Shown here: piece after piece, positions 1-58,956 of the stretch
Layout: every line of letters begins with the position of its first letter
How positions within the stretch are numbered: the first letter of the stretch is position 1
Assembly: GCA_963840935.1 (NCBI GenBank)
Contig: CAWJAS010000001.1
Coordinates: forward strand, 645,834 to 704,789
Length of the DNA stretch: 58,956 nucleotides
Source of the DNA: Candidatus Magasanikiibacteriota bacterium
Lineage (GTDB): Bacteria; Patescibacteriota; Patescibacteriia; Magasanikbacterales; GWA2-37-8
Reading direction: 5' to 3'
Translations under genes and position numbers: made by a program
The notes under the pieces: generated by a model
What the model saw: the letters and a program-made list of their open reading frames with translations, nothing else
Database searches by the model: none
Told to the model about the DNA's origin: nothing

Positions 1-1771
1 TGCTAATTCTGGGCAATGCCAAAATAATCGGCTCTTTCTTTTCCAAAGCGTAAAAAAGCATTTCAATTGTCTCGTTCGCATCAAGAGGTTTAAAAACTTT
101 TATTCCCGGATATGCCTGAAAAAGTGATTGCCAATACAAACCTTGGTGAGTCGGACCGTCCTCGCCTGTTTCCGGGCCATCATGCGTGGCAAGGGCAATA
201 AAGAAACCCGCCGTGTTTGGATTGATAGCGTTATTCACAAGCGCCAAATGAACGGCGTGGCCGTACATCGCCGTGAACACTCCATAAGTACCAAAGACAG
301 AAACCGGTTTAATTCCCCCAGGTAAAATATCTTGAGTCATGGCCATAGACATCATCGCCATGTTTTGCTCGGCAATACCAAAACGAATTCCCCTGCCCAA
401 AGGATTTTTTGCGTTAATTATTCCATAAACATCTTCGGCTTTGGCCGTTAAAACAGATTTGGACAAATCCCCCGCTCCGGCATAAAAAAATGCCGTTTGT
501 TTCATCAACCATTCAAACCAAGCTTCCGCCGCTTTGCGAGTATGAACACTTTCACCCGGTTGAAAAATTAATTCCCGTGGGAGTTCGCTCGGTCTTTTGA
601 TTTCCGCAGGAGAAATTATCGGCCTTCCGCTCAATTTGCGATTAATAAGGTCGGTAAGAGCGCCCTCCGGTTCAATTCTTTTTGCCAATTCATTCAATCT
701 GTTTTGTATGAACACACAATCATTGTCGGCCAATTGGTTTAAAATATTTTGGCAATCGACCCCCATTGAACTTCCGTCCGTTTTGAAACCCAATTTTTTC
801 ATCAAATCAATATATTGCTTTTTATCTATGTGGGAACTTTTGGAATGCGCGGTCGCCTTATTTTCCATTTTTCCATAACTTTTGCCTTTGATTGTATGCG
901 CCAAAACACACGTCGGACGTTTATTTTTGAATCCTTTTCGCGCCAGTTCATAGGCGTAACAAAGCTCGTTGATATCATGCCCGTCAACTTCAATCACATT
1001 CCAACCAAAACCAAGCCAATAATTCAAATATTGTTCCGGCATAATTTCTCCGACCGGGCCGTCAATACCAAAATTGTTGTAGTCCAGAGTGACAATGATG
1101 TTGCTAACGGCGTTAGCGGATAAAATATTTCTTGCTTCATAGGTGATACCTTCCTCACTTTCCGCGTCACCCATAAAAACCCAAACCTTGGTCGGCAGGC
1201 CTGATGCTCGATGAGACATTGCTATTCCGCCCCCCGCGCTGAATCCATGGCCTGACGGTCCGGTTGAATAATCACAAAACGGATAAGTATTCTCGGCGTG
1301 CCCTGGCAAACCGTTGAATTGCCTAAAACTTCCCAAATGTTCCGGTAAAACACAATTAATGCTTGCCTCGGAAAACTGGCGACCCACTCGCCGAAGCGCT
1401 TCATACAATAACGCTTGACCGGAATACAAAAGCGGAGTGCAATGCCCGGCGCTCCAAATTATTCTGTCGCGACCCGGATGTTTTGGTTCCATCGGGTCAA
1501 AAGCACACGAACCGCCAAGAGTCATGGCCAAAAACTGTTCCACTTTTGAAGAACTTCCACCCGGATGCCCGGAAGAAGCGTGTTCAACCGTCGCAAAAAT
1601 CAATCCGCGAACAATTTTCGCCAACCTCGTAGTCGCCTTTAAATCAATACCCGGAAAATCTGCCAGTTTTTGATTTTTTAAGTTAATATATTCGGCGCTA
1701 CCTTTATAATTATTCTTTGAATTTTTTGCTATTTTTTTTAAATCTTTGGCCAATAATGGATTAAATGGCAT
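1..1771 (-). CDS. tkt: Transketolase, 3' end runs off the window
   Basis: Absent from the ORF track because no stop lies in the window. Reverse-strand translation from the ATG at 1771 reads MPFNPLLAKDL...VEHASSGHPGGSSSKVEQ...SAGHCTPLLYSGQ...GPSGHGFSAGGGIAMS...VWVFMGDAESEEG. A spot check at 600-660 is open, and the frame stays open to position 2 (...THDGPETGEDGPTHQ...EKKEPIILALPRIS). These are typical TPP/transketolase motifs. Confidence 0.85.
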   Translation of the reverse strand, partial: MPFNPLLAKDLKKIAKNSKNNYKGSAEYINLKNQKLADFPGIDLKATTRLAKIVRGLIFATVEHASSGHPGGSSSKVEQFLAMTLGGSCAFDPMEPKHPGRDRIIWSAGHCTPLLYSGQALLYEALRRVGRQFSEASINCVLPEHLGSFRQFNGLPGHAENTYPFCDYSTGPSGHGFSAGGGIAMSHRASGLPTKVWVFMGDAESEEGITYEARNILSANAVSNIIVTLDYNNFGIDGPVGEIMPEQYLNYWLGFGWNVIEVDGHDINELCYAYELARKGFKNKRPTCVLAHTIKGKSYGKMENKATAHSKSSHIDKKQYIDLMKKLGFKTDGSSMGVDCQNILNQLADNDCVFIQNRLNELAKRIEPEGALTDLINRKLSGRPIISPAEIKRPSELPRELIFQPGESVHTRKAAEAWFEWLMKQTAFFYAGAGDLSKSVLTAKAEDVYGIINAKNPLGRGIRFGIAEQNMAMMSMAMTQDILPGGIKPVSVFGTYGVFTAMYGHAVHLALVNNAINPNTAGFFIALATHDGPETGEDGPTHQGLYWQSLFQAYPGIKVFKPLDANETIEMLFYALEKKEPIILALPRIS

Positions 1772-1783
1772 ATTGCGTATATT

Positions 1784-1807
1784 AAAAAACCAACAATTAA
1801 GTTGGTT
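1784..1807 (-). terminator. Rho-independent terminator after the LtaS-like gene
   Basis: 7-bp stem aaccaac/gttggtt (1788-1794 / 1801-1807) with a 6-nt loop. The A-run at 1784-1789 is a T-run on the minus strand. Confidence 0.5.
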
Positions 1808-1846
1808 CTATTTTATCATTTTTTGTCTTTAATAACAAGAAATGCG

Positions 1847-4120
1847 CTATTTCACAAACCACCATCTTCCCTCTTCAAACATCTGCCTTTTCCATTGAAA
1901 ATAATTTTTATATTCGCACAAAGTCAACTGTTTTTCACTATCAGGCACGCCCGGAATCGACGGGCAATCAATATCCACCGGCGGGGCAAAATCAATTTGG
2001 CGCGTTGACGAACCGTTTGTTTCCTGATTTATCCATAATCCAAATTCATGCATACCGAGTAAATTAGGATAATCGGGGCGTTTATCAAAAATCGACCACC
2101 CTTCAAATGAATTGGCCGGATTTATACCCAAAATATGAAGCATCGTTGGCGCAAAATCAATCGCCGAAGAATAAACATCAACTTCTTTTGGTAAAAGCGT
2201 TTCCGGCAAATAGGCCATAAAAACTATTTCATCATAATAAGTCATTTTACCGGCCAAATTAGGAAAAAACTTCTTTTCATACGCGGCCGGAAAAACAGCG
2301 TGGTCGGCAATGGCAATAACAATTGTATTGTCATAAAATTCACTTTGCCTGAAGTCTTGCCAAAATAATTTGAAAGCATGGTCGGTGGTATGTATGGCGT
2401 TCAATAAATTATTTTCGCCGTCTCCAAACATTATCATATCTTTCGCCAAATTGAACGGCGGATGAGTGTCGACCGTGGAAAGCATTAACAAAAACGGTTC
2501 TTCGTTTTGTAATTTTTTGACTTTCATTTCATCTAACATTACCGGAAACATTTGTTGGTCGGAATACCCCCAAGACAACGGCTCGCCGGCGATTCGACTG
2601 GACAATTCCTTGGTGCCCCAAATTTCATTTACACCCATGCTTTCGATAATTGAATCTTTGTTGGCAAAATCTTTTTTAACCGCGGTAATATACAAACTTG
2701 ATTGATAGCCACTTTCTTGAAGCGCCTTCGGCAAACAATAGAGGTGGTGTTTTTGCAAATGTTTTTCAATTTCTATTTCTTGATGACCAATCGGAGGCAA
2801 AAAAGAACATAACTCGGCGATTAACCCCGTAATAGTCGGGGTGGAAGGATTGTACATGTTTTTAAAAACAGTGGTATTCGCGTCTTCGGCCATGGCGTTT
2901 AAACCGGGCGTAACCTCCTCCATTTCCGAATTATAGACACCGGTCAAGCGCGTGGAATATGATTCCAAAAAAATAATCACTATGTTCGGTTTTTTTTCTA
3001 TTAATTTTTCCGGCAAAGCGTTTAATTCTTTTTCAAAAACCCATTCTCTTCTATTCAAATAAAAATCATCATAATTATGAAAAATTCCAAATCGCTCCAG
3101 CTTATTCTTTATGGTTGAATCAAGTTCGGCGGATACCGTGGAACCGTTCCAATAATCGTAAAATGATTTAATAATTTTCGCTTCCGGCGTGCTACGCAAA
3201 GAAACAATGGCTAAAACGGCAAAAATAGACACGGCAATAACTGCAAAATCGTAATAATACCAGCACCGCCTATCGGTTTTTTTGTGCGCCTTCATGAATT
3301 TTTTTATCACAAACATCGCAATCGTGCTTATGGCGACAAAAAATGCAATTAAAATAATGGCAGTTTGCCCGAATACGGCAATACCGCCTTCGCCGGCATG
3401 ACCGACAATGGCCGGGCTCAAATACAAACTTGAATGCTTAAGCACGCCGATATTTACCGCGCCCAAAAGCAATGAAAATAAAAATAAGACTGACCAGACG
3501 ATTAATAATGCGAATCTGACATGATTTTTTATGCTGATGTAAAAAAGGCTAGCTAAAGCAAAACCGGCGAGCCAAACCGCGGCCATGGCCACCGAACGGA
3601 ATAAAACGATATTATAAAATTTTATATTTGAGTCAAGAATGTAATGCGAAAAAGCAAAATATTGAAAAACAGCTTGAATCAAAAAAATAAAACCGGCCAA
3701 AATAAAAAAACCGCGCGCCGCTTTTCGCCAATCAGACACCGGATGTTTTGCCAAATATGCGTCCAGCCGAAAATAAAGCAAAATGGAAACCGCGGTAAAA
3801 ATAATCAGGCTAATAAGTTCGTGCCGACTAAAAAAAGTCAGGAAAAAAAGCGAACAAATAAAAAACAACTCATCAAAAAAATAAAAAAATTCATCGCGCC
3901 AAAAAGGATGCCTTTCGAATTTAGAAACCAGCCACAGATAAACGCTTTTAAAAAATTTGAATAAAAAAAGAACGCCGAGCCATATCAAAAAAATATACAA
4001 GGCCATTTTGCCGTTTTGGCTATGTGGCACGTGGTACCAAACATAGCCAAAAGAAATAATAAAAGAAGCGACAAGCGGTCCAAAAACCAGCCGTTTCAAA
4101 TAAATAAAAAATGTTTTCAC
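1847..4120 (-). CDS. Polytopic membrane protein with C-terminal sulfatase-like domain (LTA synthase / phosphoglycerol transferase family)
   Basis: 757-aa ORF. The N-terminal ~300 aa are multi-TM. The C-terminal part carries alkaline-phosphatase-superfamily motifs IVIIFLESYS, LLMLSTVDTHPPF and VIAIADH, as in LtaS/MdoB. GTG start. Confidence 0.7.
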   Translation of the reverse strand: MKTFFIYLKRLVFGPLVASFIISFGYVWYHVPHSQNGKMALYIFLIWLGVLFLFKFFKSVYLWLVSKFERHPFWRDEFFYFFDELFFICSLFFLTFFSRHELISLIIFTAVSILLYFRLDAYLAKHPVSDWRKAARGFFILAGFIFLIQAVFQYFAFSHYILDSNIKFYNIVLFRSVAMAAVWLAGFALASLFYISIKNHVRFALLIVWSVLFLFSLLLGAVNIGVLKHSSLYLSPAIVGHAGEGGIAVFGQTAIILIAFFVAISTIAMFVIKKFMKAHKKTDRRCWYYYDFAVIAVSIFAVLAIVSLRSTPEAKIIKSFYDYWNGSTVSAELDSTIKNKLERFGIFHNYDDFYLNRREWVFEKELNALPEKLIEKKPNIVIIFLESYSTRLTGVYNSEMEEVTPGLNAMAEDANTTVFKNMYNPSTPTITGLIAELCSFLPPIGHQEIEIEKHLQKHHLYCLPKALQESGYQSSLYITAVKKDFANKDSIIESMGVNEIWGTKELSSRIAGEPLSWGYSDQQMFPVMLDEMKVKKLQNEEPFLLMLSTVDTHPPFNLAKDMIMFGDGENNLLNAIHTTDHAFKLFWQDFRQSEFYDNTIVIAIADHAVFPAAYEKKFFPNLAGKMTYYDEIVFMAYLPETLLPKEVDVYSSAIDFAPTMLHILGINPANSFEGWSIFDKRPDYPNLLGMHEFGLWINQETNGSSTRQIDFAPPVDIDCPSIPGVPDSEKQLTLCEYKNYFQWKRQMFEEGRWWFVK

Positions 4121-4122
4121 AA

Positions 4123-4476
4123 CTAAATTTTATATTCTTTTGAGGAGCGTACCGAGCGTTTATCTTTTTTTATTTTTTCACGCTTAAGAATTTTGTGTTT
4201 TTTTAATTCCGCCTCCAAATAATCTTTAACCTTATCGATCGCCTTGTATAAATTTTTTTCATTCTTGGAAGCATACAAATCCACTCCCGGCACATCCAAA
4301 CGACACTCGCAAATAAATACATTACCTTTCAAATGATGGTCGTTTTCTTTGCCGACTTTAACGTCCGCGCGCAATATTTTATCGTAGAATTTATCAAGCG
4401 TTCCTATTTTTTTTTCAACATATTCTTTAATGGCCTCGGTCAAATCTATGCCTTTGCCCGTCATTTGTATGTTCAT
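4123..4476 (-). CDS. hpf: Ribosome hibernation promoting factor / RaiA family
   Basis: 117 aa, MNIQMTGKGIDLTEAIKEYVEKKIGTLDKFYDKILRADVKV..., the typical HPF/YfiA N-terminus. Confidence 0.8.
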   Translation of the reverse strand: MNIQMTGKGIDLTEAIKEYVEKKIGTLDKFYDKILRADVKVGKENDHHLKGNVFICECRLDVPGVDLYASKNEKNLYKAIDKVKDYLEAELKKHKILKREKIKKDKRSVRSSKEYKI

Positions 4477-4494
4477 ATGGTTTGAAGTTAATAA

Positions 4495-5445
4495 TTAATT
4501 TTTTAATATTTCAACTTCCGGCTCAAGGGTTATCCCATATTTATTATACACTTCGCCGACCACTTTATCAACAATGAATAAGATGTCGGATGACGATGCT
4601 TTGCCATAATTTACTATAAAATTTCCGTGTTTTTCCGAAATACCGGCTTCACCGAATTTAAAACCTTTTAACCCGCATTGTTCGATAAGCCAACCAGCCG
4701 GAACCATACCTCTTTCCACGAAAAAATCCGGTAATTCCCCTTTTTCTCCCCGCCAATCGCTGACTTTGATATTTTTAAAAAAACTGCCGGATGATGGCTG
4801 GGAAGGCAGTTTACTTTGCCTTTCAAAAAATAAATCATTCATTTTTTTGGCTATTTGCGCCGGGTCGTCTTTTTTTAAAACAATTTTTACCCGAAGAATA
4901 ACATCGTTATTGCTTTTAAAAATACTGGAACGATAATCAAACCCGCACTCTTCGCGCAAAAGTGTAATTACTTGACCGTCTCGCCATACTTCAACTTCCT
5001 TAATTGACTGCGATATGTCTTCCCTATATGCTCCGGCGTTACCCCGAACCGCCCCACCGATTGTGCCGGGAATTCCGGAAGCCCATTCCATCCCGCTTAA
5101 ACTGTTTTGGACAGCCGACTGAACCAGTCTGGGCAAAAAAACGCCGACTTCCGAGGTAATTTCACCTTCGTCAACAGATAATTTGGAGGTTTCAATTTTT
5201 ATCACCACGCCCGTAAACCCATCATCGCTGAACAAAACATTTGAACCCCCGCCGAGTATTTGGTAATCAATCCCCTCGCCCGACAAAAAATTTAACAAAT
5301 CGACCAATTTATCGGTCTGATTAACAATAATAAAATACTTCGCCGGACCGCCGATTTTCATAGTTGAATAGCGGGAAAGCATCTGAGCGCTCTTAACTTG
5401 GCCGTATTTTTTTAACTCTTTTACGAGAGTGTCCATATTTGCCAT
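4495..5445 (-). CDS. murB: UDP-N-acetylenolpyruvoylglucosamine reductase
   Basis: 316 aa with MKIGGPAKYF, ILGGGSNVLFSD and GIPGTIGGAVRGNAGAY motifs. Confidence 0.85.
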   Translation of the reverse strand: MANMDTLVKELKKYGQVKSAQMLSRYSTMKIGGPAKYFIIVNQTDKLVDLLNFLSGEGIDYQILGGGSNVLFSDDGFTGVVIKIETSKLSVDEGEITSEVGVFLPRLVQSAVQNSLSGMEWASGIPGTIGGAVRGNAGAYREDISQSIKEVEVWRDGQVITLLREECGFDYRSSIFKSNNDVILRVKIVLKKDDPAQIAKKMNDLFFERQSKLPSQPSSGSFFKNIKVSDWRGEKGELPDFFVERGMVPAGWLIEQCGLKGFKFGEAGISEKHGNFIVNYGKASSSDILFIVDKVVGEVYNKYGITLEPEVEILKN

Positions 5446-5488
5446 TTTTGTTAATTTAAGCTATAATTTATCATTATACGATAAAGCT

Positions 5489-7045
5489 ATGGCGCTGGCA
5501 AATGAAGCAAAAAAACTCCTCAAAAAGAAGCTTGCCCGTAAGCGTCTTTTTTATGTGGCGCGAGATGCGGAAAGAGCCGAAGCCGGATTGACCGACCCCA
5601 CTATCAAAAATTTTTGCATTATTACCAACCCTTCGGACCGGGCTCGGGAACTAAAAAAATTATACCCGAGCCAAGTCATAATTGTGCCTGGCAAAACACC
5701 AAAAAACACTTTGGAATTGTTGCGAGATAAAAAAATAAAAAAACTTTTTCGTTCCGGTGATTTGGCAATGGTGTTTAAACCGACTGAATTGATTGAACAA
5801 CAATGCGCAAAAATGGGAATTAATTTGATTAATCCGCCGGCAAAATTAGCTTCGGCAGTGGAAGAAAAAATCAGTCAAGTAGCGTGGCTCGGCGATTTGG
5901 CAAAATTCCTGCCAAAAACAAAAATCGATATTGTAAAAAATATAAAATGGCAAAAAAAGAAATTTATTTTGCAGTTTAATCGGGCGCACACCGGTAGCGG
6001 AACAATTCTTGTGGAATTGGCAAAACAACTCAAAGAAATCCAGACTTTGTTTCCAAATCGAGAAGCCAGAGTTTGCCGATATATCAAAGGCCCGATTATT
6101 ACAAGTAATAATACTGTTACAAAAAATAAAATTCTGGTCGGTAATATCAGCTATCAAATAACCGGCCTATACCCGTTCACTGACAATACTTTTTCCACCA
6201 TCGGAAATGATTGGGCTTGGCCGGAAAAACAAATGAACGCCCGGCAAAAAAAATATTATGAACAAATTGTCGTTCAAATCGGTAAACGTTTGCGTCAATC
6301 AGGTTGGAAGGGGCTTTTTGGTATTGACGCTGTAATTGAAGAAAAAACCGGAAAAATTTATTTAATAGAAATAAACGCCCGCCAGCCCGCTTCAACCAGT
6401 TTTGAATCTTACTTGCAGAACCAATCAAAAAATATTGGCTTGAACACTTTTTTTACTCACCTGTTCGCGTTACTTAACATTGATTGCCGACTTCCAATAA
6501 TTAAAATTAAAGACGGCGCGCAAATAATTCAAAGGGTGACGGAAGGAACAAAAATATTGCCGGTGCCTCTTTGCTTTAAACCGGTCGCTTGGAAATATTC
6601 AATATACAATAACAGCAAAATCGGTGAAGATTTAATGCGGTTGCAAACAACCAAAGGCATAATGGCCGGTCACAATGAACTCAATGAACACGGCAATGAA
6701 ATATCCATTTTTGTGAGCATGGCGAAACAACGACGCTTATTCAATTTACCGCGCGCCGGCATGATAATAACGCGCCAAAATAAAATTCTTTTGATTAAAC
6801 GGCACCGCTATAATTATGATTACTGGGTTGTTCCGGGTGGAACATTGGAAAAAAATGAAACACCGCTTGATACGGCCCGCAGAGAAATTTTTGAAGAAAC
6901 CGGTTTAATATGCGAACCAAATCAAAAAATAAAACCGATTATTATTGACGGGACAAAAGATGAAATTTATTATTTTACTAATACCGAATCTGAACAGTGT
7001 AAAATTGGGCGGACCGGAAAAAGAAACAAATTCCCCGGCGAATAA
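5489..7045 (+). CDS. ATP-grasp ligase domain fused to a NUDIX hydrolase domain; C-terminus probably frameshifted near 6995 and continuing to 7148
   Basis: ATP-grasp signature LFGIDAVIEEKTGKIYLIEINARQPAS. NUDIX box GGTLEKNETPLDTARREIFEETGL. The ATG at 5489 avoids overlap with murB. The +1 frame (ORF 6945..7148) reads VKLGGPEKETNSPANNYQLKWVSFKDVQKINLLPP, which looks like the missing NUDIX C-terminus. Confidence 0.6.
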   Translation: MALANEAKKLLKKKLARKRLFYVARDAERAEAGLTDPTIKNFCIITNPSDRARELKKLYPSQVIIVPGKTPKNTLELLRDKKIKKLFRSGDLAMVFKPTELIEQQCAKMGINLINPPAKLASAVEEKISQVAWLGDLAKFLPKTKIDIVKNIKWQKKKFILQFNRAHTGSGTILVELAKQLKEIQTLFPNREARVCRYIKGPIITSNNTVTKNKILVGNISYQITGLYPFTDNTFSTIGNDWAWPEKQMNARQKKYYEQIVVQIGKRLRQSGWKGLFGIDAVIEEKTGKIYLIEINARQPASTSFESYLQNQSKNIGLNTFFTHLFALLNIDCRLPIIKIKDGAQIIQRVTEGTKILPVPLCFKPVAWKYSIYNNSKIGEDLMRLQTTKGIMAGHNELNEHGNEISIFVSMAKQRRLFNLPRAGMIITRQNKILLIKRHRYNYDYWVVPGGTLEKNETPLDTARREIFEETGLICEPNQKIKPIIIDGTKDEIYYFTNTESEQCKIGRTGKRNKFPGE

Positions 7046-7149
7046 TTATCAGTTAAAATGGGTTAGCTTTAAAGATGTTCAAAAAATAAATTTATTGCCA
7101 CCGGCTTTAAAAAACGAACTGGTAAAACGATTAAAAACCATTAAATAGT

Positions 7150-7965
7150 ATGCTTTCAAAAAAGGCTCAAATTATAATAAATCAATACTTCAACCTGCCG
7201 TTTGAAGTGTTTACCGGTATTCGCTGTCCATATTTCATCAATAAACGCCAAGGCCGAGACGGGGGCAATTACGCGGTCTGATCGGCAAAGGAACGCCGAA
7301 AGAAATTGTGGAAGAGGCAAAAATATTGTCCATTCAATACAAACATGGACTTTTTGATAAAAATGGATTTGTTCCGAAAAACAAATATAACGAAGAAGAA
7401 GCGCGCCAAATAATCAGATGTTTTTTAATTGACAATGGTATTGGCATCGACTGCTCGGGCTTTGCGAGTCATGTTTTATCGGCCCACTTTTTGGAAACAT
7501 ACAATATCAAATTGTCATCGAAATTATTTTTCTATCCAAAAAATAGATGGCTGAGAAATTTTATAACCAAGTTCCGACCGATTGAAAACATATCGGTGAA
7601 CACTCTCGCCCACGAACAAAACAGCGAACTTGTTTGCGAAGGCTCTGAACCGATACAAGATTAACGAAATCAGACCGGCGGATATGATAATTATAAATGA
7701 AATTAACAATAATCCGGCTCGCCATCATATAATACTAATTACCGATAACTCATCGGGAAAAATTGAATATGTTCATGCGCGAGCTTGGAATAGCGAAGGT
7801 AAATACGGCCATGGGGTTTCTCGCGGACAAATAAAAATTATTAATCCGAATGGGAATCTTTTGGAACAGCAATGGGAAGAGCTTGGCAAAATTAATGACG
7901 AAAATGAAACATATTTGGAAGCCAAATCAGCTAAAATTTTACAAATTCGAAGAATAAAAACCTAA
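7150..7965 (+). pseudogene. NlpC/P60-like (DCSGF Cys, HH His) protein split across three frame segments
   Basis: The ATG at 7150 gives MLSKKAQIIINQYFNLPFEVFTGIRCPYFINKRQGRDGG. After the GGGGG run near 7262 the sense continues in another frame (QLRGLIGKGTPKEIVEEAKILSIQYKH...GIDCSGFASHVL, ORF 7308..7664). It then returns to the first frame near 7630 (FAKALNRYKINEIRPADMIIIN...RHHIILITD...YVHA, ORF 7630..7965). Confidence 0.5.
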
Positions 7966-7978
7966 TTTGAATATATTT

Positions 7979-9112
7979 ATGATGTCTTGTACCCCATTTT
8001 CACCGGAGCTTCTTGAAACCGCATTGTTGTACTTGATTTGCACGGCCATTGGCGCTTTTATTTGGGCTCCGCTTTTAACCAAATTTTTATACAAATATAA
8101 AATTACTCGCCGAGCGGAATATGATTTTACTTTGCAAAGCGAGGAGCGCATGCAGAAAGTGGGCACTCCGATTATGGGCGGACTTTTGATTATTATTACA
8201 GTGACTTTTGTTACTCTATTATTTAACTGGGAACGAAGCTACACCTATGTGCCGATTGGCGCTATGGCAATCGCTGCCCTACTTGGGGCGGCCGATGACT
8301 TGTTAAATATTTTCGGCGTAAAAAGAAAACAGCGAACTTTGGCGCATACTTGGACTTTGATAAAAGTCCACAAAAGCATTTGGAGTAGAATTTATTACTT
8401 TTTGAGTTTACCTTGGACGGCAATTAGACAATTTTTTGGCGCGCTTGGGTCCCATCCGGGCAAAGGCATTATGGTTCACGAAAAATTACTTTTACAATTT
8501 TTGGCCGGCGCTGTCGTCGCTTGGTGGATATATTTCAAACTGGGTCCTCACTGGCATAGCTTGTGGATTCCTTTCAATGGAGAGCTGGCGCTTGGCTGGT
8601 TGATTATTCCACTGGTTATATTATTGGTTATGTTTACGGCCAACGCGGTTAATATTGCCGACGGGCTCGACGGTCTGGCCGGAGGCTCTCTTTTAATCAC
8701 ATTTTTTGGTTTGACTGCCATCAGTTGGATTGAGGGCCGAGTCGCTTTCACTTTGCTAAACGCCACAGTTGTCGGCGCTTTAATTACCTACACATATTTT
8801 AATATTAAACCGGCGCGATTCCAGATGGGCGATGTGGGTTCTTTGGGACTCGGCGCGCTTCTGGCCATTAATGTTATTGCCGTGAATAAAACTCTTTTGA
8901 TTCCGGTTTTGGGTTTTATATTTTATATTGAAGCGATTTCCGTTATTATCCAGGTGTTTTCACGCCGGGTGCTTGGCAAAAGAGTTTTTAAAATGGCTCC
9001 CCTGCACCATCACTTTGAATTTCATAATTGGAGCGAAGAAAAAATTGTGATGCGTTTTTGGCTTATTCATTTGTTTTTTGTTGTTATCGCCGTATGGCTC
9101 GCGATGAATTAA
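7979..9112 (+). CDS. mraY: Phospho-N-acetylmuramoyl-pentapeptide transferase
   Basis: NAVNIADGLDGLAGG and MAPLHHHFE motifs; polytopic membrane protein. The track start at 7967 is TTG; the first ATG is at 7979. Confidence 0.85.
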   Translation: MMSCTPFSPELLETALLYLICTAIGAFIWAPLLTKFLYKYKITRRAEYDFTLQSEERMQKVGTPIMGGLLIIITVTFVTLLFNWERSYTYVPIGAMAIAALLGAADDLLNIFGVKRKQRTLAHTWTLIKVHKSIWSRIYYFLSLPWTAIRQFFGALGSHPGKGIMVHEKLLLQFLAGAVVAWWIYFKLGPHWHSLWIPFNGELALGWLIIPLVILLVMFTANAVNIADGLDGLAGGSLLITFFGLTAISWIEGRVAFTLLNATVVGALITYTYFNIKPARFQMGDVGSLGLGALLAINVIAVNKTLLIPVLGFIFYIEAISVIIQVFSRRVLGKRVFKMAPLHHHFEFHNWSEEKIVMRFWLIHLFFVVIAVWLAMN

Positions 9113-9193
9113 CATGAAAGCATTAGGATATAAAAATATTAAATAGTTATTCAAAATTATCATTTTGAGCAACACTGCGGAGCCGCGCGAAAA

Positions 9194-9317
9194 TTAGAGA
9201 ATTATCATATGTTTCAGGCACGAGTCTCCGCGCCTGAAGGCGCGTCGCTCTAACGCTCCCCCGATTCCCGATTGAATTGGGGTCCGCGACTGCCTTCAAC
9301 ATATAATAATTCTCTAA
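9194..9317. repeat. GC-rich structured insert bounded by an 18-nt near-perfect inverted repeat
   Basis: ttagagaattatcatatg (9194-9211) faces catataataattctctaa (9300-9317). The core holds hairpins gcgcc-tgaa-ggcgc and ccccgatt...aattgggg. It ends 2 nt before the ATG at 9320. Confidence 0.5.
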
Positions 9318-9319
9318 TA

Positions 9320-10045
9320 ATGCAATTTACAAAAACAAATATGGACGGATATCTTTCTTGGGATGAAAAAATAATTAATGATTTTTCGGACGTAAATACA
9401 AGCGCCATGTATGAGCGCGGATTTGTTTTTACTCGAATTAAGCGTGGCGCGATGACACAAACCAGAAGTGTTAGAATTGATTTGAATAAATTTGAATTAT
9501 CAAGTGAAAACCGCCGGGTGCTTCGCAAAACCGAAAACATTGAATTGAATATTACGGCACTTCCCCACCCTAGTTATGACTGGCGTATCGCTAAAATGGG
9601 ATTTGATTTTTATACAAAAAAATTCGGCAAAGGCACGTTTTCGGCAAATAAAATTAAAGAACTTTTAACGAGCGCTGAAAGCAATTTTAATGTTTTGTTG
9701 GAATATAAACTAATTGAAAACGAGATTGCTTCGTCGCCCCGACATAAAGTCGGGACTCCTCGCAATGACAATGGCCAAGCGGTTGGATACGCGATTTGTT
9801 TTGATAATAAGGATTGGTTACATTATGGATATCCATTTTATGATTTGGAATCAAATATCCCAAATCTTGGCATTGGCATGATGACCAAGGCGATTGTTTG
9901 GGCAAAAGAACAAGGCAAAAAATTTATATATTTGGGTAGCGCAAAAAATTCTACCGCGTTTTACAAAACTCAGTTCAACGGATTTGAATGGTTTGACGGA
10001 AATGAATGGCAAACAAACGTTGAGGAATTAAAAAAAATTATATGA
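9320..10045 (+). CDS. Arginyl/leucyl-tRNA--protein transferase (Ate/Bpt) family protein
   Basis: YERGFVFTR...RSVRIDLNKFELSSENRRVLRK together with AVGYAICFD...YPFYDLE...LGIGMM...IYLGSAKNSTAFYKTQFNGFEWFDGNEW fit the ATE_N/ATE_C pattern recalled from memory. The track start at 9272 lies inside the upstream repeat; the ATG at 9320 (MQFTKTNMDG) is more likely. Confidence 0.55.
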   Translation: MQFTKTNMDGYLSWDEKIINDFSDVNTSAMYERGFVFTRIKRGAMTQTRSVRIDLNKFELSSENRRVLRKTENIELNITALPHPSYDWRIAKMGFDFYTKKFGKGTFSANKIKELLTSAESNFNVLLEYKLIENEIASSPRHKVGTPRNDNGQAVGYAICFDNKDWLHYGYPFYDLESNIPNLGIGMMTKAIVWAKEQGKKFIYLGSAKNSTAFYKTQFNGFEWFDGNEWQTNVEELKKII

Positions 10046-11430
10046 AACACATTCACTTTATCGGCATTTGCGGAGTCGGGATGAGCGCGCTTGCCATACT
10101 CTGGAAAAAGAAAGGCTGGAAAGTAACCGGTTCTGACGCCGGCTTTTATCCTCCAGTTTCCACTCATCTTCTACAAAACGAAATTGATTTTTACGCCGGC
10201 TGGCATCCAGAAAAAATGACCGCAGAGGGCGACCCTGACTTGGTCGTGGTTGGCAATGTGGCCGGGTCGGAAAATCCGGAATGGATTTATGTTCAAGAAA
10301 ATAACATCGAATATGTTTCATATCCGGAATTAATTGCTCGTGAATTGGTCAAGAAAAATTCAATTGTTTGCGCCGGCACTTGGGGCAAAACTTCCACCAC
10401 TGCTCTGCTTGCTTTTGTTTTGAAAAAAGCCGGCTTAAAACCGGCCTACATGTTCGGCGGACTTTCGCTCGGTCTTCCATATGCCGCCGATGATGACGGA
10501 GGAGATTGGAGCGTGCTTGAAGGTGACGAATATAAAACCGGAAAAGATAACCCTGAAGCCAAATTTTTTTCATACAAGCCGACTCATTTGCTTTTGACCG
10601 GACTCGCCTGGGACCATTTTGACATGTATCCAACCGAAGAATCATATTATGAAGCTTTTGATAAACTTCTCTCCAATATGCCGGAAAACGGAATTGTGGT
10701 GGCTTGCGGAGATAACCAAAATATTGAACGAGTAATCGGTTCGGCAAAATGCGAAATTATCAAATATGGATTAAACGAAGGATATGAATATAATTATTCG
10801 GATATTCAAATGAATAAAGATGGTATTCAATTAAAAATTGAATCAAATGGAATTGAATACAATATTTCTTCACCCATGCTTGGAGAATATATGGCAGAAA
10901 ATATTTGCGCTGTTTTTGCCATGGCCAGAGAAATAAATATTCCGGAAAGCACTGTGATTGAAGCTATAAGCGAATTTGGTGGAATTAAAAGACGACTGGA
11001 AAAACGAGGCGCCACGAATACCGGAGCTTTTGTTTTTGACGATATTGCCCATTCTCCAACAAAAGCAATATCAGCACTGGGGGCAATTAAAGAAATTTAT
11101 GAAGGTAAAGTAATCGCCGTATTTGAACCAAACACCGGCAACAGGCAGATATCTTCAGCTCCAAGTTACAACATGGCTTTTGAGAGCGCAGACGAAGTGA
11201 TAATCCCCCGTTTAACAAAAATAAAAATAAACGAACAAACAAAAGGCGAAGTAATGGACGAACAAAAATTAGCGGAAATAATCGGGCAGACGCACAAAAA
11301 TGTAAAAATCATGGAAAATGACGATGAGTTAATTGAATATTTAAAACAAAAAACCACCGCTTCTGACGCGATAGTTTTTTTGGGAAGTCATGGTTTTCGC
11401 GGAATGATTGAAAACTTGATTGCCAAATAA
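10042..11430 (+). CDS. mpl: Mur ligase, MurC/Mpl family (Mpl-like N-terminus)
   Basis: MKHIHFIGICGVGMSALAILWKKKGWKVTGSDAGFYPPVSTHL resembles the Mpl pattern GICG...GSDANVYPPMS. P-loop GTWGKTSTTALL. 462 aa. Confidence 0.6.
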   Translation: MKHIHFIGICGVGMSALAILWKKKGWKVTGSDAGFYPPVSTHLLQNEIDFYAGWHPEKMTAEGDPDLVVVGNVAGSENPEWIYVQENNIEYVSYPELIARELVKKNSIVCAGTWGKTSTTALLAFVLKKAGLKPAYMFGGLSLGLPYAADDDGGDWSVLEGDEYKTGKDNPEAKFFSYKPTHLLLTGLAWDHFDMYPTEESYYEAFDKLLSNMPENGIVVACGDNQNIERVIGSAKCEIIKYGLNEGYEYNYSDIQMNKDGIQLKIESNGIEYNISSPMLGEYMAENICAVFAMAREINIPESTVIEAISEFGGIKRRLEKRGATNTGAFVFDDIAHSPTKAISALGAIKEIYEGKVIAVFEPNTGNRQISSAPSYNMAFESADEVIIPRLTKIKINEQTKGEVMDEQKLAEIIGQTHKNVKIMENDDELIEYLKQKTTASDAIVFLGSHGFRGMIENLIAK

Positions 11431-11431
11431 A

Positions 11432-11593
11432 TTATTTGCCTTCATCTACTATTTCCGCGCTGATATTTTCACCAATTTCTTTAATTTCCAGGGTAATTCC
11501 ACAATGATTACATTCAACAATTGACCCTTCGGCCATGTCTGTGTAGCTCGAAATATCAATCTCATTTTTACACTCAAGACAAACTAAACGCAT
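11432..11593 (-). CDS. Small zinc-ribbon protein, LysW-like (53 aa, below ORF-track cutoff)
   Basis: Reverse-strand ATG at 11593 to TAA at 11434-11432: MRLVCLECKNEIDISSYTDMAEGSIVECNHCGITLEIKEIGENISAEIVDEGK. It has a CxxC...CxxC pattern plus an acidic tail. Confidence 0.45.
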   Translation of the reverse strand: MRLVCLECKNEIDISSYTDMAEGSIVECNHCGITLEIKEIGENISAEIVDEGK

Positions 11594-11656
11594 ATGAATA
11601 TTTAATTATTATTTAATAGATTGCATAATATTCTTTTTTTCATCATTTGTCAAGCT

Positions 11657-12541
11657 ATGGCTAAAACCATCCAAACTGAAGCAAAATCATTAGCGAAAAA
11701 AATAGGTCTCATAAATAAGCTCTATTTTAAACGCGAGGATCTGCATAAATACGGTTCGCATAAAGGACGGTCTATCCCCTTTTTGATAAAAAAATACCAA
11801 CGAGCCGGATGGCGAAATTTTGTTATTTCATCTTCCGGCAACGCATCTATCGCCGCCGCGATTTATATTTCTGAATATAATTTCAATAATAAAACCAAGC
11901 CAACCAGTTTATTAATATTAATCGGCGAAAACATTGACGCGAATAAATTAAAAATTTTAAAAATACTGGCAAAAAATAATCCGGCCATTAAAATCAATAA
12001 GGTCGCCAATCCAAAACAAACCGCTTTTTTAACGGAAAAAAATAAACTGGCAAAAAACTTGCGCCAATCAACCGACGAGTCGGCGGCAATCGCCTATATT
12101 GAATTGGCCAAAGAGTTGGCAAAAATAAAAAATTTGTCAGCCGTATTCGTGCCCACTTCAAGCGGGACGACGGCGCGCGGATTATTCTTGGGTTTCAGAA
12201 AATTAAAAATTAAACCGCAAATTCATATTGCGCAAACGCCTTCATGCCACCCGTTTGTTAATGGCGCAAAAAAATCAAAGACCGCTGTATCACTCGCCAA
12301 GGCAATCGTCGATAATATCGGCCACAGAAAACCGCAAATATTTGAACTGTTAAAAATTACCAAAGGCAGTGGATGGATAATAAGTAATCAAGAAATAAAA
12401 AATGCTATAAAATTATCAAAACAAACTGAGGATTTGGTAATTTCACCAAACAGCGCCCTTTCTGTTGGCGCTTTAATAAAAGCAAAAAAACAAGGCCATA
12501 AATGGAAAGGCCCTGTTGTGTGTTTGATTACCGGACAATAG
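11657..12541 (+). CDS. PLP-dependent enzyme, tryptophan-synthase-beta superfamily (fold type II)
   Basis: YFKREDLHKYGSHKGRSIPF (candidate PLP lysine), SSGNASIAAA and VPTSSGTTARG. The ATG at 11657 (MAKTIQTE) is preferred over the track start at 11621. Confidence 0.55.
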   Translation: MAKTIQTEAKSLAKKIGLINKLYFKREDLHKYGSHKGRSIPFLIKKYQRAGWRNFVISSSGNASIAAAIYISEYNFNNKTKPTSLLILIGENIDANKLKILKILAKNNPAIKINKVANPKQTAFLTEKNKLAKNLRQSTDESAAIAYIELAKELAKIKNLSAVFVPTSSGTTARGLFLGFRKLKIKPQIHIAQTPSCHPFVNGAKKSKTAVSLAKAIVDNIGHRKPQIFELLKITKGSGWIISNQEIKNAIKLSKQTEDLVISPNSALSVGALIKAKKQGHKWKGPVVCLITGQ

Positions 12542-12543
12542 AA

Positions 12544-14587
12544 TTACAAACTCATAATGACAATATCCTTCTTACCGTCGAAATTAATATCGACCGACTG
12601 AACCATGGCATTACCCCCGCCAAAAATTCCCCCGACTGTAAATTCCGATATTTTTTTTCCTTGGGCGTCAAAAATTCTAATCGGCATATTTTTGCCTGTC
12701 ATCGCGGACACAATTATCTCATCTTTACCGTCTCCGGTAAGGTCACCGGTGGCCACATAAATCCCACCTTTATAGGTTTTTGTGTAGGGATAAAATCTTT
12801 TTGTTAATTTTGATACCCTATTATCATAAATTAAAACTTCCGCTGTTTTTCCGATACCCGTGCCAATAATAATATTACCGGCCTGACCCGGGCCATTTAA
12901 TCTTGCAGTCGCAACTGAAAGTCCGCCAAAATATCCTTTCGGATCAAACGGACTATACCCTCCTTGCATGGTAGCGCCGTGATAGTTGTACATTATGATT
13001 TTTCCACCGTCGCTTGGTGTAATAACGATTTGATTTTCTAACTGATTTTCAAAAAGAAGATTGGTGGCAATATTTATCGAACCTTTATAATTTCCTCCGT
13101 ATGGATAGTCGGAAAACCAATTTTCGCCACTGCTATTTGTTATTTCAAATTTTGGTCCGACCGCCACAACGGTTTCTTCTCCCGCTTGGCCATCCAAATC
13201 AGTATACAGAATCCTTGCTCCTCCCGGATATTTTTCATCATAAGCAAAAAATCCGTTTCTAACTCTGTTGCCGAGCATATCCATAAACTGAACAAAAGCG
13301 CCGTTAATAAACAAAACATTTTTAACGACTTCGTATGTTTTTAACATTACCAAACCGTCTTTGGCGGATACTTTAACTTTACTGACGATTCCTCCGTTAT
13401 TAATTGACGGGTCTTGTGAACCGATAATTTTTTCATACTCTCCACCCAAATCAACTTCGCGCGATTCCGCGAGTGAATTTACAACAGCCACGCCATTTGA
13501 AAATTCTCTTCGCCAAACATCTTTAACATAGTTACTCGCGCCGGTTTGCGAAACAGCCTCGCTTGTCGGTTCACCCAAATTAATATTGTATTCATCATAC
13601 CACCAATTTTCGCTATGATGATTTGAGCCGGCGTCATAAGCATAATATCCGTTTTCCATGAGAGCGCTCGTCAAGCCGAATCTCATTTGGCGATAATCTT
13701 TTTGAGCAGAAGCGGTGTTCAATGATGTATTACCAACAATGGCGATGCTTGATTTCTGGCTTGTTTCTACCGACGTACGATAAAGCTTCATTTTTTCTTC
13801 CCATGATAAATACGGTGCAGTGGTAAAATTTTCAAAATATATTCCATTGATATCACCGTAATAACCTTTATCTCCGTTGCCAACAATATAAATCGGCCGA
13901 CCGGCTTTCTCTCTGGTTAAGCGAAATAACTTTGACATACCGGCTCGCCAAGCAATATCCAATTTTGCCTTGTCATCGTTGCGCCCATTTTTGTCCGCAT
14001 CAATCGCCCCTCCGCTTACCCAAGATACATCGTACCAAGAATTGTCATAAAACACCCCATCCCACAAACCGGTGGAAAGCAATTTATCCACCACAAAATC
14101 AGAAAGATAGTCGGTCCAGCGATAATTACTTCCGCTTGGGTAATCGGTCACATTAAGCATCCGATTTGTTCCCCAAAAAATAACAAAACTGTTACTTTGG
14201 TCTTTAAGCCACATGTCATCGGTGATACCCGATAATTGCTGTTTAAAAAGACCGTTCGGAGTCGTATCCCAAATTTTATGCATCTCTACAGGGAATTCTT
14301 GAGAGGCAATGTAAACTAAAATCTTTATATCGGGATTTATCCGTCGAATTCTGCTTGATTTGCTCGGCGCTATTTTGTTGCGCTAGCATATGCAAAATCA
14401 AAACATCAAAACGAGCCAAATTATTTGCTTCATCAGACCAAATAGGCGTCTTCAAATAAAAATTCGCCACGCGCGGATATTTTTGTTCCTGTGCCCCTGC
14501 AAAAGTCGGCGAGAATAATAAAAAAAACAGGCCTGTTAAAGCCAGGCCGACAAAATATTTGCTAATTTGCCTGTCTCTTAACTTCAT
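12544..14587 (-). pseudogene. Secreted glycoside-hydrolase-like TIM-barrel plus FG-GAP/VCBS repeat protein, interrupted by one frameshift near 14340
   Basis: ORF 14276..14587 supplies a signal peptide and YPRVANFYLKTPIWSDEANNLARFDVLILHMLAQQNSAEQIK. The sense continues in another frame as RIRRINPDIKILVYIASQEFPVEMHKIWDT, joining ORF 12544..14283. The C-terminus has GDLTGDGKDEIIV and DINFDGKKDIVI FG-GAP-like repeats. Confidence 0.55.
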
Positions 14588-14643
14588 ACGGCCCTGGTTA
14601 TTTTCTTTATTTTATTATAGCAAATTTATTGGCAAATTGCAAA

Positions 14644-15858
14644 CTATTTTTTTATGAGTTGATTATACATTTTTTTCAGTTGCACGTAATAATCATCCGC
14701 CCGATGATGAGAGCCAATATAATTAAGCGCGTTCAGGCGCAAAGAGAAATCAGATGATTTATCCAAAGCCTCTTTCAAATTATTATCATCAAAATCAAAC
14801 AAAACACCGCCACCGGATGAATCAACCAATTCACTCAAAGCGCCACGATTTGAAGCAACAACCGGCAATCCCTTAGCCATTGATTCAATGGCCGTTAATC
14901 CAAAAGTTTCATAACCGACACTTGGTATAATCACAGCCGTAATATCGCGTGCCATTTCGAATATTTTTTCTTTTGGCATTTGTCCGCGTAAATATATATT
15001 TTTCATTTGGGAACTGTCTATCACATCCTTTATTTCTTCGTATAATGGCCCTTCACCAAAAATTTCCAAATTGCTTTTAATATTATTATTTATCCACCAC
15101 TGAACCAGCTGGTCTATTCCCTTTTCTTTTGATAAACGGCCAATGTAGGCAAAGCCTGGTTTGCTTGGCACCGGATATGGCTCATCAACAATTCCAAAAT
15201 CAGACGGTAAAAAATGCGGTAAAACCCGAATTTTATTTTCCGGCCAACCAAATTCGACAAATTTATCTTTTACAAACTCGCTCGGAGCAATATACAAATC
15301 AATATAATTTTCGTAATACTTTTTGGCGTGATGAATATACGCTTCAAGGGAAGCCCAGGCGCTTTGCGCCAAAGAATTATGAACACAACGATGTTTGGCA
15401 CACTCAATATATTTTTCACCTTTACATCTCTCACACGGCGCGCCTTCAGTAAACAATGAATAATTCGGGCAAATCGCTTTCCAGTCGTGCAAAGTCATAA
15501 CAGTTGGAATGCCAGCCTTTTTCAAGGCGGTCAAAATCGATGGCGACAAATGATGATAAAACAAATGAAGATGAGCAATATCCGGTTTTTCTTTTTTGAT
15601 AAGTGCGGTGATTTTTCTTTTTGCCTCGAATGAATATATTATTCTAAACATGTTTACGAATGACTTCGCGGTTAATTTTCCGAATTCCGCATTGGAAACA
15701 AAAAATTTTTCATATTCACTCGATTGGTTGCGCTTATCACGCATTGAAAAAACACTAACTTCATCGCCGTTTTTTTTCAACAAATCACACAAATCAAAAA
15801 AATGATGGTCGGCTCCGCCACGACGATAAAAAAATTTATTAACTTGAAGTATCTTCAT
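14644..15858 (-). CDS. Glycosyltransferase family 4 (GT-B, group 1)
   Basis: MKILQVNKFFYRRGGADHHFFDL N-terminus and an E-x7-E-type C-terminal half (PSVGYETFGLTAIESMAKGLPVVAS). Confidence 0.75.
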   Translation of the reverse strand: MKILQVNKFFYRRGGADHHFFDLCDLLKKNGDEVSVFSMRDKRNQSSEYEKFFVSNAEFGKLTAKSFVNMFRIIYSFEAKRKITALIKKEKPDIAHLHLFYHHLSPSILTALKKAGIPTVMTLHDWKAICPNYSLFTEGAPCERCKGEKYIECAKHRCVHNSLAQSAWASLEAYIHHAKKYYENYIDLYIAPSEFVKDKFVEFGWPENKIRVLPHFLPSDFGIVDEPYPVPSKPGFAYIGRLSKEKGIDQLVQWWINNNIKSNLEIFGEGPLYEEIKDVIDSSQMKNIYLRGQMPKEKIFEMARDITAVIIPSVGYETFGLTAIESMAKGLPVVASNRGALSELVDSSGGGVLFDFDDNNLKEALDKSSDFSLRLNALNYIGSHHRADDYYVQLKKMYNQLIKK

Positions 15859-17344
15859 AAACTATTTTTTTTACTTCGGGTTCACGCCACAAAAACCGCA
15901 AACCGGCCAAGGCCAGCCACCACCAAATGACAAATAAATTAATATCCCAATAAACGGAAATAGAGAATCCCACGATAAATAAAAGAGCAATACTTGTAAA
16001 TGAAAAAAGTTGGCGAGACTCGGCGATATTTTCACCCAATAAATCTTCACGTGATTTCAAAAAACGATAAAGGAGATAAATAAACCACTCGACTATGGCG
16101 ATTAAACCGATGATACCCAGTTGATATAAAATTCCAAGGTAATCGTTATGAATTTCGCGCAAAGCAACGTGGAACGGCCAGTTATCGTCCAATCCGGATA
16201 TTTCATAACCGAGTCCAAGACCAAAAAACGGATGCGTAAGCCAAGAGGTATAACCGACTTTCCAAACAGATAAGCGCCAGCGGAAACTAGAATCATCTCC
16301 GCTCACAATATTACTGACACTTGTTCTTTCTTGCAAAACCGTTGAGGTCTGATTGATTGTTTCTCCGGCTGAATCACCATGCAAAATCTTTCCTCCAAAT
16401 GAGTAGAGCGAAATTAGAGCAAAAGAAAATACGGCAACAATGGCGATTGCTTTCATAAATCTCAACCGTAAACGAATGCCGGGCAAGAAAATTAACCAAA
16501 AAACAAAAACAAAAATTAAAGCGATCCACAAATGCCTGACTAAAGAAACAATAAAAGCCAAACCGGACAGCGACAAGGCCGAAAAAATTAAAAATGTTTT
16601 CATTTTGCCAAATTTATTTTTTGCTTCCTGAAAGAGATACATTGATAGTAAGATAAAGAAAAATATAGCTAAATAAAAAACATGCGTACCAGCGATTAAT
16701 CTTTCACCGACTGTTGACAGCGGTGTGTATTCACTCCACAAACCTTTGCCGGCAATAAGTCCATAAAATAAAAATATAAAAAGACCGCACCCCCCGACGA
16801 CAAGCCAACTAATAAACTGTTGCCATTTTTCTTTTGAAACCAGCGTGGCGGAGCATATAAAATATAAAATGGCGTAAAGAAAATAATTTTTGTAAGTGCC
16901 AAAAGCAAATGCCATATCAAGGTTTCTTATAAAGGCCGTGGCAAAACCAATGGTGCAAATCGCGCCAAAAACAAGAATAAACCAATCAAGCGGATGGTTT
17001 TTCCATTTTAGATTGCCTTCCAAAAATCTGGCTCCAAGAGATAAAAGCAAAAACAATATACAAAAATCCAAAGGATATATTTTGTAAATATTCGCTCCAA
17101 TTTCCAACGGCAACAGCGTAAAATGCCGTTCAAACCACATAGTGCAAATAAAAATAACGGCTAACCCGGCCGTGGGGCGCATTATTGTGGCCAAAAAAAC
17201 AAGAGTTAAAGCAAAAAAATACAGCAATATTGACTGGCCTAAAAATAAAGTGGCAATAACAAAAACAGACATTGATACGACTGCTAAAATCGTCCAAAAA
17301 ACATCTTGTTGGGCTTCATTTTTTATGGGAAAGAATTTGACCAT
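15839..17344 (-). CDS. O-antigen ligase / Wzy-like polytopic membrane protein
   Basis: About 12 TM segments and a Wzy_C-like motif HNDYLGILYQLGIIGL. The ATG at 17344 (MVKFFPIKNE) is preferred over the track start at 17404. Confidence 0.65.
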   Translation of the reverse strand: MVKFFPIKNEAQQDVFWTILAVVSMSVFVIATLFLGQSILLYFFALTLVFLATIMRPTAGLAVIFICTMWFERHFTLLPLEIGANIYKIYPLDFCILFLLLSLGARFLEGNLKWKNHPLDWFILVFGAICTIGFATAFIRNLDMAFAFGTYKNYFLYAILYFICSATLVSKEKWQQFISWLVVGGCGLFIFLFYGLIAGKGLWSEYTPLSTVGERLIAGTHVFYLAIFFFILLSMYLFQEAKNKFGKMKTFLIFSALSLSGLAFIVSLVRHLWIALIFVFVFWLIFLPGIRLRLRFMKAIAIVAVFSFALISLYSFGGKILHGDSAGETINQTSTVLQERTSVSNIVSGDDSSFRWRLSVWKVGYTSWLTHPFFGLGLGYEISGLDDNWPFHVALREIHNDYLGILYQLGIIGLIAIVEWFIYLLYRFLKSREDLLGENIAESRQLFSFTSIALLFIVGFSISVYWDINLFVIWWWLALAGLRFLWREPEVKKIVYEDTSS

Positions 17345-17392
17345 ATAATAATTATTACACGAATAATTATACAATAAACACGCATAAAATAC

Positions 17393-17417
17393 AAAACCCG
17401 CCAAGAAGGCGGGTTTT
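17393..17417. terminator. Bidirectional hairpin terminator at the left island border
   Basis: aaaacccgcc-aagaa-ggcgggtttt: a GC stem flanked by an A-run and a T-run. Confidence 0.6.
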
Positions 17418-17426
17418 GTATATCAG

Positions 17427-17461
17427 CTGAGATTGTTGCGGAGAGAGTCGCAACCATCTCA
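17427..17461 (-). repeat. Conserved 3'-UTR hairpin motif, copy 1 (CTGAGATTGT...GAGAGA...ACCATCTCA)
   Basis: The same ends, including the same internal mismatch, recur at 25308-25337. Both copies lie between the stop of a GC-rich lipoprotein gene and its terminator. Confidence 0.5.
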
Positions 17462-17514
17462 TGATGATAGCCTGCCTCGGAGAAACCCGAGGCAGGTTGA
17501 TAGGAATGAACGAA

Positions 17515-20500
17515 CTAGGGAGTGTATTCCGTGAGGAAACCCTCGGACAGGCACGACCGGTAGTTGACCGGGTCGGTCTCGTCGCAGAGAGGGTTACTCA
17601 GGCACTCTTCGTAGGAAGGAAGCGAAGCCCAGTCGGACTGATCGGTCAGACAGCACTCGGGGAGAGGCTGTTCGTCGGCGCAAGTGTCGGGCCACACACC
17701 GCAAAGCGGCATGGACACGCCATCTTCGTACTCCCACATGGCGGGAGACCAGTACTCGCAACCACCGTCGTCGTAGTTGTTGCAGGTGGTGTTGTCGGTG
17801 GAGCCGTCCTTGTCGGGATCGTAATCCCAGCAGAACAAGTACTCGCCGATTGCCGGTTCGGGAAGCGGATAGCAGACTCTCGAGTCGCGTCCGCAAACCT
17901 CACCATCCGCGCAGTCGGTTGCATCGATGCATTCGACGCAAACGTTATCCAAGCAAAGAAGGTCTCCGAGACAGTCATCATCAATCCAACACTCTTCGGG
18001 ATCAGTGTCCGAATCCGTGTCGGTGTCAGAGTCAGTATCGGAGTCCGTATCGGAATCCGTATCCGCGTCGGTGTCGGCATCCGTGTCGGCATCCGTGTCG
18101 GAATCCGTGTCGGAATCCGTATCCGCGTCGGTGTCGGCATCAGCGCCACCGTCCACGCCTCCATCCGTCTCACTGCAAGTCGATTCCGAATCGCAGTAGA
18201 GACCGTCGTCACAAGGATCGACCGGAGGAGAAGCGCACGGCTCGTCGAGTTCGCCGACGCAAGTGCCGAAGTCGCTCACGTTCTCGCAGATATAACCGCA
18301 ATCAACGCAAACCGGGTCGTCACTCACCATGGCGCAAATGCTGTTCGCGCCACAGAAGTCGAGGAATTCCGATTCACTCGTTACCGCGCCGTTGCAGATC
18401 GGCGAGGCACCACCGCAGAAACGATGGAACGTGAACCGAATCGGGTCGGCTCCACAGAGAACCCCGGTGCACTCATCGAACACAACGGAGTCGCATTCGT
18501 AAGAGCTATCGAGGAACTCATCGGCCGGGCAATACGGGCTAGACCCGTCACAATATTCATCCAAATCGCAGTCGCCTTCCGAAGGACGGCAAAGCGATCC
18601 GGAATCCAACGAATCGACGGGACAGCTCGCGGAAACACCGGTGCAATACTCGGTGAGATCACACTCACCTACCGCAGCACGGCACTCGGTGGTGTCCGGC
18701 AGGAACGAATCGTCCGGGCAGTCGCCCGCTCCGTCGCAGTACTCGTCCACGTCGCAAACGCCAGCCGAAGCATGGCAGATCACGGTGGTGGGCTCGTAGT
18801 TCGGGAGGCAGGTTCCCGCTCCGTCGCAGGTGTCGGCGCTGTCGCAGACATCGACGGTGGTATCACCGCAAGCGGTACCCGACGGCTCGAAGCCGTCGTC
18901 CGGGCAGTCAGCCGAGGAACCGGTGCAGAATTCGGCGACATCGCAGTCACCCACATCAGCACGGCACTCGGTGGTGTCCGGCAGGAACGAATCGTCCGGG
19001 CAGTCGCCCGCTCCGTCGCAGTACTCGTCCACGTCGCAAACGCCAGCCGAAGCATGGCAGATCACGGTGGTGGGCTCGTAGTTCGGGAGGCAGGTTCCCG
19101 CTCCGTCGCAGGTGTCGGCGCTGTCGCAGACATCGACGGTGGTATCACCGCAAGCGGTACCCGACGGCTCGAAGCCGTCGTCCGGGCAGTCAGCCGAGGA
19201 ACCGGTGCAGAATTCGGCGACATCGCAGTCACCCACATCAGCACGGCACTCGGTGGTGTCCGGCAGGAACGAATCGTCCGGGCAGTCGCCCGCTCCGTCG
19301 CAGTACTCGTCCACGTCGCAAACGCCAGCCGAAGCATGGCAGATCACGGTGGTGGGCTCGTAGTTCGGGAGGCAGGTTCCCGCTCCGTCGCAGGTGTCGG
19401 CGCTGTCGCAGACATCGACGGTGGTATCACCGCAAGCGGTACCCGACGGCTCGAAGCCGTCGTCCGGGCAGTCAGCCGAGGAACCGGTGCAGAATTCGGC
19501 GACATCGCAGTCACCCACATCAGCACGGCACTCGGTGGTGTCCGGCAGGAACGAATCGTCCGGGCAGTCGCCCGCTCCGTCGCAGTACTCGTCCACGTCG
19601 CAAACGCCAGCCGAAGCATGGCAGATCACGGTGGTGGGCTCGTAGTTCGGGAGGCAGGTTCCCGCTCCGTCGCAGGTGTCGGCGCTGTCGCAGACATCGA
19701 CGGTGGTATCACCGCAAGCGGTACCCGACGGCTCGAAGCCGTCGTCCGGGCAGTCAGCCGAGGAACCGGTGCAGAATTCGGCGACATCGCAGTCACCCAC
19801 ATCAGCACGGCACTCGGTGGTGTCCGGCAGGAACGAATCGTCCGGGCAGTCGCCCGCTCCGTCGCAGTACTCGTCCACGTCGCAAACGCCAGCCGAAGCA
19901 TGGCAGATCACGGTGGTGGGCTCGTAGTTCGGGAGGCAGGTTCCCGCTCCGTCGCAGGTGTCGGCGCTGTCGCAGACATCGACGGTGGTATCACCGCAAG
20001 CGGTACCCGACGGCTCGAAGCCGTCGTCCGGGCAGTCAGCCGAGGAACCGGTGCAGAATTCGGCGACATCGCAGTCACCCACATCAGCACGGCACTCGGT
20101 GGTGTCCGGCAGGAACGAATCGTCCGGGCAGTCGCCCGCTCCGTCGCAGTACTCGTCCACGTCGCAAACGCCAGCCGAAGCATGGCAGATCACGGTGGTG
20201 GGCTCGTAGTTCGGGAGGCAGGTTCCCGCTCCGTCGCAGGTGTCGGCGCTGTCGCAGACATCGACGGTGGTATCACCGCAAGCGGTACCCGACGGCTCGA
20301 AGCCGTCGTCCGGGCAGTCAGCCGAGGAACCGGTGCAGAATTCGGCGACATCGCAGTCACCCACATCAGCACGGCACTCGGTGGTGTCCGGCAGGAACGA
20401 ATCGTCCGGGCAGTCGCCCGCTCCGTCGCAGTACTCGTCCACGTCGCAAACGCCAGCCGAAGCATGGCAGATCACGGTGGTGGGCTCGTAGTTCGGGAGG

Positions 20501-23325
20501 CAGGTTCCCGCTCCGTCGCAGGTGTCGGCGCTGTCGCAGACATCGACGGTGGTATCACCGCAAGCGGTACCCGACGGCTCGAAGCCGTCGTCCGGGCAGT
20601 CAGCCGAGGAACCGGTGCAGAATTCGGCGACATCGCAGTCACCCACATCAGCACGGCACTCGGTGGTGTCCGGCAGGAACGAATCGTCCGGGCAGTCGCC
20701 CGCTCCGTCGCAGTACTCGTCCACGTCGCAAACGCCAGCCGAAGCATGGCAGATCACGGTGGTGGGCTCGTAGTTCGGGAGGCAGGTTCCCGCTCCGTCG
20801 CAGGTGTCGGCGCTGTCGCAGACATCGACGGTGGTATCACCGCAAGCGGTACCCGACGGCTCGAAGCCGTCGTCCGGGCAGTCAGCCGAGGAACCGGTGC
20901 AGAATTCGGCGACATCGCAGTCACCCACATCAGCACGGCACTCGGTGGTGTCCGGCAGGAACGAATCGTCCGGGCAGTCGCCCGCTCCGTCGCAGTACTC
21001 GTCCACGTCGCAAACGCCAGCCGAAGCATGGCAGATCACGGTGGTGGGCTCGTAGTTCGGGAGGCAGGTTCCCGCTCCGTCGCAGGTGTCGGCGCTGTCG
21101 CAGACATCGACGGTGGTATCACCGCAAGCGGTACCCGACGGCTCGAAGCCGTCGTCCGGGCAGTCAGCCGAGGAACCGGTGCAGAATTCGGCGACATCGC
21201 AGTCACCCACATCAGCACGGCACTCGGTGGTGTCCGGCAGGAACGAATCGTCCGGGCAGTCGCCCGCTCCGTCGCAGTACTCGTCCACGTCGCAAACGCC
21301 AGCCGAAGCATGGCAGATCACGGTGGTGGGCTCGTAGTTCGGGAGGCAGGTTCCCGCTCCGTCGCAGGTGTCGGCGCTGTCGCAGACATCGACGGTGGTA
21401 TCACCGCAAGCGGTACCCGACGGCTCGAAGCCGTCGTCCGGGCAGTCAGCCGAGGAACCGGTGCAGAATTCGGCGACATCGCAGTCACCCACATCAGCAC
21501 GGCACTCGGTGGTGTCCGGCAGGAACGAATCGTCCGGGCAGTCGCCCGCTCCGTCGCAGTACTCGTCCACGTCGCAAACGCCAGCCGAAGCATGGCAGAT
21601 CACGGTGGTGGGCTCGTAGTTCGGGAGGCAGGTTCCCGCTCCGTCGCAGGTGTCGGCGCTGTCGCAGACATCGACGGTCAGATCCCCGCAAGCGGTACCC
21701 GACGGCTCGAACAGTCCACCATCAGTGCAACATTCCGTTGCCGGGTCACACTGTGTGGCGCATTCTCCAACGCCTCCGGTTTCCACGCAACCGAACGCGC
21801 AATCGACGCAGGAAGCGTAGGTCGCGTTATCGGTCTCGCAGACCGAATCCATCGAGCAGGCGTCGATATCGGTCCAGCCGGAGCTGTTGATATCGCCGTC
21901 GCACGCATCGGAATCGCCGGCGCAGATCTGGAACAACACGTTCATTTGCGGAATTGCTCCGCACTCGGTACCGGTGCACTGGTACTCGGACCAGTTGTCG
22001 CAGACCGTACCGAAAGACAGGAACGTGCCGGTTGCGGTATCGCAACAGTCACCACTGGTGCACTGCGGATCCGTGTCCGTATCCGTGTCGGTGTCGGTAT
22101 CCGTATCGGTATCCGTATCGGTATCGGTGTCGGTATCGGTATCCGTATCGGTATCCGTATCGGTGTCGGTATCCGTGTCCGTATCCGTGTCGGTGTCGGT
22201 ATCCGTGTCCGTATCGGTATCCGTGTCCGTGTCGGCATCGCCACTTGACTGGCACTCGCCAACCAGACATCCGAACTCACAATCGTCGCACGTGGCGAAG
22301 GTTGAGATATCCGTTTCGCAAATGGCATCAACCGAGCAATCCTGAATGGTCACCCAGTCGCTCGAGAAGATCTCGCCATCGCAAAACTCGGAATCGCCGA
22401 CGCAGTACTGAACGTTGGCGCGCATCTGCGCGTCAGCTCCGCAATCACCTGACGAACACTGGAACTGAACCCAGCTATCGCAGGAATTCGAACTGTCCAT
22501 GAACGTTCCTGTTACGGTGTCGCAACAGTCGCCACTGGTACACTGCGGAGGGTCCGTATCCGTGTCGGTGTCCGTGTCGGTGTCCGTGTCGGTATCCGTA
22601 TCGGTGTCGGTATCCGTGTCGGTGTCGGTATCCGTGTCCGTATCGGTGTCCGTATCGGTGTCCGTGTCGGTGTCTGTATCGGTGTCCGTATCGGTGTCCG
22701 TGTCGGTGTCTGTATCGGTGTCCGTGTCGGTATCCGTGTCGGCATCACCGCCCACACAGAACGACTCGCTCAAGCAAGTCCCTCCTGTGGTGAACCCGTC
22801 CACGGCCGTACAGCACATGGCTATCGGGTAACGGATCGGGCAAGGGTCACCTGCCGGCTGGTAGGTCAGCAAGCACTCGGGCGTCGGGTCTGCGGTCGTC
22901 CAGATGTCTGGACTCCCGTACTCACACCCGTCGACAAAGACCTGTTCGCAAGAACCGCCGACAGTGAGCGAATCACCATCGTTGTCTTCGTCCCAGCAGA
23001 AGTTGGACTGGCCGGAGCCGGGCACGGGCATGTCGTAGCATGTGGTCGTGTCCACTCCGTAAACCTGTCCGTCGTCCGGACAGGCGACCGAAACGTCGTC
23101 GCAGATGAAATCGTACGGATCCGTGTCGGAATCCGTATCGGTGTCGGTATCGGTATCCGAATCGGTATCCGTGTCCGAATCCGCGTCGCTGTCGGAATCG
23201 GTATCCGAATCAGCGTCCACATCCGTTCCCTTGTACACCGACTGAGTGCTGTCGCCGGGATTCGGCGAAAGACACCCGGTCGCGCCCAAGAAAGCGCAAC
23301 AGACGAGCCAGAAAAACTTTCTCAT
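17515..23325 (-). CDS. Giant secreted lipoprotein with (Asp-Thr)n linkers and tandem disintegrin-like Cys-rich repeats
   Basis: 1936 aa. SD aaaggaggaaagaggaa precedes the ATG. Signal peptide plus lipobox MRKFFWLVCCAFLGATGC. Four D/T/S tracts, two CTSGDCCD domains, and 11 x 94-aa repeats containing CRADVGDCDVAEFCTGSSADCPDDGFEPSGTAC. GC3-rich codons on this strand. Confidence 0.9.
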   Translation of the reverse strand: MRKFFWLVCCAFLGATGCLSPNPGDSTQSVYKGTDVDADSDTDSDSDADSDTDTDSDTDTDTDTDSDTDPYDFICDDVSVACPDDGQVYGVDTTTCYDMPVPGSGQSNFCWDEDNDGDSLTVGGSCEQVFVDGCEYGSPDIWTTADPTPECLLTYQPAGDPCPIRYPIAMCCTAVDGFTTGGTCLSESFCVGGDADTDTDTDTDTDTDTDTDTDTDTDTDTDTDTDTDTDTDTDTDTDTDTDTDTDTDTDTDTDTDTDPPQCTSGDCCDTVTGTFMDSSNSCDSWVQFQCSSGDCGADAQMRANVQYCVGDSEFCDGEIFSSDWVTIQDCSVDAICETDISTFATCDDCEFGCLVGECQSSGDADTDTDTDTDTDTDTDTDTDTDTDTDTDTDTDTDTDTDTDTDTDTDTDTDTDTDTDPQCTSGDCCDTATGTFLSFGTVCDNWSEYQCTGTECGAIPQMNVLFQICAGDSDACDGDINSSGWTDIDACSMDSVCETDNATYASCVDCAFGCVETGGVGECATQCDPATECCTDGGLFEPSGTACGDLTVDVCDSADTCDGAGTCLPNYEPTTVICHASAGVCDVDEYCDGAGDCPDDSFLPDTTECRADVGDCDVAEFCTGSSADCPDDGFEPSGTACGDTTVDVCDSADTCDGAGTCLPNYEPTTVICHASAGVCDVDEYCDGAGDCPDDSFLPDTTECRADVGDCDVAEFCTGSSADCPDDGFEPSGTACGDTTVDVCDSADTCDGAGTCLPNYEPTTVICHASAGVCDVDEYCDGAGDCPDDSFLPDTTECRADVGDCDVAEFCTGSSADCPDDGFEPSGTACGDTTVDVCDSADTCDGAGTCLPNYEPTTVICHASAGVCDVDEYCDGAGDCPDDSFLPDTTECRADVGDCDVAEFCTGSSADCPDDGFEPSGTACGDTTVDVCDSADTCDGAGTCLPNYEPTTVICHASAGVCDVDEYCDGAGDCPDDSFLPDTTECRADVGDCDVAEFCTGSSADCPDDGFEPSGTACGDTTVDVCDSADTCDGAGTCLPNYEPTTVICHASAGVCDVDEYCDGAGDCPDDSFLPDTTECRADVGDCDVAEFCTGSSADCPDDGFEPSGTACGDTTVDVCDSADTCDGAGTCLPNYEPTTVICHASAGVCDVDEYCDGAGDCPDDSFLPDTTECRADVGDCDVAEFCTGSSADCPDDGFEPSGTACGDTTVDVCDSADTCDGAGTCLPNYEPTTVICHASAGVCDVDEYCDGAGDCPDDSFLPDTTECRADVGDCDVAEFCTGSSADCPDDGFEPSGTACGDTTVDVCDSADTCDGAGTCLPNYEPTTVICHASAGVCDVDEYCDGAGDCPDDSFLPDTTECRADVGDCDVAEFCTGSSADCPDDGFEPSGTACGDTTVDVCDSADTCDGAGTCLPNYEPTTVICHASAGVCDVDEYCDGAGDCPDDSFLPDTTECRADVGDCDVAEFCTGSSADCPDDGFEPSGTACGDTTVDVCDSADTCDGAGTCLPNYEPTTVICHASAGVCDVDEYCDGAGDCPDDSFLPDTTECRAAVGECDLTEYCTGVSASCPVDSLDSGSLCRPSEGDCDLDEYCDGSSPYCPADEFLDSSYECDSVVFDECTGVLCGADPIRFTFHRFCGGASPICNGAVTSESEFLDFCGANSICAMVSDDPVCVDCGYICENVSDFGTCVGELDEPCASPPVDPCDDGLYCDSESTCSETDGGVDGGADADTDADTDSDTDSDTDADTDADTDADTDSDTDSDTDSDTDTDSDTDPEECWIDDDCLGDLLCLDNVCVECIDATDCADGEVCGRDSRVCYPLPEPAIGEYLFCWDYDPDKDGSTDNTTCNNYDDGGCEYWSPAMWEYEDGVSMPLCGVWPDTCADEQPLPECCLTDQSDWASLPSYEECLSNPLCDETDPVNYRSCLSEGFLTEYTP
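18676..21711 (-). repeat. Perfect in-frame tandem repeat, 282-bp unit, about 10.8 copies
   Basis: The unit start agcacggcactcgg recurs at 18676 and 18958 (offset 282). The ORF track shows ten identical 91-aa and ten identical 83-aa shadow ORFs spaced exactly 282 nt. The last copy diverges after 21678. Confidence 0.95.
22067..22238 (-). repeat. (Asp-Thr)n coding tract (degenerate GAY-ACN hexamer repeat)
   Basis: Plus-strand gtccgt/atcggt/gtcggt iterations that translate as DTDTDT... on the minus strand. Approximate bounds. Confidence 0.85.
22550..22745 (-). repeat. (Asp-Thr)n coding tract, second long copy
   Basis: Same degenerate hexamer pattern, about 32 DT dipeptides. Approximate bounds. 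Confidence 0.85.
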
Positions 23326-23628
23326 TTCCTCTTTCCTCCTTTTGCATCATCACACTTGTTATAGGCAAACACGTATTTGCTCGCCTATTATTTCACTTCC
23401 TTCAATTTTCAAAGGACTTGTCATATTACTAAGCTCTATTCCGCTCGCGCAAAAAAAGCGCTACACGGCAGGGAGAGCAACCCTGTTTTCTTCCGGCAAA
23501 TTTTACCGAAAAAAAACAAAGCAAAAAACCAAAACATTTTTTGAGAGAGTTTTGGCTTATTTCTCGTAAATCAGCCGGCTCTCTCCCCTGCTAATTAATT
23601 GATTTTTACATCTTTATAATAACACTAA

Positions 23629-23657
23629 ATACTATCACTTTTACTCTAATTTGTCAA
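23629..23657 (-). promoter_or_regulatory. Sigma70-type promoter for the giant lipoprotein gene
   Basis: Minus strand: TTGACA (23657-23652), 17-nt spacer, TAGTAT (23634-23629). Confidence 0.55.
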
Positions 23658-23784
23658 TAGTTATAACGATTTTGTAATAAAATTATGACTTTGACGCGAA
23701 AACATAATGATTTAGCTTGTTTTAGCCAAAAAAATTCTACTTTAAGTAGAATTTTTTAGAACTTATTGATTATAATGACTCAAG

Positions 23785-24399
23785 TTAACTTTTTTTGTTC
23801 ATACCCGGCTTTTGTGAATTTATATTTCTCAAATTTCTGAAAGTTTCGTCATGACTTCCCTCTTCGATTTCCGTGCTGTTCAAATCATCGTCGAATTCAA
23901 TACCATCATAATCTAATGATTCGTTTTTAATTTTCTGTGATTTTGCCTGACTAATTACATCCCCCAACATATCCTTGTCATTCATAACAAGTGCCAATCC
24001 AATTTTATTGAATAATTCCGCGTGCAAATCGGGACGTATTTCTTCAAAAAAAGTTTGCGTGTGACCTTTAGCTTTTTTATACTTAAATATTCTTGCTAAA
24101 TTATTATATCTTTGAAATGTATCGGAAGATATATTGAAATTTTTTAATAATGTGTAAAATCCATTATCCATTGTAACCATCAATTTCTGTTCGGCAGTCA
24201 GTCCCCGCAAATATCTATCAGTAATTTTATTTTTTTGTTCTTGATAACGAGTGATTTCTTTTACAATCTCTAATTCACTAGAATTATCGCCCAATAATCG
24301 CATGCATCGAACTCCCGTCTCGGCCACATTATCGAGCATAACTTTATTATAAATTTTTATAGCTTCAATCAAATCGATAAACTTATAATTTTCCGGCAA
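23785..24399 (-). CDS. Hypothetical protein (AT-rich gene inside the island); frame is open upstream to the TAG of the preceding gene
   Basis: 204-aa ORF with a TTG start. The 28 codons upstream (DFSNYESDEEINFLSVTEEEGPAPRKIE) are in frame and stop-free back to the TAG at 24484-24486. Confidence 0.5.
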   Translation of the reverse strand: MPENYKFIDLIEAIKIYNKVMLDNVAETGVRCMRLLGDNSSELEIVKEITRYQEQKNKITDRYLRGLTAEQKLMVTMDNGFYTLLKNFNISSDTFQRYNNLARIFKYKKAKGHTQTFFEEIRPDLHAELFNKIGLALVMNDKDMLGDVISQAKSQKIKNESLDYDGIEFDDDLNSTEIEEGSHDETFRNLRNINSQKPGMNKKS

Positions 24400-24483
24400 T
24401 TCAATTTTTCTTGGCGCCGGACCCTCTTCTTCAGTAACCGACAGAAAATTAATTTCTTCGTCTGATTCGTAATTTGAAAAATC

Positions 24484-25203
24484 CTAAATCATTTTCTGAA
24501 ATAAATTATTGTAAATTGAATAAATAGTTCTAGCATCTCTTCTTGAATAGGCAGTTGACAAATCGTCAATGATATTTTTTATCTCTTCCGTTTCCAAAGC
24601 TTGGGTTCCCAAATTATCAATAATAATTTTTCTTGCCATCTCATTTGCTTTGTCATATAAAGCACCTTGGTCCATATCTTCCATGGTTTCTTGTTTTTTT
24701 ATAACATCAACCGCTAAAGGGTTTTCTTCCAGATAATCTTTATAATCTGATGGTAATGGATTAAAAGCATTCCCGGTTGCCGGAATCCTTTTTTTATATT
24801 TCGGTTCCTTAATTAATTCACGCAAAAGACCGGCTGACATTTTTAATAATACCAAATCATGTGTCGCCAATTTTTCTTTGGCTTCACGAACAATACGCTC
24901 AACATAATCGTCCATTTGCTCGGTCTCGTCTTTTTCTTGATGATCTGAATTAAGACCGGTTGCGCCTGCTTCCAATGAAACGGCGTTTAAACTAGAAGCC
25001 AACAAAACACCGGCAATCCAAGCTTTCCATTTTGTACCAATCTCTGGCAAAAATTCTTTTTTATTATTATCGCCTGATGCTCGACTGACTAAATCAAGGG
25101 TTTCATTTCTTGAAACTTCAAAAGTTGTATCTACAATTTGCCTCCCAACACTTTTTTTGGTTGCAAATATTTCAGCGTTATTTATGCTTTTTCCTTCCCG
25201 CAT
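24484..25203 (-). CDS. Hypothetical single-pass membrane protein (AT-rich gene inside the island)
   Basis: 239 aa with one hydrophobic segment, WKAWIAGVLLASSLNAVSL. No SD. Confidence 0.5.
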   Translation of the reverse strand: MREGKSINNAEIFATKKSVGRQIVDTTFEVSRNETLDLVSRASGDNNKKEFLPEIGTKWKAWIAGVLLASSLNAVSLEAGATGLNSDHQEKDETEQMDDYVERIVREAKEKLATHDLVLLKMSAGLLRELIKEPKYKKRIPATGNAFNPLPSDYKDYLEENPLAVDVIKKQETMEDMDQGALYDKANEMARKIIIDNLGTQALETEEIKNIIDDLSTAYSRRDARTIYSIYNNLFQKMI

Positions 25204-25270
25204 ATTTATAGAATATTATAATTATTCATTATTATTTTATAATATCTTTTTTATTGTTATTTTGCAAACA

Positions 25271-25296
25271 AAAAATCCCGGCACAAGGCCTGGATT
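25271..25296 (-). terminator. Hairpin terminator after the 509-aa lipoprotein gene
   Basis: aatcc-cggc-acaag-gcc-tggatt, an imperfect stem. The A-run at 25270-25275 is a T-run on the minus strand. Confidence 0.45.
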
Positions 25297-25307
25297 CTTT
25301 GATTCAT

Positions 25308-25337
25308 CTGAGATTGTCTGAGAGATAGACCATCTCA
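25308..25337 (-). repeat. Conserved 3'-UTR hairpin motif, copy 2
   Basis: ctgagattgtctgagagatagaccatctca, compare 17427-17461. Confidence 0.5.
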
Positions 25338-25409
25338 AGTGGATTGGCAGTTTGATGGTACTGCCGGACCGAAATGAGCGATAGGATAGAACAAGGAAGG
25401 GTGGAACCG

Positions 25410-26939
25410 CTACGGCTCCACGAAGGACTTCGCCCAGATGAGCGAGCTACCGACGTACTGGCCGGCGCACTCACGGTCGAAGGTGAAAGAGCCAGCGTGG
25501 GCGGGCACGCACCGTTCCACGATGGGGACGGCGTGCCCGTTCTGGCACTGGAAAGAGGCAGGAATCGAGGTAGACTCGATCACGGCCGGGCTGTACCCGT
25601 ACCCGTGATATTCACACGTCCCCCCGCCGGTATCGATGCGATAACCGCGGTCCCAGGTACCCAAGTTTCCACTCGGGCGGGACCCGCAGATACCGTCGAA
25701 CTTCCACCGGTAAGTGATACCTCCGATGGATTCGAACCGGGTCGAGATGATCCAGCACACCGAACTGCCGGAGCAGTTGGTGGACTGGGAGCAATCGGCG
25801 GGGATACAATTCCCTTCGATTGTGCAGGCATACCCGGGCGGGCACTGGTGATCCGGGTCGCCCCAGATGCACTCGCCTTCGTCCGCCACACACTCGCCAC
25901 CCACGCAGGTCTCGCCCGCGGGGCACGAGTAGTCGTTCCACTCCCCGCACTCGGAATCGTCGCAATAGGCGGTCGAGGTGGTGACGACGCAGTGCTCGGT
26001 CGAGGTGCACGTGTCGAGGGTCGTCCAGAATCCGCCGACACAGGCCTGTGCCTGGTCGCCCAGGCACCGGTAGGTGCCGGAGGTGCACTCGGAACTGGTC
26101 TGGCAGTGGCCGGCCACGCAGGTCTGCCCCGAAGGGCAGTCGGCGAGGTCGTACCAAGACCCAGCGACGCACAGCTCGACGGTGTTGCCGTCGCACTGTC
26201 GCGAGCCATCCGTGCAACCGAGTGCTTCACAGAAACCGTCCTCACAGAACTCTCCCGAAGGGCAGTCGGCGAGAACCTCCCAATGGCCGGCGACGCACAC
26301 CTCGACGGTGTTCACGTCGGCGCAACGGCGGTCGCCGTTGTCGCACTCGGAGCCGGCGACGCAAAATCCGTCGTCGCACACCTGCCCCGAAGGGCAGTCG
26401 TACGCGGTGGACCAGTCGCCATCGACGCAAATGACGAACGAATCCGAGTCGGTGCACTCGCGCGCATCGTCCTCACACTCGCTGTCGTCCACGCACTCGC
26501 CGTCCTCGCACGACTCCTCGCACTCGTACAGGTCGTACCAAGACCCGTCGAAGCAAATCTGGACGACCAGCTCGTCGCACTGCGTGTCCCCGTCCTCACA
26601 GGCCGGGGCGACGCAGGCGCCGTCGTCGCAGACATACCCCGAGGGGCAGTCGATCGGAATCGACCACTCACCGCCGGCGCAGACGACGAACGAATCCTCG
26701 TCGACGCACTCGCGCGCGTCGTTCTCGCACTCGTCCGTGTCACTGTCGCTGTCGGTGTCCGTGTCCGCGTCGGAGTCGGCATCGCTGTCGGCGTCCGAAT
26801 CGGCGTCGGTGTCCGCGTCACTGTCAGCGTCGGCGTCGGTGGCGCCCATGTAGGGACCGAGCCCATCGGGCTCCACACCACAGGCCGAAACCAGGACCAG
26901 AATCATCGAAGCGAAGATGACGTTCATGACGTTCTTCAT
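25410..26939 (-). CDS. Acidic Cys-rich repeat lipoprotein (module 1, gene 2)
   Basis: 509 aa. Signal peptide plus lipobox MILVLVSAC. A D/A/S/T tract. Six to seven ~42-aa repeats of the form C-x5-C-x7-9-C-x3-W-x5-CPSGxxC-x4-C. SD gaaagagg. Confidence 0.85.
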   Translation of the reverse strand: MKNVMNVIFASMILVLVSACGVEPDGLGPYMGATDADADSDADTDADSDADSDADSDADTDTDSDSDTDECENDARECVDEDSFVVCAGGEWSIPIDCPSGYVCDDGACVAPACEDGDTQCDELVVQICFDGSWYDLYECEESCEDGECVDDSECEDDARECTDSDSFVICVDGDWSTAYDCPSGQVCDDGFCVAGSECDNGDRRCADVNTVEVCVAGHWEVLADCPSGEFCEDGFCEALGCTDGSRQCDGNTVELCVAGSWYDLADCPSGQTCVAGHCQTSSECTSGTYRCLGDQAQACVGGFWTTLDTCTSTEHCVVTTSTAYCDDSECGEWNDYSCPAGETCVGGECVADEGECIWGDPDHQCPPGYACTIEGNCIPADCSQSTNCSGSSVCWIISTRFESIGGITYRWKFDGICGSRPSGNLGTWDRGYRIDTGGGTCEYHGYGYSPAVIESTSIPASFQCQNGHAVPIVERCVPAHAGSFTFDRECAGQYVGSSLIWAKSFVEP

Positions 26940-27137
26940 TTTGTTGCCTCTTTCTTTTTTTTCTAACCGTCCACATATAAATGAGACGGTATCGTTTAGA
27001 AACTTCTTACTTCTTGTTCTATTTTCAAAGAGCTTTTGGGGGCTCTTGTTTTCCCCTTTTTGGCCACGACTTAATCATGGCCACAATAAGGGAGGCCGAT
27101 TGCGGTTAAGCAACCGGCCAAAAAGGTAGGGGCGGCT

Positions 27138-28169
27138 CTAGAACGTGCCGCCAATGGTGACGAGTACGGACCAGCCGAGGTCCCAGCTCCGCTCGGTGCG
27201 GAATGGGTAACCCGGAATGGGGGCATCCTCGATGTGGGTCGAGGTCCCGATTCCGGCGAGAACGGACAGGAAGCCATGCTCGGTGAAGTAGAAGCTGAAC
27301 TCGGGTCCGCCTCCGATGAAGGAGCTACCCTTGTCGTTCATCTCCTCCTTCAAGTAGAGCGCGGTCACCCCGACGGCGAGGTTCTTCTTCTCGCCGAAAA
27401 CGAACTCGGGACCAGCCTGGCCAACGAGCATCGCTTCCCCGTCGAACGTGACGCCGATGCCGGCATGGATCTTCGCCCGGACGATATTTGTGTCCGTAAT
27501 GGCGAAATTCAGACCGAGGACACCCGCCACGCCGTAAATGTCCGAAGACAACACGAGGGTGGCGCCGACGTCGAACCGGACCTTCTGGCCCATCTTGATG
27601 ATGAGCGCGTCGTGCTCGTCCACCCGGCGCTCCAGAATGGTGATCCGCTCGTCGTGCTCGTTCAACCGTGCGTCGTGCACGGCATCCTTACGCTCACCGA
27701 CATCCGCCCTGTCCTTGAGGGTGGCGATGTCCGCCTCAGCGGCGTCCATGCGCCCCTCCAGGTCGGCGATCCTCTTCTCGAGCTCCCCGAGCTTCAAGAA
27801 AATCTCGTCCCTGAGCGCCTCCAGGTCGTCCTTGCTCGCCAGGTTCTTGAGCGCCAGAGCGATCTGGCGCTTCACCCAGCCAGCTCCGACGCCGGGACGG
27901 GCCTTGGCCTTCTCGTACGTGTCGCCACAGGGCCCGTAGGCCTTGCGACACCTGTCCGAGGGACCGTTCCCACAGTTGACGATGAGCTGCCCGATGCAGG
28001 CGTTCGCCTCGCGGAGCAGGACTTTGTCGGCCTGTGCCTCGTGCTTGGTGGCCAGCGAGGAGGGCGTGTAGTACGACCCATCCTCGACCACGGTCGCCCA
28101 CTGGGCCGAAGCCGAGTTGACGAAAACGAGGGTAGCGACGATCACGATGGAAACGATGAACTTCTTCAT
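27138..28169 (-). CDS. Secreted coiled-coil protein with C-terminal 8-strand beta-barrel-like domain ending in Phe (module 1, gene 1)
   Basis: 343 aa. Signal peptide ...VFVNSASA/QW. Heptad-rich region LEALRDEIFLKLGELEKRIADLEGRMDAAEADIATLKD. Eight alternating hydrophobic strands ending in LVTIGGTF. SD ggagg. Confidence 0.8.
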   Translation of the reverse strand: MKKFIVSIVIVATLVFVNSASAQWATVVEDGSYYTPSSLATKHEAQADKVLLREANACIGQLIVNCGNGPSDRCRKAYGPCGDTYEKAKARPGVGAGWVKRQIALALKNLASKDDLEALRDEIFLKLGELEKRIADLEGRMDAAEADIATLKDRADVGERKDAVHDARLNEHDERITILERRVDEHDALIIKMGQKVRFDVGATLVLSSDIYGVAGVLGLNFAITDTNIVRAKIHAGIGVTFDGEAMLVGQAGPEFVFGEKKNLAVGVTALYLKEEMNDKGSSFIGGGPEFSFYFTEHGFLSVLAGIGTSTHIEDAPIPGYPFRTERSWDLGWSVLVTIGGTF

Positions 28170-28350
28170 TTTGTCCTCCGTTCTCGCGCATCGCGCGAGC
28201 GCGAATTGCGAGCCGTTGGTTTCTTCATTTTTTACCTACCTTTTATATTTTAAAGAGCGATTTCAGAGTTTTTTGCTCTGTTTGCGCCCGCTCTTGATTT
28301 GAGGCACAAAGTAAAGCAAATTACTACAAGCTTATTTAATTTAACAGATT

Positions 28351-28379
28351 AGTATATCATATTTTAGCACTTTTGTCAA
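28351..28379 (-). promoter_or_regulatory. Sigma70-type promoter (proximal) for module 1
   Basis: Minus strand: TTGACA (28379-28374), 17-nt spacer, TATACT (28356-28351). Confidence 0.55.
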
Positions 28380-28537
28380 TAGCCCGCTAAAACATTATTT
28401 TTTTGCTATAAAAAGCAAAAATCTCTCCTTTTGAGAGAGTTTTCGCCAATAAACACGGTAAAATGCCTTGTTTATTGGTTTTGGCTACGCCTCTCTCAAA
28501 CGTTGGCCAATTTATTGAGTTTTCAATTACGAGAAAT

Positions 28538-28566
28538 ATTATACCACATTGGTATGATTTTGTCAA
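28538..28566 (-). promoter_or_regulatory. Sigma70-type promoter (distal, inside left arm of the inverted repeat)
   Basis: Minus strand: GGGGGG-TTGACA (28566-28561), 17-nt spacer, TATAAT (28543-28538). Confidence 0.55.
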
Positions 28567-28678
28567 CCCCCCACCACTTTTGACCGAATATCAATAAAAT
28601 TAAATTAAACATTATTGCAATTAATAATTTAGTAATAATTAAGGATTCTTTACTAAAAGTGGTGGGGGGTTGACAAAA
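28558..28678. repeat. Perfect 24-nt inverted repeat carrying two divergent -35 boxes
   Basis: TTTTGTCAACCCCCCACCACTTTT (28558-28581) is the exact reverse complement of AAAAGTGGTGGGGGGTTGACAAAA (28655-28678). The 73-nt spacer is AT-rich. Confidence 0.9.
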
Positions 28679-28698
28679 GTGAAAAAAAGTGATATAGT
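28670..28698 (+). promoter_or_regulatory. Sigma70-type promoter for the plus-strand gene at 28817
   Basis: TTGACA (28670-28675), 17-nt spacer, TATAGT (28693-28698). Confidence 0.55.
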
Positions 28699-28816
28699 AA
28701 TATGTTAAAAAAATGATGATATAGATATTGTTTTTTGACCTAAAATCGTCAATTGTGGCGATTTTAAAAAGAAAATAAATAGAGCAAAGAAAGCTCTTTG
28801 AAAAGAGGAGGAGAAG

Positions 28817-29456
28817 ATGGCCGTAGCAAGAAGGAACCCTCGTCGTGGTAACCAGAACCAGCAACAGGCACCCGCCCCGGCTCCGGCTCCGCCGGCTCCC
28901 CCTCAGCCTCAACCGGCTCCGGTGGCTCCGGTTCAGCCCCCCGCCCCCGTGGCACCGCCCCCGGCTCCTCCGCCGGCTCCCAGGCCGGCAACGCCCAGGA
29001 CCGCGGTCGAGTTGGCCGCCATGCGTTTGATTGGGCGTGGCGAGGAGATGCTCGAGGAGGCGGAACGGCGCGACAACGCGCGCCGGATCGAGCTGGAAGA
29101 AGCCGAGCGTCGGCGTCAGGCTTTCTGGCGCACCGTACGGATGGTGGTCGGAAATCTTGATTCTCATCGGAATCGCCGTCATGGTGACCATGTTCATCAT
29201 GGCGACCCCGACGCCCCCGGCTTCCCCACCCCCGTCGCCCGTGGTCATCACGACCACCCAGCCCACCCCCACGAACATCAACATCATCTGCGGATGTGAT
29301 GATGACGAGCTCTGCATCCCCTGTACCACGGAGGAATGCCTCCAAGGAAACAGGGTCATGACCGTGAGCTCGGCCGAGGCATGTTGCCGGGCGATTCCGG
29401 ATGAGAAAGAAAAGCAGCGCTGTCTCAACATGATCAAAGTTCTCAAACGGCGCTAG
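28817..29456 (+). pseudogene. Pro-rich / coiled-coil / single-TM / Cys-rich C-terminal domain protein, needs a +1 shift near 29130-29140
   Basis: SD gaggaggag precedes the ATG at 28817, which starts the frame MAVARRNPRRGNQ...(AP-rich)...EEAERRRQAFWRTV. Downstream, the GC3-rich frame is that of ORF 29031..29456 (GWWSEILILIGIAVMVTMFIMATPTPP...CGCDDDELCIPCTTEECL...). The His-rich tail of the first frame has T-rich third positions. Confidence 0.6.
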
Positions 29457-29488
29457 TCCAACTCATCACTCCTTTCGTTCTTTCCTCG

Positions 29489-29519
29489 ACCCGTCAGTGT
29501 CCAACTGACGGGTTTTTTT
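29489..29519 (+). terminator. Rho-independent terminator
   Basis: acccgtcag-tgtccaa-ctgacgggt followed by ttttttt. Confidence 0.7.
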
Positions 29520-29674
29520 ATTCCGTCGCATATTAATTTTTTAAATTATTGTTATAAGCAACGTCGCGGAGCCGTTCATGAACGACGGGATAAATAAAAC
29601 CCGTCAGTCGCGACTGACGGGTTAAAAAGGGGCAACCGCAATGGTTGCCCCTCGTAAGTTAACAAAAAAGAAAA

Positions 29675-31063
29675 TTACTCTTCCAAATCCACCAAATAGG
29701 TGTAAAAGCTCTCGCCGACGCAGGGCCGTTCATCCCAAGAATACTCCGCGAAATCGGAGTCCTCGGTGACACAGCACTCGGGCTCGGGTTCGATCTCTCC
29801 ACCACAATCGATGGGATAGGACTCGCAGAGCGGGGTTGCGGTTTCGGGATCGTATTCCCAAATGGCCGGCGACCACATGTCACACTCGTCGAACGACTCC
29901 ATGTCGCAGGTGCCGCCCTCGGTCGTGTCGTCTCCGTCGCCGTCCTTGTCCCAGCACATCATGTACTCTCCCTCTTCCAGGGTCGGAAGCGGATAGCACT
30001 CGTGGCTGATCTTCCCGCAAACGTATCCGTCCGGGCAATCCTCGGCCGATTCGCACTCGGCTCCGGCATCACCGTCTCCGGCATCCGGACCGGCGTCGTC
30101 GTCGAGACCACCGTCCATTTCCGACTCGGTATCGGTTTCCGTGTCCGTATCCGTGTCGGAATCCGAATCTGTGTCAGCATCGCTGTCCGCGTCACCACCG
30201 TCGGCTCCGCCGTCAATATCCGACTCGGTGTCGGTATCGCTATCAGAGTCCGTGTCGGCGTCGGTGTCCGTGTCGGCGTCGGTGTCCGTGTCGGCGTCCG
30301 TGTCCGTATCCGAATCGGTGTCGGTATCGGAGTCGGAGTCGCTGTCGCTATCGGAGTCCGTGTCGGTATCCGTGTCCGTGTCCGAATCGGTGTCAGTATC
30401 GGAGTCGGTGTCCGTGTCGATGTCCGTGTCCGTATCCGTGTCGGTATCGGCGTCGGTGTCCGTGTCGGTGTCCGTGTCCGTATCCGTGTCGGTATCGGCG
30501 TCCGCTGAAGCGCAGTATCCGGTCCCGTCGCTGTGGAACAGACATCCGAATTCGCAATGAACGCAAGTGTTACTTGCGTAATCGCAAATATCGTCCGGAC
30601 CACAGGATTCCCATTCGACCAGAGGAATTTCCACCAGATCACCACCTACGCACGAGGCGCTATCACCCGTACAGTACTCTTCCACCAAATAGAGGTACTT
30701 GCCACCACCACATGACGGTTCTACACCGCAGTGAATGGTATAACTCTCACCGCATACTTCGGTCGGCATTTTGAAGTGACCGAAAGCATCACAGCAAGGA
30801 CCGCTGGAACAATCGGTATCCGTATCCGTGTCCGAATCGGTGTCGGTGTCGGTGTCCGTGTCGGTATCCGTATCCGTGTCCGAATCGGTGTCGGTGTCGG
30901 TGTCCGTGTCGGTATCCGTGTCCGTGTCCGAATCGGTGTCGGTGTCGGCATCGCCGTCGGGAATTCCGAAAACGGACTGGTTGGGGTCGCCCAGGTTGGG
31001 CGACAGACATCCGGCGATGAAGGCGACGAAAACGAAAACCACGAAAACGAAGTTCTTCGTCAT
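29675..31063 (-). CDS. Acidic (Asp-Thr)n Cys-rich lipoprotein, paralogue of the giant lipoprotein (module 2, gene 2)
   Basis: The ATG at 31063 has SD gaggagagag. MTKNFVFVVFVFVAFIAGCLSPNLGDPNQSV matches the giant protein N-terminus GCLSPNPGDSTQSV. It has one CSSGPCCD domain, long DT tracts, and a C-terminal CWDKDGDGDD...MWSPAIWEY...ECC domain shared with 17515..23325. Confidence 0.85.
   Translation of the reverse strand: MTKNFVFVVFVFVAFIAGCLSPNLGDPNQSVFGIPDGDADTDTDSDTDTDTDTDTDTDTDSDTDTDTDTDTDTDTDSDTDTDTDCSSGPCCDAFGHFKMPTEVCGESYTIHCGVEPSCGGGKYLYLVEEYCTGDSASCVGGDLVEIPLVEWESCGPDDICDYASNTCVHCEFGCLFHSDGTGYCASADADTDTDTDTDTDTDTDADTDTDTDTDIDTDTDSDTDTDSDTDTDTDTDSDSDSDSDSDTDTDSDTDTDADTDTDADTDTDADTDSDSDTDTESDIDGGADGGDADSDADTDSDSDTDTDTETDTESEMDGGLDDDAGPDAGDGDAGAECESAEDCPDGYVCGKISHECYPLPTLEEGEYMMCWDKDGDGDDTTEGGTCDMESFDECDMWSPAIWEYDPETATPLCESYPIDCGGEIEPEPECCVTEDSDFAEYSWDERPCVGESFYTYLVDLEE
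30120..30505 (-). repeat. (Asp-Thr/Ser/Ala)n coding tract
   Basis: Degenerate gtc-ngt / atc-ngt hexamers on the plus strand. Approximate bounds. A second tract lies at about 30813-30957. Confidence 0.8.
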
Positions 31064-31246
31064 TTTTCTCTCTCCTCGTTGTTGTCGGCAAAACGTCAAT
31101 GCGCCTGACCGTTGCATTTTTTCTTTTTTGTTGTAAAGAACATATTTCAAAACCATTTTTTTCGGTCGAACATATTTGTTCAAATCGAAACGGGTGGTTG
31201 ATTATCCCTTCCTATATATACGAACTGTTCATATATAAAGGAAAGT

Positions 31247-31277
31247 GGGTGATGAACACAGGAAGTGTTCATCACCC
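31247..31277 (-). terminator. 13-bp perfect hairpin between module 2 genes (terminator or attenuator-like)
   Basis: gggtgatgaacac-aggaa-gtgttcatcaccc. There is no clear U-tract on the minus strand. Confidence 0.4.
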
Positions 31278-31325
31278 TAAAAGAACGGGCCTAAACGCGG
31301 TTAAACGTTCAGGTTATCAAATCAA

Positions 31326-32747
31326 TCAGAAAAAGAGAGAGACGGACACACCGCCCATGGGAACGAACTCCCCGGACAGCCGTTGGTTGTCGTAGGTGGC
31401 ACCGGGAATGAGTCCTTCGGGCGGGTCGGCCGTGACCCAAGCGTACTCGTACGCCGGACCGATGAAACCCTCGATGCCGAGGTTCAATTCCTTGGTCAGA
31501 GGAATGACACCTCGGATGAAAGCTCCACCGCCATATCCTAATTCGTCGTTGAACGGCATGTTCGCGCCGTAGGTGGCCAAGTAAAGCCCTCCCCAGATGT
31601 AGCGATGGAACTCGTACCCGAACTTGATTCGGGTGTCGAACATAAATTCCACCGGACTGTCGTCGAGAGCGAGCCCAATCGCGCCGGACAAACCGACACG
31701 AACCTTGGCCTTCCTGATCCAGTAGGTCCCCTCGAGCATCATGCCCATGATAGCCGGGCTGAACTGCCCGACCAGGCCGACTTCGAGGAGACCCAAATCC
31801 TGCTTCTGCGAAGCGAGCGCATAGGCGGACTCGGCCACCTTCTTGGCACCCTTGGCCTCGGCTTCGGCTTCGTTTACCGCTTCCTCAGCGGCATCCACCT
31901 TGGCGCGAAGCTCGGCGAGCTCCGTGGGGTCGATGGGTTCTCCGGCCTCTGCCTTGGCTTCGGCCTTGGCCAGAGCTTCCTCGGCGATTGCCTTGGCTTC
32001 ATCGGCCTTCCGGCCCGCCACATCGGCACGGCCCTGGGCATCGCCCGCGGCTTCCGCCACCTTCACCAAATCGCTCTGACTCGCACCGCCTCCGCCGTTC
32101 GCCTTGGCTTCCTCTGCCGTGGCCTTGGCTTCTTCGGCCAGTGCCTTGGCTTCGTTCGCCGTGGCCTGAGCTACCGTCGCTCGGCGGGAAATGGAAATCG
32201 CATCGTCCACGGATACCTCACCACCGTCTCCGCTTCCGGTGACGACTGATTCGAGTATCACAATTCGGCCTTCGTGGTCCTGGTGCCCGGCTTCGAGCTT
32301 GTCCACTCTTCCTTCGATGGACGAAACGCGATCCGCGAGGGCGTTGAGCCCCTCGACTTGGCCTGCTGCCGCCATCGGAATCGCCTTGTTGATCATCCGG
32401 CTCACCTGAGCCCGCTGGGCCGGAGTGAGTTTCGCCGCTTTCGGGTTCTCCGCGGGCTTGTCCAGCTTGTCGGCATCGACCACCGCCCGACCACAGTCGG
32501 GAGAATCGGGGTTCTTGCACTCCTCGGCCAAGGCTCTGACGGCCTGGGTGAGACCGACGACGCTGTAGGCGAGCATCATGTCTCTCAACTGACCGGCCTC
32601 TTCGACATCGTCGCTCGCCTTCTGCGAAACGACGGTCTGCGGAGTGGAAACAGCGCCCGGAGTGTAGTACTCCTCGGCCATCACGGAACCGGAAAATGCG
32701 AACACGAACAACGCGAAAGCGCAAATCGTAACGACGAAATTCTTCAT
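31326..32747 (-). CDS. Secreted coiled-coil protein with C-terminal 8-strand beta-barrel-like domain ending in Phe-Phe (module 2, gene 1)
   Basis: 473 aa. Signal peptide ...FSGSVMA/EE. YYTP motif shared with 27138..28169. Long A/E/K coiled coil. Alternating strands ending in GGVSVSLFF. SD gaggac. Confidence 0.8.
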   Translation of the reverse strand: MKNFVVTICAFALFVFAFSGSVMAEEYYTPGAVSTPQTVVSQKASDDVEEAGQLRDMMLAYSVVGLTQAVRALAEECKNPDSPDCGRAVVDADKLDKPAENPKAAKLTPAQRAQVSRMINKAIPMAAAGQVEGLNALADRVSSIEGRVDKLEAGHQDHEGRIVILESVVTGSGDGGEVSVDDAISISRRATVAQATANEAKALAEEAKATAEEAKANGGGGASQSDLVKVAEAAGDAQGRADVAGRKADEAKAIAEEALAKAEAKAEAGEPIDPTELAELRAKVDAAEEAVNEAEAEAKGAKKVAESAYALASQKQDLGLLEVGLVGQFSPAIMGMMLEGTYWIRKAKVRVGLSGAIGLALDDSPVEFMFDTRIKFGYEFHRYIWGGLYLATYGANMPFNDELGYGGGAFIRGVIPLTKELNLGIEGFIGPAYEYAWVTADPPEGLIPGATYDNQRLSGEFVPMGGVSVSLFF

Positions 32748-32968
32748 CTTTGTCCTCTTCTTTCTTTTTCTCGCGCTTATCTCAAACGCGTTTTTTTATC
32801 AAAGAACTTTTTTGCTTGCGTTCTATTTAAACACCCGAATTAGATCGGATGATTGTTTTAGAACGCAATATATACTTCCTCACGATTCCCGAAAAATCAG
32901 GAATCAAGTTGGAAGGGAAACGGCCGGAATTGACCGTTTCCCGAATAGGTAGGTAAAAACTACTGTGA

Positions 32969-33766
32969 CTACTGTGGAAGATTGCCGTGCAACCGCAACT
33001 GGGTGACCGTACTCATGCCGACGCACTTGGCGATTTCTTCCACATCGCCGGCGTTGCCGAGCACGAGACAGCAGTGAAGCGCGTCGAGTTCCGGCGGAGC
33101 CGGACTGATTTCGGGGAAGCAATCCCCGGACGACCTGGGCACACGCTTGCCCATGACGATATCGGCCAAGGGCCCATTCGGGTCCTCGGGCGTCCAGCCG
33201 AGCGGTCCATCGACCAGCGGTTCCATCCTGGTAAGGACGTCTACCGCGGTGAACTGAACCGTTCCGGCTTCCTTCGCCGGCATCGGCTTGCCGTCGACGG
33301 GAGCCTTCTCGATGTCGGTCACCATCGTCGTCGACTCGGCCGGGACATTGCCCGCGGGATTCTTTATGATGAGCATGAAGCCGATGATGAAGAAGAAAAG
33401 AAGGGCGAAAACAGCGACCACCTTGACCGCGAGCGATGTTTTGCGTTCTTCCTGTTTCTTCTCCTCCTTCGGCAGGGGCGGGGGCGTCGGCGGAGCCGTG
33501 TTGTCAGGCACGGTCTCGGGCTTCACCTCGGGCAGATCCACCTCGAGGGGAACGGTCTGCGCCACGTGGCGCGAAGCCTTGTCGTCGTCGGCCACGACCG
33601 CCTTCTCGGCGTTGGGGTCAACGGACGCTTCGTCGCCGGGGGCAACCGGCTCTTCGGACACGACTTCCGGCGAGGTGTTCACCTCACCGCCGTCCGTATC
33701 CGCGCCCGTGTCACCTTGCGAAACCGGCAGTTCCACTGTCGGCGCTTTCATATCGTTCTCGGTCAT
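32969..33766 (-). CDS. Single-pass membrane protein with acidic/Pro-rich N-terminal region
   Basis: The ATG at 33766 is preceded by aaaggaggcaag. TM segment VKVVAVFALLFFFIIGFMLII. The track start at 33904 overlaps the FHA gene and lacks an RBS. Confidence 0.65.
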   Translation of the reverse strand: MTENDMKAPTVELPVSQGDTGADTDGGEVNTSPEVVSEEPVAPGDEASVDPNAEKAVVADDDKASRHVAQTVPLEVDLPEVKPETVPDNTAPPTPPPLPKEEKKQEERKTSLAVKVVAVFALLFFFIIGFMLIIKNPAGNVPAESTTMVTDIEKAPVDGKPMPAKEAGTVQFTAVDVLTRMEPLVDGPLGWTPEDPNGPLADIVMGKRVPRSSGDCFPEISPAPPELDALHCCLVLGNAGDVEEIAKCVGMSTVTQLRLHGNLPQ

Positions 33767-33896
33767 CTTGCCTCCTTTTCGGGGCGACGCACCGGGCGCC
33801 GGCGCGCGTTTGGGTTTCTTGGAATCACTGAAAAAAATCGAAATCTTGTCATTGCCCAAAAAGAGTTTGTCCGCATGGAGCAGTTCGTACCATGCG

Positions 33897-34979
33897 TCAC
33901 TCAAGACTTCTCACTCCATTGACGTAAGTTCCATTCAACGACTCACAGTCGCAAATGAAACAGTCATCGCCGTCTCGCTTGATCATGGCGTGCCGAGCCG
34001 AAACTGACTCCTCGGACTTATCAACCACCACATCGCACATGGGCGATCTGCCGATAACGATGGTGTCGCCATCCGCAAGCGGACAACGAACCATTCCGTA
34101 GTTGTCGAGCTGAATCAAGAAAGGAGCCCCGTCCTCGGCCTGGGAATTCGGGAACCGTTCCCAAATCCTGGCCGCTCTCTGAACGGAAATCCTCATCTTC
34201 ATAGTCGGCATTTCATCAGAAGCGAGCGGTGAAGGAGGAGGAGACAAGGTCGGAATGTCATCCGGGGAAGGAGAACCTTTCTCATCCATTCCCCAACTGT
34301 CTTCCACTTTTGCCTCCGGCTCCACTGGTTTCGGCAGATCCACCTCGTCTTTCGCCTGTTTGATGACTTCTTCGGTGGTCAGAGCGCGGTCTTCCTCGCC
34401 ATCGGCGTCACCGCCGTTGTCAGAATCCGCATCATCGCCGACTGTCGCCGTCGCCGTGGCAACCTCGGTTTCACCCGTCTCAACAACTTGAGTGGGCTCA
34501 TCCTCGGAATCTTCCGAGTCGTGGCTTGATTCCACGACAATGGGGTCGCCTTCCGCTGGCTGGGTGGTTTCTTCACCCGAATCCGGACCCTCGAAAGTGT
34601 TCTCAAGAGAAGAACCGTCATCTTCCATGCGAAGGATGTAACCGCTCAAACGAGCGGCTTCTTCCTTTTCTTCATCGGAAAGAGGCGGAGGCGCGACACT
34701 GGTTCGCACCGCTTCCGCCATCTGCGGATCACCCTCTTCTTCGAGGGTCTGCGCCACTCTCTCGGCCATGGCCATTCGCGACGCGCGAGGCGTCGTCTCC
34801 GGCCTTCTCGGCATGATCGGCGCCGAGAGAGTCGTCGGTGGCGCAGGCGGTGGAAGAGTTCCTCCCCTTACCGTCGAATAGTCTTCACTATCTTCGGCAG
34901 AGGGATTATCCCCTGCACCAAACACCGGAGTACTGCCGTACATTTTGGTCGGCAGTTTCTCTCTTGGTTTATCGCCCAT
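33897..34979 (-). CDS. FHA-domain protein with long disordered acidic N-terminal region
   Basis: C-terminal VIGRSPMCDVVVDKSEESVSARHAMIKRDGDDCFICDCESLNGTYVNG fits the FHA signature (GR...S..H...D..S.NGT.vNG). SD aggag. Confidence 0.75.
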   Translation of the reverse strand: MGDKPREKLPTKMYGSTPVFGAGDNPSAEDSEDYSTVRGGTLPPPAPPTTLSAPIMPRRPETTPRASRMAMAERVAQTLEEEGDPQMAEAVRTSVAPPPLSDEEKEEAARLSGYILRMEDDGSSLENTFEGPDSGEETTQPAEGDPIVVESSHDSEDSEDEPTQVVETGETEVATATATVGDDADSDNGGDADGEEDRALTTEEVIKQAKDEVDLPKPVEPEAKVEDSWGMDEKGSPSPDDIPTLSPPPSPLASDEMPTMKMRISVQRAARIWERFPNSQAEDGAPFLIQLDNYGMVRCPLADGDTIVIGRSPMCDVVVDKSEESVSARHAMIKRDGDDCFICDCESLNGTYVNGVRSLE

Positions 34980-35070
34980 TATTTTCTCCTGTTTCTACTC
35001 CTTCCTTGGGAGTTTTTTGTGTTTTTACCTAAGTTTTAAAGAACTTATGCTTTAATAAGCATAACAGAGA

Positions 35071-35099
35071 AATATAGCATAAATCTTCATTTTTGTCAA
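35071..35099 (-). promoter_or_regulatory. Sigma70-type promoter for the FHA operon
   Basis: Minus strand: TTGACA (35099-35094), 17-nt spacer, TATATT (35076-35071). Confidence 0.55.
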
Positions 35100-35123
35100 T
35101 AGCTTAACGCTTTTCTTAATAAA

Positions 35124-35155
35124 ATAAAAAAAGAGCGCGCTTAACGCGCTCTTTT
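35124..35155. terminator. Hairpin terminator at the right island border
   Basis: agagcgcg-cttaa-cgcgctct flanked by an A-run and a T-run. It lies immediately 3' of the 1622-aa gene. Confidence 0.65.
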
Positions 35156-35175
35156 AATTCGAAATTTAAATAAAA

Positions 35176-38100
35176 TTATATCTTTTCTCGCAAAGCGTCT
35201 ATTTTTTTGATAAGCGATGGCTTTATTTTGTTATCGTCAAGCATATCCTCAACAAAAGCTTTATGCAATTTGGCAACTTTCGGATTATCCTGATTTTTTA
35301 CAAGCCAATCATAGCCTTCTTTTGCTTTTTCGGCATTTGTTCCTTCAAGTTCATTAACCAAATTTCTTTCTCTAGTCGCCGTAATTTCGCGAATTTGTTG
35401 CCTCAACAATTCTTCTTCCTCGGCCTCAACTTCCTCGGCTTCTTCCTCTTCAGATTCTACCTGTGCATCTTCTTCGGCCTTTAATTTTTCTTGTGCTTCT
35501 TTCACAATTCTTTCCCTTTCACTCGCCTCAAATTCTTCTTTGTTTTGGGCGCCGGATTCAACGAGTTCTTCTTCCGGTTTTACTTCAATTTCTTCGACTG
35601 TTTCCACTTGTTCACCCACCGCATCCCCTTCTGTTTCCGCAGACGGCAATTCCGCTTCAGTTTCTACCGCTGTTTCAATTTCCATATTTACCGGTTGTAT
35701 TGTCGGTTCACCGATTGTGTCGGCCAGTTTTAATACCGCTTCCGCCCGAGCCATATCACCTGACTCAACATAACCAATATAGCGTGAAGCCATTTTTACG
35801 CCTGTCTTGTTATACACATCAATCATGTTGCCATATTGTTCGCTTGTAACACCTGATTCTGGAATTTTTTTCATCAATAAATCAAAATCTTCATTAGCCA
35901 TTCCCGCCGGTCTTCCGGCCGACCTGATTTGGTCGATTGTCATCGACAATTCGTCATATGGATTCTCAATATCTAACCTTCGCCCCGGCGCGCTTACCCG
36001 AGGTTCTGGCATCGGTTCATCATATGGATTTTTGATGTTTAACTTTCGACCTGATGCGCCGGTTCTTGGCTCTGGCATCGGTTCATCATATGGATTTTTA
36101 ATTTTCGATTTTGACCCAAACACTTCATCTGTCGTATAGCCCTCATCAGTCACAAAAGACAATTCATCGGCGTGATATTGCTCACCGGTCGACAAATCTT
36201 CATAAATCGGACCGCGCGCCACGCTATTATTGTATAATTGCATAGCTTCAAGATTTTTTCCTTCATTCTCAAAAATACTAATCTGAAGAGCTTCTTCCCT
36301 GGTCAAAAACACCGGTTCGGCCGCAGCTATATTTTTTATGCTTGCTCGCTTAACTTGGTGCACTTCCAAAACACCTTCGTCTGTTTTTGTCGCCACCTCG
36401 ACAATCTCGCCGGAAGGACGAGCAATTTTGACACGGTTCAATTCTTCAGCAATCGAAACTTTACCGCGCCGTCCAATTACCTCATCCGGTTCAAACACGT
36501 GTTCAGACCCGACATCGCTTTCTATTCCAATTGGTTTAAGTGGGGTCTCGGGCGGAATTGGCGTTAATGGAGTTTCCGGAGGAACAAGACGCTCTGCCGG
36601 ATAAATCGCTCCGCCAATAAATCTTTTTTCCGTGGCACCAACTCCCAAATCTTTTTCCGCGGGTACTATCGTTTCGCCCTCTGGCGCTCGCAAATAATCA
36701 GCCAATCTGGCACCGGCATAACCGGCTAAACCGCCAACAACGGCACCGACTCCCATATACACCAAAGCGCGATCTTTTGTCTGAAACGCTTTTAATATTT
36801 GCTTAGCGGTCTTTTCTGTTTCTTTATCTAATTTTTTTGCCTGTTTATTCAAATCAGCGAGTAAATCATCAATCGTAAACCGGGGGGCTTCGAATTTTTC
36901 CAATGTTATTTTATTAACCCGCGCGATAAAATTTTCGGCTCGGTTTTTGAGTAATGGCTTGTCGTCAAAAAATCCCATATCCAATTTTGCGCGGATGAAA
37001 GCGGAATCATTTTTTGCTTTTTCCAAATCTTTTTCAGCAATGATTACCTCTTGACCGAACAATTTCTTTTCCGCATCCGCAATCGTTGTTTCTATTGTTT
37101 TTTTCAATTTTTCATCTTCCGCCATTCTGGTTTTCTTTTCAATCATAAGACCAAGTCCGGCTCCGGCTAACGCGCCCGAAATCACTCGGCCGACAGAGCT
37201 TGTCTCGGCCACAGCGTACCCAATGGCACCACCGAATAATACTGCGCCGGCTCCTTCGGAACGAAACTTAAAGAATTTTTCCATTTTATCTACCAGCCAT
37301 TCTTTATCTACTTCATCTACGGCTTTTCTATCAGAAAAATCAACCGCTTGCGTCGCCTTAACCTCGTTCCGCTGATACATTTTTATGGTTGAAGTCATTG
37401 CCAAAGCCATTTTCGCGATTTTTTCTTCGTTTTCTTCCGGATAACGGGCAAGCAAATAATTATATGATCTTTTATAAAATTCTTGAGAAATTTCGTCCAA
37501 TGTATTTGAAAATTTTTCAAATAATTCCGGAGTCGGATTACGCAATACTTTATTTTTATCTTCTGCAAAAACCCTTACTTGCTCAATCAAATCTTGACTG
37601 GAATTTTCGCGCAATTGGTTGGCAAGAATGGACGCCAAAATGTTTTTATTAATGTATTTATCCGCGACTTCCGAAACAATCTTTTCGTTATCAACCGGCG
37701 GTTTTTCTTTTTTAAACAATTTGCCAATTGTTTTACCCCAAAACGACCCGGCTTTTTCTTTGGCTGTTTGAAATATTTCGGACTTGGCGATTTTTTTGTT
37801 AAGTACGCGGACAAGACCAATGCTCGCGCCAGCCACTGCCGCGGCCGCACCACCGGAACCAATTACCAAACCGGCGCCAATACCAATACCCGCGGCCATA
37901 GCCAATTGCGGAGCCATACGCGCGACAAATGAGCCAACTTTACCCATTTTACTCGCCTTACCCGCCTGCGAAACAGAAATTTGTTTTTGCAATTCAGCCT
38001 CCACCGCTCCGCGAAGCAAGGAATAAACCTGCTCGGTAATAACCTCGGTCATTTGCTCACGTTTGGATTGTTCGAGCCGATTCAAAATTCTATCGCCCAA

Positions 38101-40029
38101 AACTTCTCTGAATAAATCATTAAAATCTTCGCGATTTTTATTCGAATTGGCCAAAGCGTCTTTTTTTACCGAATCAACCAAGGAATTAATTTCGGTTTCA
38201 GAAAAAAATGAAAGAATTTTTTGCGGTTCCACATCAATTATTCCCTCTTTCTCGAGCATTTGGGCGATACCGCGTTGCACTTCATTTTTTGATATCGGGG
38301 GTAATAAACTCTCTTCAATTTCTTGAATATCGGGCATTGACGCCGATTTTTCCGGCTTAACCACGCGCTTGGGCGCGCGCGACTGTTTTTCTTTTCTTTC
38401 TTGTGATTCTTCTTCGCCTTGGCGATAAAATTCCCTTTCTACCGCTTCTTGCGCCATTTCAGATTTTCTTTTTGATTCTATTTTTTCAATTATATCGCTC
38501 ACCTTTTCATCCAAATCCGCAATTTCTTCCAGGCTAGTATCAGCGGATTTATGCAAAATGGTTTTTGCTCCTTCAAGAATCGCCTTTTGGTCCGGGGTTA
38601 GCAATTTTTCATTTACCGAAGACAAGGCGTAAACCAACTTCAAACCAATTTCTTGCTTACCTGTTTTCAAAATTTTTGGCAAAAGTTCTTTAAAGCTTTT
38701 TTCCGCTTCCACCATTTCCGCATCATACTGCTCCAAATTTTCTTTTATCTCGCCGAGTGATGATTTTTCTTTTGGGTCAAATAATTTTTGTAAAATATCA
38801 TTGCGATGAAGAGCGACAGCAACGGAGTGCCTGGTTTTATCAAGCAAATCACCGACTTTATTACCAGCTTGTCGCGCCTGGGCATCGAACGAATGCAATT
38901 CAATTGCCATTTTTTCGATTTTTTCCTTATCTTTATTTATTAAGGGCAAATAATAATACATCATCCGCATTTTATCATGAGCTTCTTCGGATTCTTCCTC
39001 GGGCGAAAAAATATTTTTTTCCGCTTGCGCCAAAAAATTATTTATCATTTCACTACTAACAATTCCATTCGCCGATTGCCGAATTTTCCCGGCTAATTCA
39101 AGCGCTTTGTTTTTTCCGTCTTTTACCTTAAAAAATTTCTCTTGAGCTCGCTTTTCCAATTTGCCCGCCAATTCATTAAGTTTTTTTCTATTATTTTCTT
39201 GTTCTGCTTTTTCACTCACAATTTCTTCCATTAATTTGCCGGGTTTAATGTCTTTCTCTATATTTATGACATAGTCTGATATTCTATTTGCCATTTCCGA
39301 CAGACGAACAAAGGAACTTTGAATTTCATCATCACTCATATCGCCAGACTTCAATTTGCCGGCAATTCTGGCTGTTTCTTTTTCAAGCATGCTCAGTTTA
39401 CCCTCCGCGTTTCCAATATAGAGACTAAAATTAGTCAAACGACGAATAAATTTTTCATCAAATGCTTCTTGATACCCCGAGCCGGTTATTTTGTCCATTA
39501 AATCTTTGAGTTGTTCTATTTTTGCCCGATTGCGCTCAATTTCTTTTTCCAAGTTTTTAAAATTATATTGCTCAAAGGACTCGGCCTCTCCGGATAATGA
39601 TGATTCAACTATCGGGAAAAGCGAAACAAAATCATCAACTTCTTTTTTTAAATTATTAATATTATTTATTTTTTTATCAATTAACGACATATCATCAGGG
39701 TTCAATTTGCCATTTTCATCCGCTCGATTCACAACATCTTCACAAAAATCCAACAAATCCTCGACCATTTCTCCCATTGTATTGTCGCCGGAATATTTTT
39801 TTACAAATTGTTTGTATTTCTTCATGGCTTGCGGAGCAATGCCCGGATATTGTTCCACCACCAATTCGCGAATATCTTGAAGCCATTTAATTTTACTTTT
39901 ATACTGGTCACGCAAAACCTCTGCCCTCTCGGCAAATTCCTGTAAATCAGACGCCGAATGAGGAGCGCGCAATTCAACATCACCGGACGACACGGCTTTA
40001 TCAATTAGTTTTTGTTTTATTTCCGTCAT
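35176..40029 (-). CDS. Giant hypothetical coiled-coil / multi-TM protein (AT-rich, host-type composition)
   Basis: About 1617 aa from the ATG at 40029 (track TTG at 40044). Gly/Ala-rich TM segments (AMAAGIGIGAGLVIGSGGAAAAVAGASIGL and others). 2.5 tandem copies of KNPYDEPMPEPR. Acidic C-terminus. Confidence 0.7.
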   Translation of the reverse strand: MTEIKQKLIDKAVSSGDVELRAPHSASDLQEFAERAEVLRDQYKSKIKWLQDIRELVVEQYPGIAPQAMKKYKQFVKKYSGDNTMGEMVEDLLDFCEDVVNRADENGKLNPDDMSLIDKKINNINNLKKEVDDFVSLFPIVESSLSGEAESFEQYNFKNLEKEIERNRAKIEQLKDLMDKITGSGYQEAFDEKFIRRLTNFSLYIGNAEGKLSMLEKETARIAGKLKSGDMSDDEIQSSFVRLSEMANRISDYVINIEKDIKPGKLMEEIVSEKAEQENNRKKLNELAGKLEKRAQEKFFKVKDGKNKALELAGKIRQSANGIVSSEMINNFLAQAEKNIFSPEEESEEAHDKMRMMYYYLPLINKDKEKIEKMAIELHSFDAQARQAGNKVGDLLDKTRHSVAVALHRNDILQKLFDPKEKSSLGEIKENLEQYDAEMVEAEKSFKELLPKILKTGKQEIGLKLVYALSSVNEKLLTPDQKAILEGAKTILHKSADTSLEEIADLDEKVSDIIEKIESKRKSEMAQEAVEREFYRQGEEESQERKEKQSRAPKRVVKPEKSASMPDIQEIEESLLPPISKNEVQRGIAQMLEKEGIIDVEPQKILSFFSETEINSLVDSVKKDALANSNKNREDFNDLFREVLGDRILNRLEQSKREQMTEVITEQVYSLLRGAVEAELQKQISVSQAGKASKMGKVGSFVARMAPQLAMAAGIGIGAGLVIGSGGAAAAVAGASIGLVRVLNKKIAKSEIFQTAKEKAGSFWGKTIGKLFKKEKPPVDNEKIVSEVADKYINKNILASILANQLRENSSQDLIEQVRVFAEDKNKVLRNPTPELFEKFSNTLDEISQEFYKRSYNYLLARYPEENEEKIAKMALAMTSTIKMYQRNEVKATQAVDFSDRKAVDEVDKEWLVDKMEKFFKFRSEGAGAVLFGGAIGYAVAETSSVGRVISGALAGAGLGLMIEKKTRMAEDEKLKKTIETTIADAEKKLFGQEVIIAEKDLEKAKNDSAFIRAKLDMGFFDDKPLLKNRAENFIARVNKITLEKFEAPRFTIDDLLADLNKQAKKLDKETEKTAKQILKAFQTKDRALVYMGVGAVVGGLAGYAGARLADYLRAPEGETIVPAEKDLGVGATEKRFIGGAIYPAERLVPPETPLTPIPPETPLKPIGIESDVGSEHVFEPDEVIGRRGKVSIAEELNRVKIARPSGEIVEVATKTDEGVLEVHQVKRASIKNIAAAEPVFLTREEALQISIFENEGKNLEAMQLYNNSVARGPIYEDLSTGEQYHADELSFVTDEGYTTDEVFGSKSKIKNPYDEPMPEPRTGASGRKLNIKNPYDEPMPEPRVSAPGRRLDIENPYDELSMTIDQIRSAGRPAGMANEDFDLLMKKIPESGVTSEQYGNMIDVYNKTGVKMASRYIGYVESGDMARAEAVLKLADTIGEPTIQPVNMEIETAVETEAELPSAETEGDAVGEQVETVEEIEVKPEEELVESGAQNKEEFEASERERIVKEAQEKLKAEEDAQVESEEEEAEEVEAEEEELLRQQIREITATRERNLVNELEGTNAEKAKEGYDWLVKNQDNPKVAKLHKAFVEDMLDDNKIKPSLIKKIDALREKI

Positions 40030-40053
40030 ATTTATCCAACTCAAAAATAAGAT

Positions 40054-40236
40054 TTATTTTAATTTATTCGAAGCTTTTTCCAAATCGACACGGTCAACGA
40101 TATTCAAAAAATCTCGACGAATATTTTTTTCTTCTTTCGCGAGAATATTTACAAGCGACTGCCATTCGGCGTAATTTTGCAAAAGTTTTTTATACAAGTC
40201 AGACCGGTTGATTTTTTGTTGTTTTTTTCCGGCCAT
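40054..40236 (-). CDS. Small hypothetical protein
   Basis: 60-aa ORF, co-directional and tightly spaced with its neighbours. Confidence 0.4.
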   Translation of the reverse strand: MAGKKQQKINRSDLYKKLLQNYAEWQSLVNILAKEEKNIRRDFLNIVDRVDLEKASNKLK

Positions 40237-40244
40237 AAAAAATA

Positions 40245-40571
40245 TTAGACCGATGCTTTTAATTTTGCCGCCGAAGCTAAAAATTCATCGGCGAATTCTT
40301 TGAGAGCTTCTTCCACCTTTTTTTCGTAATCAGGAATATTTTTTTTAAAAAATTCAGCTAATGTTTTTGGGTCGGCTTCATTAGTCATCAGTTTGCCGAA
40401 TTCATCAACCGCATCCGGAGTCAATTCGCGTATAGCGATCATCCCCAGCCTTTTTTGCGCTTCCACACCGATTTTTTGCGAATATTCATCATAAAAATCA
40501 CGCGGGACATCATCGAGGCCGGCTTTTTTTAAAAGTTCCGTCACAAATGTGCTGATTAAATCTGGTTGCAT
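40245..40571 (-). CDS. Hypothetical protein
   Basis: 108-aa helical-looking ORF with no recognised motif. Confidence 0.5.
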   Translation of the reverse strand: MQPDLISTFVTELLKKAGLDDVPRDFYDEYSQKIGVEAQKRLGMIAIRELTPDAVDEFGKLMTNEADPKTLAEFFKKNIPDYEKKVEEALKEFADEFLASAAKLKASV

Positions 40572-40598
40572 ATATTAAAATAATAATTATTAAAAAAA

Positions 40599-41708
40599 TT
40601 AATTTTTGGCAGATTCGGAATTTGCGTAAAAAACACCATTGGTTAATTCAATGATTTTACCTGACCGTAAAACCGTTAAAATGGCTTCTCCAGCGCTGAT
40701 ATTATACCATAATTTTTCATCGCGAACAATTTGCCCGTTAATTTCCAAAACAACATCTCCTTTGCGTAATTTGCTGTTTTTATTCCAAACGCTTGCCACT
40801 GCAAATCCATGCGCCTGACCGTTTTTATCAAACACCGGCTGTTCAAAGGAAAACCATCCGGCTACTCCAAAAGAGGGGTATTCGATGATTTGCTTTGATA
40901 AAACCGAAGGTAAAATATTGGTCAAATAACCGCTCGGCAATAACAAGCTGTTATCCCCGACCAAGCCGACCACTCTGCCTTTGTGATTTACTACCACTGA
41001 ACCGTCGACAAAAATTCCTTCAAGACCATAAACGCGGGAAGGCGCGCTGTCCAAACGGCCATTTACCGGCGGTTTGGTGTTTGAACTGTAAATCACTCTG
41101 GAATAACGCCATTCTCCTTTTTCAAAAACAAAAACCTCATCAAATAAATTAACCAATTCTTCAAAACCGGCAACTTTAAATTGGACTGCGGTCTGCCTTT
41201 CTTCCGCGCCGGTTTCAAGCAAAGATATTTTTATGTAGGAAATTTTCGCGTACGGGTCAAACAAATGTTTCTCTACCTTATATATAGTTCCGGCTGAAGA
41301 AATCGCCCGCCATCTGGCCGGATAAAAAACCGGTGGTTTTTGCGAAACACGCATGGCGAGCCAACCGTCCGAGCCGACAACTATCGCGTCGCTGATTTTA
41401 TCTTCTATTGCCAAATAATTTACACTGTCAAGAACGGAATAATCGGAATAAACGCCGAATATTTTTTCGGCGCTTTCTTTGCGCACGGCCTCCTCAAGCG
41501 CGTTATGCGATGTTTCCACTCTGGTTTGAGAAACAACCCAAGTATCACCTCCGCCGTAATTCGGCCAAATCCAACCAAGCGCCATTATGCCCCCGGTTAA
41601 TCCGGCAAACAAACTCAAAAGAACAACTCCAATAATTAATTTGAGTCGAATCCATCGGACACGATTTTTAATGTAGCAAATCGGGTTGGGCAAATGTGGA
41701 GGATGCAT
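40599..41708 (-). CDS. Membrane-anchored protein with C-terminal PDZ-like segment
   Basis: N-terminal TM LKLIIGVVLLSLFAGLTGGIMALGWIW. C-terminal GDVVLEINGQIVRDEKLW...ILTVLRSGKIIEL is PDZ-like. No GNSGG protease motif seen. Confidence 0.4.
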   Translation of the reverse strand: MHPPHLPNPICYIKNRVRWIRLKLIIGVVLLSLFAGLTGGIMALGWIWPNYGGGDTWVVSQTRVETSHNALEEAVRKESAEKIFGVYSDYSVLDSVNYLAIEDKISDAIVVGSDGWLAMRVSQKPPVFYPARWRAISSAGTIYKVEKHLFDPYAKISYIKISLLETGAEERQTAVQFKVAGFEELVNLFDEVFVFEKGEWRYSRVIYSSNTKPPVNGRLDSAPSRVYGLEGIFVDGSVVVNHKGRVVGLVGDNSLLLPSGYLTNILPSVLSKQIIEYPSFGVAGWFSFEQPVFDKNGQAHGFAVASVWNKNSKLRKGDVVLEINGQIVRDEKLWYNISAGEAILTVLRSGKIIELTNGVFYANSESAKN

Positions 41709-41718
41709 AAAAAATATA

Positions 41719-53721: not shown

Positions 53722-54126
53722 TCAACTTTTATTAAACAAAATCTTTTTAATTTTATCCACAACTTCCGATGGTTGAAAATGCGACTTAATAATATAACCT
53801 GAAGCCCCCAAAACACGGGACCGAACAATGTCTTCTTTGTTGCCGGTTTTTGACATGATTATCACAGGCAAACCGGCTGTTTTTGAGTCGCTTTTTATTG
53901 TTTCCAAAAATTCAAAACCATTCATTTTTGGCAAATTAACCGGCACCAACGCCAAATTGAATTTTTTTGTTTTCATCAAACCCAGCGCTCTCTCGGCGCT
54001 CATTGTTTTTGCCACCTTGAAGCCCTCCATCACTAAATTTTTTTCATAAATATCCGCCAAAAATTCATCCGGCTCAATCAACAAAATATTATATTCGGAA
54101 GTCAAAGATGCAGATTTCTTTTGCAT
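53722..54126 (-). CDS. Single-domain response-regulator-like protein (receiver fold, phospho-acceptor Asp apparently replaced)
   Basis: CheY-like length and motifs (ILLIEPDE, VIIMSK, GYIIKS). The acceptor position reads LALVPVNLPKMNG where D is expected. Confidence 0.65.
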   Translation of the reverse strand: MQKKSASLTSEYNILLIEPDEFLADIYEKNLVMEGFKVAKTMSAERALGLMKTKKFNLALVPVNLPKMNGFEFLETIKSDSKTAGLPVIIMSKTGNKEDIVRSRVLGASGYIIKSHFQPSEVVDKIKKILFNKS

Positions 54127-54128
54127 AT

Positions 54129-55286
54129 CTAAGTCAAATTTTTTAAAGCCAAACCGATGGAAACCGACATTCTTGGGCCAATTTCATTCAAAAGAGGTTT
54201 CAATTTGTCTTGATACACCACTCTGGCCCACGGATCGCCCAAAAAGCATTTCATTTTGAAGTAATCAGCCAAAAATTCCGTAAAATAAGGGATCATGGCC
54301 GAACCGCCGGTTAAAATTATTTTTTCCGGTTTTTTTTCTTTATTTCCGGTTTGGTTTAGATACAACCCGAGTGAATATTCAATTTGACGAATAATCGGGT
54401 CAATAACCGGCTTCATCATCTCCAAAAATCTGTCTTTTTGAATAAAATCATTTGTTTTGGCAAGTGAGCGCTTGTATAAATCATGTTTTATTTGGGCCAC
54501 GTTTTCTTCGTTCACGCTGAGTGCCTCGGCCAAAATGCGATTAATTTTGTTACCACCGGACTCAATAGTATGATGTGTTATGGGAATTGATTGGTCAATA
54601 ATAAACAGATTACTTCTTTCAGCGCCCATATCAATGAGCATAGCTACGGCCTTGTCACGGCCGATAAGCGAACGCTCAAGGGCGGTTGATTCCGGTTCAA
54701 GCGATTCCAAAACAAGTCCGGCTCTTTTAAAAACCTTGGAATAAAATTCAATAATTGATTTTGGCACGGCGCTGACCATTACTTTTTTTATTTTGTCGGT
54801 GGAAAAATCTTCCAGAACTTGATAGTCCAAAACCATGTCTTCAATATTATATGGCAATAATTTTTTTATCTCGGCTTTAAGCACACCCAAAAATTCCTTT
54901 TGGTCTATTTTTGGCAAAGTGACAATGGTGTGAAAAATGGCGGAAACAGGCAAACTGCAAACCGCGTTTTTTGAGACAGTCTTGGCTTCTTTGCAAACTG
55001 CTTTAATAGTCATGGCATATTGTTCCACTCGCGCGTCCGACAAATCAATCGTTGGAATAGCCTTTTTTTCTGTTCGAATATTTTGCGCTTTATCCAAATT
55101 TATTTCATCAGGCGCGATGACTTTTTTGCCGGCCAATAATTCATGCACATCGCGATAATCGGAAGTGAGGCCATATGTAAAAAGTACCGGACGATTTTTT
55201 TCGGATTTTAATTCCACAATTTTTATGCCTCCGGCGCCGACATCAACGCCAAGATATGATTTTGGTTTGGAAGAAAACAAGCCCAT
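54129..55286 (-). CDS. pilM: Type IV pilus assembly ATPase-like protein PilM
   Basis: The actin-like fold N-terminus LGVDVGAGGIKIVEL and later MLIDMGAERSNLFII and ILTGGSAMIP are typical of PilM. Confidence 0.8.
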   Translation of the reverse strand: MGLFSSKPKSYLGVDVGAGGIKIVELKSEKNRPVLFTYGLTSDYRDVHELLAGKKVIAPDEINLDKAQNIRTEKKAIPTIDLSDARVEQYAMTIKAVCKEAKTVSKNAVCSLPVSAIFHTIVTLPKIDQKEFLGVLKAEIKKLLPYNIEDMVLDYQVLEDFSTDKIKKVMVSAVPKSIIEFYSKVFKRAGLVLESLEPESTALERSLIGRDKAVAMLIDMGAERSNLFIIDQSIPITHHTIESGGNKINRILAEALSVNEENVAQIKHDLYKRSLAKTNDFIQKDRFLEMMKPVIDPIIRQIEYSLGLYLNQTGNKEKKPEKIILTGGSAMIPYFTEFLADYFKMKCFLGDPWARVVYQDKLKPLLNEIGPRMSVSIGLALKNLT

Positions 55287-55320
55287 ATAAGTGATTTATG
55301 ATTTTATTTTTTAGAATGAA

Positions 55321-55465
55321 GAATTTCAGAATTATTACCTTGAGCAACGTCGCGGAGTCGCGCTAGATTGGTTCCGCCGAAGGCGGATAGCGCGACGAGC
55401 GAGAAGCGCGACTGTTCGCTGGAAACAGTCGACGCTGTTTGCGAAAGGTAATAATTCTGAAATTC
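55321..55465. repeat. 145-bp MITE-like hairpin element with perfect 21-nt terminal inverted repeats
   Basis: GAATTTCAGAATTATTACCTT (55321-55341) faces AAGGTAATAATTCTGAAATTC (55445-55465). The GC-rich core has nested stems gtcgcgcta/tagcgcgac, tccgcc/ggcgga and gactgtt/aacagtc. Confidence 0.75.
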
Positions 55466-55573
55466 AAAAAAATTAATAATATGCAACCTTCTTTATCTAT
55501 TATACCAAAAAAAAGCGATAAATCATATATCTTGTTGATAAAAGGCAAAAGTTAGTGTAAAATACGAGCTATT

Positions 55574-56938
55574 ATGGACATTAAACTCTTCAATACATTA
55601 GGCAAAAAAACCGAGCTATTCCGACCGATAAAAAAAACGGCGCGTATTTACGCTTGCGGACCGACTGTTTATGATTACGCCCATTTGGGCAATTTGCGTT
55701 CATACATCACCTGGGATATTTTGCGCCGAACCCTTGAAATGGCCGGAATAAAGGTAAAAATGGCGATGAACATCACCGACGTTGGCCACTTAACAAGCGA
55801 CGCCGATGAAGGTGTTGATAAAATAGAAAAAGGAGCGGAGCGCGAAAAAAAATCAGCCTGGGAAATAGCCAAATTCTATGAAAAAGCGTTTTTTAGCGAT
55901 TTACAAAATTTGAATATTAATAAACCGAATATTATCTGCCGAGCGACCAAGCACATAAAAGAGCAAATTGACCTAATCAAAAAAATTGAAAAAAACGGCT
56001 TTACCTATATTACTTCCGACGGAGTATATTTTGACACAGCCAAATTGCCCGATTATGGAAAACTGGCAAATTTGCAAAAACAAGATTTGCGGGCCGGTGC
56101 CAGAGTGGATTTGGGAGAAAAACGCAACCCAACTGATTTTGCTTTGTGGAAATTCAGCGCCAAAGACAAAAAACGCCAAATGGAATGGCCAAGCCCGTGG
56201 GGCAAAGGATTCCCGGGTTGGCATATTGAATGCTCGGCAATGTCCGCCAAATACCTGGGGATTCCTTTCGACATTCACTGCGGAGGGATTGACCATATTC
56301 CGGTTCACCACACCAATGAAATTGCCCAAACCGAAGCAGCCGAAGGCGTTGTGCCGGCAAAATTTTGGTTGCATAATGAATTTTTGTCTTTTGGCCAAAA
56401 CAAAATGTCAAAATCAAGCGGAAAATTTGTTACCATTCAAGAACTTAAAGAAAAAAACGTGGACCCGATCAGTTATCGATATTTTGTTCTGCAAACTCAT
56501 TATCGAAAACAATTATCTTTTGGTTTTGAAGCGCTTACATCGGCCGGCAACGGACTTAAACACTTGTATTCCGCTGTTTTGGCATTGCCCGCCAAAAAAA
56601 TCCAAGGTCAAGAAAAAATAAAAGAGCAATTTTATGCCTCGCTCGCGGATGACTTGGATACCCCGGGCGCGCTCGCGGTAATGTGGAAGGCACTCAAAGA
56701 AAAATCAATCAGTCAAAAAACCGCTTTGGAATTTGATAAAATTCTTGGATTAAAAATTAAAGAGAATTTAAAAAAGCCAACCCAAAAAATTGCCAAAAAT
56801 ATTTTGAGTATTGTGAAAGAGCGCGACCAAGCGCGCGCCGAAAAAAACTGGTCAAAAAGCGATGAACTGCGCGCCCAATTGGAATCACTCGGCTTTACGG
56901 TAATGGATTCGCCCGAAGGCACAAAAATTGAAAAATAA
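55574..56938 (+). CDS. cysS: Cysteine--tRNA ligase
   Basis: YACGPTVYDYAHLGNLRSY (HIGH region) and KMSKSSG. 454 aa. Confidence 0.9.
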   Translation: MDIKLFNTLGKKTELFRPIKKTARIYACGPTVYDYAHLGNLRSYITWDILRRTLEMAGIKVKMAMNITDVGHLTSDADEGVDKIEKGAEREKKSAWEIAKFYEKAFFSDLQNLNINKPNIICRATKHIKEQIDLIKKIEKNGFTYITSDGVYFDTAKLPDYGKLANLQKQDLRAGARVDLGEKRNPTDFALWKFSAKDKKRQMEWPSPWGKGFPGWHIECSAMSAKYLGIPFDIHCGGIDHIPVHHTNEIAQTEAAEGVVPAKFWLHNEFLSFGQNKMSKSSGKFVTIQELKEKNVDPISYRYFVLQTHYRKQLSFGFEALTSAGNGLKHLYSAVLALPAKKIQGQEKIKEQFYASLADDLDTPGALAVMWKALKEKSISQKTALEFDKILGLKIKENLKKPTQKIAKNILSIVKERDQARAEKNWSKSDELRAQLESLGFTVMDSPEGTKIEK

Positions 56939-57252
56939 TAGCCGGCAACTCCTTTGAGATGCCGGCAAAAACACGTCAACGACAACGTTCTTCTGAGCGT
57001 TTTTTTGTTTAAATTTTTTCTTTCCTGAGCGTTCTACGCAAAATGCTCAACATTCTTCTCACCGCAGTTTTGTAGGTCCTGGTACCCGGAGTCGCAGACC
57101 AAACAGCCGTAAGCCAATAACTCAAAGTCGTGACGCTTCTCCCCCCTTTTTTTCTCGCCATCCTTCCCTCCTTTTTCCGGGTTAGTAAAGAGCAATTGCG
57201 AATAAATATACAGCAAATTTTTGACTCGGTCAATAGACTACATTTCGGCTAA

Positions 57253-58956
57253 TTATAGCGTAATTATTGACTCAGGAAGCCACGGATTATCCACATCGAT
57301 AAAATTATCTAAAGACATATTAGCATGCGTTATTATTGGCGGGTTGTTGGACGCGCTAATTCCGAGTTTTAAATTCTTAAAAATAACATTATCCAAGTGT
57401 ATTGTTCCCCTAACCGAACGGATGGCATAATCAGCTTTTGCGCCATCGGCGAGCCCGTCTATGGTTGAATCGATTATTGTTATACTTGTCCGACTTGAAG
57501 ACATAATACCCGGTCCGGTTTTTTCTATCAAAGTTCTTTTTAAAGTAATTGTTGAATTGCTAAAAAACAACACTTCCATATTACTGTCACACGTCATAAC
57601 CGCGGCAATGCACGGGTAAATGTGGTCAGTCCCGCCATATCTGAACACAACATTGTCAAAAATACCTAGAGCTCGATAAAACGATATTGCCGACCAGTCC
57701 TGCGCTTTTGGACCTCGCGCCAAACCCAAATCAGGCGTATTTAATTTGTTCGAACCAAACGAACGATCTTGAACTGAAGTAAAATATATCGGTTCTTCTT
57801 CTGTGCCTTCGGCAAAAATTTTTCCTTCAACATAAATCACTGACCGACGAGTTAGACCTTTGACCACCACGCCCGGTTCAACGCGCAAAATTTTTCCAAC
57901 TGGCACGGTGTAGTTTTGCAAAATATATGGGCTCCCCTCTTTGGTGAGAATCAATTCCGATTCCGTTTGTTTGCCATTCAAATAATTGTACTCGAAACCG
58001 ATTGGCGCGATGATGGTTGAGGTGGCGACCCACTCGGAATAATTACCAAGTTCATCTTTGGCGCGCAAATAAAATTGAATTTCACCGCTTTCTTCGGTTT
58101 CAAAAACATATTGGCCAAAATTAGCGCAATTCAACACTTCAGACATGCTTGAAGTATTCACGGAAACCTGCAGGTCAAAACAATTATTTTCAGAAAAATC
58201 GTCAAATGCGGAAAAATTGAGTTCTATTTGGCTGGATTCTTCGGTTGAGGTGGAAACAATGCTTGCAAAAGCAACTTCCGGTGGTTTGTTATCAAAAATA
58301 ATATTCGCCGGCTCTGACAATTCCGAAGTTTGATTGGAAATATTTTGGGCGGTGAAATAATACAAATTATTACCGTATTGGAGCGAGCTTTCTGTTTGCC
58401 AAGCGCTTGAAGTGGCGTTGAATGTTTGAATAAGTTCAAGACCGTCGGTTGAGGTGGCGCGCTCGAGGGCGCGATACATGGTGATTTGAGTGGTGCTTGA
58501 GCTACATTCGCCAAAAATATCTGTCGGGCTTGATGAGGCGTAAACAAGTGAAGAAAATATACTGTTGAGGGTTGGTGCTGATGGCGGATTGGGCGGAATT
58601 ATAACCGGCGATTTTTGGAATGTTGAACCACCGGACGAGGGAATGAATTCAACAAATGGAATAAAAGACGCGTATTGCGAGGGCTGTTGGACTGATTCCG
58701 TGCTTGGAGTAGTCGGGGCAGATTCTGTGATAACAAAAATATCCGGTAAAAATTCGGGCCATTGCTCTATGGGTGTTCGCGGTTGCGATGGCGCGATTGC
58801 GGGCGTTGTGGTTTCGGTTGAAACGATTTTTGGTGTGGAAGTCGGCGCGGTTTTTTGATTTGCTGTTTGCCCGGTTTGCTCGGTTAGATTTTGACGCAAG
58901 AATTGAGTTGGGTCGTTTGTTTTGGCAAAAGCAATTGTAAAAAATATATTTTTGGT
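57253..58956 (-). CDS. Large secreted hypothetical protein, 5' end probably just outside the window
   Basis: 548-aa ORF from a TTG at 58899. The frame stays open for the 19 codons to the window edge (TKNIFFTIAFAKTNDPTQF, like the end of a signal peptide). It has a T/S/P-rich linker and then a repeat-poor beta-rich body. Confidence 0.6.
   Translation of the reverse strand, partial: TKNIFFTIAFAKTNDPTQFLRQNLTEQTGQTANQKTAPTSTPKIVSTETTTPAIAPSQPRTPIEQWPEFLPDIFVITESAPTTPSTESVQQPSQYASFIPFVEFIPSSGGSTFQKSPVIIPPNPPSAPTLNSIFSSLVYASSSPTDIFGECSSSTTQITMYRALERATSTDGLELIQTFNATSSAWQTESSLQYGNNLYYFTAQNISNQTSELSEPANIIFDNKPPEVAFASIVSTSTEESSQIELNFSAFDDFSENNCFDLQVSVNTSSMSEVLNCANFGQYVFETEESGEIQFYLRAKDELGNYSEWVATSTIIAPIGFEYNYLNGKQTESELILTKEGSPYILQNYTVPVGKILRVEPGVVVKGLTRRSVIYVEGKIFAEGTEEEPIYFTSVQDRSFGSNKLNTPDLGLARGPKAQDWSAISFYRALGIFDNVVFRYGGTDHIYPCIAAVMTCDSNMEVLFFSNSTITLKRTLIEKTGPGIMSSSRTSITIIDSTIDGLADGAKADYAIRSVRGTIHLDNVIFKNLKLGISASNNPPIITHANMSLDNFIDVDNPWLPESIITL

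Follow-up and report, generated by a model that had tools for sequence, protein, structure and literature searches.

The locus raises the question of why a run of genes for predicted envelope proteins should be strongly GC-rich when the spacers between them and the genome on either side are AT-rich. The window analyzed is a stretch of 58,956 nt of contig CAWJAS010000001.1, in which the region under study occupies positions 17420–35110. The original prediction left two options, foreign ORFs or ORFs under an unusual compositional constraint, and the evidence favors the second. On balance, we consider it probable that this is a native, vertically inherited envelope cluster whose GC excess arises by fixation bias on coding mRNA and whose products act as a joint surface or attachment system.

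GC-richness is confined to the translated parts of the cluster

The G+C content of the region is 0.561, compared with 0.400 in the flanks, and 84% of its 500-nt windows lie above the highest flank window (GC 0.484). Individual cluster genes have a GC content of 0.57–0.68 and a GC3 of 0.58–0.86, against 0.35–0.43 and 0.32–0.45 for the ∼25 flank genes checked, with the spacers inside the region at only 0.28–0.49. The mosaic of GC-rich coding sequences and AT-rich spacers is thus real, and the hand counts given for it (41/60, 22/60, and 15/60 G+C) were exact on recount. The boundaries are sharp (<100 nt) and match the limits of translation, as had been proposed for the GC/AT transitions. Within the first 25 codons GC3 is already 0.72–0.84 in all five signal-peptide genes, placing the switch at the start codon in these genes, and is 0.48–0.60 in the two pieces of the FHA gene and in the small membrane protein gene. 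The reported flip in codon usage is borne out by the cluster and flank frequencies of Lys AAG (0.79 versus 0.13), Phe TTC (0.92 versus 0.15), and Ile ATC (0.66 versus 0.16), where the flanks prefer AAA, TTT, and ATT; Gly, Ala, and Arg codons are used as in the host and unlike in a GC-rich genome. Terminators are present at both borders, and no integrase, transposase, or adjacent tRNA was found at the region, also as predicted.

Every cluster gene forms a separate transcription unit with a conserved AT-rich promoter/leader and its own terminator (Table 1). The spacers, which hold near-consensus promoters and terminators, show 80–82% column identity across relatives, above that of adjacent synonymous sites, and the expectation of native-type promoters is met by TTGACA-17-TATAAT sites kept across relatives. 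The control region of the 1,936-aa lipoprotein gene includes a small-RNA-like element (∼23625–23510) that ends in AAAACTCTCTCAAAA and a T-run. The divergent control region carries a perfect 24-nt inverted repeat, in which both divergent −35 boxes lie, together with a small-RNA-like unit (∼28530–28410) that has its own terminator. The outer 10-bp helix of the hairpin in the 473-aa gene leader is 100% paired in eight sequences, with double (compensatory) changes at six pairs.

Table 1. Genes and control elements of the region, in window coordinates
Feature	Position	Strand	Description
Left-border intrinsic terminator, bidirectional	17393..17417	.	CCCGCC-loop-GGCGGG, T-runs on both strands; read from the sequence
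1,936-aa lipoprotein	17515..23325	-	Signal peptide, lipobox ATGC; GC3 0.74
Tandem array	18637..21711	-	10.9 copies of a 282-nt (94-aa) unit, 99% match
AT-rich control region, 5' of 1,936-aa gene	23326..23784	-	Promoter 23657-23629
AT-rich gene	23785..25203	-	GC3 0.27-0.30; in-frame TAG 24484-24486
509-aa lipoprotein	25410..26939	-	Lipobox VSAC, (D-A/S/T)n stalk; GC3 0.84
343-aa secreted protein	27138..28169	-	Signal peptide, coiled coil; GC3 0.86
Divergent AT-rich control region	28170..28816	.	Promoters (-)28379-28351, (-)28566-28538, (+)28670-28698
Small membrane protein gene	28817..29456	+	173-270 aa in relatives
Convergent intrinsic terminator pair	29488..29623	.	Between small gene and 462-aa lipoprotein gene
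462-aa lipoprotein	29675..31063	-	Lipobox IAGC, long (D-T/S)n tracts, Cys-rich domain; GC3 0.67
473-aa secreted protein	31326..32747	-	Signal peptide, ∼270 aa of helices/coiled coil; GC3 0.73
Nested hairpin, 473-aa gene leader	32816..32868	-	Conserved
FHA-domain membrane protein gene	32969..34979	-	584-741 aa, unbroken in relatives
FHA gene promoter	35071..35099	-	Near-consensus TTGACA-17-TATATT with TG; unchanged across five lineages
Right-border terminator, of upstream AT-rich 1,622-aa gene	35129..35155	-	Marks the right border of the region

Predicted products of the cluster

The cluster consists of seven cell-envelope genes, encoding an FHA protein, two secreted proteins that each pair a long coiled coil with a predicted eight-stranded β-barrel at the C terminus, three lipoproteins, and one small single-pass membrane protein. 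Eight coding bodies had been counted because the FHA gene is cut in two here (33897–34979 and 32969–33904) by a 1-nt insertion at ∼33900–33905. That the products are envelope, secreted, or signaling proteins is likewise predicted by Pfam and NCBIfam matches, an AF2 model, and Foldseek. The FHA protein begins with a disordered N terminus, followed by the FHA domain, a linker, and a single membrane segment, and its C-terminal domain contains Cys. In the small membrane protein, whose gene is frameshifted here near 29128–29145, a cytoplasmic helix leads into one membrane segment, which a Pro-rich linker joins to a C-terminal domain that likewise contains Cys.

The three lipoproteins combine acidic (D-T/S)n stalks with Cys-rich heads. 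The largest, of 1,936 aa, has several such tracts and Cys-rich modules, of which modules ∼33 are disintegrin-like (Pfam Disintegrin, 12 stretches, E = 4e-78), with about three in each 282-nt unit of the tandem array; the 509-aa lipoprotein has repeated Cys-rich modules of ∼42 aa. A C-terminal domain common to the 1,936- and 462-aa lipoproteins (42% identity) has no relative among 5.8e9 proteins. The disintegrin-like modules match snake-venom domains in the PDB (3dsl and 2dw0, E ∼2e-4), and the motif ECRA..(D/E)CD.AE.CTG.S..CP.D.F aligns with the disintegrin-like loop of snake-venom metalloproteinases. Unlike in those enzymes and the ADAMs, the match to the Pfam disintegrin model covers only its final third, and the metalloproteinase domain is absent. 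The (D-T/S)n tracts resemble the SD-repeat stalks of the MSCRAMM adhesins (Sdr/Clf), but the cluster proteins are anchored by a lipobox rather than LPXTG, and their NCBIfam scores fall far under the family cut-offs.

The 473-aa protein and its 343-aa paralogue both end in Phe, the latter after a β-rich C-terminal domain. Residues 320–472 of the former are predicted to form an eight-stranded β-barrel (AF2 pLDDT 72–91), for which the top Foldseek matches are all eight-stranded outer-membrane barrels (NspA, E = 4.5e-4; OmpW; OmpX). CPR bacteria are not known to have an outer membrane, and neither Bam nor LPS genes turned up in the window. The outer-membrane tethers of Terrabacteria, SlpA/OmpM and Omp-α/Omp-β, were compared (PMC10160955, PMC10628300, PMC9388160); unlike in these tethers, no SLH domain was detected in the cluster proteins and the barrel is predicted with only eight strands, as in NspA, OmpX, and OmpW. 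One study of these tethers states that no CPR envelope has been described by cryo-ET. The Peribacteria, also CPR, encode large, strain-variable extracellular proteins, signal-peptide-bearing and Cys-rich as in the cluster, which were proposed to act in attachment and are weakly similar to Myxococcus Cys-rich repeats (PMC4736985); that genome, however, is 58.5% GC throughout with no compositional anomaly reported, and the domain content is other (PMC4736985).

The AT-rich interval at the middle of the region had been read as two ordinary genes. It is indeed AT-rich, but is a single gene interrupted by an in-frame TAG, intact at 472 aa in another assembly and missing from other relatives; this absence marks it as a lineage-specific insertion outside the GC-rich set. 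Together with the two cluster genes, it brings the number of broken genes within the region in this assembly to three.

Conservation and inheritance of the locus

Across the ∼20–60 kb examined per genome, at least six lineages of Patescibacteria, all close to Magasanikbacteria and deeply diverged, show a CDS-locked GC3 excess of +0.2 to +0.45. Cluster and background GC3 are 0.58–0.86 and 0.32–0.45 in the window, 0.73–0.84 and 0.36–0.40 in L001, 0.64–0.77 and 0.42–0.55 in L095, 0.66–0.91 and 0.51–0.60 in L096, 0.67–0.81 and 0.33–0.47 in L097, and 0.65–0.83 and 0.33–0.45 in L098, so that no fewer than six lineages maintain the GC-rich state regardless of background composition. In all relatives spanning the locus the genes run SmpB-266aa-∼365aa-DUF5663-∼60aa-∼1,500aa and then FHA-47x-lipoprotein-(small, opposite strand)-coiled-coil protein-lipoprotein-lipoprotein, where 47x denotes the coiled-coil/barrel family that includes the 473-aa protein. 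Wzy_C is the far neighbor wherever the locus extends that far (the window, L001, L095, and L098); in L095 the middle of the cluster is rearranged and no FHA domain is called. The locus is therefore conserved in relatives without being an ordinary one, since the orthologues are equally anomalous in composition.

The extreme contrast in composition could suggest an assembly chimera or contamination with DNA of a GC-rich organism, as could the two frameshifts and one nonsense codon in this assembly and the frequent breaks of short-read assemblies within the repeat-rich lipoprotein genes. This is hardly credible, because both junctions and the internal order recur across samples and pipelines, including contigs of 0.28–0.73 Mb, and the internal spacers co-evolve with the cluster. 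The GC/AT junctions recur in independent assemblies (JGI, Logan, ENA, NCBI), in keeping with the argument that the mosaic is not a single chimeric join.

Acquisition of the cluster long ago by horizontal transfer, the donor being a GC-rich organism (e.g. Myxococcota-like) and the GC content a slowly ameliorating relic, is quite unlikely. The architecture of lipobox, (D-T/S)n stalk, and Cys-rich head does recur in weak matches labeled Deltaproteobacteria, Myxococcota, or Polyangium, and disintegrin-like modules are unusual in bacteria; an ancient foreign origin of the three stalked Cys-rich lipoprotein genes is possible. Such a relic is strained, however, by the equal excess in six lineages whose 47x orthologues are only 28–31% identical (window versus L095–L097) and whose four-fold sites are near saturation, equally in cluster and flank genes, and by the host-like Gly, Ala, and Arg codons, the absence of mobility genes, and the lack of relatives of the lipoprotein C-terminal domain. 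In a set of 1.84 billion proteins the 47x family counts only 13 representatives; just two of these carry an organism name, in both cases that of Patescibacteria, and none was mapped outside this locus type. Synteny and co-divergence with the flanks in at least six lineages also speak against foreign ORFs.

Genomic islands share with the cluster an atypical GC content and codon usage, a surface-protein cargo, and sharp borders at terminators. Unlike islands, the cluster lacks integrase, tRNA, or direct-repeat borders, lies at the same locus in all relatives examined, having co-diverged with its flanks, and has native AT-rich regulatory spacers between its genes, its GC being maintained and not ameliorating. 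The same excess at the same locus in related lineages thus shows that the feature is native and maintained, and that neither imported DNA nor faulty assembly explains it.

Substitution regime and the basis of the GC excess

Singleton synonymous changes in five taxa revealed that the substitution regime of the cluster differs from that of neighboring genes. In the cluster, 24 of 37 W sites carried W>S changes and 46 of 154 S sites carried S>W changes (implied equilibrium GC3 0.68), compared with 166 of 594 and 97 of 191 in the flanks (0.35); the rates are 2.3 times (AT-to-GC) and 0.6 times (GC-to-AT) those of the flanks (Fisher tests, p = 8e-6 and p = 1e-4). With synonymous sites near saturation, the raised AT-to-GC and lowered GC-to-AT fixation indicate that the composition is actively maintained. 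In number, S>W changes still exceed W>S changes in the cluster (46 versus 24), as a transferred relic would have it, and some slow decay of its GC is possible; the 2.3-fold W>S rate per site speaks against transfer, and the excess does not appear to be a relic of foreign origin.

Sequence context also separates the two regimes. Third positions in the cluster are 0.6–0.9 G/C independent of their neighbors (0.77–0.91 where flanked on both sides by A/T), whereas those of the background follow their neighbors (0.17–0.83); the two converge in GC-rich contexts in the five lineages tested. Background third positions depend on all neighboring bases, including the first base of the next codon, which makes this a nucleotide-level rather than a codon-level effect.

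Under GC-biased gene conversion, the exchange of surface antigens or repeat-driven conversion would turn the cluster into a hot spot of recombination in which biased repair lifts GC. It predicts more frequent W>S and rarer S>W fixation, as seen, and would suit fast-evolving surface genes (40–79% identity, against 61–90% for flank genes) with many internal repeats, the near-identical 282-nt units pointing to ongoing conversion or expansion. We nevertheless regard it as unlikely. The shift is tied to start and stop codons, leaving 200–650-nt spacers and a whole inserted gene AT-rich; the 343-aa, 473-aa, and FHA genes are without repeats and as GC-rich as the others; and a uniform bias predicts a context-independent logit shift, whereas the shift observed between cluster and background in five lineages climbs from ∼0 where the context is GC to 2.6 where it is AT. 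A self-sustaining local mutation regime (micro-isochores), in which GC-rich coding DNA undergoes less AT-biased damage, for example by cytosine deamination in breathing DNA, or is repaired differently and so keeps its GC without any selection, would account for the nucleotide-level context dependence of the background, the agreement of cluster and background in GC-rich contexts, and the lower S>W rate. It appears very unlikely given that the W>S rate is raised too, that A/T-flanked third positions remain G/C-rich, and that the boundaries are sharp and lie at translation limits.

In Mycoplasma pneumoniae and M. genitalium, both reduced-genome and host-attached, the adhesin operons (P1/ORF6 and MgPa) are markedly GC-richer than the genome (average GC 40%), an excess tied to dispersed repeats (RepMP, MgPar) that recombine with the expressed gene. 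The cluster resembles them in that surface genes exceed the genome in GC, but it has no known dispersed copies, its non-repetitive genes are biased too, and its conservation is far deeper.

The codon class of highly expressed genes is like the cluster in that the shift is limited to coding sequence and synonymous sites and favors NNC in two-fold families, and several cluster genes combine a near-consensus promoter with a long leader. The cluster shift, however, is far larger (ΔGC3 up to +0.45), takes in G-ending Lys, Glu, and Gln codons, and is missing from L20 and IF3, which also lie in the window. In these presumably highly expressed genes the third-position G/C of AT-rich codons is 0.32–0.33, against 0.81 in the cluster, so that codon selection of the ordinary expression-linked kind does not fit. 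An Akashi-type test gave an odds ratio of 1.22 (Z = 2.0), a marginal result from pseudo-replicated taxa. AT-runs in the cluster were not rarer than expected from codon usage alone, and the FHA protein showed no consistent difference between its cytoplasmic and its external half.

On balance, selection on the translated mRNA seems the likeliest force, with GC-biased conversion and a mutation regime peculiar to the locus as rivals. Fixation bias on the coding part of the cluster mRNAs would keep the GC excess in place, the candidates being codon choice and an effect of GC on the elongation or the stability of transcripts that encode abundant exported envelope proteins. The cluster is native to, and vertically inherited in, a small-genome CPR lineage near Magasanikbacteria, where genes beyond the ∼20–60 kb covered per genome may share the GC-rich regime, and its products would together make up a surface layer or an apparatus for attachment.

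Base composition and gene content of the region

The region at 17420–35110 has a GC content of 0.561 as compared with 0.400 for the remaining 41 kb of the window, and 84% of its 500-nt windows lie above the highest flank window. The mosaic described in the original prediction was reproduced exactly, including all three hand counts: the cluster genes have a GC content of 0.57–0.68 and a GC3 of 0.58–0.86, the flank genes have a GC3 of 0.32–0.45 (about 25 genes checked), the spacers inside the region have a GC content of 0.28–0.49, and the AT-rich gene within it has a GC3 of 0.27–0.30, below the genome average. The codon flips it reported between cluster and flank were also recovered (AAG, 0.79 versus 0.13; TTC, 0.92 versus 0.15; ATC, 0.66 versus 0.16), and CAG behaves in the same way (0.90 versus 0.19). 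Over the first 25 codons, GC3 is already 0.72–0.84 in the five signal-peptide genes, placing their switch at the start codon rather than at the promoter; for the small protein and both FHA pieces it is 0.48–0.60.

The seven genes of the cluster were originally counted as eight coding bodies, the FHA gene having been taken as two. In relatives it is a single gene of 584–741 aa; in this assembly it is split by a 1-nt insertion within the FHA domain. The small gene is frameshifted; the membrane segment and Cys domain of the relatives' proteins are encoded in the frame downstream. Likewise, the two AT-rich genes described in the middle of the region are one gene with an in-frame TAG; a second assembly of the same strain type has this gene intact, at 472 aa. 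It is not present in the related loci L001 or L095–L098 and is a lineage-specific insertion into the cluster. In this assembly, breaks affect three genes of the 17.7-kb region (two of the cluster and the AT-rich gene), either as real mutations or as consensus errors; pseudogenisation, phase variation or consensus errors could each account for them. An unsystematic inspection of the 41-kb flanks noticed no breaks as obvious.

Long open frames of up to 1,595 aa, including the three listed in the table, run antisense to the GC-rich genes; they are not genes but result from GC-richness and repeats. Among the automatic gene calls in relatives, some, e.g. L095 13880–15382, resemble such wrong-strand calls.

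Features of the GC-rich region and its upstream neighbourhood (window coordinates)
Feature	Position	Strand	Remark
Antisense open frame	17461–22248	+	
1,936-aa lipoprotein gene	17515–23325		
Tandem repeat	18637–21711		282-nt unit, 99% identity
Small-RNA-like unit	23510–23625	-	own near-consensus promoter upstream
AT-rich gene	23785–25203		
In-frame TAG	24484–24486		in AT-rich gene
Antisense open frame	25374–26966	+	
509-aa lipoprotein gene	25410–26939		
343-aa protein gene	27138–28169	-	predicted barrel
Antisense open frame	27234–28253	+	
Small-RNA-like unit	28410–28530	-	own near-consensus promoter upstream
24-nt perfect inverted repeat (TTTTGTCAACCCCCCACCACTTTT / AAAAGTGGTGGGGGGTTGACAAAA)	28558–28680		arms about 70 nt apart
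Small gene	28817–29456	+	
Frameshift in small gene	near 29128–29145		
462-aa lipoprotein gene	29675–31063		
473-aa protein gene	31326–32747	-	predicted barrel
Nested leader hairpin	32816–32868	-	outer 10-bp helix 100% paired in 8 sequences
FHA gene	32969–34979		
1-nt insertion in FHA gene	about 33900–33905		
AT-rich upstream block	35176–42519		
tmRNA	43085–43482		

Conservation of the locus and origin of its genes

Loci of relatives were retrieved first via homologues of the 473-aa protein in independent assemblies and, for more distant relatives, via a profile search of 1.84 billion representative proteins. The cluster was found at the same locus in 8/8 related lineages fetched, and neither the patchy presence nor the empty site characteristic of a genomic island was seen among them. 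Upstream, the common order is SmpB, a 266-aa protein, a ∼365-aa protein, DUF5663, a ∼60-aa protein, and a ∼1,500-aa protein; within the cluster, it is FHA, 47x (the family of the 473-aa protein), a stalked lipoprotein, the small opposite-strand protein, a second coiled-coil protein, and two stalked Cys-rich lipoproteins. Wzy_C ends the cluster in all fetched loci that are long enough (the window, L001, L095, and L098). The order is most divergent in L095, where the middle is rearranged, there is no FHA domain call, and an extra gene of background composition, a methyltransferase different from the AT-rich gene of the window, is inserted elsewhere.

In every lineage the GC3 of the cluster coding sequences exceeds that of the background, with spacers at 0.34–0.53.

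GC3 of cluster and background coding sequences in related loci
Locus	Cluster	Background
L001	0.73–0.84	0.36–0.40
L095	0.64–0.77	0.42–0.55
L096	0.66–0.91	0.51–0.60
L097	0.67–0.81	0.33–0.47
L098	0.65–0.83	0.33–0.45

The 47x orthologues of the window lineage and L095–L097 share just 28–31% identity. Given the same order and GC3 excess in relatives at this divergence, misassembly and recent transfer are excluded, and an artefact of any kind can be effectively discounted. Comparison with related genomes, which was to reveal whether this is an ordinary conserved locus, gave a divided answer: the gene order is conserved as in such a locus, but the composition is equally GC-rich in the relatives and hence not ordinary.

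The region has the atypical composition of a horizontally transferred genomic island. Both border terminators of the original prediction were found, and the lack of mobility genes it noted holds: Pfam scans of cluster and flanks returned no integrase or transposase, the nearest tRNA and tmRNA lie 8–10 kb off, and no border repeats were found at the region. Among 1.84e9 proteins, 13 representatives of the 47x family were found, of which two carry an organism name, in each case "Patescibacteria group bacterium"; the five with fetched loci (P0005, P0086, P0088, P0090, and P0100) all map to the same locus. Searches with the 47x alignment against GTDB genomes, using low-complexity patterns, and metagenome scans with the 47x and 1,622-aa alignments gave no match. 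Since the locus is conserved and syntenic in relatives, the reading of its genes as foreign ORFs finds no support.

The stalked lipoproteins may nevertheless have been foreign in the deep past, acquired before the radiation of the clade. The 509-aa lipoprotein has weak, stalk- or repeat-driven matches, several of them labelled Deltaproteobacteria or Myxococcota, and no relative of the lipoprotein C-terminal domain was detected in a word-based search of 5.8e9 proteins. Such an ancient origin would, however, leave the present composition unexplained. Two distant lipoprotein look-alikes, from an archaeal MAG and a GC-rich contig, lie in contexts with no composition anomaly, indicating that the effect is not general to such proteins. 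No account of a clade-wide GC regime locked to coding sequences was found in the literature searched. The nearest known precedent comes from Mycoplasma pneumoniae and M. genitalium, with their GC-rich adhesin operons; a published genome average there is 40% GC.

The contig carrying the window is 770,905 bp. The flanks of the cluster hold an ordinary housekeeping complement: MurB, MurC, LigA, BipA, a PEP synthase/PPDK-type enzyme, CysRS, IF3, L20, SmpB, tmRNA, and type IV pilus genes. No GTDB species representative exceeds 79% identity in BipA, for which the best matches are Candidatus Magasanikbacteria and "Patescibacteria group" MAGs. Every lineage has the AT-rich block between SmpB and the cluster; DUF5663 is its sole Pfam annotation, and its largest protein (1,437–1,622 aa) contains a coiled coil and membrane segments. 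The block may work jointly with the cluster. The predicted tag peptide of the tmRNA is unusually long (ANLFNKVKASVARAFSPAMSFAPVAA).

Predicted products and non-coding elements

The lipoboxes of the three lipoproteins (ATGC, VSAC, and IAGC) fit [LVIA]-[ASTVI]-[GAS]-C at the end of the signal peptide, as do those of their orthologues, and the N- and C-terminal domains are common to the 1,936-aa and 462-aa proteins. The former contains 10.9 near-identical 94-aa units; L001 has an orthologue of just 783 aa and L098 one of at least 540 aa, so the repeat copy number changes fast. Short-read assemblies of relatives have ends or gaps inside the stalked lipoprotein genes. Pfam Disintegrin (PF00200) matches the 1,936-aa protein in 12 stretches (258.6 bits against a gathering threshold of 35.1; E=4e-78), although no match is full-length with the Cys framework, the best stretch covering profile positions 48–75 of 75, the last third. 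The modules align to the disintegrin-like loop of snake-venom metalloproteinases, with the PDB alignment spanning the ECD-loop half only. The 1,936-aa and 462-aa lipoproteins score 54–102 bits against SdrC, SdrD, ClfA, and ClfB, as compared with NCBIfam cut-offs of 999–2500; the likeness to these MSCRAMM proteins is confined to acidic repeat tracts akin to SD-repeat stalks. The FHA domain (PF00498) scores 52.9 bits against a gathering threshold of 20.7 and is intact in relatives.

The host's group is taken to be single-membrane. An outer-membrane-type 8-stranded barrel with a C-terminal aromatic residue is predicted for the 473-aa and 343-aa proteins, which are distant paralogues; the C terminus of the 47x family is mostly Phe or Trp. 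The AF2 model of the 473-aa protein from a 10-sequence alignment has helices at 47–314 and eight strands at 320–472, with a barrel pLDDT of 72–91, an earlier model from 5 sequences (pLDDT 51) having been unusable. The top Foldseek matches of the predicted barrel are all 8-stranded outer-membrane barrels: NspA (E=4.5e-4), then OmpW, OmpX, Ail, and the OprF N-domain, with a TM of about 0.55. The signal peptide, coiled coil, and barrel predicted with this 10-sequence model would follow the logic of the SlpA/OmpM outer-membrane tethers of Terrabacteria (PMC10160955, PMC10628300, PMC9388160). Those proteins have an N-terminal SLH domain, whereas Pfam gives no SLH match for the cluster proteins. In the window, neither BamA nor LPS genes were seen. 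Cys-rich extracellular proteins proposed for attachment are known in other CPR bacteria (PMC4736985). We infer that the products may form an envelope or attachment apparatus.

The spacers, with 80–82% column identity across five lineages, are more conserved than neighbouring synonymous sites. The FHA, 343-aa, small, and 1,936-aa genes each have an upstream sigma-70-type promoter that is near consensus and has an extended -10, a hairpin terminator follows every gene, and the 5′ leaders are AT-rich and 85 to about 300 nt long. The leader of the 473-aa gene carries a nested hairpin with compensatory double changes at 6 pairs of its outer helix; it is kept across lineages with 28–31% protein identity and is a candidate cis-regulatory RNA. 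The two small-RNA-like units are paralogous and each has a terminator of its own, both ending in GAGAGAG...AAAACTCTCTCAAAA and a T-run, with a clear terminator hairpin in the copy at 28.4 kb; they are kept in the equivalent spacers of L001 (14236–14365 and about 17690–17800). Two divergent consensus promoters have their -35 boxes in the 24-nt inverted repeat, one in each arm. Rfam 15 matched tmRNA and tRNA-Asp alone in the window and no spacer element, with nothing credible at E<=1 within 23.3–35.2 kb.

Substitution regime and the cause of the GC excess

Between the window lineage and L001, 36–59% of four-fold sites in conserved codons differ, similarly in cluster and flank genes, indicating that the cluster co-diverged with its flanks and that synonymous sites are near saturation. 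Substitutions were counted at synonymous third positions in five taxa from 4:1 singleton patterns alone. In the cluster, AT-to-GC changes occurred at 24 of 37 AT sites and GC-to-AT changes at 46 of 154 GC sites (implied equilibrium GC3, 0.68); in the flanks, the counts were 166 of 594 and 97 of 191 (0.35). Per site, the AT-to-GC rate of the cluster is 2.3 times that of the flank (p=8e-6) and its GC-to-AT rate is 0.59-fold of it (p=1e-4). The parsimony artefact from skewed composition runs against this difference, and a smaller count on four-fold sites alone agrees. The differing rates reveal a gene-specific substitution regime in which GC-richness is maintained. It is very probable that the locus is native and conserved and that its GC is maintained; of the options originally offered, an unusual compositional constraint is the one supported, the constraint being both conserved and actively maintained. 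As GC-to-AT changes outnumber AT-to-GC changes in the cluster (46 versus 24), a slow net loss is possible; an ancient transfer that is slowly decaying is quite unlikely as the explanation.

The codon fractions of Gly, Ala, and Arg in the cluster are those of the host, and its codon usage is unlike that of a GC-rich genome. Relative to the background, third-position G/C in the cluster is shifted on the logit scale, across five lineages, by 1.6–2.6 where the first two bases are A/T, by 0.8–2.5 in mixed codons, and by about 0 (-0.03 to 0.7) where both are G/C. Background third positions in the same lineages vary with every neighbouring base, that opening the next codon included, from 0.17 with A/T up to 0.83 with G/C; this neighbour dependence is a strong composition effect of its own. 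Cluster third positions are flat at 0.6–0.9 G/C. The state of the cluster is thus context-independent and that of the background context-dependent. Selection on codon–anticodon strength, the first reading of the dependence on the first two bases, was dropped, as the opening base of the following codon influences the background just as much. The pattern arises from the context dependence of the background; it does not separate codon selection, selection on mRNA GC, and a different mutational regime, nor codon-level from nucleotide-level causes.

A shift running from about 0 to 2.6 with context speaks against simple additive biases, of which uniform GC-biased gene conversion is an example, and a conversion tract extending over non-coding DNA is opposed by the AT-rich spacers, which are, however, themselves constrained; gene conversion is accordingly an unlikely cause. 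The AT-rich 5′ leaders belong to the same transcripts as the coding sequences, which favours a cause tied to translation. A local mutational regime appears improbable. Selection on the translated mRNA is tentatively put forward as the force behind the GC excess. The cluster does not share the codon preferences of ribosomal-protein and translation-factor genes: L20 and IF3, presumably highly expressed, lack its bias, with third-position G/C of AT-rich codons at 0.32–0.33 as compared with 0.81, and the cluster does not fit the codon class of highly expressed genes. An Akashi-type accuracy test was marginal, a low-power synonymous-shuffle test found no depletion of A/T runs beyond codon usage, and a comparison of the cytoplasmic half of the FHA protein with its external half gave inconsistent differences across lineages and no link to export. 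More speculatively, and with considerable doubt, the clade may keep a second, context-independent regime of G/C-ending codons for one envelope or attachment regulon, including the OmpM-like tethers, via selection on the translation of exported proteins, which would act through codon-biased control or error-proofing of these proteins.

Calling foreign DNA and binning metagenomes commonly rely on base composition. Over deep evolutionary time, the cluster described here, which is native and inherited vertically, has differed from its genome by 16–25 GC points, such that composition methods would mislabel it or split it from bins. Selection, biased conversion, and local mutation are the candidates for bacterial synonymous GC, and this clean case, replicated in six lineages with different backgrounds, allows the cause to be asked in tiny genomes, in which codon selection is assumed weak. 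A conserved surface set with predicted outer-membrane-type β-barrels and disintegrin-like modules is also relevant to envelope construction and host attachment in CPR bacteria. If the regulon reading is true, these bacteria, supposedly single-membrane, would have an outer layer that has gone unrecognised, or their barrels would insert into the membrane of a host cell.

Follow-up and report, generated by a model that had tools for sequence, protein, structure and literature searches.

In ADAMs, the Ds/Da/Cw arm is rigid owing to its disulfides and to Ca2+ that cannot be stripped from it, and the ion held at site III of the arm (Da), with the consensus CD(X)2(E/D)XCXG(X)4C(X)2(D/N), is structural and non-exchangeable (PMC4885070). 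The Cys-containing, ECD-type disintegrin loop of these proteins is buried, disulfide-locked and sterically inaccessible, and the arm serves as scaffolding and does not bind ligands; isolated SVMP DC fragments are bioactive (PMC4885070). Within the Patescibacteria (CPR), large, strain-variable, Cys-rich extracellular proteins of 'Candidatus Peribacter' have been proposed to serve in attachment (Anantharaman et al. 2016, PMC4736985). Host recognition and attachment by the ultra-small CPR bacteria are largely unexplained except for type IV pili, and a literature search on bacterial or CPR disintegrin-like repeats returned no paper describing them. Here we analyze a CPR gene that encodes a long array of disintegrin-arm-like units, and we judge it somewhat probable that its product is a lipid-anchored surface fibril, stiffened by disulfides and Ca2+, whose orphan domains are likely to be its heads.

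The gene lies in a 58,956-nucleotide stretch of DNA (the window), which also holds type IV pilus and envelope glycosylation genes. A housekeeping gene in the window affiliates with the Magasanikbacteria/Patescibacteria, in keeping with the putative episymbiont proposed by a first-pass annotation made from the sequence. Every element of the N-to-C architecture listed in that annotation was found (Table 1), and two observations go beyond it: a degenerate third copy of the CxSGxCC domain, and homology between the two CWD domains. The encoded protein is 20.0% Asp, 12.4% Thr and 11.1% Cys (215 Cys), with 488 Asp and Glu residues to 23 Lys and Arg. An exact-sequence look-up returned no record for it, nor for the downstream Wzy-like gene.

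Table 1. Features of the giant lipoprotein gene and two island neighbors (window coordinates)
Feature	Residues	Position	Strand	Basis
Promoter-like site TTGACA-17-TAGTAT with TG, ~300 nt 5' of start codon		23629..23657	-	consensus scan only, weak evidence
Shine-Dalgarno AGGAGG, 9 nt ahead of ATG at 23325		23335..23340	-	read from sequence
Giant lipoprotein ORF, ATG start, 1936 aa		17515..23325	-	
Lipoprotein signal peptide, lipobox GATG/C18	1-18	23272..23325	-	PROSITE-type lipobox rule
D-[TSA] tract, 16 dipeptides	37-68	23122..23217	-	sequence pattern
CWD Cys domain copy 1 (FCWDEDNDGDS)	70-193	22747..23118	-	similarity to C-terminal copy
(Asp-Thr) tract, 32 dipeptides	194-257	22555..22746	-	sequence pattern
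CxSGxCC 12-Cys domain copy 1 (CTSGDCCD...FGC)	260-362	22240..22548	-	alignment
(Asp-Thr) tract, 28 dipeptides	363-418	22072..22239	-	sequence pattern
CxSGxCC domain copy 2 (CTSGDCCD...FGC)	420-526	21748..22068	-	55% identical to copy 1
Junction half-unit and 34 disintegrin-arm-like units	527-1611	18493..21747	-	TRF, PF00200, Ca-site-III consensus, AF2 and Foldseek
Degenerate CxSGxCC-type domain copy 3	1612-1692	18250..18492	-	32% identical to copy 1, Cys columns conserved
Short Cys-containing linker	1693-1728	18142..18249	-	read from sequence
D-[TSA] tract, 23 dipeptides	1729-1774	18004..18141	-	sequence pattern
Cys-rich lead-in (ECxxAxDCxDGxVC) and CWD domain copy 2 (FCWDYDPDKDG...MWEY...ECC)	1775-1936	17518..18003	-	49% identity to paralogue C-terminus
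509-aa Cys-rich acidic lipoprotein, same high-GC island; D-[AST] tract, ~45-aa Cys repeats with DCPxGxVC		25410..26939	-	
Paralogue: 462-aa lipoprotein, D/T tracts, one CxSGxCC and one CWD domain, no disintegrin-like array		29675..31063	-	

The start codon is preceded by a strong Shine-Dalgarno sequence. The N-terminus consists of MRKFFWLVCCAFLGATG followed by C18, with a Lys or Arg within the first seven residues, and fits the PROSITE-type lipoprotein pattern {DERK}6-[LIVMFWSTAG]2-[LIVMFYSTAGCQ]-[AGS]-C, applied with the Cys at position 15-35, an N-terminal basic residue and a hydrophobic core. The product is therefore predicted to be lipidated at C18, as its original description as a lipoprotein implied. 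Both neighboring island lipoproteins also satisfy the pattern; C18 and the LSPNxGDxxQSV that follows it are kept in the 462-aa paralogue, and the DCPxGxVC motif is common to the ~45-aa repeats of the 509-aa lipoprotein. An alternative genetic code was ruled out, as TGA terminates 3 of 30 ORFs and a split ORF is broken by TAG. The 212 extracytoplasmic Cys residues would require oxidative folding machinery, of which the window showed no trace.

Tandem Repeats Finder reported a 282-nt period in 10.9 copies at 99% identity (positions 18637-21711). Nine internal copies are 100% identical as DNA, the first carries four changed nucleotides, and the last third of the eleventh has diverged. At the protein level, the array comprises eleven 94-aa repeats and one extra degenerate B unit, each repeat being built from three ~31-aa four-Cys units, A, B1 and B2, of which B1 and B2 have 17 of 32 positions in common and A shares 12-13 with either. 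The estimate of about 36 units made at first pass was close; 34 match the consensus. The copy number depends on a perfect tandem array of 2.5 kb and is best taken as provisional.

The units had been likened to the C-terminal half of ADAM and SVMP disintegrin-like domains, and three independent tests, by profile, by the sequences of solved structures and by predicted fold, confirmed that assignment. The Pfam Disintegrin profile (PF00200) matched the whole protein with 258.6 bits (E=4e-78) in 23 stretches, all on profile positions 37/48-75 of 75, which constitute its C-terminal half, and it matched one 94-aa repeat with 43.9 bits against a gathering cut-off of 35.1. Among single units only B2 was individually significant (27.1 bits, E=7e-6), B1 being marginal (14.5 bits) and A giving no match. 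Judged by these Pfam E-values and by the perfect tandem repeats, the array and its profile similarity lie far beyond chance. A phmmer search of the PDB aligned the repeat stretch TECRADVGDCDVAEFCTGSSADCPDDGFEPSGTAC to the P-III SVMPs bothropasin and catrocollastatin (E ~3e-5). An AF2 model of A-B1-B2-A (pLDDT 90.4, pTM 0.76) consists mostly of turns and short hairpins, and its high pTM over the four units speaks for a fixed packing between them. With this model as query, the best 36 Foldseek matches in the PDB were exclusively SVMP, ADAM or disintegrin chains, not an unrelated Cys-repeat family, and the best ones aligned over 55-67 columns at 31-42% identity and an rmsd of 1.3-3.4 Å. Most of the first 26 matches had a Foldseek probability of 1.00; E-values were modest (4e-3 and weaker) and TM(query) was 0.34-0.41, because only about two of the four modeled units align; the same model found nothing among viral structures. 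The repeat unit is thus homologous to the Da/Cw segment of ADAMs and SVMPs and is predicted to fold like it.

Conservation extends to the Ca2+ site. The site III motif, searched as CD-x2-[ED]-x-C-x-G-x3-4-C-x2-[DN] so that x3 was also admitted, occurs 34 times in the array; the exact X4 spacing is found in 12 units, the 11 of B2 type and the additional B unit at the end of the array, and the loop of units A and B1 is X3, one residue short of the published X4. The Ca-binding character suggested at the outset is borne out at the level of the consensus, and the sites are predicted to be occupied. The shoulder (Ds) and Ca2+ site II (xCGNxxxExGExCD) left no trace in the protein in the form of a CGNG or site-II-like motif; the Reprolysin (M12B) metalloprotease that precedes the domain in ADAMs and the ADAM_CR 'hand' that comes after it gave no Pfam match at E<=10, and HExxH is absent. 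The array is not an ADAM-type domain, since it lacks the shoulder subdomain, Ca site II and the protease. Two other identities for the unit were tried and rejected at E<=10: the Myxococcus cysteine-rich repeat (TIGR02232/DUF4215; no match in NCBIfam or Pfam) and the TSP type 3 repeat (PF02412; no match in Pfam).

Homology to the disintegrin family raises the question of whether the protein, or fragments cleaved from it at the D/T linkers, might be released as an effector that blocks or engages a receptor on the host surface in the manner of venom disintegrins. Isolated SVMP DC fragments are active, as noted above, and the bacterial protein has DCD/VGD tripeptides where the ECD/RGD loop would lie, although the ECD-type loop of ADAMs is disulfide-locked and sterically inaccessible (PMC4885070). 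Neither RGD nor KGD is present in the 1936-aa protein, and the lipobox predicts that it is anchored in the membrane. To our knowledge, bacterial hosts have no integrins for such an effector to engage, and we consider a released effector very improbable.

The array has many bacterial relatives: a threshold of E<=1e-3 yields 4,655 cluster representatives, and 1,151 remain when it is tightened to E<=1e-30. Named relatives are mostly from Myxococcota or Planctomycetota and annotated as 'hypothetical proteins'; they include MGF1507929.1 (1572 aa, from a Myxococcota MAG), UCE62348.1 and MFQ5494718.1 (Phycisphaerae) and HEX2880406.1 (Polyangiaceae), together with XP_012212568.1 from Saprolegnia. In an exhaustive phmmer search the top matches, each made up of 5-22 stretches, had E-values from 6.5e-258 to 1e-84, and identity to the bacterial arrays is 41-57% over 90-125 residues. 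The tandem half-disintegrin relatives were all found by PF00200 through its C-terminal part. They are big multidomain proteins, secreted or on the cell surface, that also contain cohesin, dockerin, VWA, PKD, TSP3 or DUF4215 domains (relative P0005, for example, has a TSP type 3 match). By these searches, the unit belongs to a large uncharacterised bacterial repeat family, and the repeat itself is no rarity. The Ca2+-stabilised arm module of ADAMs and venom disintegrins is thus present in bacteria in long tandem arrays and in thousands of unannotated proteins, which offer a simple repeating system for studies of the fold and bear on the origin of the animal disintegrin domain.

In contrast to the array, the domains that flank it have no such company. 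(D[TS])n tracts, CWD domains and CxSGxCC domains occur in none of the 276 relatives retrieved. The CWD domain also found no relative in a 5.8-billion-protein database, in GTDB genomes, in JGI metagenomes or, by profile, in the PDB; the CxSGxCC domain found none in JGI metagenomes or, by profile, in the PDB, and the first copy of each domain has no Pfam match. In the collections searched, both are orphan Cys domains. The two CWD domains, N- and C-terminal, are homologues (35% identity, E=6e-16), and the C-terminal one carries a DxDxDG-like loop; an AF2 model of the CWD domain from a 3-sequence alignment reached a pLDDT of 44, too low to be of use. The CCD...TG.F stretch had been likened to the N-terminal half of a disintegrin domain, and this part of the first-pass annotation received no profile support: the CTSGDCCD segment has no PF00200 match, and its likeness to the SVMP 'GDCCEQCKF...C' sequence is at the level of a motif only. 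Comparison by hhalign gave a weak link (probability 40%) between the internal 'YCxGDSxxC' of the CTSGDCCD-type domain and an array unit. The D-[TS] tracts matched, as their sole NCBIfam hits, the SD-repeat region of Sdr/Clf models. Membership in the MSCRAMMs was ruled out, with scores of 44-67 bits against cut-offs of 999-2500, confinement of the match to the low-complexity SD region, and no LPXTG.

The composition of the gene is at odds with its surroundings. Its GC content is 0.57-0.66 and its GC3 0.64-0.78, compared with ~0.40 and 0.27-0.36 in its neighbors, and the repeats closest to its own come from Myxococcota and Planctomycetota of high GC. Such a gene might belong to a recently acquired foreign cluster of little or no function, or its repeat number might be inflated by misassembly, so that the protein as written is not the product of the cell; the 100% DNA identity of nine copies, the missing database record for the exact protein and the fact that public independent short-read contigs break in the flanking D/T tracts would all fit. 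However, the 5' end of the gene and the order of the island recur with identical spacings in an independent assembly, ERR15459710, and ERR12035938 also contains two of the island genes. The ORF is intact over 5.8 kb and has the Shine-Dalgarno sequence described above. High GC is limited to the ORFs, and the spacers between island genes are AT-rich and host-like, so the island is not a simple chimeric join. Furthermore, the flanking domains and D/T tracts are common to three island genes and absent from all 276 relatives, which argues for evolution in the present lineage. We therefore regard a nonfunctional acquisition or an assembly artefact as unlikely. A Pfam scan of island ORFs of at least 150 aa revealed no integrase or phage signature. 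In a genome of 40% GC, an island whose high GC is confined to its genes is in itself an unusual compositional pattern that merits separate study.

We return to the reading that we favor, a lipid-anchored surface rod that probably acts as an adhesin. Following export by Sec, Cys18 would be lipidated and would hold the N-terminus in the membrane. The acidic (Asp-Thr)n tracts would form extended, unstructured spacers that let the folded modules pass the wall and stand clear of it, in analogy with the Ser-Asp stretch found in staphylococcal Sdr/Clf proteins. Each 31-residue unit would fold as a Da/Cw arm/wrist with enough Cys for two disulfides and with a single structural Ca2+ buried inside, and 34 units stacked end to end could form a continuous stiff rod of tens of nanometres. 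This rod would display the lineage-specific Cys domains, chiefly the CWD domain at the far C-terminal end, which carries the DxDxDG-like loop, and the orphan domains are likely candidates for ligand-binding heads that attach to a host cell or surface; for the CWD domain, a binding role is our guess. Recombination among the nine DNA-identical 282-bp repeats may change the length of the rod. The array itself is no evidence of adhesion because the ADAM arm is a scaffold in which the disintegrin loop is buried.

That scaffold role (PMC4885070) is also consistent with a structural envelope or cation-buffering coat, in which an acidic Ca2+-loaded polymer with no defined ligand would form a hydrated rigid layer, sequester cations or nucleate minerals. 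The strong excess of acidic over basic residues, the four long D-[TSA] dipeptide tracts, the 34 putative structural Ca sites and the two further very acidic Cys-rich lipoproteins of the island would suit such a coat. Nevertheless, the protein has discrete folded domains toward its termini, present in duplicate at the two ends and found again in a paralogue, which resembles a stalk-plus-head design; relatives pair the array with interaction domains (VWA, cohesin/dockerin and PKD), and a non-exchangeable structural Ca2+ at site III would make a poor buffer (PMC4885070). We consider the coat a minority possibility, with a modest chance of being correct. For the question of how CPR bacteria recognise and hold their hosts, a lipid-anchored rod of tens of nanometres that ends in orphan domains provides a concrete candidate, one amenable to expression, imaging and blocking.

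A broader and decidedly speculative proposal is that the ~31-residue Ca2+/disulfide unit is ancient and iterable, that Myxococcota and Planctomycetota and, by transfer, a CPR lineage use it as a rod of tunable length, and that the metazoan shoulder-arm-wrist is a short, diverged array. The CPR rod, with its orphan heads and (Asp-Thr)n stalks, would then be a host tether that varies in length among strains through 282-bp recombination.

Among described systems, the Peribacter proteins are alike in setting: they too come from CPR, are large, with a mean of 1,655 aa, bear signal peptides, are very rich in Cys and lie in genomic clusters (PMC4736985). Compared by description only, they differ in that no disintegrin-type unit, lipobox or D/T stalks are described and the sole similarities reported, to pappalysin and the Myxococcus Cys-rich repeat, are very weak (PMC4736985). 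The SD region of staphylococcal SdrC, SdrD, ClfA and ClfB is likewise a long acidic dipeptide tract between an anchor and folded domains, and by analogy the D/T tracts plausibly play the same role of an extended wall-spanning spacer. Those proteins use a Ser-Asp dipeptide and a C-terminal sortase anchor, whereas here the dipeptide is Asp-Thr, the predicted anchor is an N-terminal lipid, and the MSCRAMM models find no match outside the SD-repeat region, including in the ligand-binding A domain.

The ADAM/SVMP disintegrin arm (VAP1, 2ERO/2ERQ; VAP2/catrocollastatin, 2DW0; bothropasin, 3DSL; ADAM22; ADAM10) shares with the bacterial unit its Cys spacing, its site III consensus and a turn-rich, disulfide-stapled architecture, and the unit probably works as the ADAM arm does, as a rigid spacer stabilised by Ca2+ and disulfides. 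It differs in that the C-terminal half is here used alone and iterated 34 times, in that the site III loop is one residue shorter in two of the three unit types, and in that the carrier is a bacterial lipoprotein instead of a type I membrane or venom protein. The Myxococcus cysteine-rich repeat (TIGR02232/DUF4215, PF13948) is another bacterial repeat built on disulfides, and its resemblance is to Ds, the N-terminal half of the disintegrin domain. Some relatives carry it alongside their half-disintegrin array (P0012 has CGNGITEPGEQCDDAN right before its array); the 1936-aa protein lacks it. In the two relatives inspected, P0002 and P0012, units of two types alternate for the most part and the period is ~62-63 aa, in contrast to the three units and 94 aa found here. 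What sets this protein apart from other bacterial half-disintegrin proteins is its low-GC, Magasanikbacteria-like CPR host, its (Asp-Thr)n stalks and its two orphan Cys domains.

The first-pass annotation had described a 1936-aa lipoprotein gene built from disintegrin-like cysteine motifs, and our analysis recovered both its ORF and every architectural element listed for it (lipobox, D-tracts, Cys domains, and repeats; see table). The signal peptide leads to a lipobox (…FLGATG/C18) recognized by the PROSITE-type lipoprotein rule. The protein is rich in Asp (20%), Thr (12.4%), and Cys (11.1%, 215 residues) and carries 488 acidic versus 23 basic residues. Each 94-aa repeat comprises three mutually related units of ~31 aa with four Cys, designated A, B1, and B2, and nine of the internal 282-nt copies are identical at all nucleotides. 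Two features had gone unrecorded: a degenerate third CTSGDCCD-type domain, and the homology (35% identity, E=6e-16) between the N- and C-terminal CWD domains, as we term the Cys domains typified by FCWDEDNDGDS and FCWDYDPDKDG.

Features of the target gene and its surroundings (nucleotide positions refer to the window, residues to the target protein)
Feature	Position	Strand	Details
Glycan-related genes	12544-14283; 14644-17404	-	GHL15 + FG-GAP protein, GT4/GT1 glycosyltransferase, Wzy_C (O-antigen-ligase-like) membrane protein; directly downstream of target
Target	17515-23325	-	1936 aa, ATG start
Tandem repeat	18637-21711		period 282 nt, 10.9 copies, 99% identity
D-[TSA] dipeptide tracts	residues 37-68; 194-257; 363-418; 1729-1774		32 dipeptides in the second, 28 in the third
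Cys domains of target			one FCWDEDNDGDS; two CTSGDCCD…FGC; one C-terminal FCWDYDPDKDG…MWEY…ECC
Degenerate CTSGDCCD-type domain	residues 1612-1692
Shine-Dalgarno	9 nt upstream of target ATG		AGGAGG, canonical
Promoter-like element	~300 nt upstream of target		TTGACA-17-TAGTAT; weak evidence
Interrupted low-GC ORF	23785-25203	-	472 codons; single in-frame TAG at codon 240 leaves 239 + 204 aa
509-aa lipoprotein	25410-26939	-	D-[AST] tract; ~six ~45-aa Cys repeats (…DCPSGxVCDDGxC…)
Related secreted proteins	27138-28169; 31326-32747	-	SPI-type signal, coiled coil, beta-rich C-terminal domain with terminal Phe
462-aa paralogue	29675-31063		lipoprotein; D/T tracts, one CxSGxCC and one CWD domain, no array
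Overlapping ORF	32969-33904	-	apparent single membrane-spanning segment, read from sequence; overlaps FHA-protein ORF
FHA-domain protein	33897-34979	-	long acidic/proline-rich N-terminus; upstream island end
1622-aa protein	35176-40044	-	low-GC, Lys/Glu-rich; predicted coiled-coil character; Gly/Ala-rich hydrophobic stretch
tmRNA	43085-43480	+	tag ANLFNKVKASVARAFSPAMSFAPVAA
tRNA-Asp(GTC)	45089-45163	-

The proposed resemblance of the units to the disintegrin-like domain of ADAMs and snake venom metalloproteinases (SVMPs) was borne out by three independent tests: profile, PDB sequence match, and fold. PF00200 (Pfam Disintegrin) is the sole Pfam family matching the target (E=4e-78, 23 stretches), and one 94-aa repeat by itself reaches 43.9 bits, above the curated cut-off of 35.1. 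Among isolated units, the 33-aa B2 reaches 27.1 bits (E=7e-6), B1 is marginal at 14.5 bits, and A gives no match to this profile. All stretches fall at profile positions 37/48-75 of 75, confirming that the likeness concerns the C-terminal half only. The top PDB sequence matches are P-III SVMPs (bothropasin, 3DSL; catrocollastatin, 2DW0; E ~3e-5), in whose alignment a 35-residue stretch pairs with TECRADVGDCDVAEFCTGSSADCPDDGFEPSGTAC of the target. An A-B1-B2-A segment (125 aa), modeled by AlphaFold2 from an alignment of 40 bacterial homologues, is composed of turns and short hairpins (pLDDT 90.4, pTM 0.76). Its best 36 Foldseek matches in the PDB come exclusively from SVMPs, ADAMs, and disintegrins, including VAP1, VAP2, ecarin, ADAM22, ADAM10, ADAM17, RVV-X, rhodostomin, and acostatin, and the best alignments span 55–67 columns at 31–42% identity with an rmsd of 1.3–3.4 Å. 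A given ADAM can accommodate only about two of the four units, which keeps the E-values modest (4e-3 and weaker), and the argument from the predicted fold is the exclusivity of this match list; the same search against a viral structure library returned nothing.

In ADAMs and SVMPs, the Ca2+-binding site III of the arm (Da) follows the consensus CD(X)2(E/D)XCXG(X)4C(X)2(D/N), and the Ds/Da/Cw arm (shoulder, arm, and wrist) is rigid and continuous, stabilized by disulfides and by EDTA-resistant buried Ca2+ (PMC4885070). With three or four residues allowed in the loop, the site III motif occurs 34 times in the target (11 A, 11 B1, 11 B2-type, and one extra B). A motif scan of the target found no Ds shoulder motif, Ca site II, CGNG, or HExxH, and Pfam gave no match to Reprolysin or ADAM_CR. 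These results indicate that the unit is a homologue of Da, probably together with Cw, in the ADAM arm and functions in the same manner; lacking the ADAM features listed above, the target does not count as a disintegrin domain protein of the ADAM type. The further suggestion that CTSGDCCD…F corresponds to the N-terminal half of the domain found no support from PF00200, its likeness to the SVMP stretch GDCCEQCKF…C being confined to the motif level.

A word-indexed search with one repeat retrieved a single fragment, and an exhaustive HMMER search of 1.84 billion cluster representatives matched 4,655 proteins at E<=1e-3 (1,151 at E<=1e-30). The best relatives are 900–5,500 aa long, with 5–22 matching stretches at 41–57% identity; where named, they are called 'hypothetical protein', 'VWA domain-containing protein', or 'cysteine-rich repeat protein', and their named sources are Myxococcota, Polyangiaceae, Polyangiales, Sandaracinaceae, Deltaproteobacteria and Alphaproteobacteria MAGs, Phycisphaerae/Phycisphaerales, and one oomycete (Saprolegnia). 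PF00200 matches their arrays in the same partial manner, and their partner modules (cohesin, dockerin, VWA, PKD, TSP3, Dicty_CTDC, and DUF4215) form a combination typical of secreted or surface multidomain proteins. Some carry a DUF4215/Ds-like CGNG…CDD segment ahead of the array: in P0012 (a Phycisphaerae MAG protein, MFQ5494718.1; residues ~200–260) and in three further relatives (P0074, P0013, and P0107), CGNG…GEQCDD…CC…C…F…CR precedes it, indicating that a complete disintegrin-like domain, shoulder plus arm, exists in bacteria. The oomycete protein (P0129, Saprolegnia parasitica XP_012212568.1) ranks within the top 150 relatives of the bacterial array, which hints at inter-domain transfer of the repeat. 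Given these thousands of relatives, and since our literature search found no paper on a bacterial half-disintegrin tandem array, the array represents a large, database-visible, undescribed bacterial repeat family. The target repeat is a new member of this big uncharacterized family, which is homologous to the ADAM/SVMP arm.

In the two relatives inspected in full (P0002 and P0012), two unit types alternate for the most part, giving a period of ~62–63 aa, whereas the target has a three-unit period of 94 aa. Furthermore, the 276 retrieved relatives all lack (D[TS])n tracts, the CWD domain, and the CxSGxCC domain (the CTSGDCCD…FGC type). No relative of the CWD domain was detectable in a 5.8-billion-protein database or in 185,579 GTDB species genomes, and neither orphan domain has one in JGI metagenomes or the PDB. 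The 462-aa paralogue shares the post-lipobox peptide with the target, and its CWD domain is 49% identical; the target resembles a version of the paralogue in which the ends have been duplicated and a disintegrin-like array has been inserted and recently amplified. The target is not categorically new; as a whole, it is set apart by its architecture (an anchor of the lipoprotein type, Asp-Thr stalks, two orphan domains, and three-unit period) and by its likely CPR host and setting in a gene-confined high-GC island.

Other genes of the island and its surroundings were also surveyed. The DCPSGxVCDDGxC-type motif of the 509-aa lipoprotein recurs ahead of the CWD domain in both the target and the 462-aa paralogue; this lipoprotein has no significant Pfam/NCBIfam match, its sole Pfam hit (CBM_19, 15.5 bits) being below cut-off. 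Each of the two secreted proteins (N-termini related at E=1e-5) is encoded immediately upstream of a gene for a Cys-rich acidic lipoprotein, and they may be anchoring partners of the lipoproteins; their last residue, Phe, recalls the signal of outer-membrane beta-barrel proteins, an oddity in a CPR bacterium that is putatively monoderm. The FHA protein and the ORF overlapping it may be regulatory or secretion-associated, and the 1622-aa protein belongs to no Pfam family.

The target has a GC content of 57–66% and a GC3 of 0.64–0.78, compared with ~40% GC for the genome and a GC3 of 0.27–0.36 in neighboring genes. Between 17500 and 35000, high GC (0.56–0.66; GC3 0.58–0.86) is limited to seven ORFs, namely the target and six ORFs of similar composition at 25.4–35 kb; the spacers (GC 0.30–0.47) and two embedded ORFs at 23785-25203 (GC3 ~0.3) are AT-rich and host-like. 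This gene-by-gene mosaic is unusual for a ~40% GC genome. As the closest array relatives belong to high-GC phyla, it is plausible that the array, at least, was acquired horizontally, and at their ~50% identity there would be no sampled donor. The tmRNA and tRNA-Asp genes lie ~8–10 kb from the island edge, and no integrase was seen in between. The housekeeping genes of the window are ordinary bacterial ones (MurB, MurC, IF3, PPDK, BipA, LigA, CysS, PilM, PilD, tmRNA, and tRNA-Asp), and the genetic code is standard. The best tblastn matches of PPDK include several Candidatus Magasanikbacteria (65–66%) and other Patescibacteria, the top match (69%) being a short contig labelled Gammaproteobacteria that we treated as unreliable; by this one marker, a CPR affiliation is likely.

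This divergent composition also bears on whether the target is a foreign, poorly functional, or mis-assembled gene. Island genes are present in public Logan assemblies of two independent runs (ERR15459710 and ERR12035938). A 7.1-kb ERR15459710 contig, both ends of which lie inside D/T tracts, carries in order the paralogue C-terminus, a 212-aa ORF, the 343-aa gene, the 509-aa gene, the 472-aa ORF, and target codons 1–65, with spacings identical to those of the window (1506 and 460 nt). Because this reproduces the island order, the low-GC to high-GC junction at the target 5' end is real. The copy number of 11 (9 perfect) is as assembled, as short reads cannot span the repeats, and an exact-sequence look-up found no record of the exact protein; the perfect copies suggest ongoing recombination and length variation of the array. 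We regard a foreign, poorly functional, or mis-assembled gene as improbable. The same contig carries an uninterrupted 472-aa gene where the window has an in-frame TAG, which reflects either a nonsense mutation at the strain level or an error in sequencing.

We read the target, with moderate confidence, as a lipid-anchored, spacer-borne, stiff Ca2+/disulfide rod with orphan interaction heads. After Sec export, lipidation of Cys18 would fix the N-terminus, as the lipobox predicts; a released disintegrin-like effector, which the SVMP likeness might call to mind, is very unlikely beside such an anchor. In the rod model, the D/T tracts would act as extended acidic spacers, like the SD region of staphylococcal Sdr/Clf proteins, the only NCBIfam matches of the target. 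Thr O-glycosylation of these tracts is conceivable, albeit pure speculation prompted by the adjacent glycosyltransferase and Wzy-like genes, an envelope glycan cluster adjoining a Thr-rich surface protein. Given their homology, the conservation of site III, and a pTM that is high over several units, the 34 units would form a continuous rod stiffened by Ca2+ and disulfides, roughly tens of nanometres long. The homologous loop of ADAMs lies buried, and their arm serves as a scaffold (PMC4885070); for this reason we assign the array a spacer rather than a binding role. Binding would fall to the orphan Cys domains as putative heads, above all the CWD domain at the distal end, which has an acidic DxDxDG-like loop. 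An acidic, Ca-loaded coat of the envelope that binds nothing specifically would suit the excess of acidic residues and the site III motifs but sit less well with the distinct folded terminal domains; we consider it unlikely.

The original observation is thus confirmed and its main interpretation, the resemblance of the units to the C-terminal half of the disintegrin-like domain, supported, unlike the idea about the N-terminal half. The target provides a testable candidate for CPR attachment and draws attention to a bacterial counterpart of the disintegrin arm that has been overlooked. An adhesin function would be consistent with the role proposed for the large Cys-rich extracellular proteins of CPR Peribacteria (PMC4736985).

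Follow-up and report, generated by a model that had tools for sequence, protein, structure and literature searches.

The window analysed is a stretch of 58,956 nucleotides of a contig from a Candidatus Magasanikiibacteriota bacterium. An initial annotation had described, twice on its minus strand, a gene for a coiled-coil protein with a strand-rich end (A) followed by a gene for an acidic, Cys-rich lipoprotein (B). All four open reading frames were found in that arrangement, in the order A1-B1 and A2-B2 (Table 1). The mechanical reading frame of B2 opens at TTG 31183; the start was taken as the ATG at 31063 because a GGAGAG ribosome-binding site precedes it and an N-terminal signal peptide results from it. 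The pairs sit in a conserved GC-rich island of surface genes, the GC content being 0.58-0.65 in the genes versus 0.43 and 0.38 in the A1-B1 and A2-B2 spacers.

Table 1. Positions, in the window, of the two gene pairs, their domains and neighbouring features.
Feature	Position	Strand	Remarks
A1	27138..28169	-	343 aa (28169->27138); ORF and translation
A1 signal peptide	28104-28169	-	cleavage between ...NSASA and QW
A1 Cys-clamped helical head with YYTP	27885-28103	-	AlphaFold secondary structure, family alignment
A1 coiled coil	27582-27884	-	
A1 eight-strand amphipathic beta domain	27141-27581	-	ends in GGTF
A1-B1 spacer	26940..27137	-	198 nt; four hairpins
B1 lipoprotein	25410..26939	-	509 aa (26939->25410); ORF and translation
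B1 Asp-rich linker	26730-26837	-	
B1 six-Cys repeats	25806-26729	-	about 44 aa each
B1 conserved C-terminal domain	25413-25805	-	contains Cys
A2	31326..32747	-	473 aa (32747->31326); ORF and translation
A2 signal peptide	32676-32747	-	cleavage between ...GSVMA and EE
A2 head with YYTP	32364-32675	-	one Cys pair
A2 long interrupted coiled coil	31794-32363	-	Ala/Glu/Lys-rich
A2 beta domain	31329-31793	-	ends in SLFF
A2-B2 spacer	31064..31325	-	262 nt; 13-pair terminator-like hairpin 31277->31247
B2 lipoprotein	29675..31063	-	462 aa, ATG at 31063; ORF and translation
Terminator-like hairpin after B2	29598..29623	-	
Sigma-70-like promoter upstream of A1	28566->28538	-	12/12, extended TG
Sigma-70-like promoter upstream of A1	28379->28351	-	11/12
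Promoter-like site upstream of FHA gene	35071..35099	-	11/12
Divergent gene between the pairs	28817..29456	+	Pro-rich N-terminus, one transmembrane helix, CC-x11-C extracytoplasmic tail
FHA-domain membrane protein upstream of A2	32969..34979	-	Pfam FHA, E = 5e-14
1936-aa lipoprotein	17515..23325	-	B2-class N-terminus (C followed by LSPNPGD), Asp-Thr tracts, 215 Cys

Both A proteins contain the features claimed for the first gene of each pair, namely a Sec signal peptide, a YYTP motif (residues 33-36 of A1 and 27-30 of A2), a coiled coil, with regular 3-4 hydrophobic spacing over residues 116-151 and 134-169 respectively, and a strand region of about 150 aa. The claimed Cys pairing has to be corrected for A2: four Cys remain in mature A1 (58, 66, 74 and 81) but only two in mature A2 (77 and 85), which makes one pair and not two.

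By hhalign, A1 and A2 are homologous in their N-terminal halves (probability 97.8%, E = 8e-13), which bears out the relatedness on which the idea of a repeated module depended. Their strand domains gave no alignment at the single-lineage level; broader profiles aligned the C-terminal domains co-linearly across 135 columns (E = 2.3e-4, probability 45%). Judged from their sequences, A1 and A2 are paralogues, clearly so in the N-terminal part and weakly, although co-linearly, in the strand domain. No curated match was found in Pfam or NCBIfam for either A family, apart from a borderline match of the low-complexity Ala/Glu/Lys stretch of A2 to Pfam Alanine_zipper (24.6 bits versus a 23.1-bit cut-off, E = 3e-5). 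Since neither A family fits a curated model, the remark that the pairing is not a described system stands within these family libraries. About ten A-family relatives were present among 1.84 billion representative proteins. The A and B genes are under purifying selection, with dN/dS of 0.18-0.24 for A1, 0.16-0.20 for B1 and an overall range of 0.14-0.25.

The lipobox, Asp-rich tract and Cys richness ascribed to the second genes were seen in both B proteins. B1 has the lipobox VSAC, followed by G, with the lipidation Cys at residue 20; residues 35-70 form an Asp tract, and its 53 Cys are arranged in the six-Cys repeats. Its relatives share 67-86% identity, and it matched none of the curated family models. 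B2 has the lipobox IAGC, followed by LSPN (Cys19), 27 Cys and two Cys-rich domains; Asp makes up 25% of it, in three Asp-Thr/Ser tracts with a combined length of 170 aa. Beyond lipobox and linker, no homology between B1 and B2 was detectable (best BLASTP E = 0.36). What they have in common is limited to the lipobox, the Asp-Thr/Ser linker and Cys richness, the globular parts being unrelated. The C-terminal domain of B2 is instead paralogous to that of the 1936-aa lipoprotein in the same island (BLASTP E = 8e-26, 42% identity), which matches Pfam Disintegrin in 12 stretches (E = 4e-78) and whose gene repeats a 282-bp unit 10.9 times at 99% identity.

The spacers, which had been described as AT-rich, 200-260 nt long and containing a strong hairpin, measured 198 and 262 nt and were strongly folded, with z = -7.0 (A1-B1) and z = -7.3 (A2-B2) relative to shuffled sequences. 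Six relatives keep the structure of the A1-B1 spacer, both partners having changed in 9 of the pairs, and the hairpins of the A2-B2 spacer were kept, with compensatory changes, in L009 and L012. A consensus scan revealed no promoter-like site in either A-B spacer, nor between the FHA gene, A2 and B2. The two sites upstream of A1 are matches to the sigma-70 consensus only, and FHA, A2 and B2 may be driven together from the promoter-like site that precedes the FHA gene. Each A-B pair is probably co-transcribed.

Linkage of A and B was counted in the relatives with readable DNA downstream of A. The gene following A encoded an acidic-linker lipoprotein in every such context, down to A identities of 23-29%: twice in the window, twice in L009, twice in L135, and once in each of L076, L136, L137 and L133; such a gene also followed a marginal A member in L139. 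The order holds despite B carrying different Cys-rich modules in divergent lineages. After every A1-type gene, ectodomain-swapped cases included, the lipobox is followed by the motif C-G-[VLIM]-[EQS]. Furthermore, A proteins of 331-345 aa pair with acidic linkers of 28-50 aa, and A proteins of 462-473 aa with linkers of 160-252 aa, a match that holds in three lineages. The suggestion that the repetition reflects a functional pair and not chance adjacency is partly supported, the arrangement being truly paralogous and not due to chance, and its order recurring in relatives. Strict one-to-one pairing is disfavoured, because the 1936-aa lipoprotein and other B-type lipoproteins, in L001, L135 and L136, lack a preceding A gene. 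The order of the whole island (Lys/Glu-rich giant gene, FHA gene, A2, B2, membrane protein, A1, B1, lipoproteins, Wzy) is shared by L009, L076 and L135. Because all contexts seen come from one vertically inherited island, independent co-occurrence would be stronger evidence than this conservation of order.

Inspection of the AlphaFold secondary structure revealed helices up to residue 196 in A1 and 318 in A2, followed by strands, of which A1 has eight and A2 eight to nine. Both models are of low confidence (mean pLDDT 47.7 for A1 and 51.1 for A2, with 30-50 in the strand regions), which leaves the closed barrel putative. The strands are amphipathic: mean Kyte-Doolittle values were +2.4 (A1) and +2.1 (A2) on the hydrophobic face, versus -0.4 and -0.6 on the face of polar and small residues, and the two-residue hydrophobic periodicity exceeded that of shuffles (z = 2.4 and 3.4). 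The domain contains 15% Gly, and its last residue is Phe in seven of 11 family members, with ...GYRF as the ending of two. By strand positions in the A1 model, the putative inward turns are short and two outward loops are longer, one of which holds a KEGFxDxGD motif conserved in the family alignment. Among 11 C-terminal domains searched in isolation, two weakly matched Pfam OMP_b-brl (best E = 1.4e-4), and no Pfam barrel family matched the full-length A proteins or the A2 domain. Foldseek returned nothing at E <= 0.001 for A1 or A2, the top match of A1 being OmpW (E = 1.4e-3) with TM-scores of only 0.13-0.22. No barrel-assembly gene was found within the 59-kb window.

Our tentative proposal, which we regard as possible, is that the pairs are two paralogous surface modules of a conserved envelope island, in which an OmpM-like strut, A, is co-expressed with a tethered, adhesin-like lipoprotein, B. 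After Sec export and removal of its signal peptide, as signal-peptide sequence rules imply, A would form a parallel coiled-coil rod, shorter in A1 (about 100 residues) than in A2 (about 190, interrupted). The rod would be tipped by a small helical head that one or two disulfides hold together, and would carry at its other end an eight-stranded, amphipathic, Phe-ended beta-barrel, predicted to be the anchor in a lipid outer layer. Since an even number of strands puts both barrel ends on one side, the rod would hang inward from this anchor, and can be likened to the SLH-plus-barrel tether OmpM or, functionally, to Braun's lipoprotein. B would be lipid-anchored via its N-terminal Cys, and its Asp-Thr/Ser tract may form an extended polyanionic stalk, like the Ser-Asp repeats in Sdr/Clf adhesins of staphylococci, that displays the disulfide-rich modules outward as binding heads. 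The structured spacer 3' of A probably attenuates read-through, which would leave A in excess of B. That short-rod A goes with short-linker B, and long-rod A with long-linker B, suggests that the two partners together define and bridge a single envelope distance. The order, paralogy, conservation and purifying selection of the genes, their sequence features and the structure of the spacers are observed, whereas closure of the barrel and its insertion into a membrane, the oligomeric state and topology, co-transcription and contact between A and B are inferred.

Among known systems, OmpM, defined as an outer-membrane tether (10.1101/2021.05.31.446380), the OmpM/Slp (SlpA) proteins of two-membrane Terrabacteria (Negativicutes, Deinococcus-Thermus, Cyanobacteria) and Thermotoga Omp-alpha resemble A in layout, with a signal peptide, an inward N-terminal domain, a stalk and a C-terminal barrel. 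The predicted job is also the same, a rigid link from the outer lipid layer to the inner envelope layers. In contrast to OmpM/Slp, A has the Cys-clamped YYTP head instead of an SLH domain, and its predicted barrel, with about eight strands in about 150 aa, is small and not porin-sized; no sequence similarity between them was detected, and no outer membrane is expected in the lineage of A. Alanine-zipper tethers such as Braun's lipoprotein Lpp and OprI are likewise coiled-coil rods of defined length in the envelope space, but A is not a lipoprotein, is 6-8 times longer and has a predicted barrel as its anchor, not a lipid. The small barrels (OMP_b-brl PF13505, the OmpA N-terminal domain, OmpX, OmpW) share with A a size of about 150 aa, about eight strands, Gly richness and a Phe end; the matches to PF13505 were below any curated threshold, and relative to OmpA the domain order is reversed, the barrel of A lying C-terminal to a long coiled coil. 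Trimeric autotransporter adhesins of the YadA type also have a head, a coiled-coil stalk and a C-terminal beta anchor with an aromatic end. They contribute four strands per chain, versus about eight in A, and Pfam YadA_anchor did not match the A proteins; the conserved head disulfides argue against export of the head through a barrel. B recalls the staphylococcal Sdr/Clf MSCRAMM adhesins through its long Asp-x dipeptide repeats. These, including the ones of B2, matched the Ser-Asp part of the Sdr/Clf models (E = 1e-26 to 1e-29), which in staphylococci is a wall-spanning stalk carrying a binding head; at about 100 bits, the scores fell far short of the 1000-2500 bits that the family cut-offs require. 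B differs in its N-terminal lipid anchor in place of a C-terminal LPXTG, in repeats that are mostly Asp-Thr, and in disulfide-rich heads unrelated to the Sdr/Clf ligand-binding domains.

These observations could be due to inherited synteny only, A and B being independent surface proteins that stayed adjacent through vertical descent of the island, with no specific pairing. The conservation of the entire island order beyond the pairs, the B-type lipoproteins with no A in front and the unrelatedness of B1 and B2 outside the linker all agree with it. We nevertheless consider it rather unlikely, as the adjacency outlasts both the divergence of A and the replacement of B ectodomains, the same short post-lipobox motif follows every A1-type gene, linker length tracks rod length, and the promoter-free spacers conserve their RNA structure.

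The barrel itself is the other point of debate. It would be notable in candidate-phyla-radiation bacteria, which are thought to lack an outer membrane, as has been proposed for Patescibacteria (PMC12102498). If the cell has a single membrane, A could be a secreted fibre with a soluble or oligomerising strand domain, for example a surface-layer part or a wall-binding or B-binding domain, and B would project through a proteinaceous outer layer of which the rod is a part. An LtaS-like enzyme encoded in the window, a pilus cluster with no secretin nearby, and the lack of a confident barrel in the AlphaFold models or of a significant barrel fold match are in line with this reading. It is made unlikely by the eight strands, each with a purely hydrophobic face opposite a Gly/Ser/Thr/charged one, by the Gly content, Phe ending and ...GYRF termini, and by the weak OMP_b-brl match, the amphipathic, Gly-rich, Phe-ended pattern being a hallmark of lipid-embedded barrels over soluble sandwiches. 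An outer-membrane-type barrel and a producer expected to lack an outer membrane would be reconciled if the bacterium lived attached to another cell and secreted A inserted its barrel into the outer membrane of this host, the rod and the Cys-rich lipoproteins holding the cells together. Small eight-stranded barrels such as OmpA and OmpX fold unaided into lipid bilayers, and the island is rich in adhesin-like proteins. However, A cannot bridge two cells alone, because it has no obvious anchor in the producer once its signal peptide is cleaved, and family-model searches matched no related toxin or pore-former family; such a host-directed anchor is very unlikely.

Two neighbours of the pairs are interrupted in this assembly. 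The divergent gene between the pairs is frameshifted, and intact homologues of 211-271 aa occupy the same position in L002, L009, L136 and L137. The FHA gene, whose product joins a cytoplasmic FHA domain through a single transmembrane helix to an extracytoplasmic CC-x14-C tail, is split by a frameshift near 33900-33915 (the frame change was confirmed); in L009, L012 and L135 it is a single open reading frame of 578-655 aa.

All four minus-strand ORFs of the two gene pairs described in the initial annotation are present (see table below), which confirms the observation; its interpretation, an envelope-spanning anchor working with a displayed adhesin, was supported in part. The first gene of each pair encodes a secreted protein (A1 or A2) consisting of a head, a coiled-coil rod and a strand domain, and the second an acidic, Cys-rich lipoprotein (B1 or B2).

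Coordinates of the features discussed in the text
Feature	Position	Strand	Remarks
A1	28169->27138	minus	ORF, 343 aa
B1	26939->25410	minus	ORF, 509 aa; 53 Cys
A2	32747->31326	minus	ORF, 473 aa
B2	31063->29675	minus	462 aa, from ATG after ribosome-binding site; 27 Cys
1936-aa lipoprotein	17515-23325	minus	215 Cys; 10.9 copies of a 282-bp repeat, 99% identity, at 18637-21711
A1-B1 spacer	26940-27137		
A2-B2 spacer	31064-31325		
Two AT-rich ORFs	23941-25164	minus	239 and 204 aa
Region dense in promoter-like sites	28350-28700		
Small membrane-protein gene	28817-29456	plus	frame change near 29150-29236; extracytoplasmic tail, 29300-29456
FHA membrane-protein gene	32969-34979	minus	two frames, junction near 33900-33915; extracytoplasmic tail, 32969-33100
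GC mosaic	17500-35050		
SmpB gene	42622-43071		
tmRNA	43085-43480	plus	
Type IV pilus cluster	52332-55286	minus	PilM, receiver-domain protein, pilin, PilD peptidase, in that order

Both A proteins carry Sec signal peptides, with cleavage after ASA (before Q) in A1 and after VMA (before E) in A2, and a YYTP motif lies a few residues into each mature chain. The helical region contains Cys 58, 66, 74 and 81 in A1 and Cys 77 and 85 in mature A2, and a regular 3-4 hydrophobic spacing was found over residues 116-151 of A1 and 134-169 of A2. In A2 this segment is followed by an Ala/Glu/Lys-rich zipper, a borderline match to Pfam Alanine_zipper with no stretch passing alone.

That the two first-gene proteins are related, as the initial annotation held, was borne out by two kinds of comparison. 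BLASTP aligned A1 with A2 in the N-terminal part only (E = 1e-5), and profile-profile comparison of the two small A families gave a probability of 97.8% (E = 8e-13) over approximately the first 160 residues. Judged by these alignments, A1 and A2 are paralogues over the N-terminal half at least. Their C-terminal domains did not align when shallow profiles were used; when 11 diverse A1-type (short-rod) domains were compared with A2-type (long-rod) domains, including a distant one from a contig labelled Candidatus Magasanikbacteria (L135), the two sets gave a co-linear alignment of 135 columns, with a probability of 45% (E = 2.3e-4). Paralogy over the whole length is plausible.

The AlphaFold models of A1 and A2, made from shallow alignments, are of low confidence (mean pLDDT 47.7 and 51.1, respectively). 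The secondary structure can still be read from them clearly: the chain is helical as far as residue 196 in A1 and 318 in A2, and then forms 8 (A1) or 8–9 (A2) strands. In every strand, hydrophobic residues occupy one face (mean Kyte-Doolittle +2.4/+2.1) and Gly, Ser, Thr or charged residues the other (-0.4/-0.6), and the two-residue hydrophobic periodicity exceeds that of shuffled sequences (z = 2.4 and 3.4). Gly makes up 15% of the domain, and the longest hydrophobic run is of at most 8 residues. A1 ends in GGTF and A2 in SLFF; the C-terminus is Phe-terminated in seven of 11 family members and reads GYRF in two of 11. Two-faced strands, periodicity, Gly content and terminal Phe are hallmarks of a lipid-embedded barrel. 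Among 11 C-terminal domains taken in isolation, two gave a weak match to Pfam OMP_b-brl (PF13505), below its curated threshold (best E = 1.4e-4); A1, A2 and the full-length proteins gave none. Foldseek comparison of the two models with the PDB returned nothing at E <= 0.001; the top match for A1 was OmpW (E = 1.4e-3), with TM-scores of just 0.13–0.22. The strand domain is therefore treated as a putative lipid-embedded barrel, the most likely reading. A profile of the C-terminal domain searched against solved structures hit designed repeat proteins only, which was taken as spurious.

B1, B2 and the 1936-aa protein, a giant lipoprotein of the same surface-gene block (hereafter the island), have the lipoboxes VSAC, IAGC and ATGC, and a lipobox was found in all homologues examined. 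Taking as bacterial lipoproteins those proteins whose N-terminal signal peptide ends in a lipobox ([LVI][ASTVI][GAS]C), all three are classed as such, lipidation being predicted. In each, Asp-x dipeptide tracts follow the lipobox. The globular parts of B1 and B2 are not homologous: the C-terminal domain of B2 is related to that of the 1936-aa protein (42% identity, E = 8e-26), and in B1 there are six-Cys repeats of a separate kind, approximately 44 aa long, together with a well-conserved C-terminal domain. The duplication of the module proposed initially thus holds for the first gene and for the design of the second, but not for the ectodomains of the second. Pfam Disintegrin (PF00200) matches 12 stretches of the 1936-aa protein (E = 4e-78, 258.6 bits versus a 35.1-bit cut-off), the best of which covers the C-terminal part of the profile only. 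The number of repeat copies in this protein varies greatly among relatives, the homologue in L009 (a related locus) being 783 aa long.

Inspection of related loci revealed an A gene followed by an acidic-linker lipoprotein gene in all contexts read, so that homologues of the two partners are linked elsewhere. These contexts were eight loci with close relatives of A1 (L001-L008, 76–89% identity to A1), L009 (P0011, approximately 40%), L135 (P0041, in the same 90% cluster as P0012, itself 29% identical), L076 (P0014, 27%), L136 (P0013, 26%), L137 (P0016, 26%), L133 (P0033, 23%) and L139 (P0026, a marginal A-family member). In every one, the gene 3' of A, on the same strand and 45–300 nt on, encodes a lipobox and an acidic repeat linker. 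The lipoproteins of L136 and L137 have different Cys-rich repeats (CxNPPNDVCSGDDL...); after all A1-type genes, these two included, the sequence from the lipid-anchor Cys is C-G-[VLIM]-[EQS], and the B2-class and stand-alone lipoproteins start with C-L-S-P-[NG]. Both pairs are present in L009 and L135, which dates the duplication to before these lineages diverged. Across the window, L009 and L135, A proteins of 331–345 aa go with acidic linkers of 28–50 aa and those of 462–473 aa with linkers of 160–252 aa. Such matched pairs, short rod with short linker and long rod with long linker, could act as molecular rulers of the envelope; the distances from membrane to outer layer predicted from the rods are approximately 15 nm and 25–28 nm.

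Strong sigma-70-like matches were found upstream of A1 (12/12 and 11/12) and upstream of the FHA gene (encoding an FHA-domain membrane protein) that precedes A2; neither A-B spacer contains such a site. Both spacers have far stronger folds than shuffled sequences (z = -7.0 for A1-B1 and -7.3 for A2-B2). The structure of the A1-B1 spacer is conserved in six relatives, with nine pairs changed on both sides, and the A2-B2 spacer opens with a 13-pair terminator-like hairpin that is likewise kept in relatives. These sequence features would fit co-transcription with attenuation between A and B. With their compensatory base changes across relatives, the spacers are conserved structured RNAs; no Rfam family matched spacers or leaders. 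The promoter-dense region upstream of A1 holds two near-perfect sigma-70-like sites directed towards A1 and one (11/12) towards the opposite gene, all of the extended TG type, and the predicted leader before A1 is 170–370 nt long.

The A family is rare. Neither A1 nor A2 had a match above noise in Pfam or NCBIfam. When 1.84 billion representative proteins were searched exhaustively with a profile, there were 31 matches at E <= 0.001, of which approximately ten are real relatives and the rest coiled-coil noise; the real ones measure 221–372 aa, two being fragments, and the full-length ones have the same architecture. Close relatives occur in JGI enrichment samples 3300005077 and 3300037048. Word-indexed protein searches with A1 and A2 gave five matches each (64–100% identity, the window's own A2 among them), and a search with a 12-member family alignment added P0033 alone, coiled-coil words having probably filled the candidate list. 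A DNA pattern for the KEGFxDxGD loop gave at least 120 matches in genome contigs, mostly GC-rich chance ones; the true locus among the matches listed was L076. No relatives of A1 or A2 were found in viral contigs, and PHROGs gave only weak coiled-coil matches. An actinobacterial contig (L134), among the matches listed in a metagenome scan with the B1 alignment, was discarded as a spurious match to a low-complexity Asp pattern. The dN/dS ratio is 0.14–0.25 for A1, B1 and A2. With about ten relatives and no curated model, the family is a lineage-specific invention worth a structural look.

Comparison with known systems placed A apart from each. OmpM/Slp proteins differ from it in the N-terminal, wall-binding SLH domain, which Pfam did not detect in A1 and A2 (E <= 0.1) or in four related proteins (P0016, P0017, P0018 and P0026; E <= 1), and the strand domain of A (approximately eight amphipathic strands, terminal Phe, weak PF13505 match, low-confidence models) is much smaller than the OmpM porin barrel. 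In contrast to trimeric autotransporters, A has no YadA_anchor match and about eight predicted strands per chain instead of four. Lpp/OprI have a lipobox, and a short trimeric alanine-zipper helix makes up the whole protein; A1 and A2 lack a lipobox Cys, and their cleavage sites are of the signal-peptidase-I type. By these sequence criteria, A is not OmpM, a trimeric autotransporter, Lpp or a curated OMP_b-brl member; as far as anatomy tells, it may resemble OmpM in its working. As for B, the models of staphylococcal Sdr/Clf (MSCRAMM) adhesins recognise its Asp-Thr/Ser tracts through their Ser-Asp repeats, which in the staphylococcal proteins serve as a wall-spanning stalk. The likeness is limited to this dipeptide-repeat region, with approximately 100 bits versus cut-offs of 999–2500; the ligand-binding A domain has no counterpart among the matches, and B sequences have no LPXTG motif. 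The A-B arrangement is a new, very narrowly distributed version of a known design.

We tentatively favour a reading in which A is an OmpM-like or Lpp-like strut and B a co-transcribed, length-matched display lipoprotein. A barrel in an outer lipid layer would anchor A, with the rod and the disulfide-clamped head pointing inward; B would be lipid-anchored and display its ectodomain on a polyanionic stalk. The pairs may instead reflect inherited synteny, without specific pairing of A and B: every A-B context belongs to a single island, passed on vertically in different versions, and some lipoproteins of the B design have no A gene before them. The matched rod and linker lengths belong to the strut reading, and we consider synteny alone somewhat unlikely.

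The envelope setting bears on the barrel. Patescibacteria have been proposed to be without outer membrane (PMC12102498), and OmpM-type tethers are regarded as markers of two-membrane Terrabacteria (10.1101/2021.05.31.446380), so that an outer-membrane-type barrel on a rod is unexpected in such a genome. Neither barrel-assembly nor lipopolysaccharide genes were found in the window (59 kb of the 771-kb contig). A strand domain that is non-membrane, in a single-membrane envelope, would fit this setting and leaves the two-faced strands to be accounted for; we hold it to be unlikely. Planting of the barrel in the outer membrane of a host would account for both and is very unlikely in our estimation. 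Rather doubtful, too, is the stronger claim of a candidate-phyla-radiation sub-lineage with genuine eight-stranded outer-membrane-type barrels on envelope-spanning rods, each with its length-matched lipoprotein. The candidate phyla radiation is generally taken to be single-membrane. Genuine barrels would mean either an own outer lipid layer with its own tether, that is, a two-membrane envelope retained or reinvented, or barrels docked in the host outer membrane. The importance of the A-B arrangement hinges mainly on the reality of the barrel and on whether the bacterium itself truly lacks, or unexpectedly has, an outer membrane. A second lipid layer and host attachment are open questions in candidate-phyla-radiation bacteria, for which the conserved rod-plus-barrel protein offers a testable handle in the location of its barrel.

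The window, with approximately 40% GC, is part of a bacterial chromosome and lies in a contig of 770,905 bp; it has housekeeping genes (MurB, Mur ligase, IF3, BipA, LigA, CysS, PilM, PilD, tmRNA) and an LtaS-like enzyme. Between 17.5 and 35 kb, the island is a gene block with a GC content of 0.57–0.68 and AT-rich spacers between genes; GC3 is 0.58–0.86 in its genes versus 0.33–0.45 in neighbouring housekeeping genes. In the contexts read, its flanks are Wzy at one end and, at the other, either SmpB/IF3 or a giant gene rich in Lys and Glu. The GC mosaic runs gene by gene, with one AT-rich gene within the island, and is kept in L009, L076, L135, L136 and L137 although dS between relatives is 0.5–1.0. 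No donor lineage was found for the GC-rich island. Recent transfer from a GC-rich donor was rejected because no homologues were found outside the island lineage, relatives keep the mosaic at the level of single genes and GC3 stays high despite such dS; the island does not look like a recent transfer yet to drift towards host base composition. A phage or mobile origin was also rejected, neither phage genes nor phage matches having been found. That the island's genes each stay GC-rich in an AT-rich genome, although their synonymous sites turn over heavily, is a separate puzzle. L139 (JGI Ga0480578_0009280), the contig with the marginal P0026, is GC-rich throughout (GC3 0.70–0.85, including SmpB and P-type ATPase), and its layout is still SmpB/IF3, then an A-like gene and a lipoprotein; it may be a relative whose whole genome, beyond the island alone, is GC-rich.

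P0012 clusters with NCBI MCX6782363.1, a protein of a genome that bears the label Candidatus Magasanikbacteria; its contig is L135 (GCA_026396515.1, JAPLWQ010000005.1), on which the whole island is found with its gene order unchanged. L076 (CAYOXC010000001.1), a sister genome, is labelled Gammaproteobacteria, whereas it shares with L135 the island and closely related A1- and B1-type proteins; an error in one of the two labels or genome bins is likely. It is the Gammaproteobacteria label that is doubted, since L076 has in common with the window both the island and, at its flank, Wzy and GT4.

Elsewhere in the window, the tmRNA adjoins SmpB and IF3 and encodes an unusually long 26-residue tag (ANLFNKVKASVARAFSPAMSFAPVAA). 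No PilN/O/P/Q genes are adjacent to the type IV pilus cluster, and no secretin is nearby.

Several frames near the pairs are interrupted. The FHA gene, split here by an assembly indel or a genuine frameshift, either of which could be the cause, is a single ORF of 578–655 aa in L009, L012 and L135. The small membrane-protein gene, divergent between the two pairs, has intact homologues of 211–271 aa in L002, L009, L136 and L137. Taken together, the two AT-rich ORFs correspond to one AT-rich gene of 685 aa that L135 has at this place in the island, and a tblastn segment in a single frame extends across the two, which suggests that the present assembly breaks up what is one gene. A Cys motif, CC-x11-C-[LV], is common to the extracytoplasmic tails of the FHA protein and the small membrane protein, also compared in L009, L136 and L137, and reads CC-x14-C in the window's FHA protein; it hints that both proteins may be parts of one surface system with A and B.
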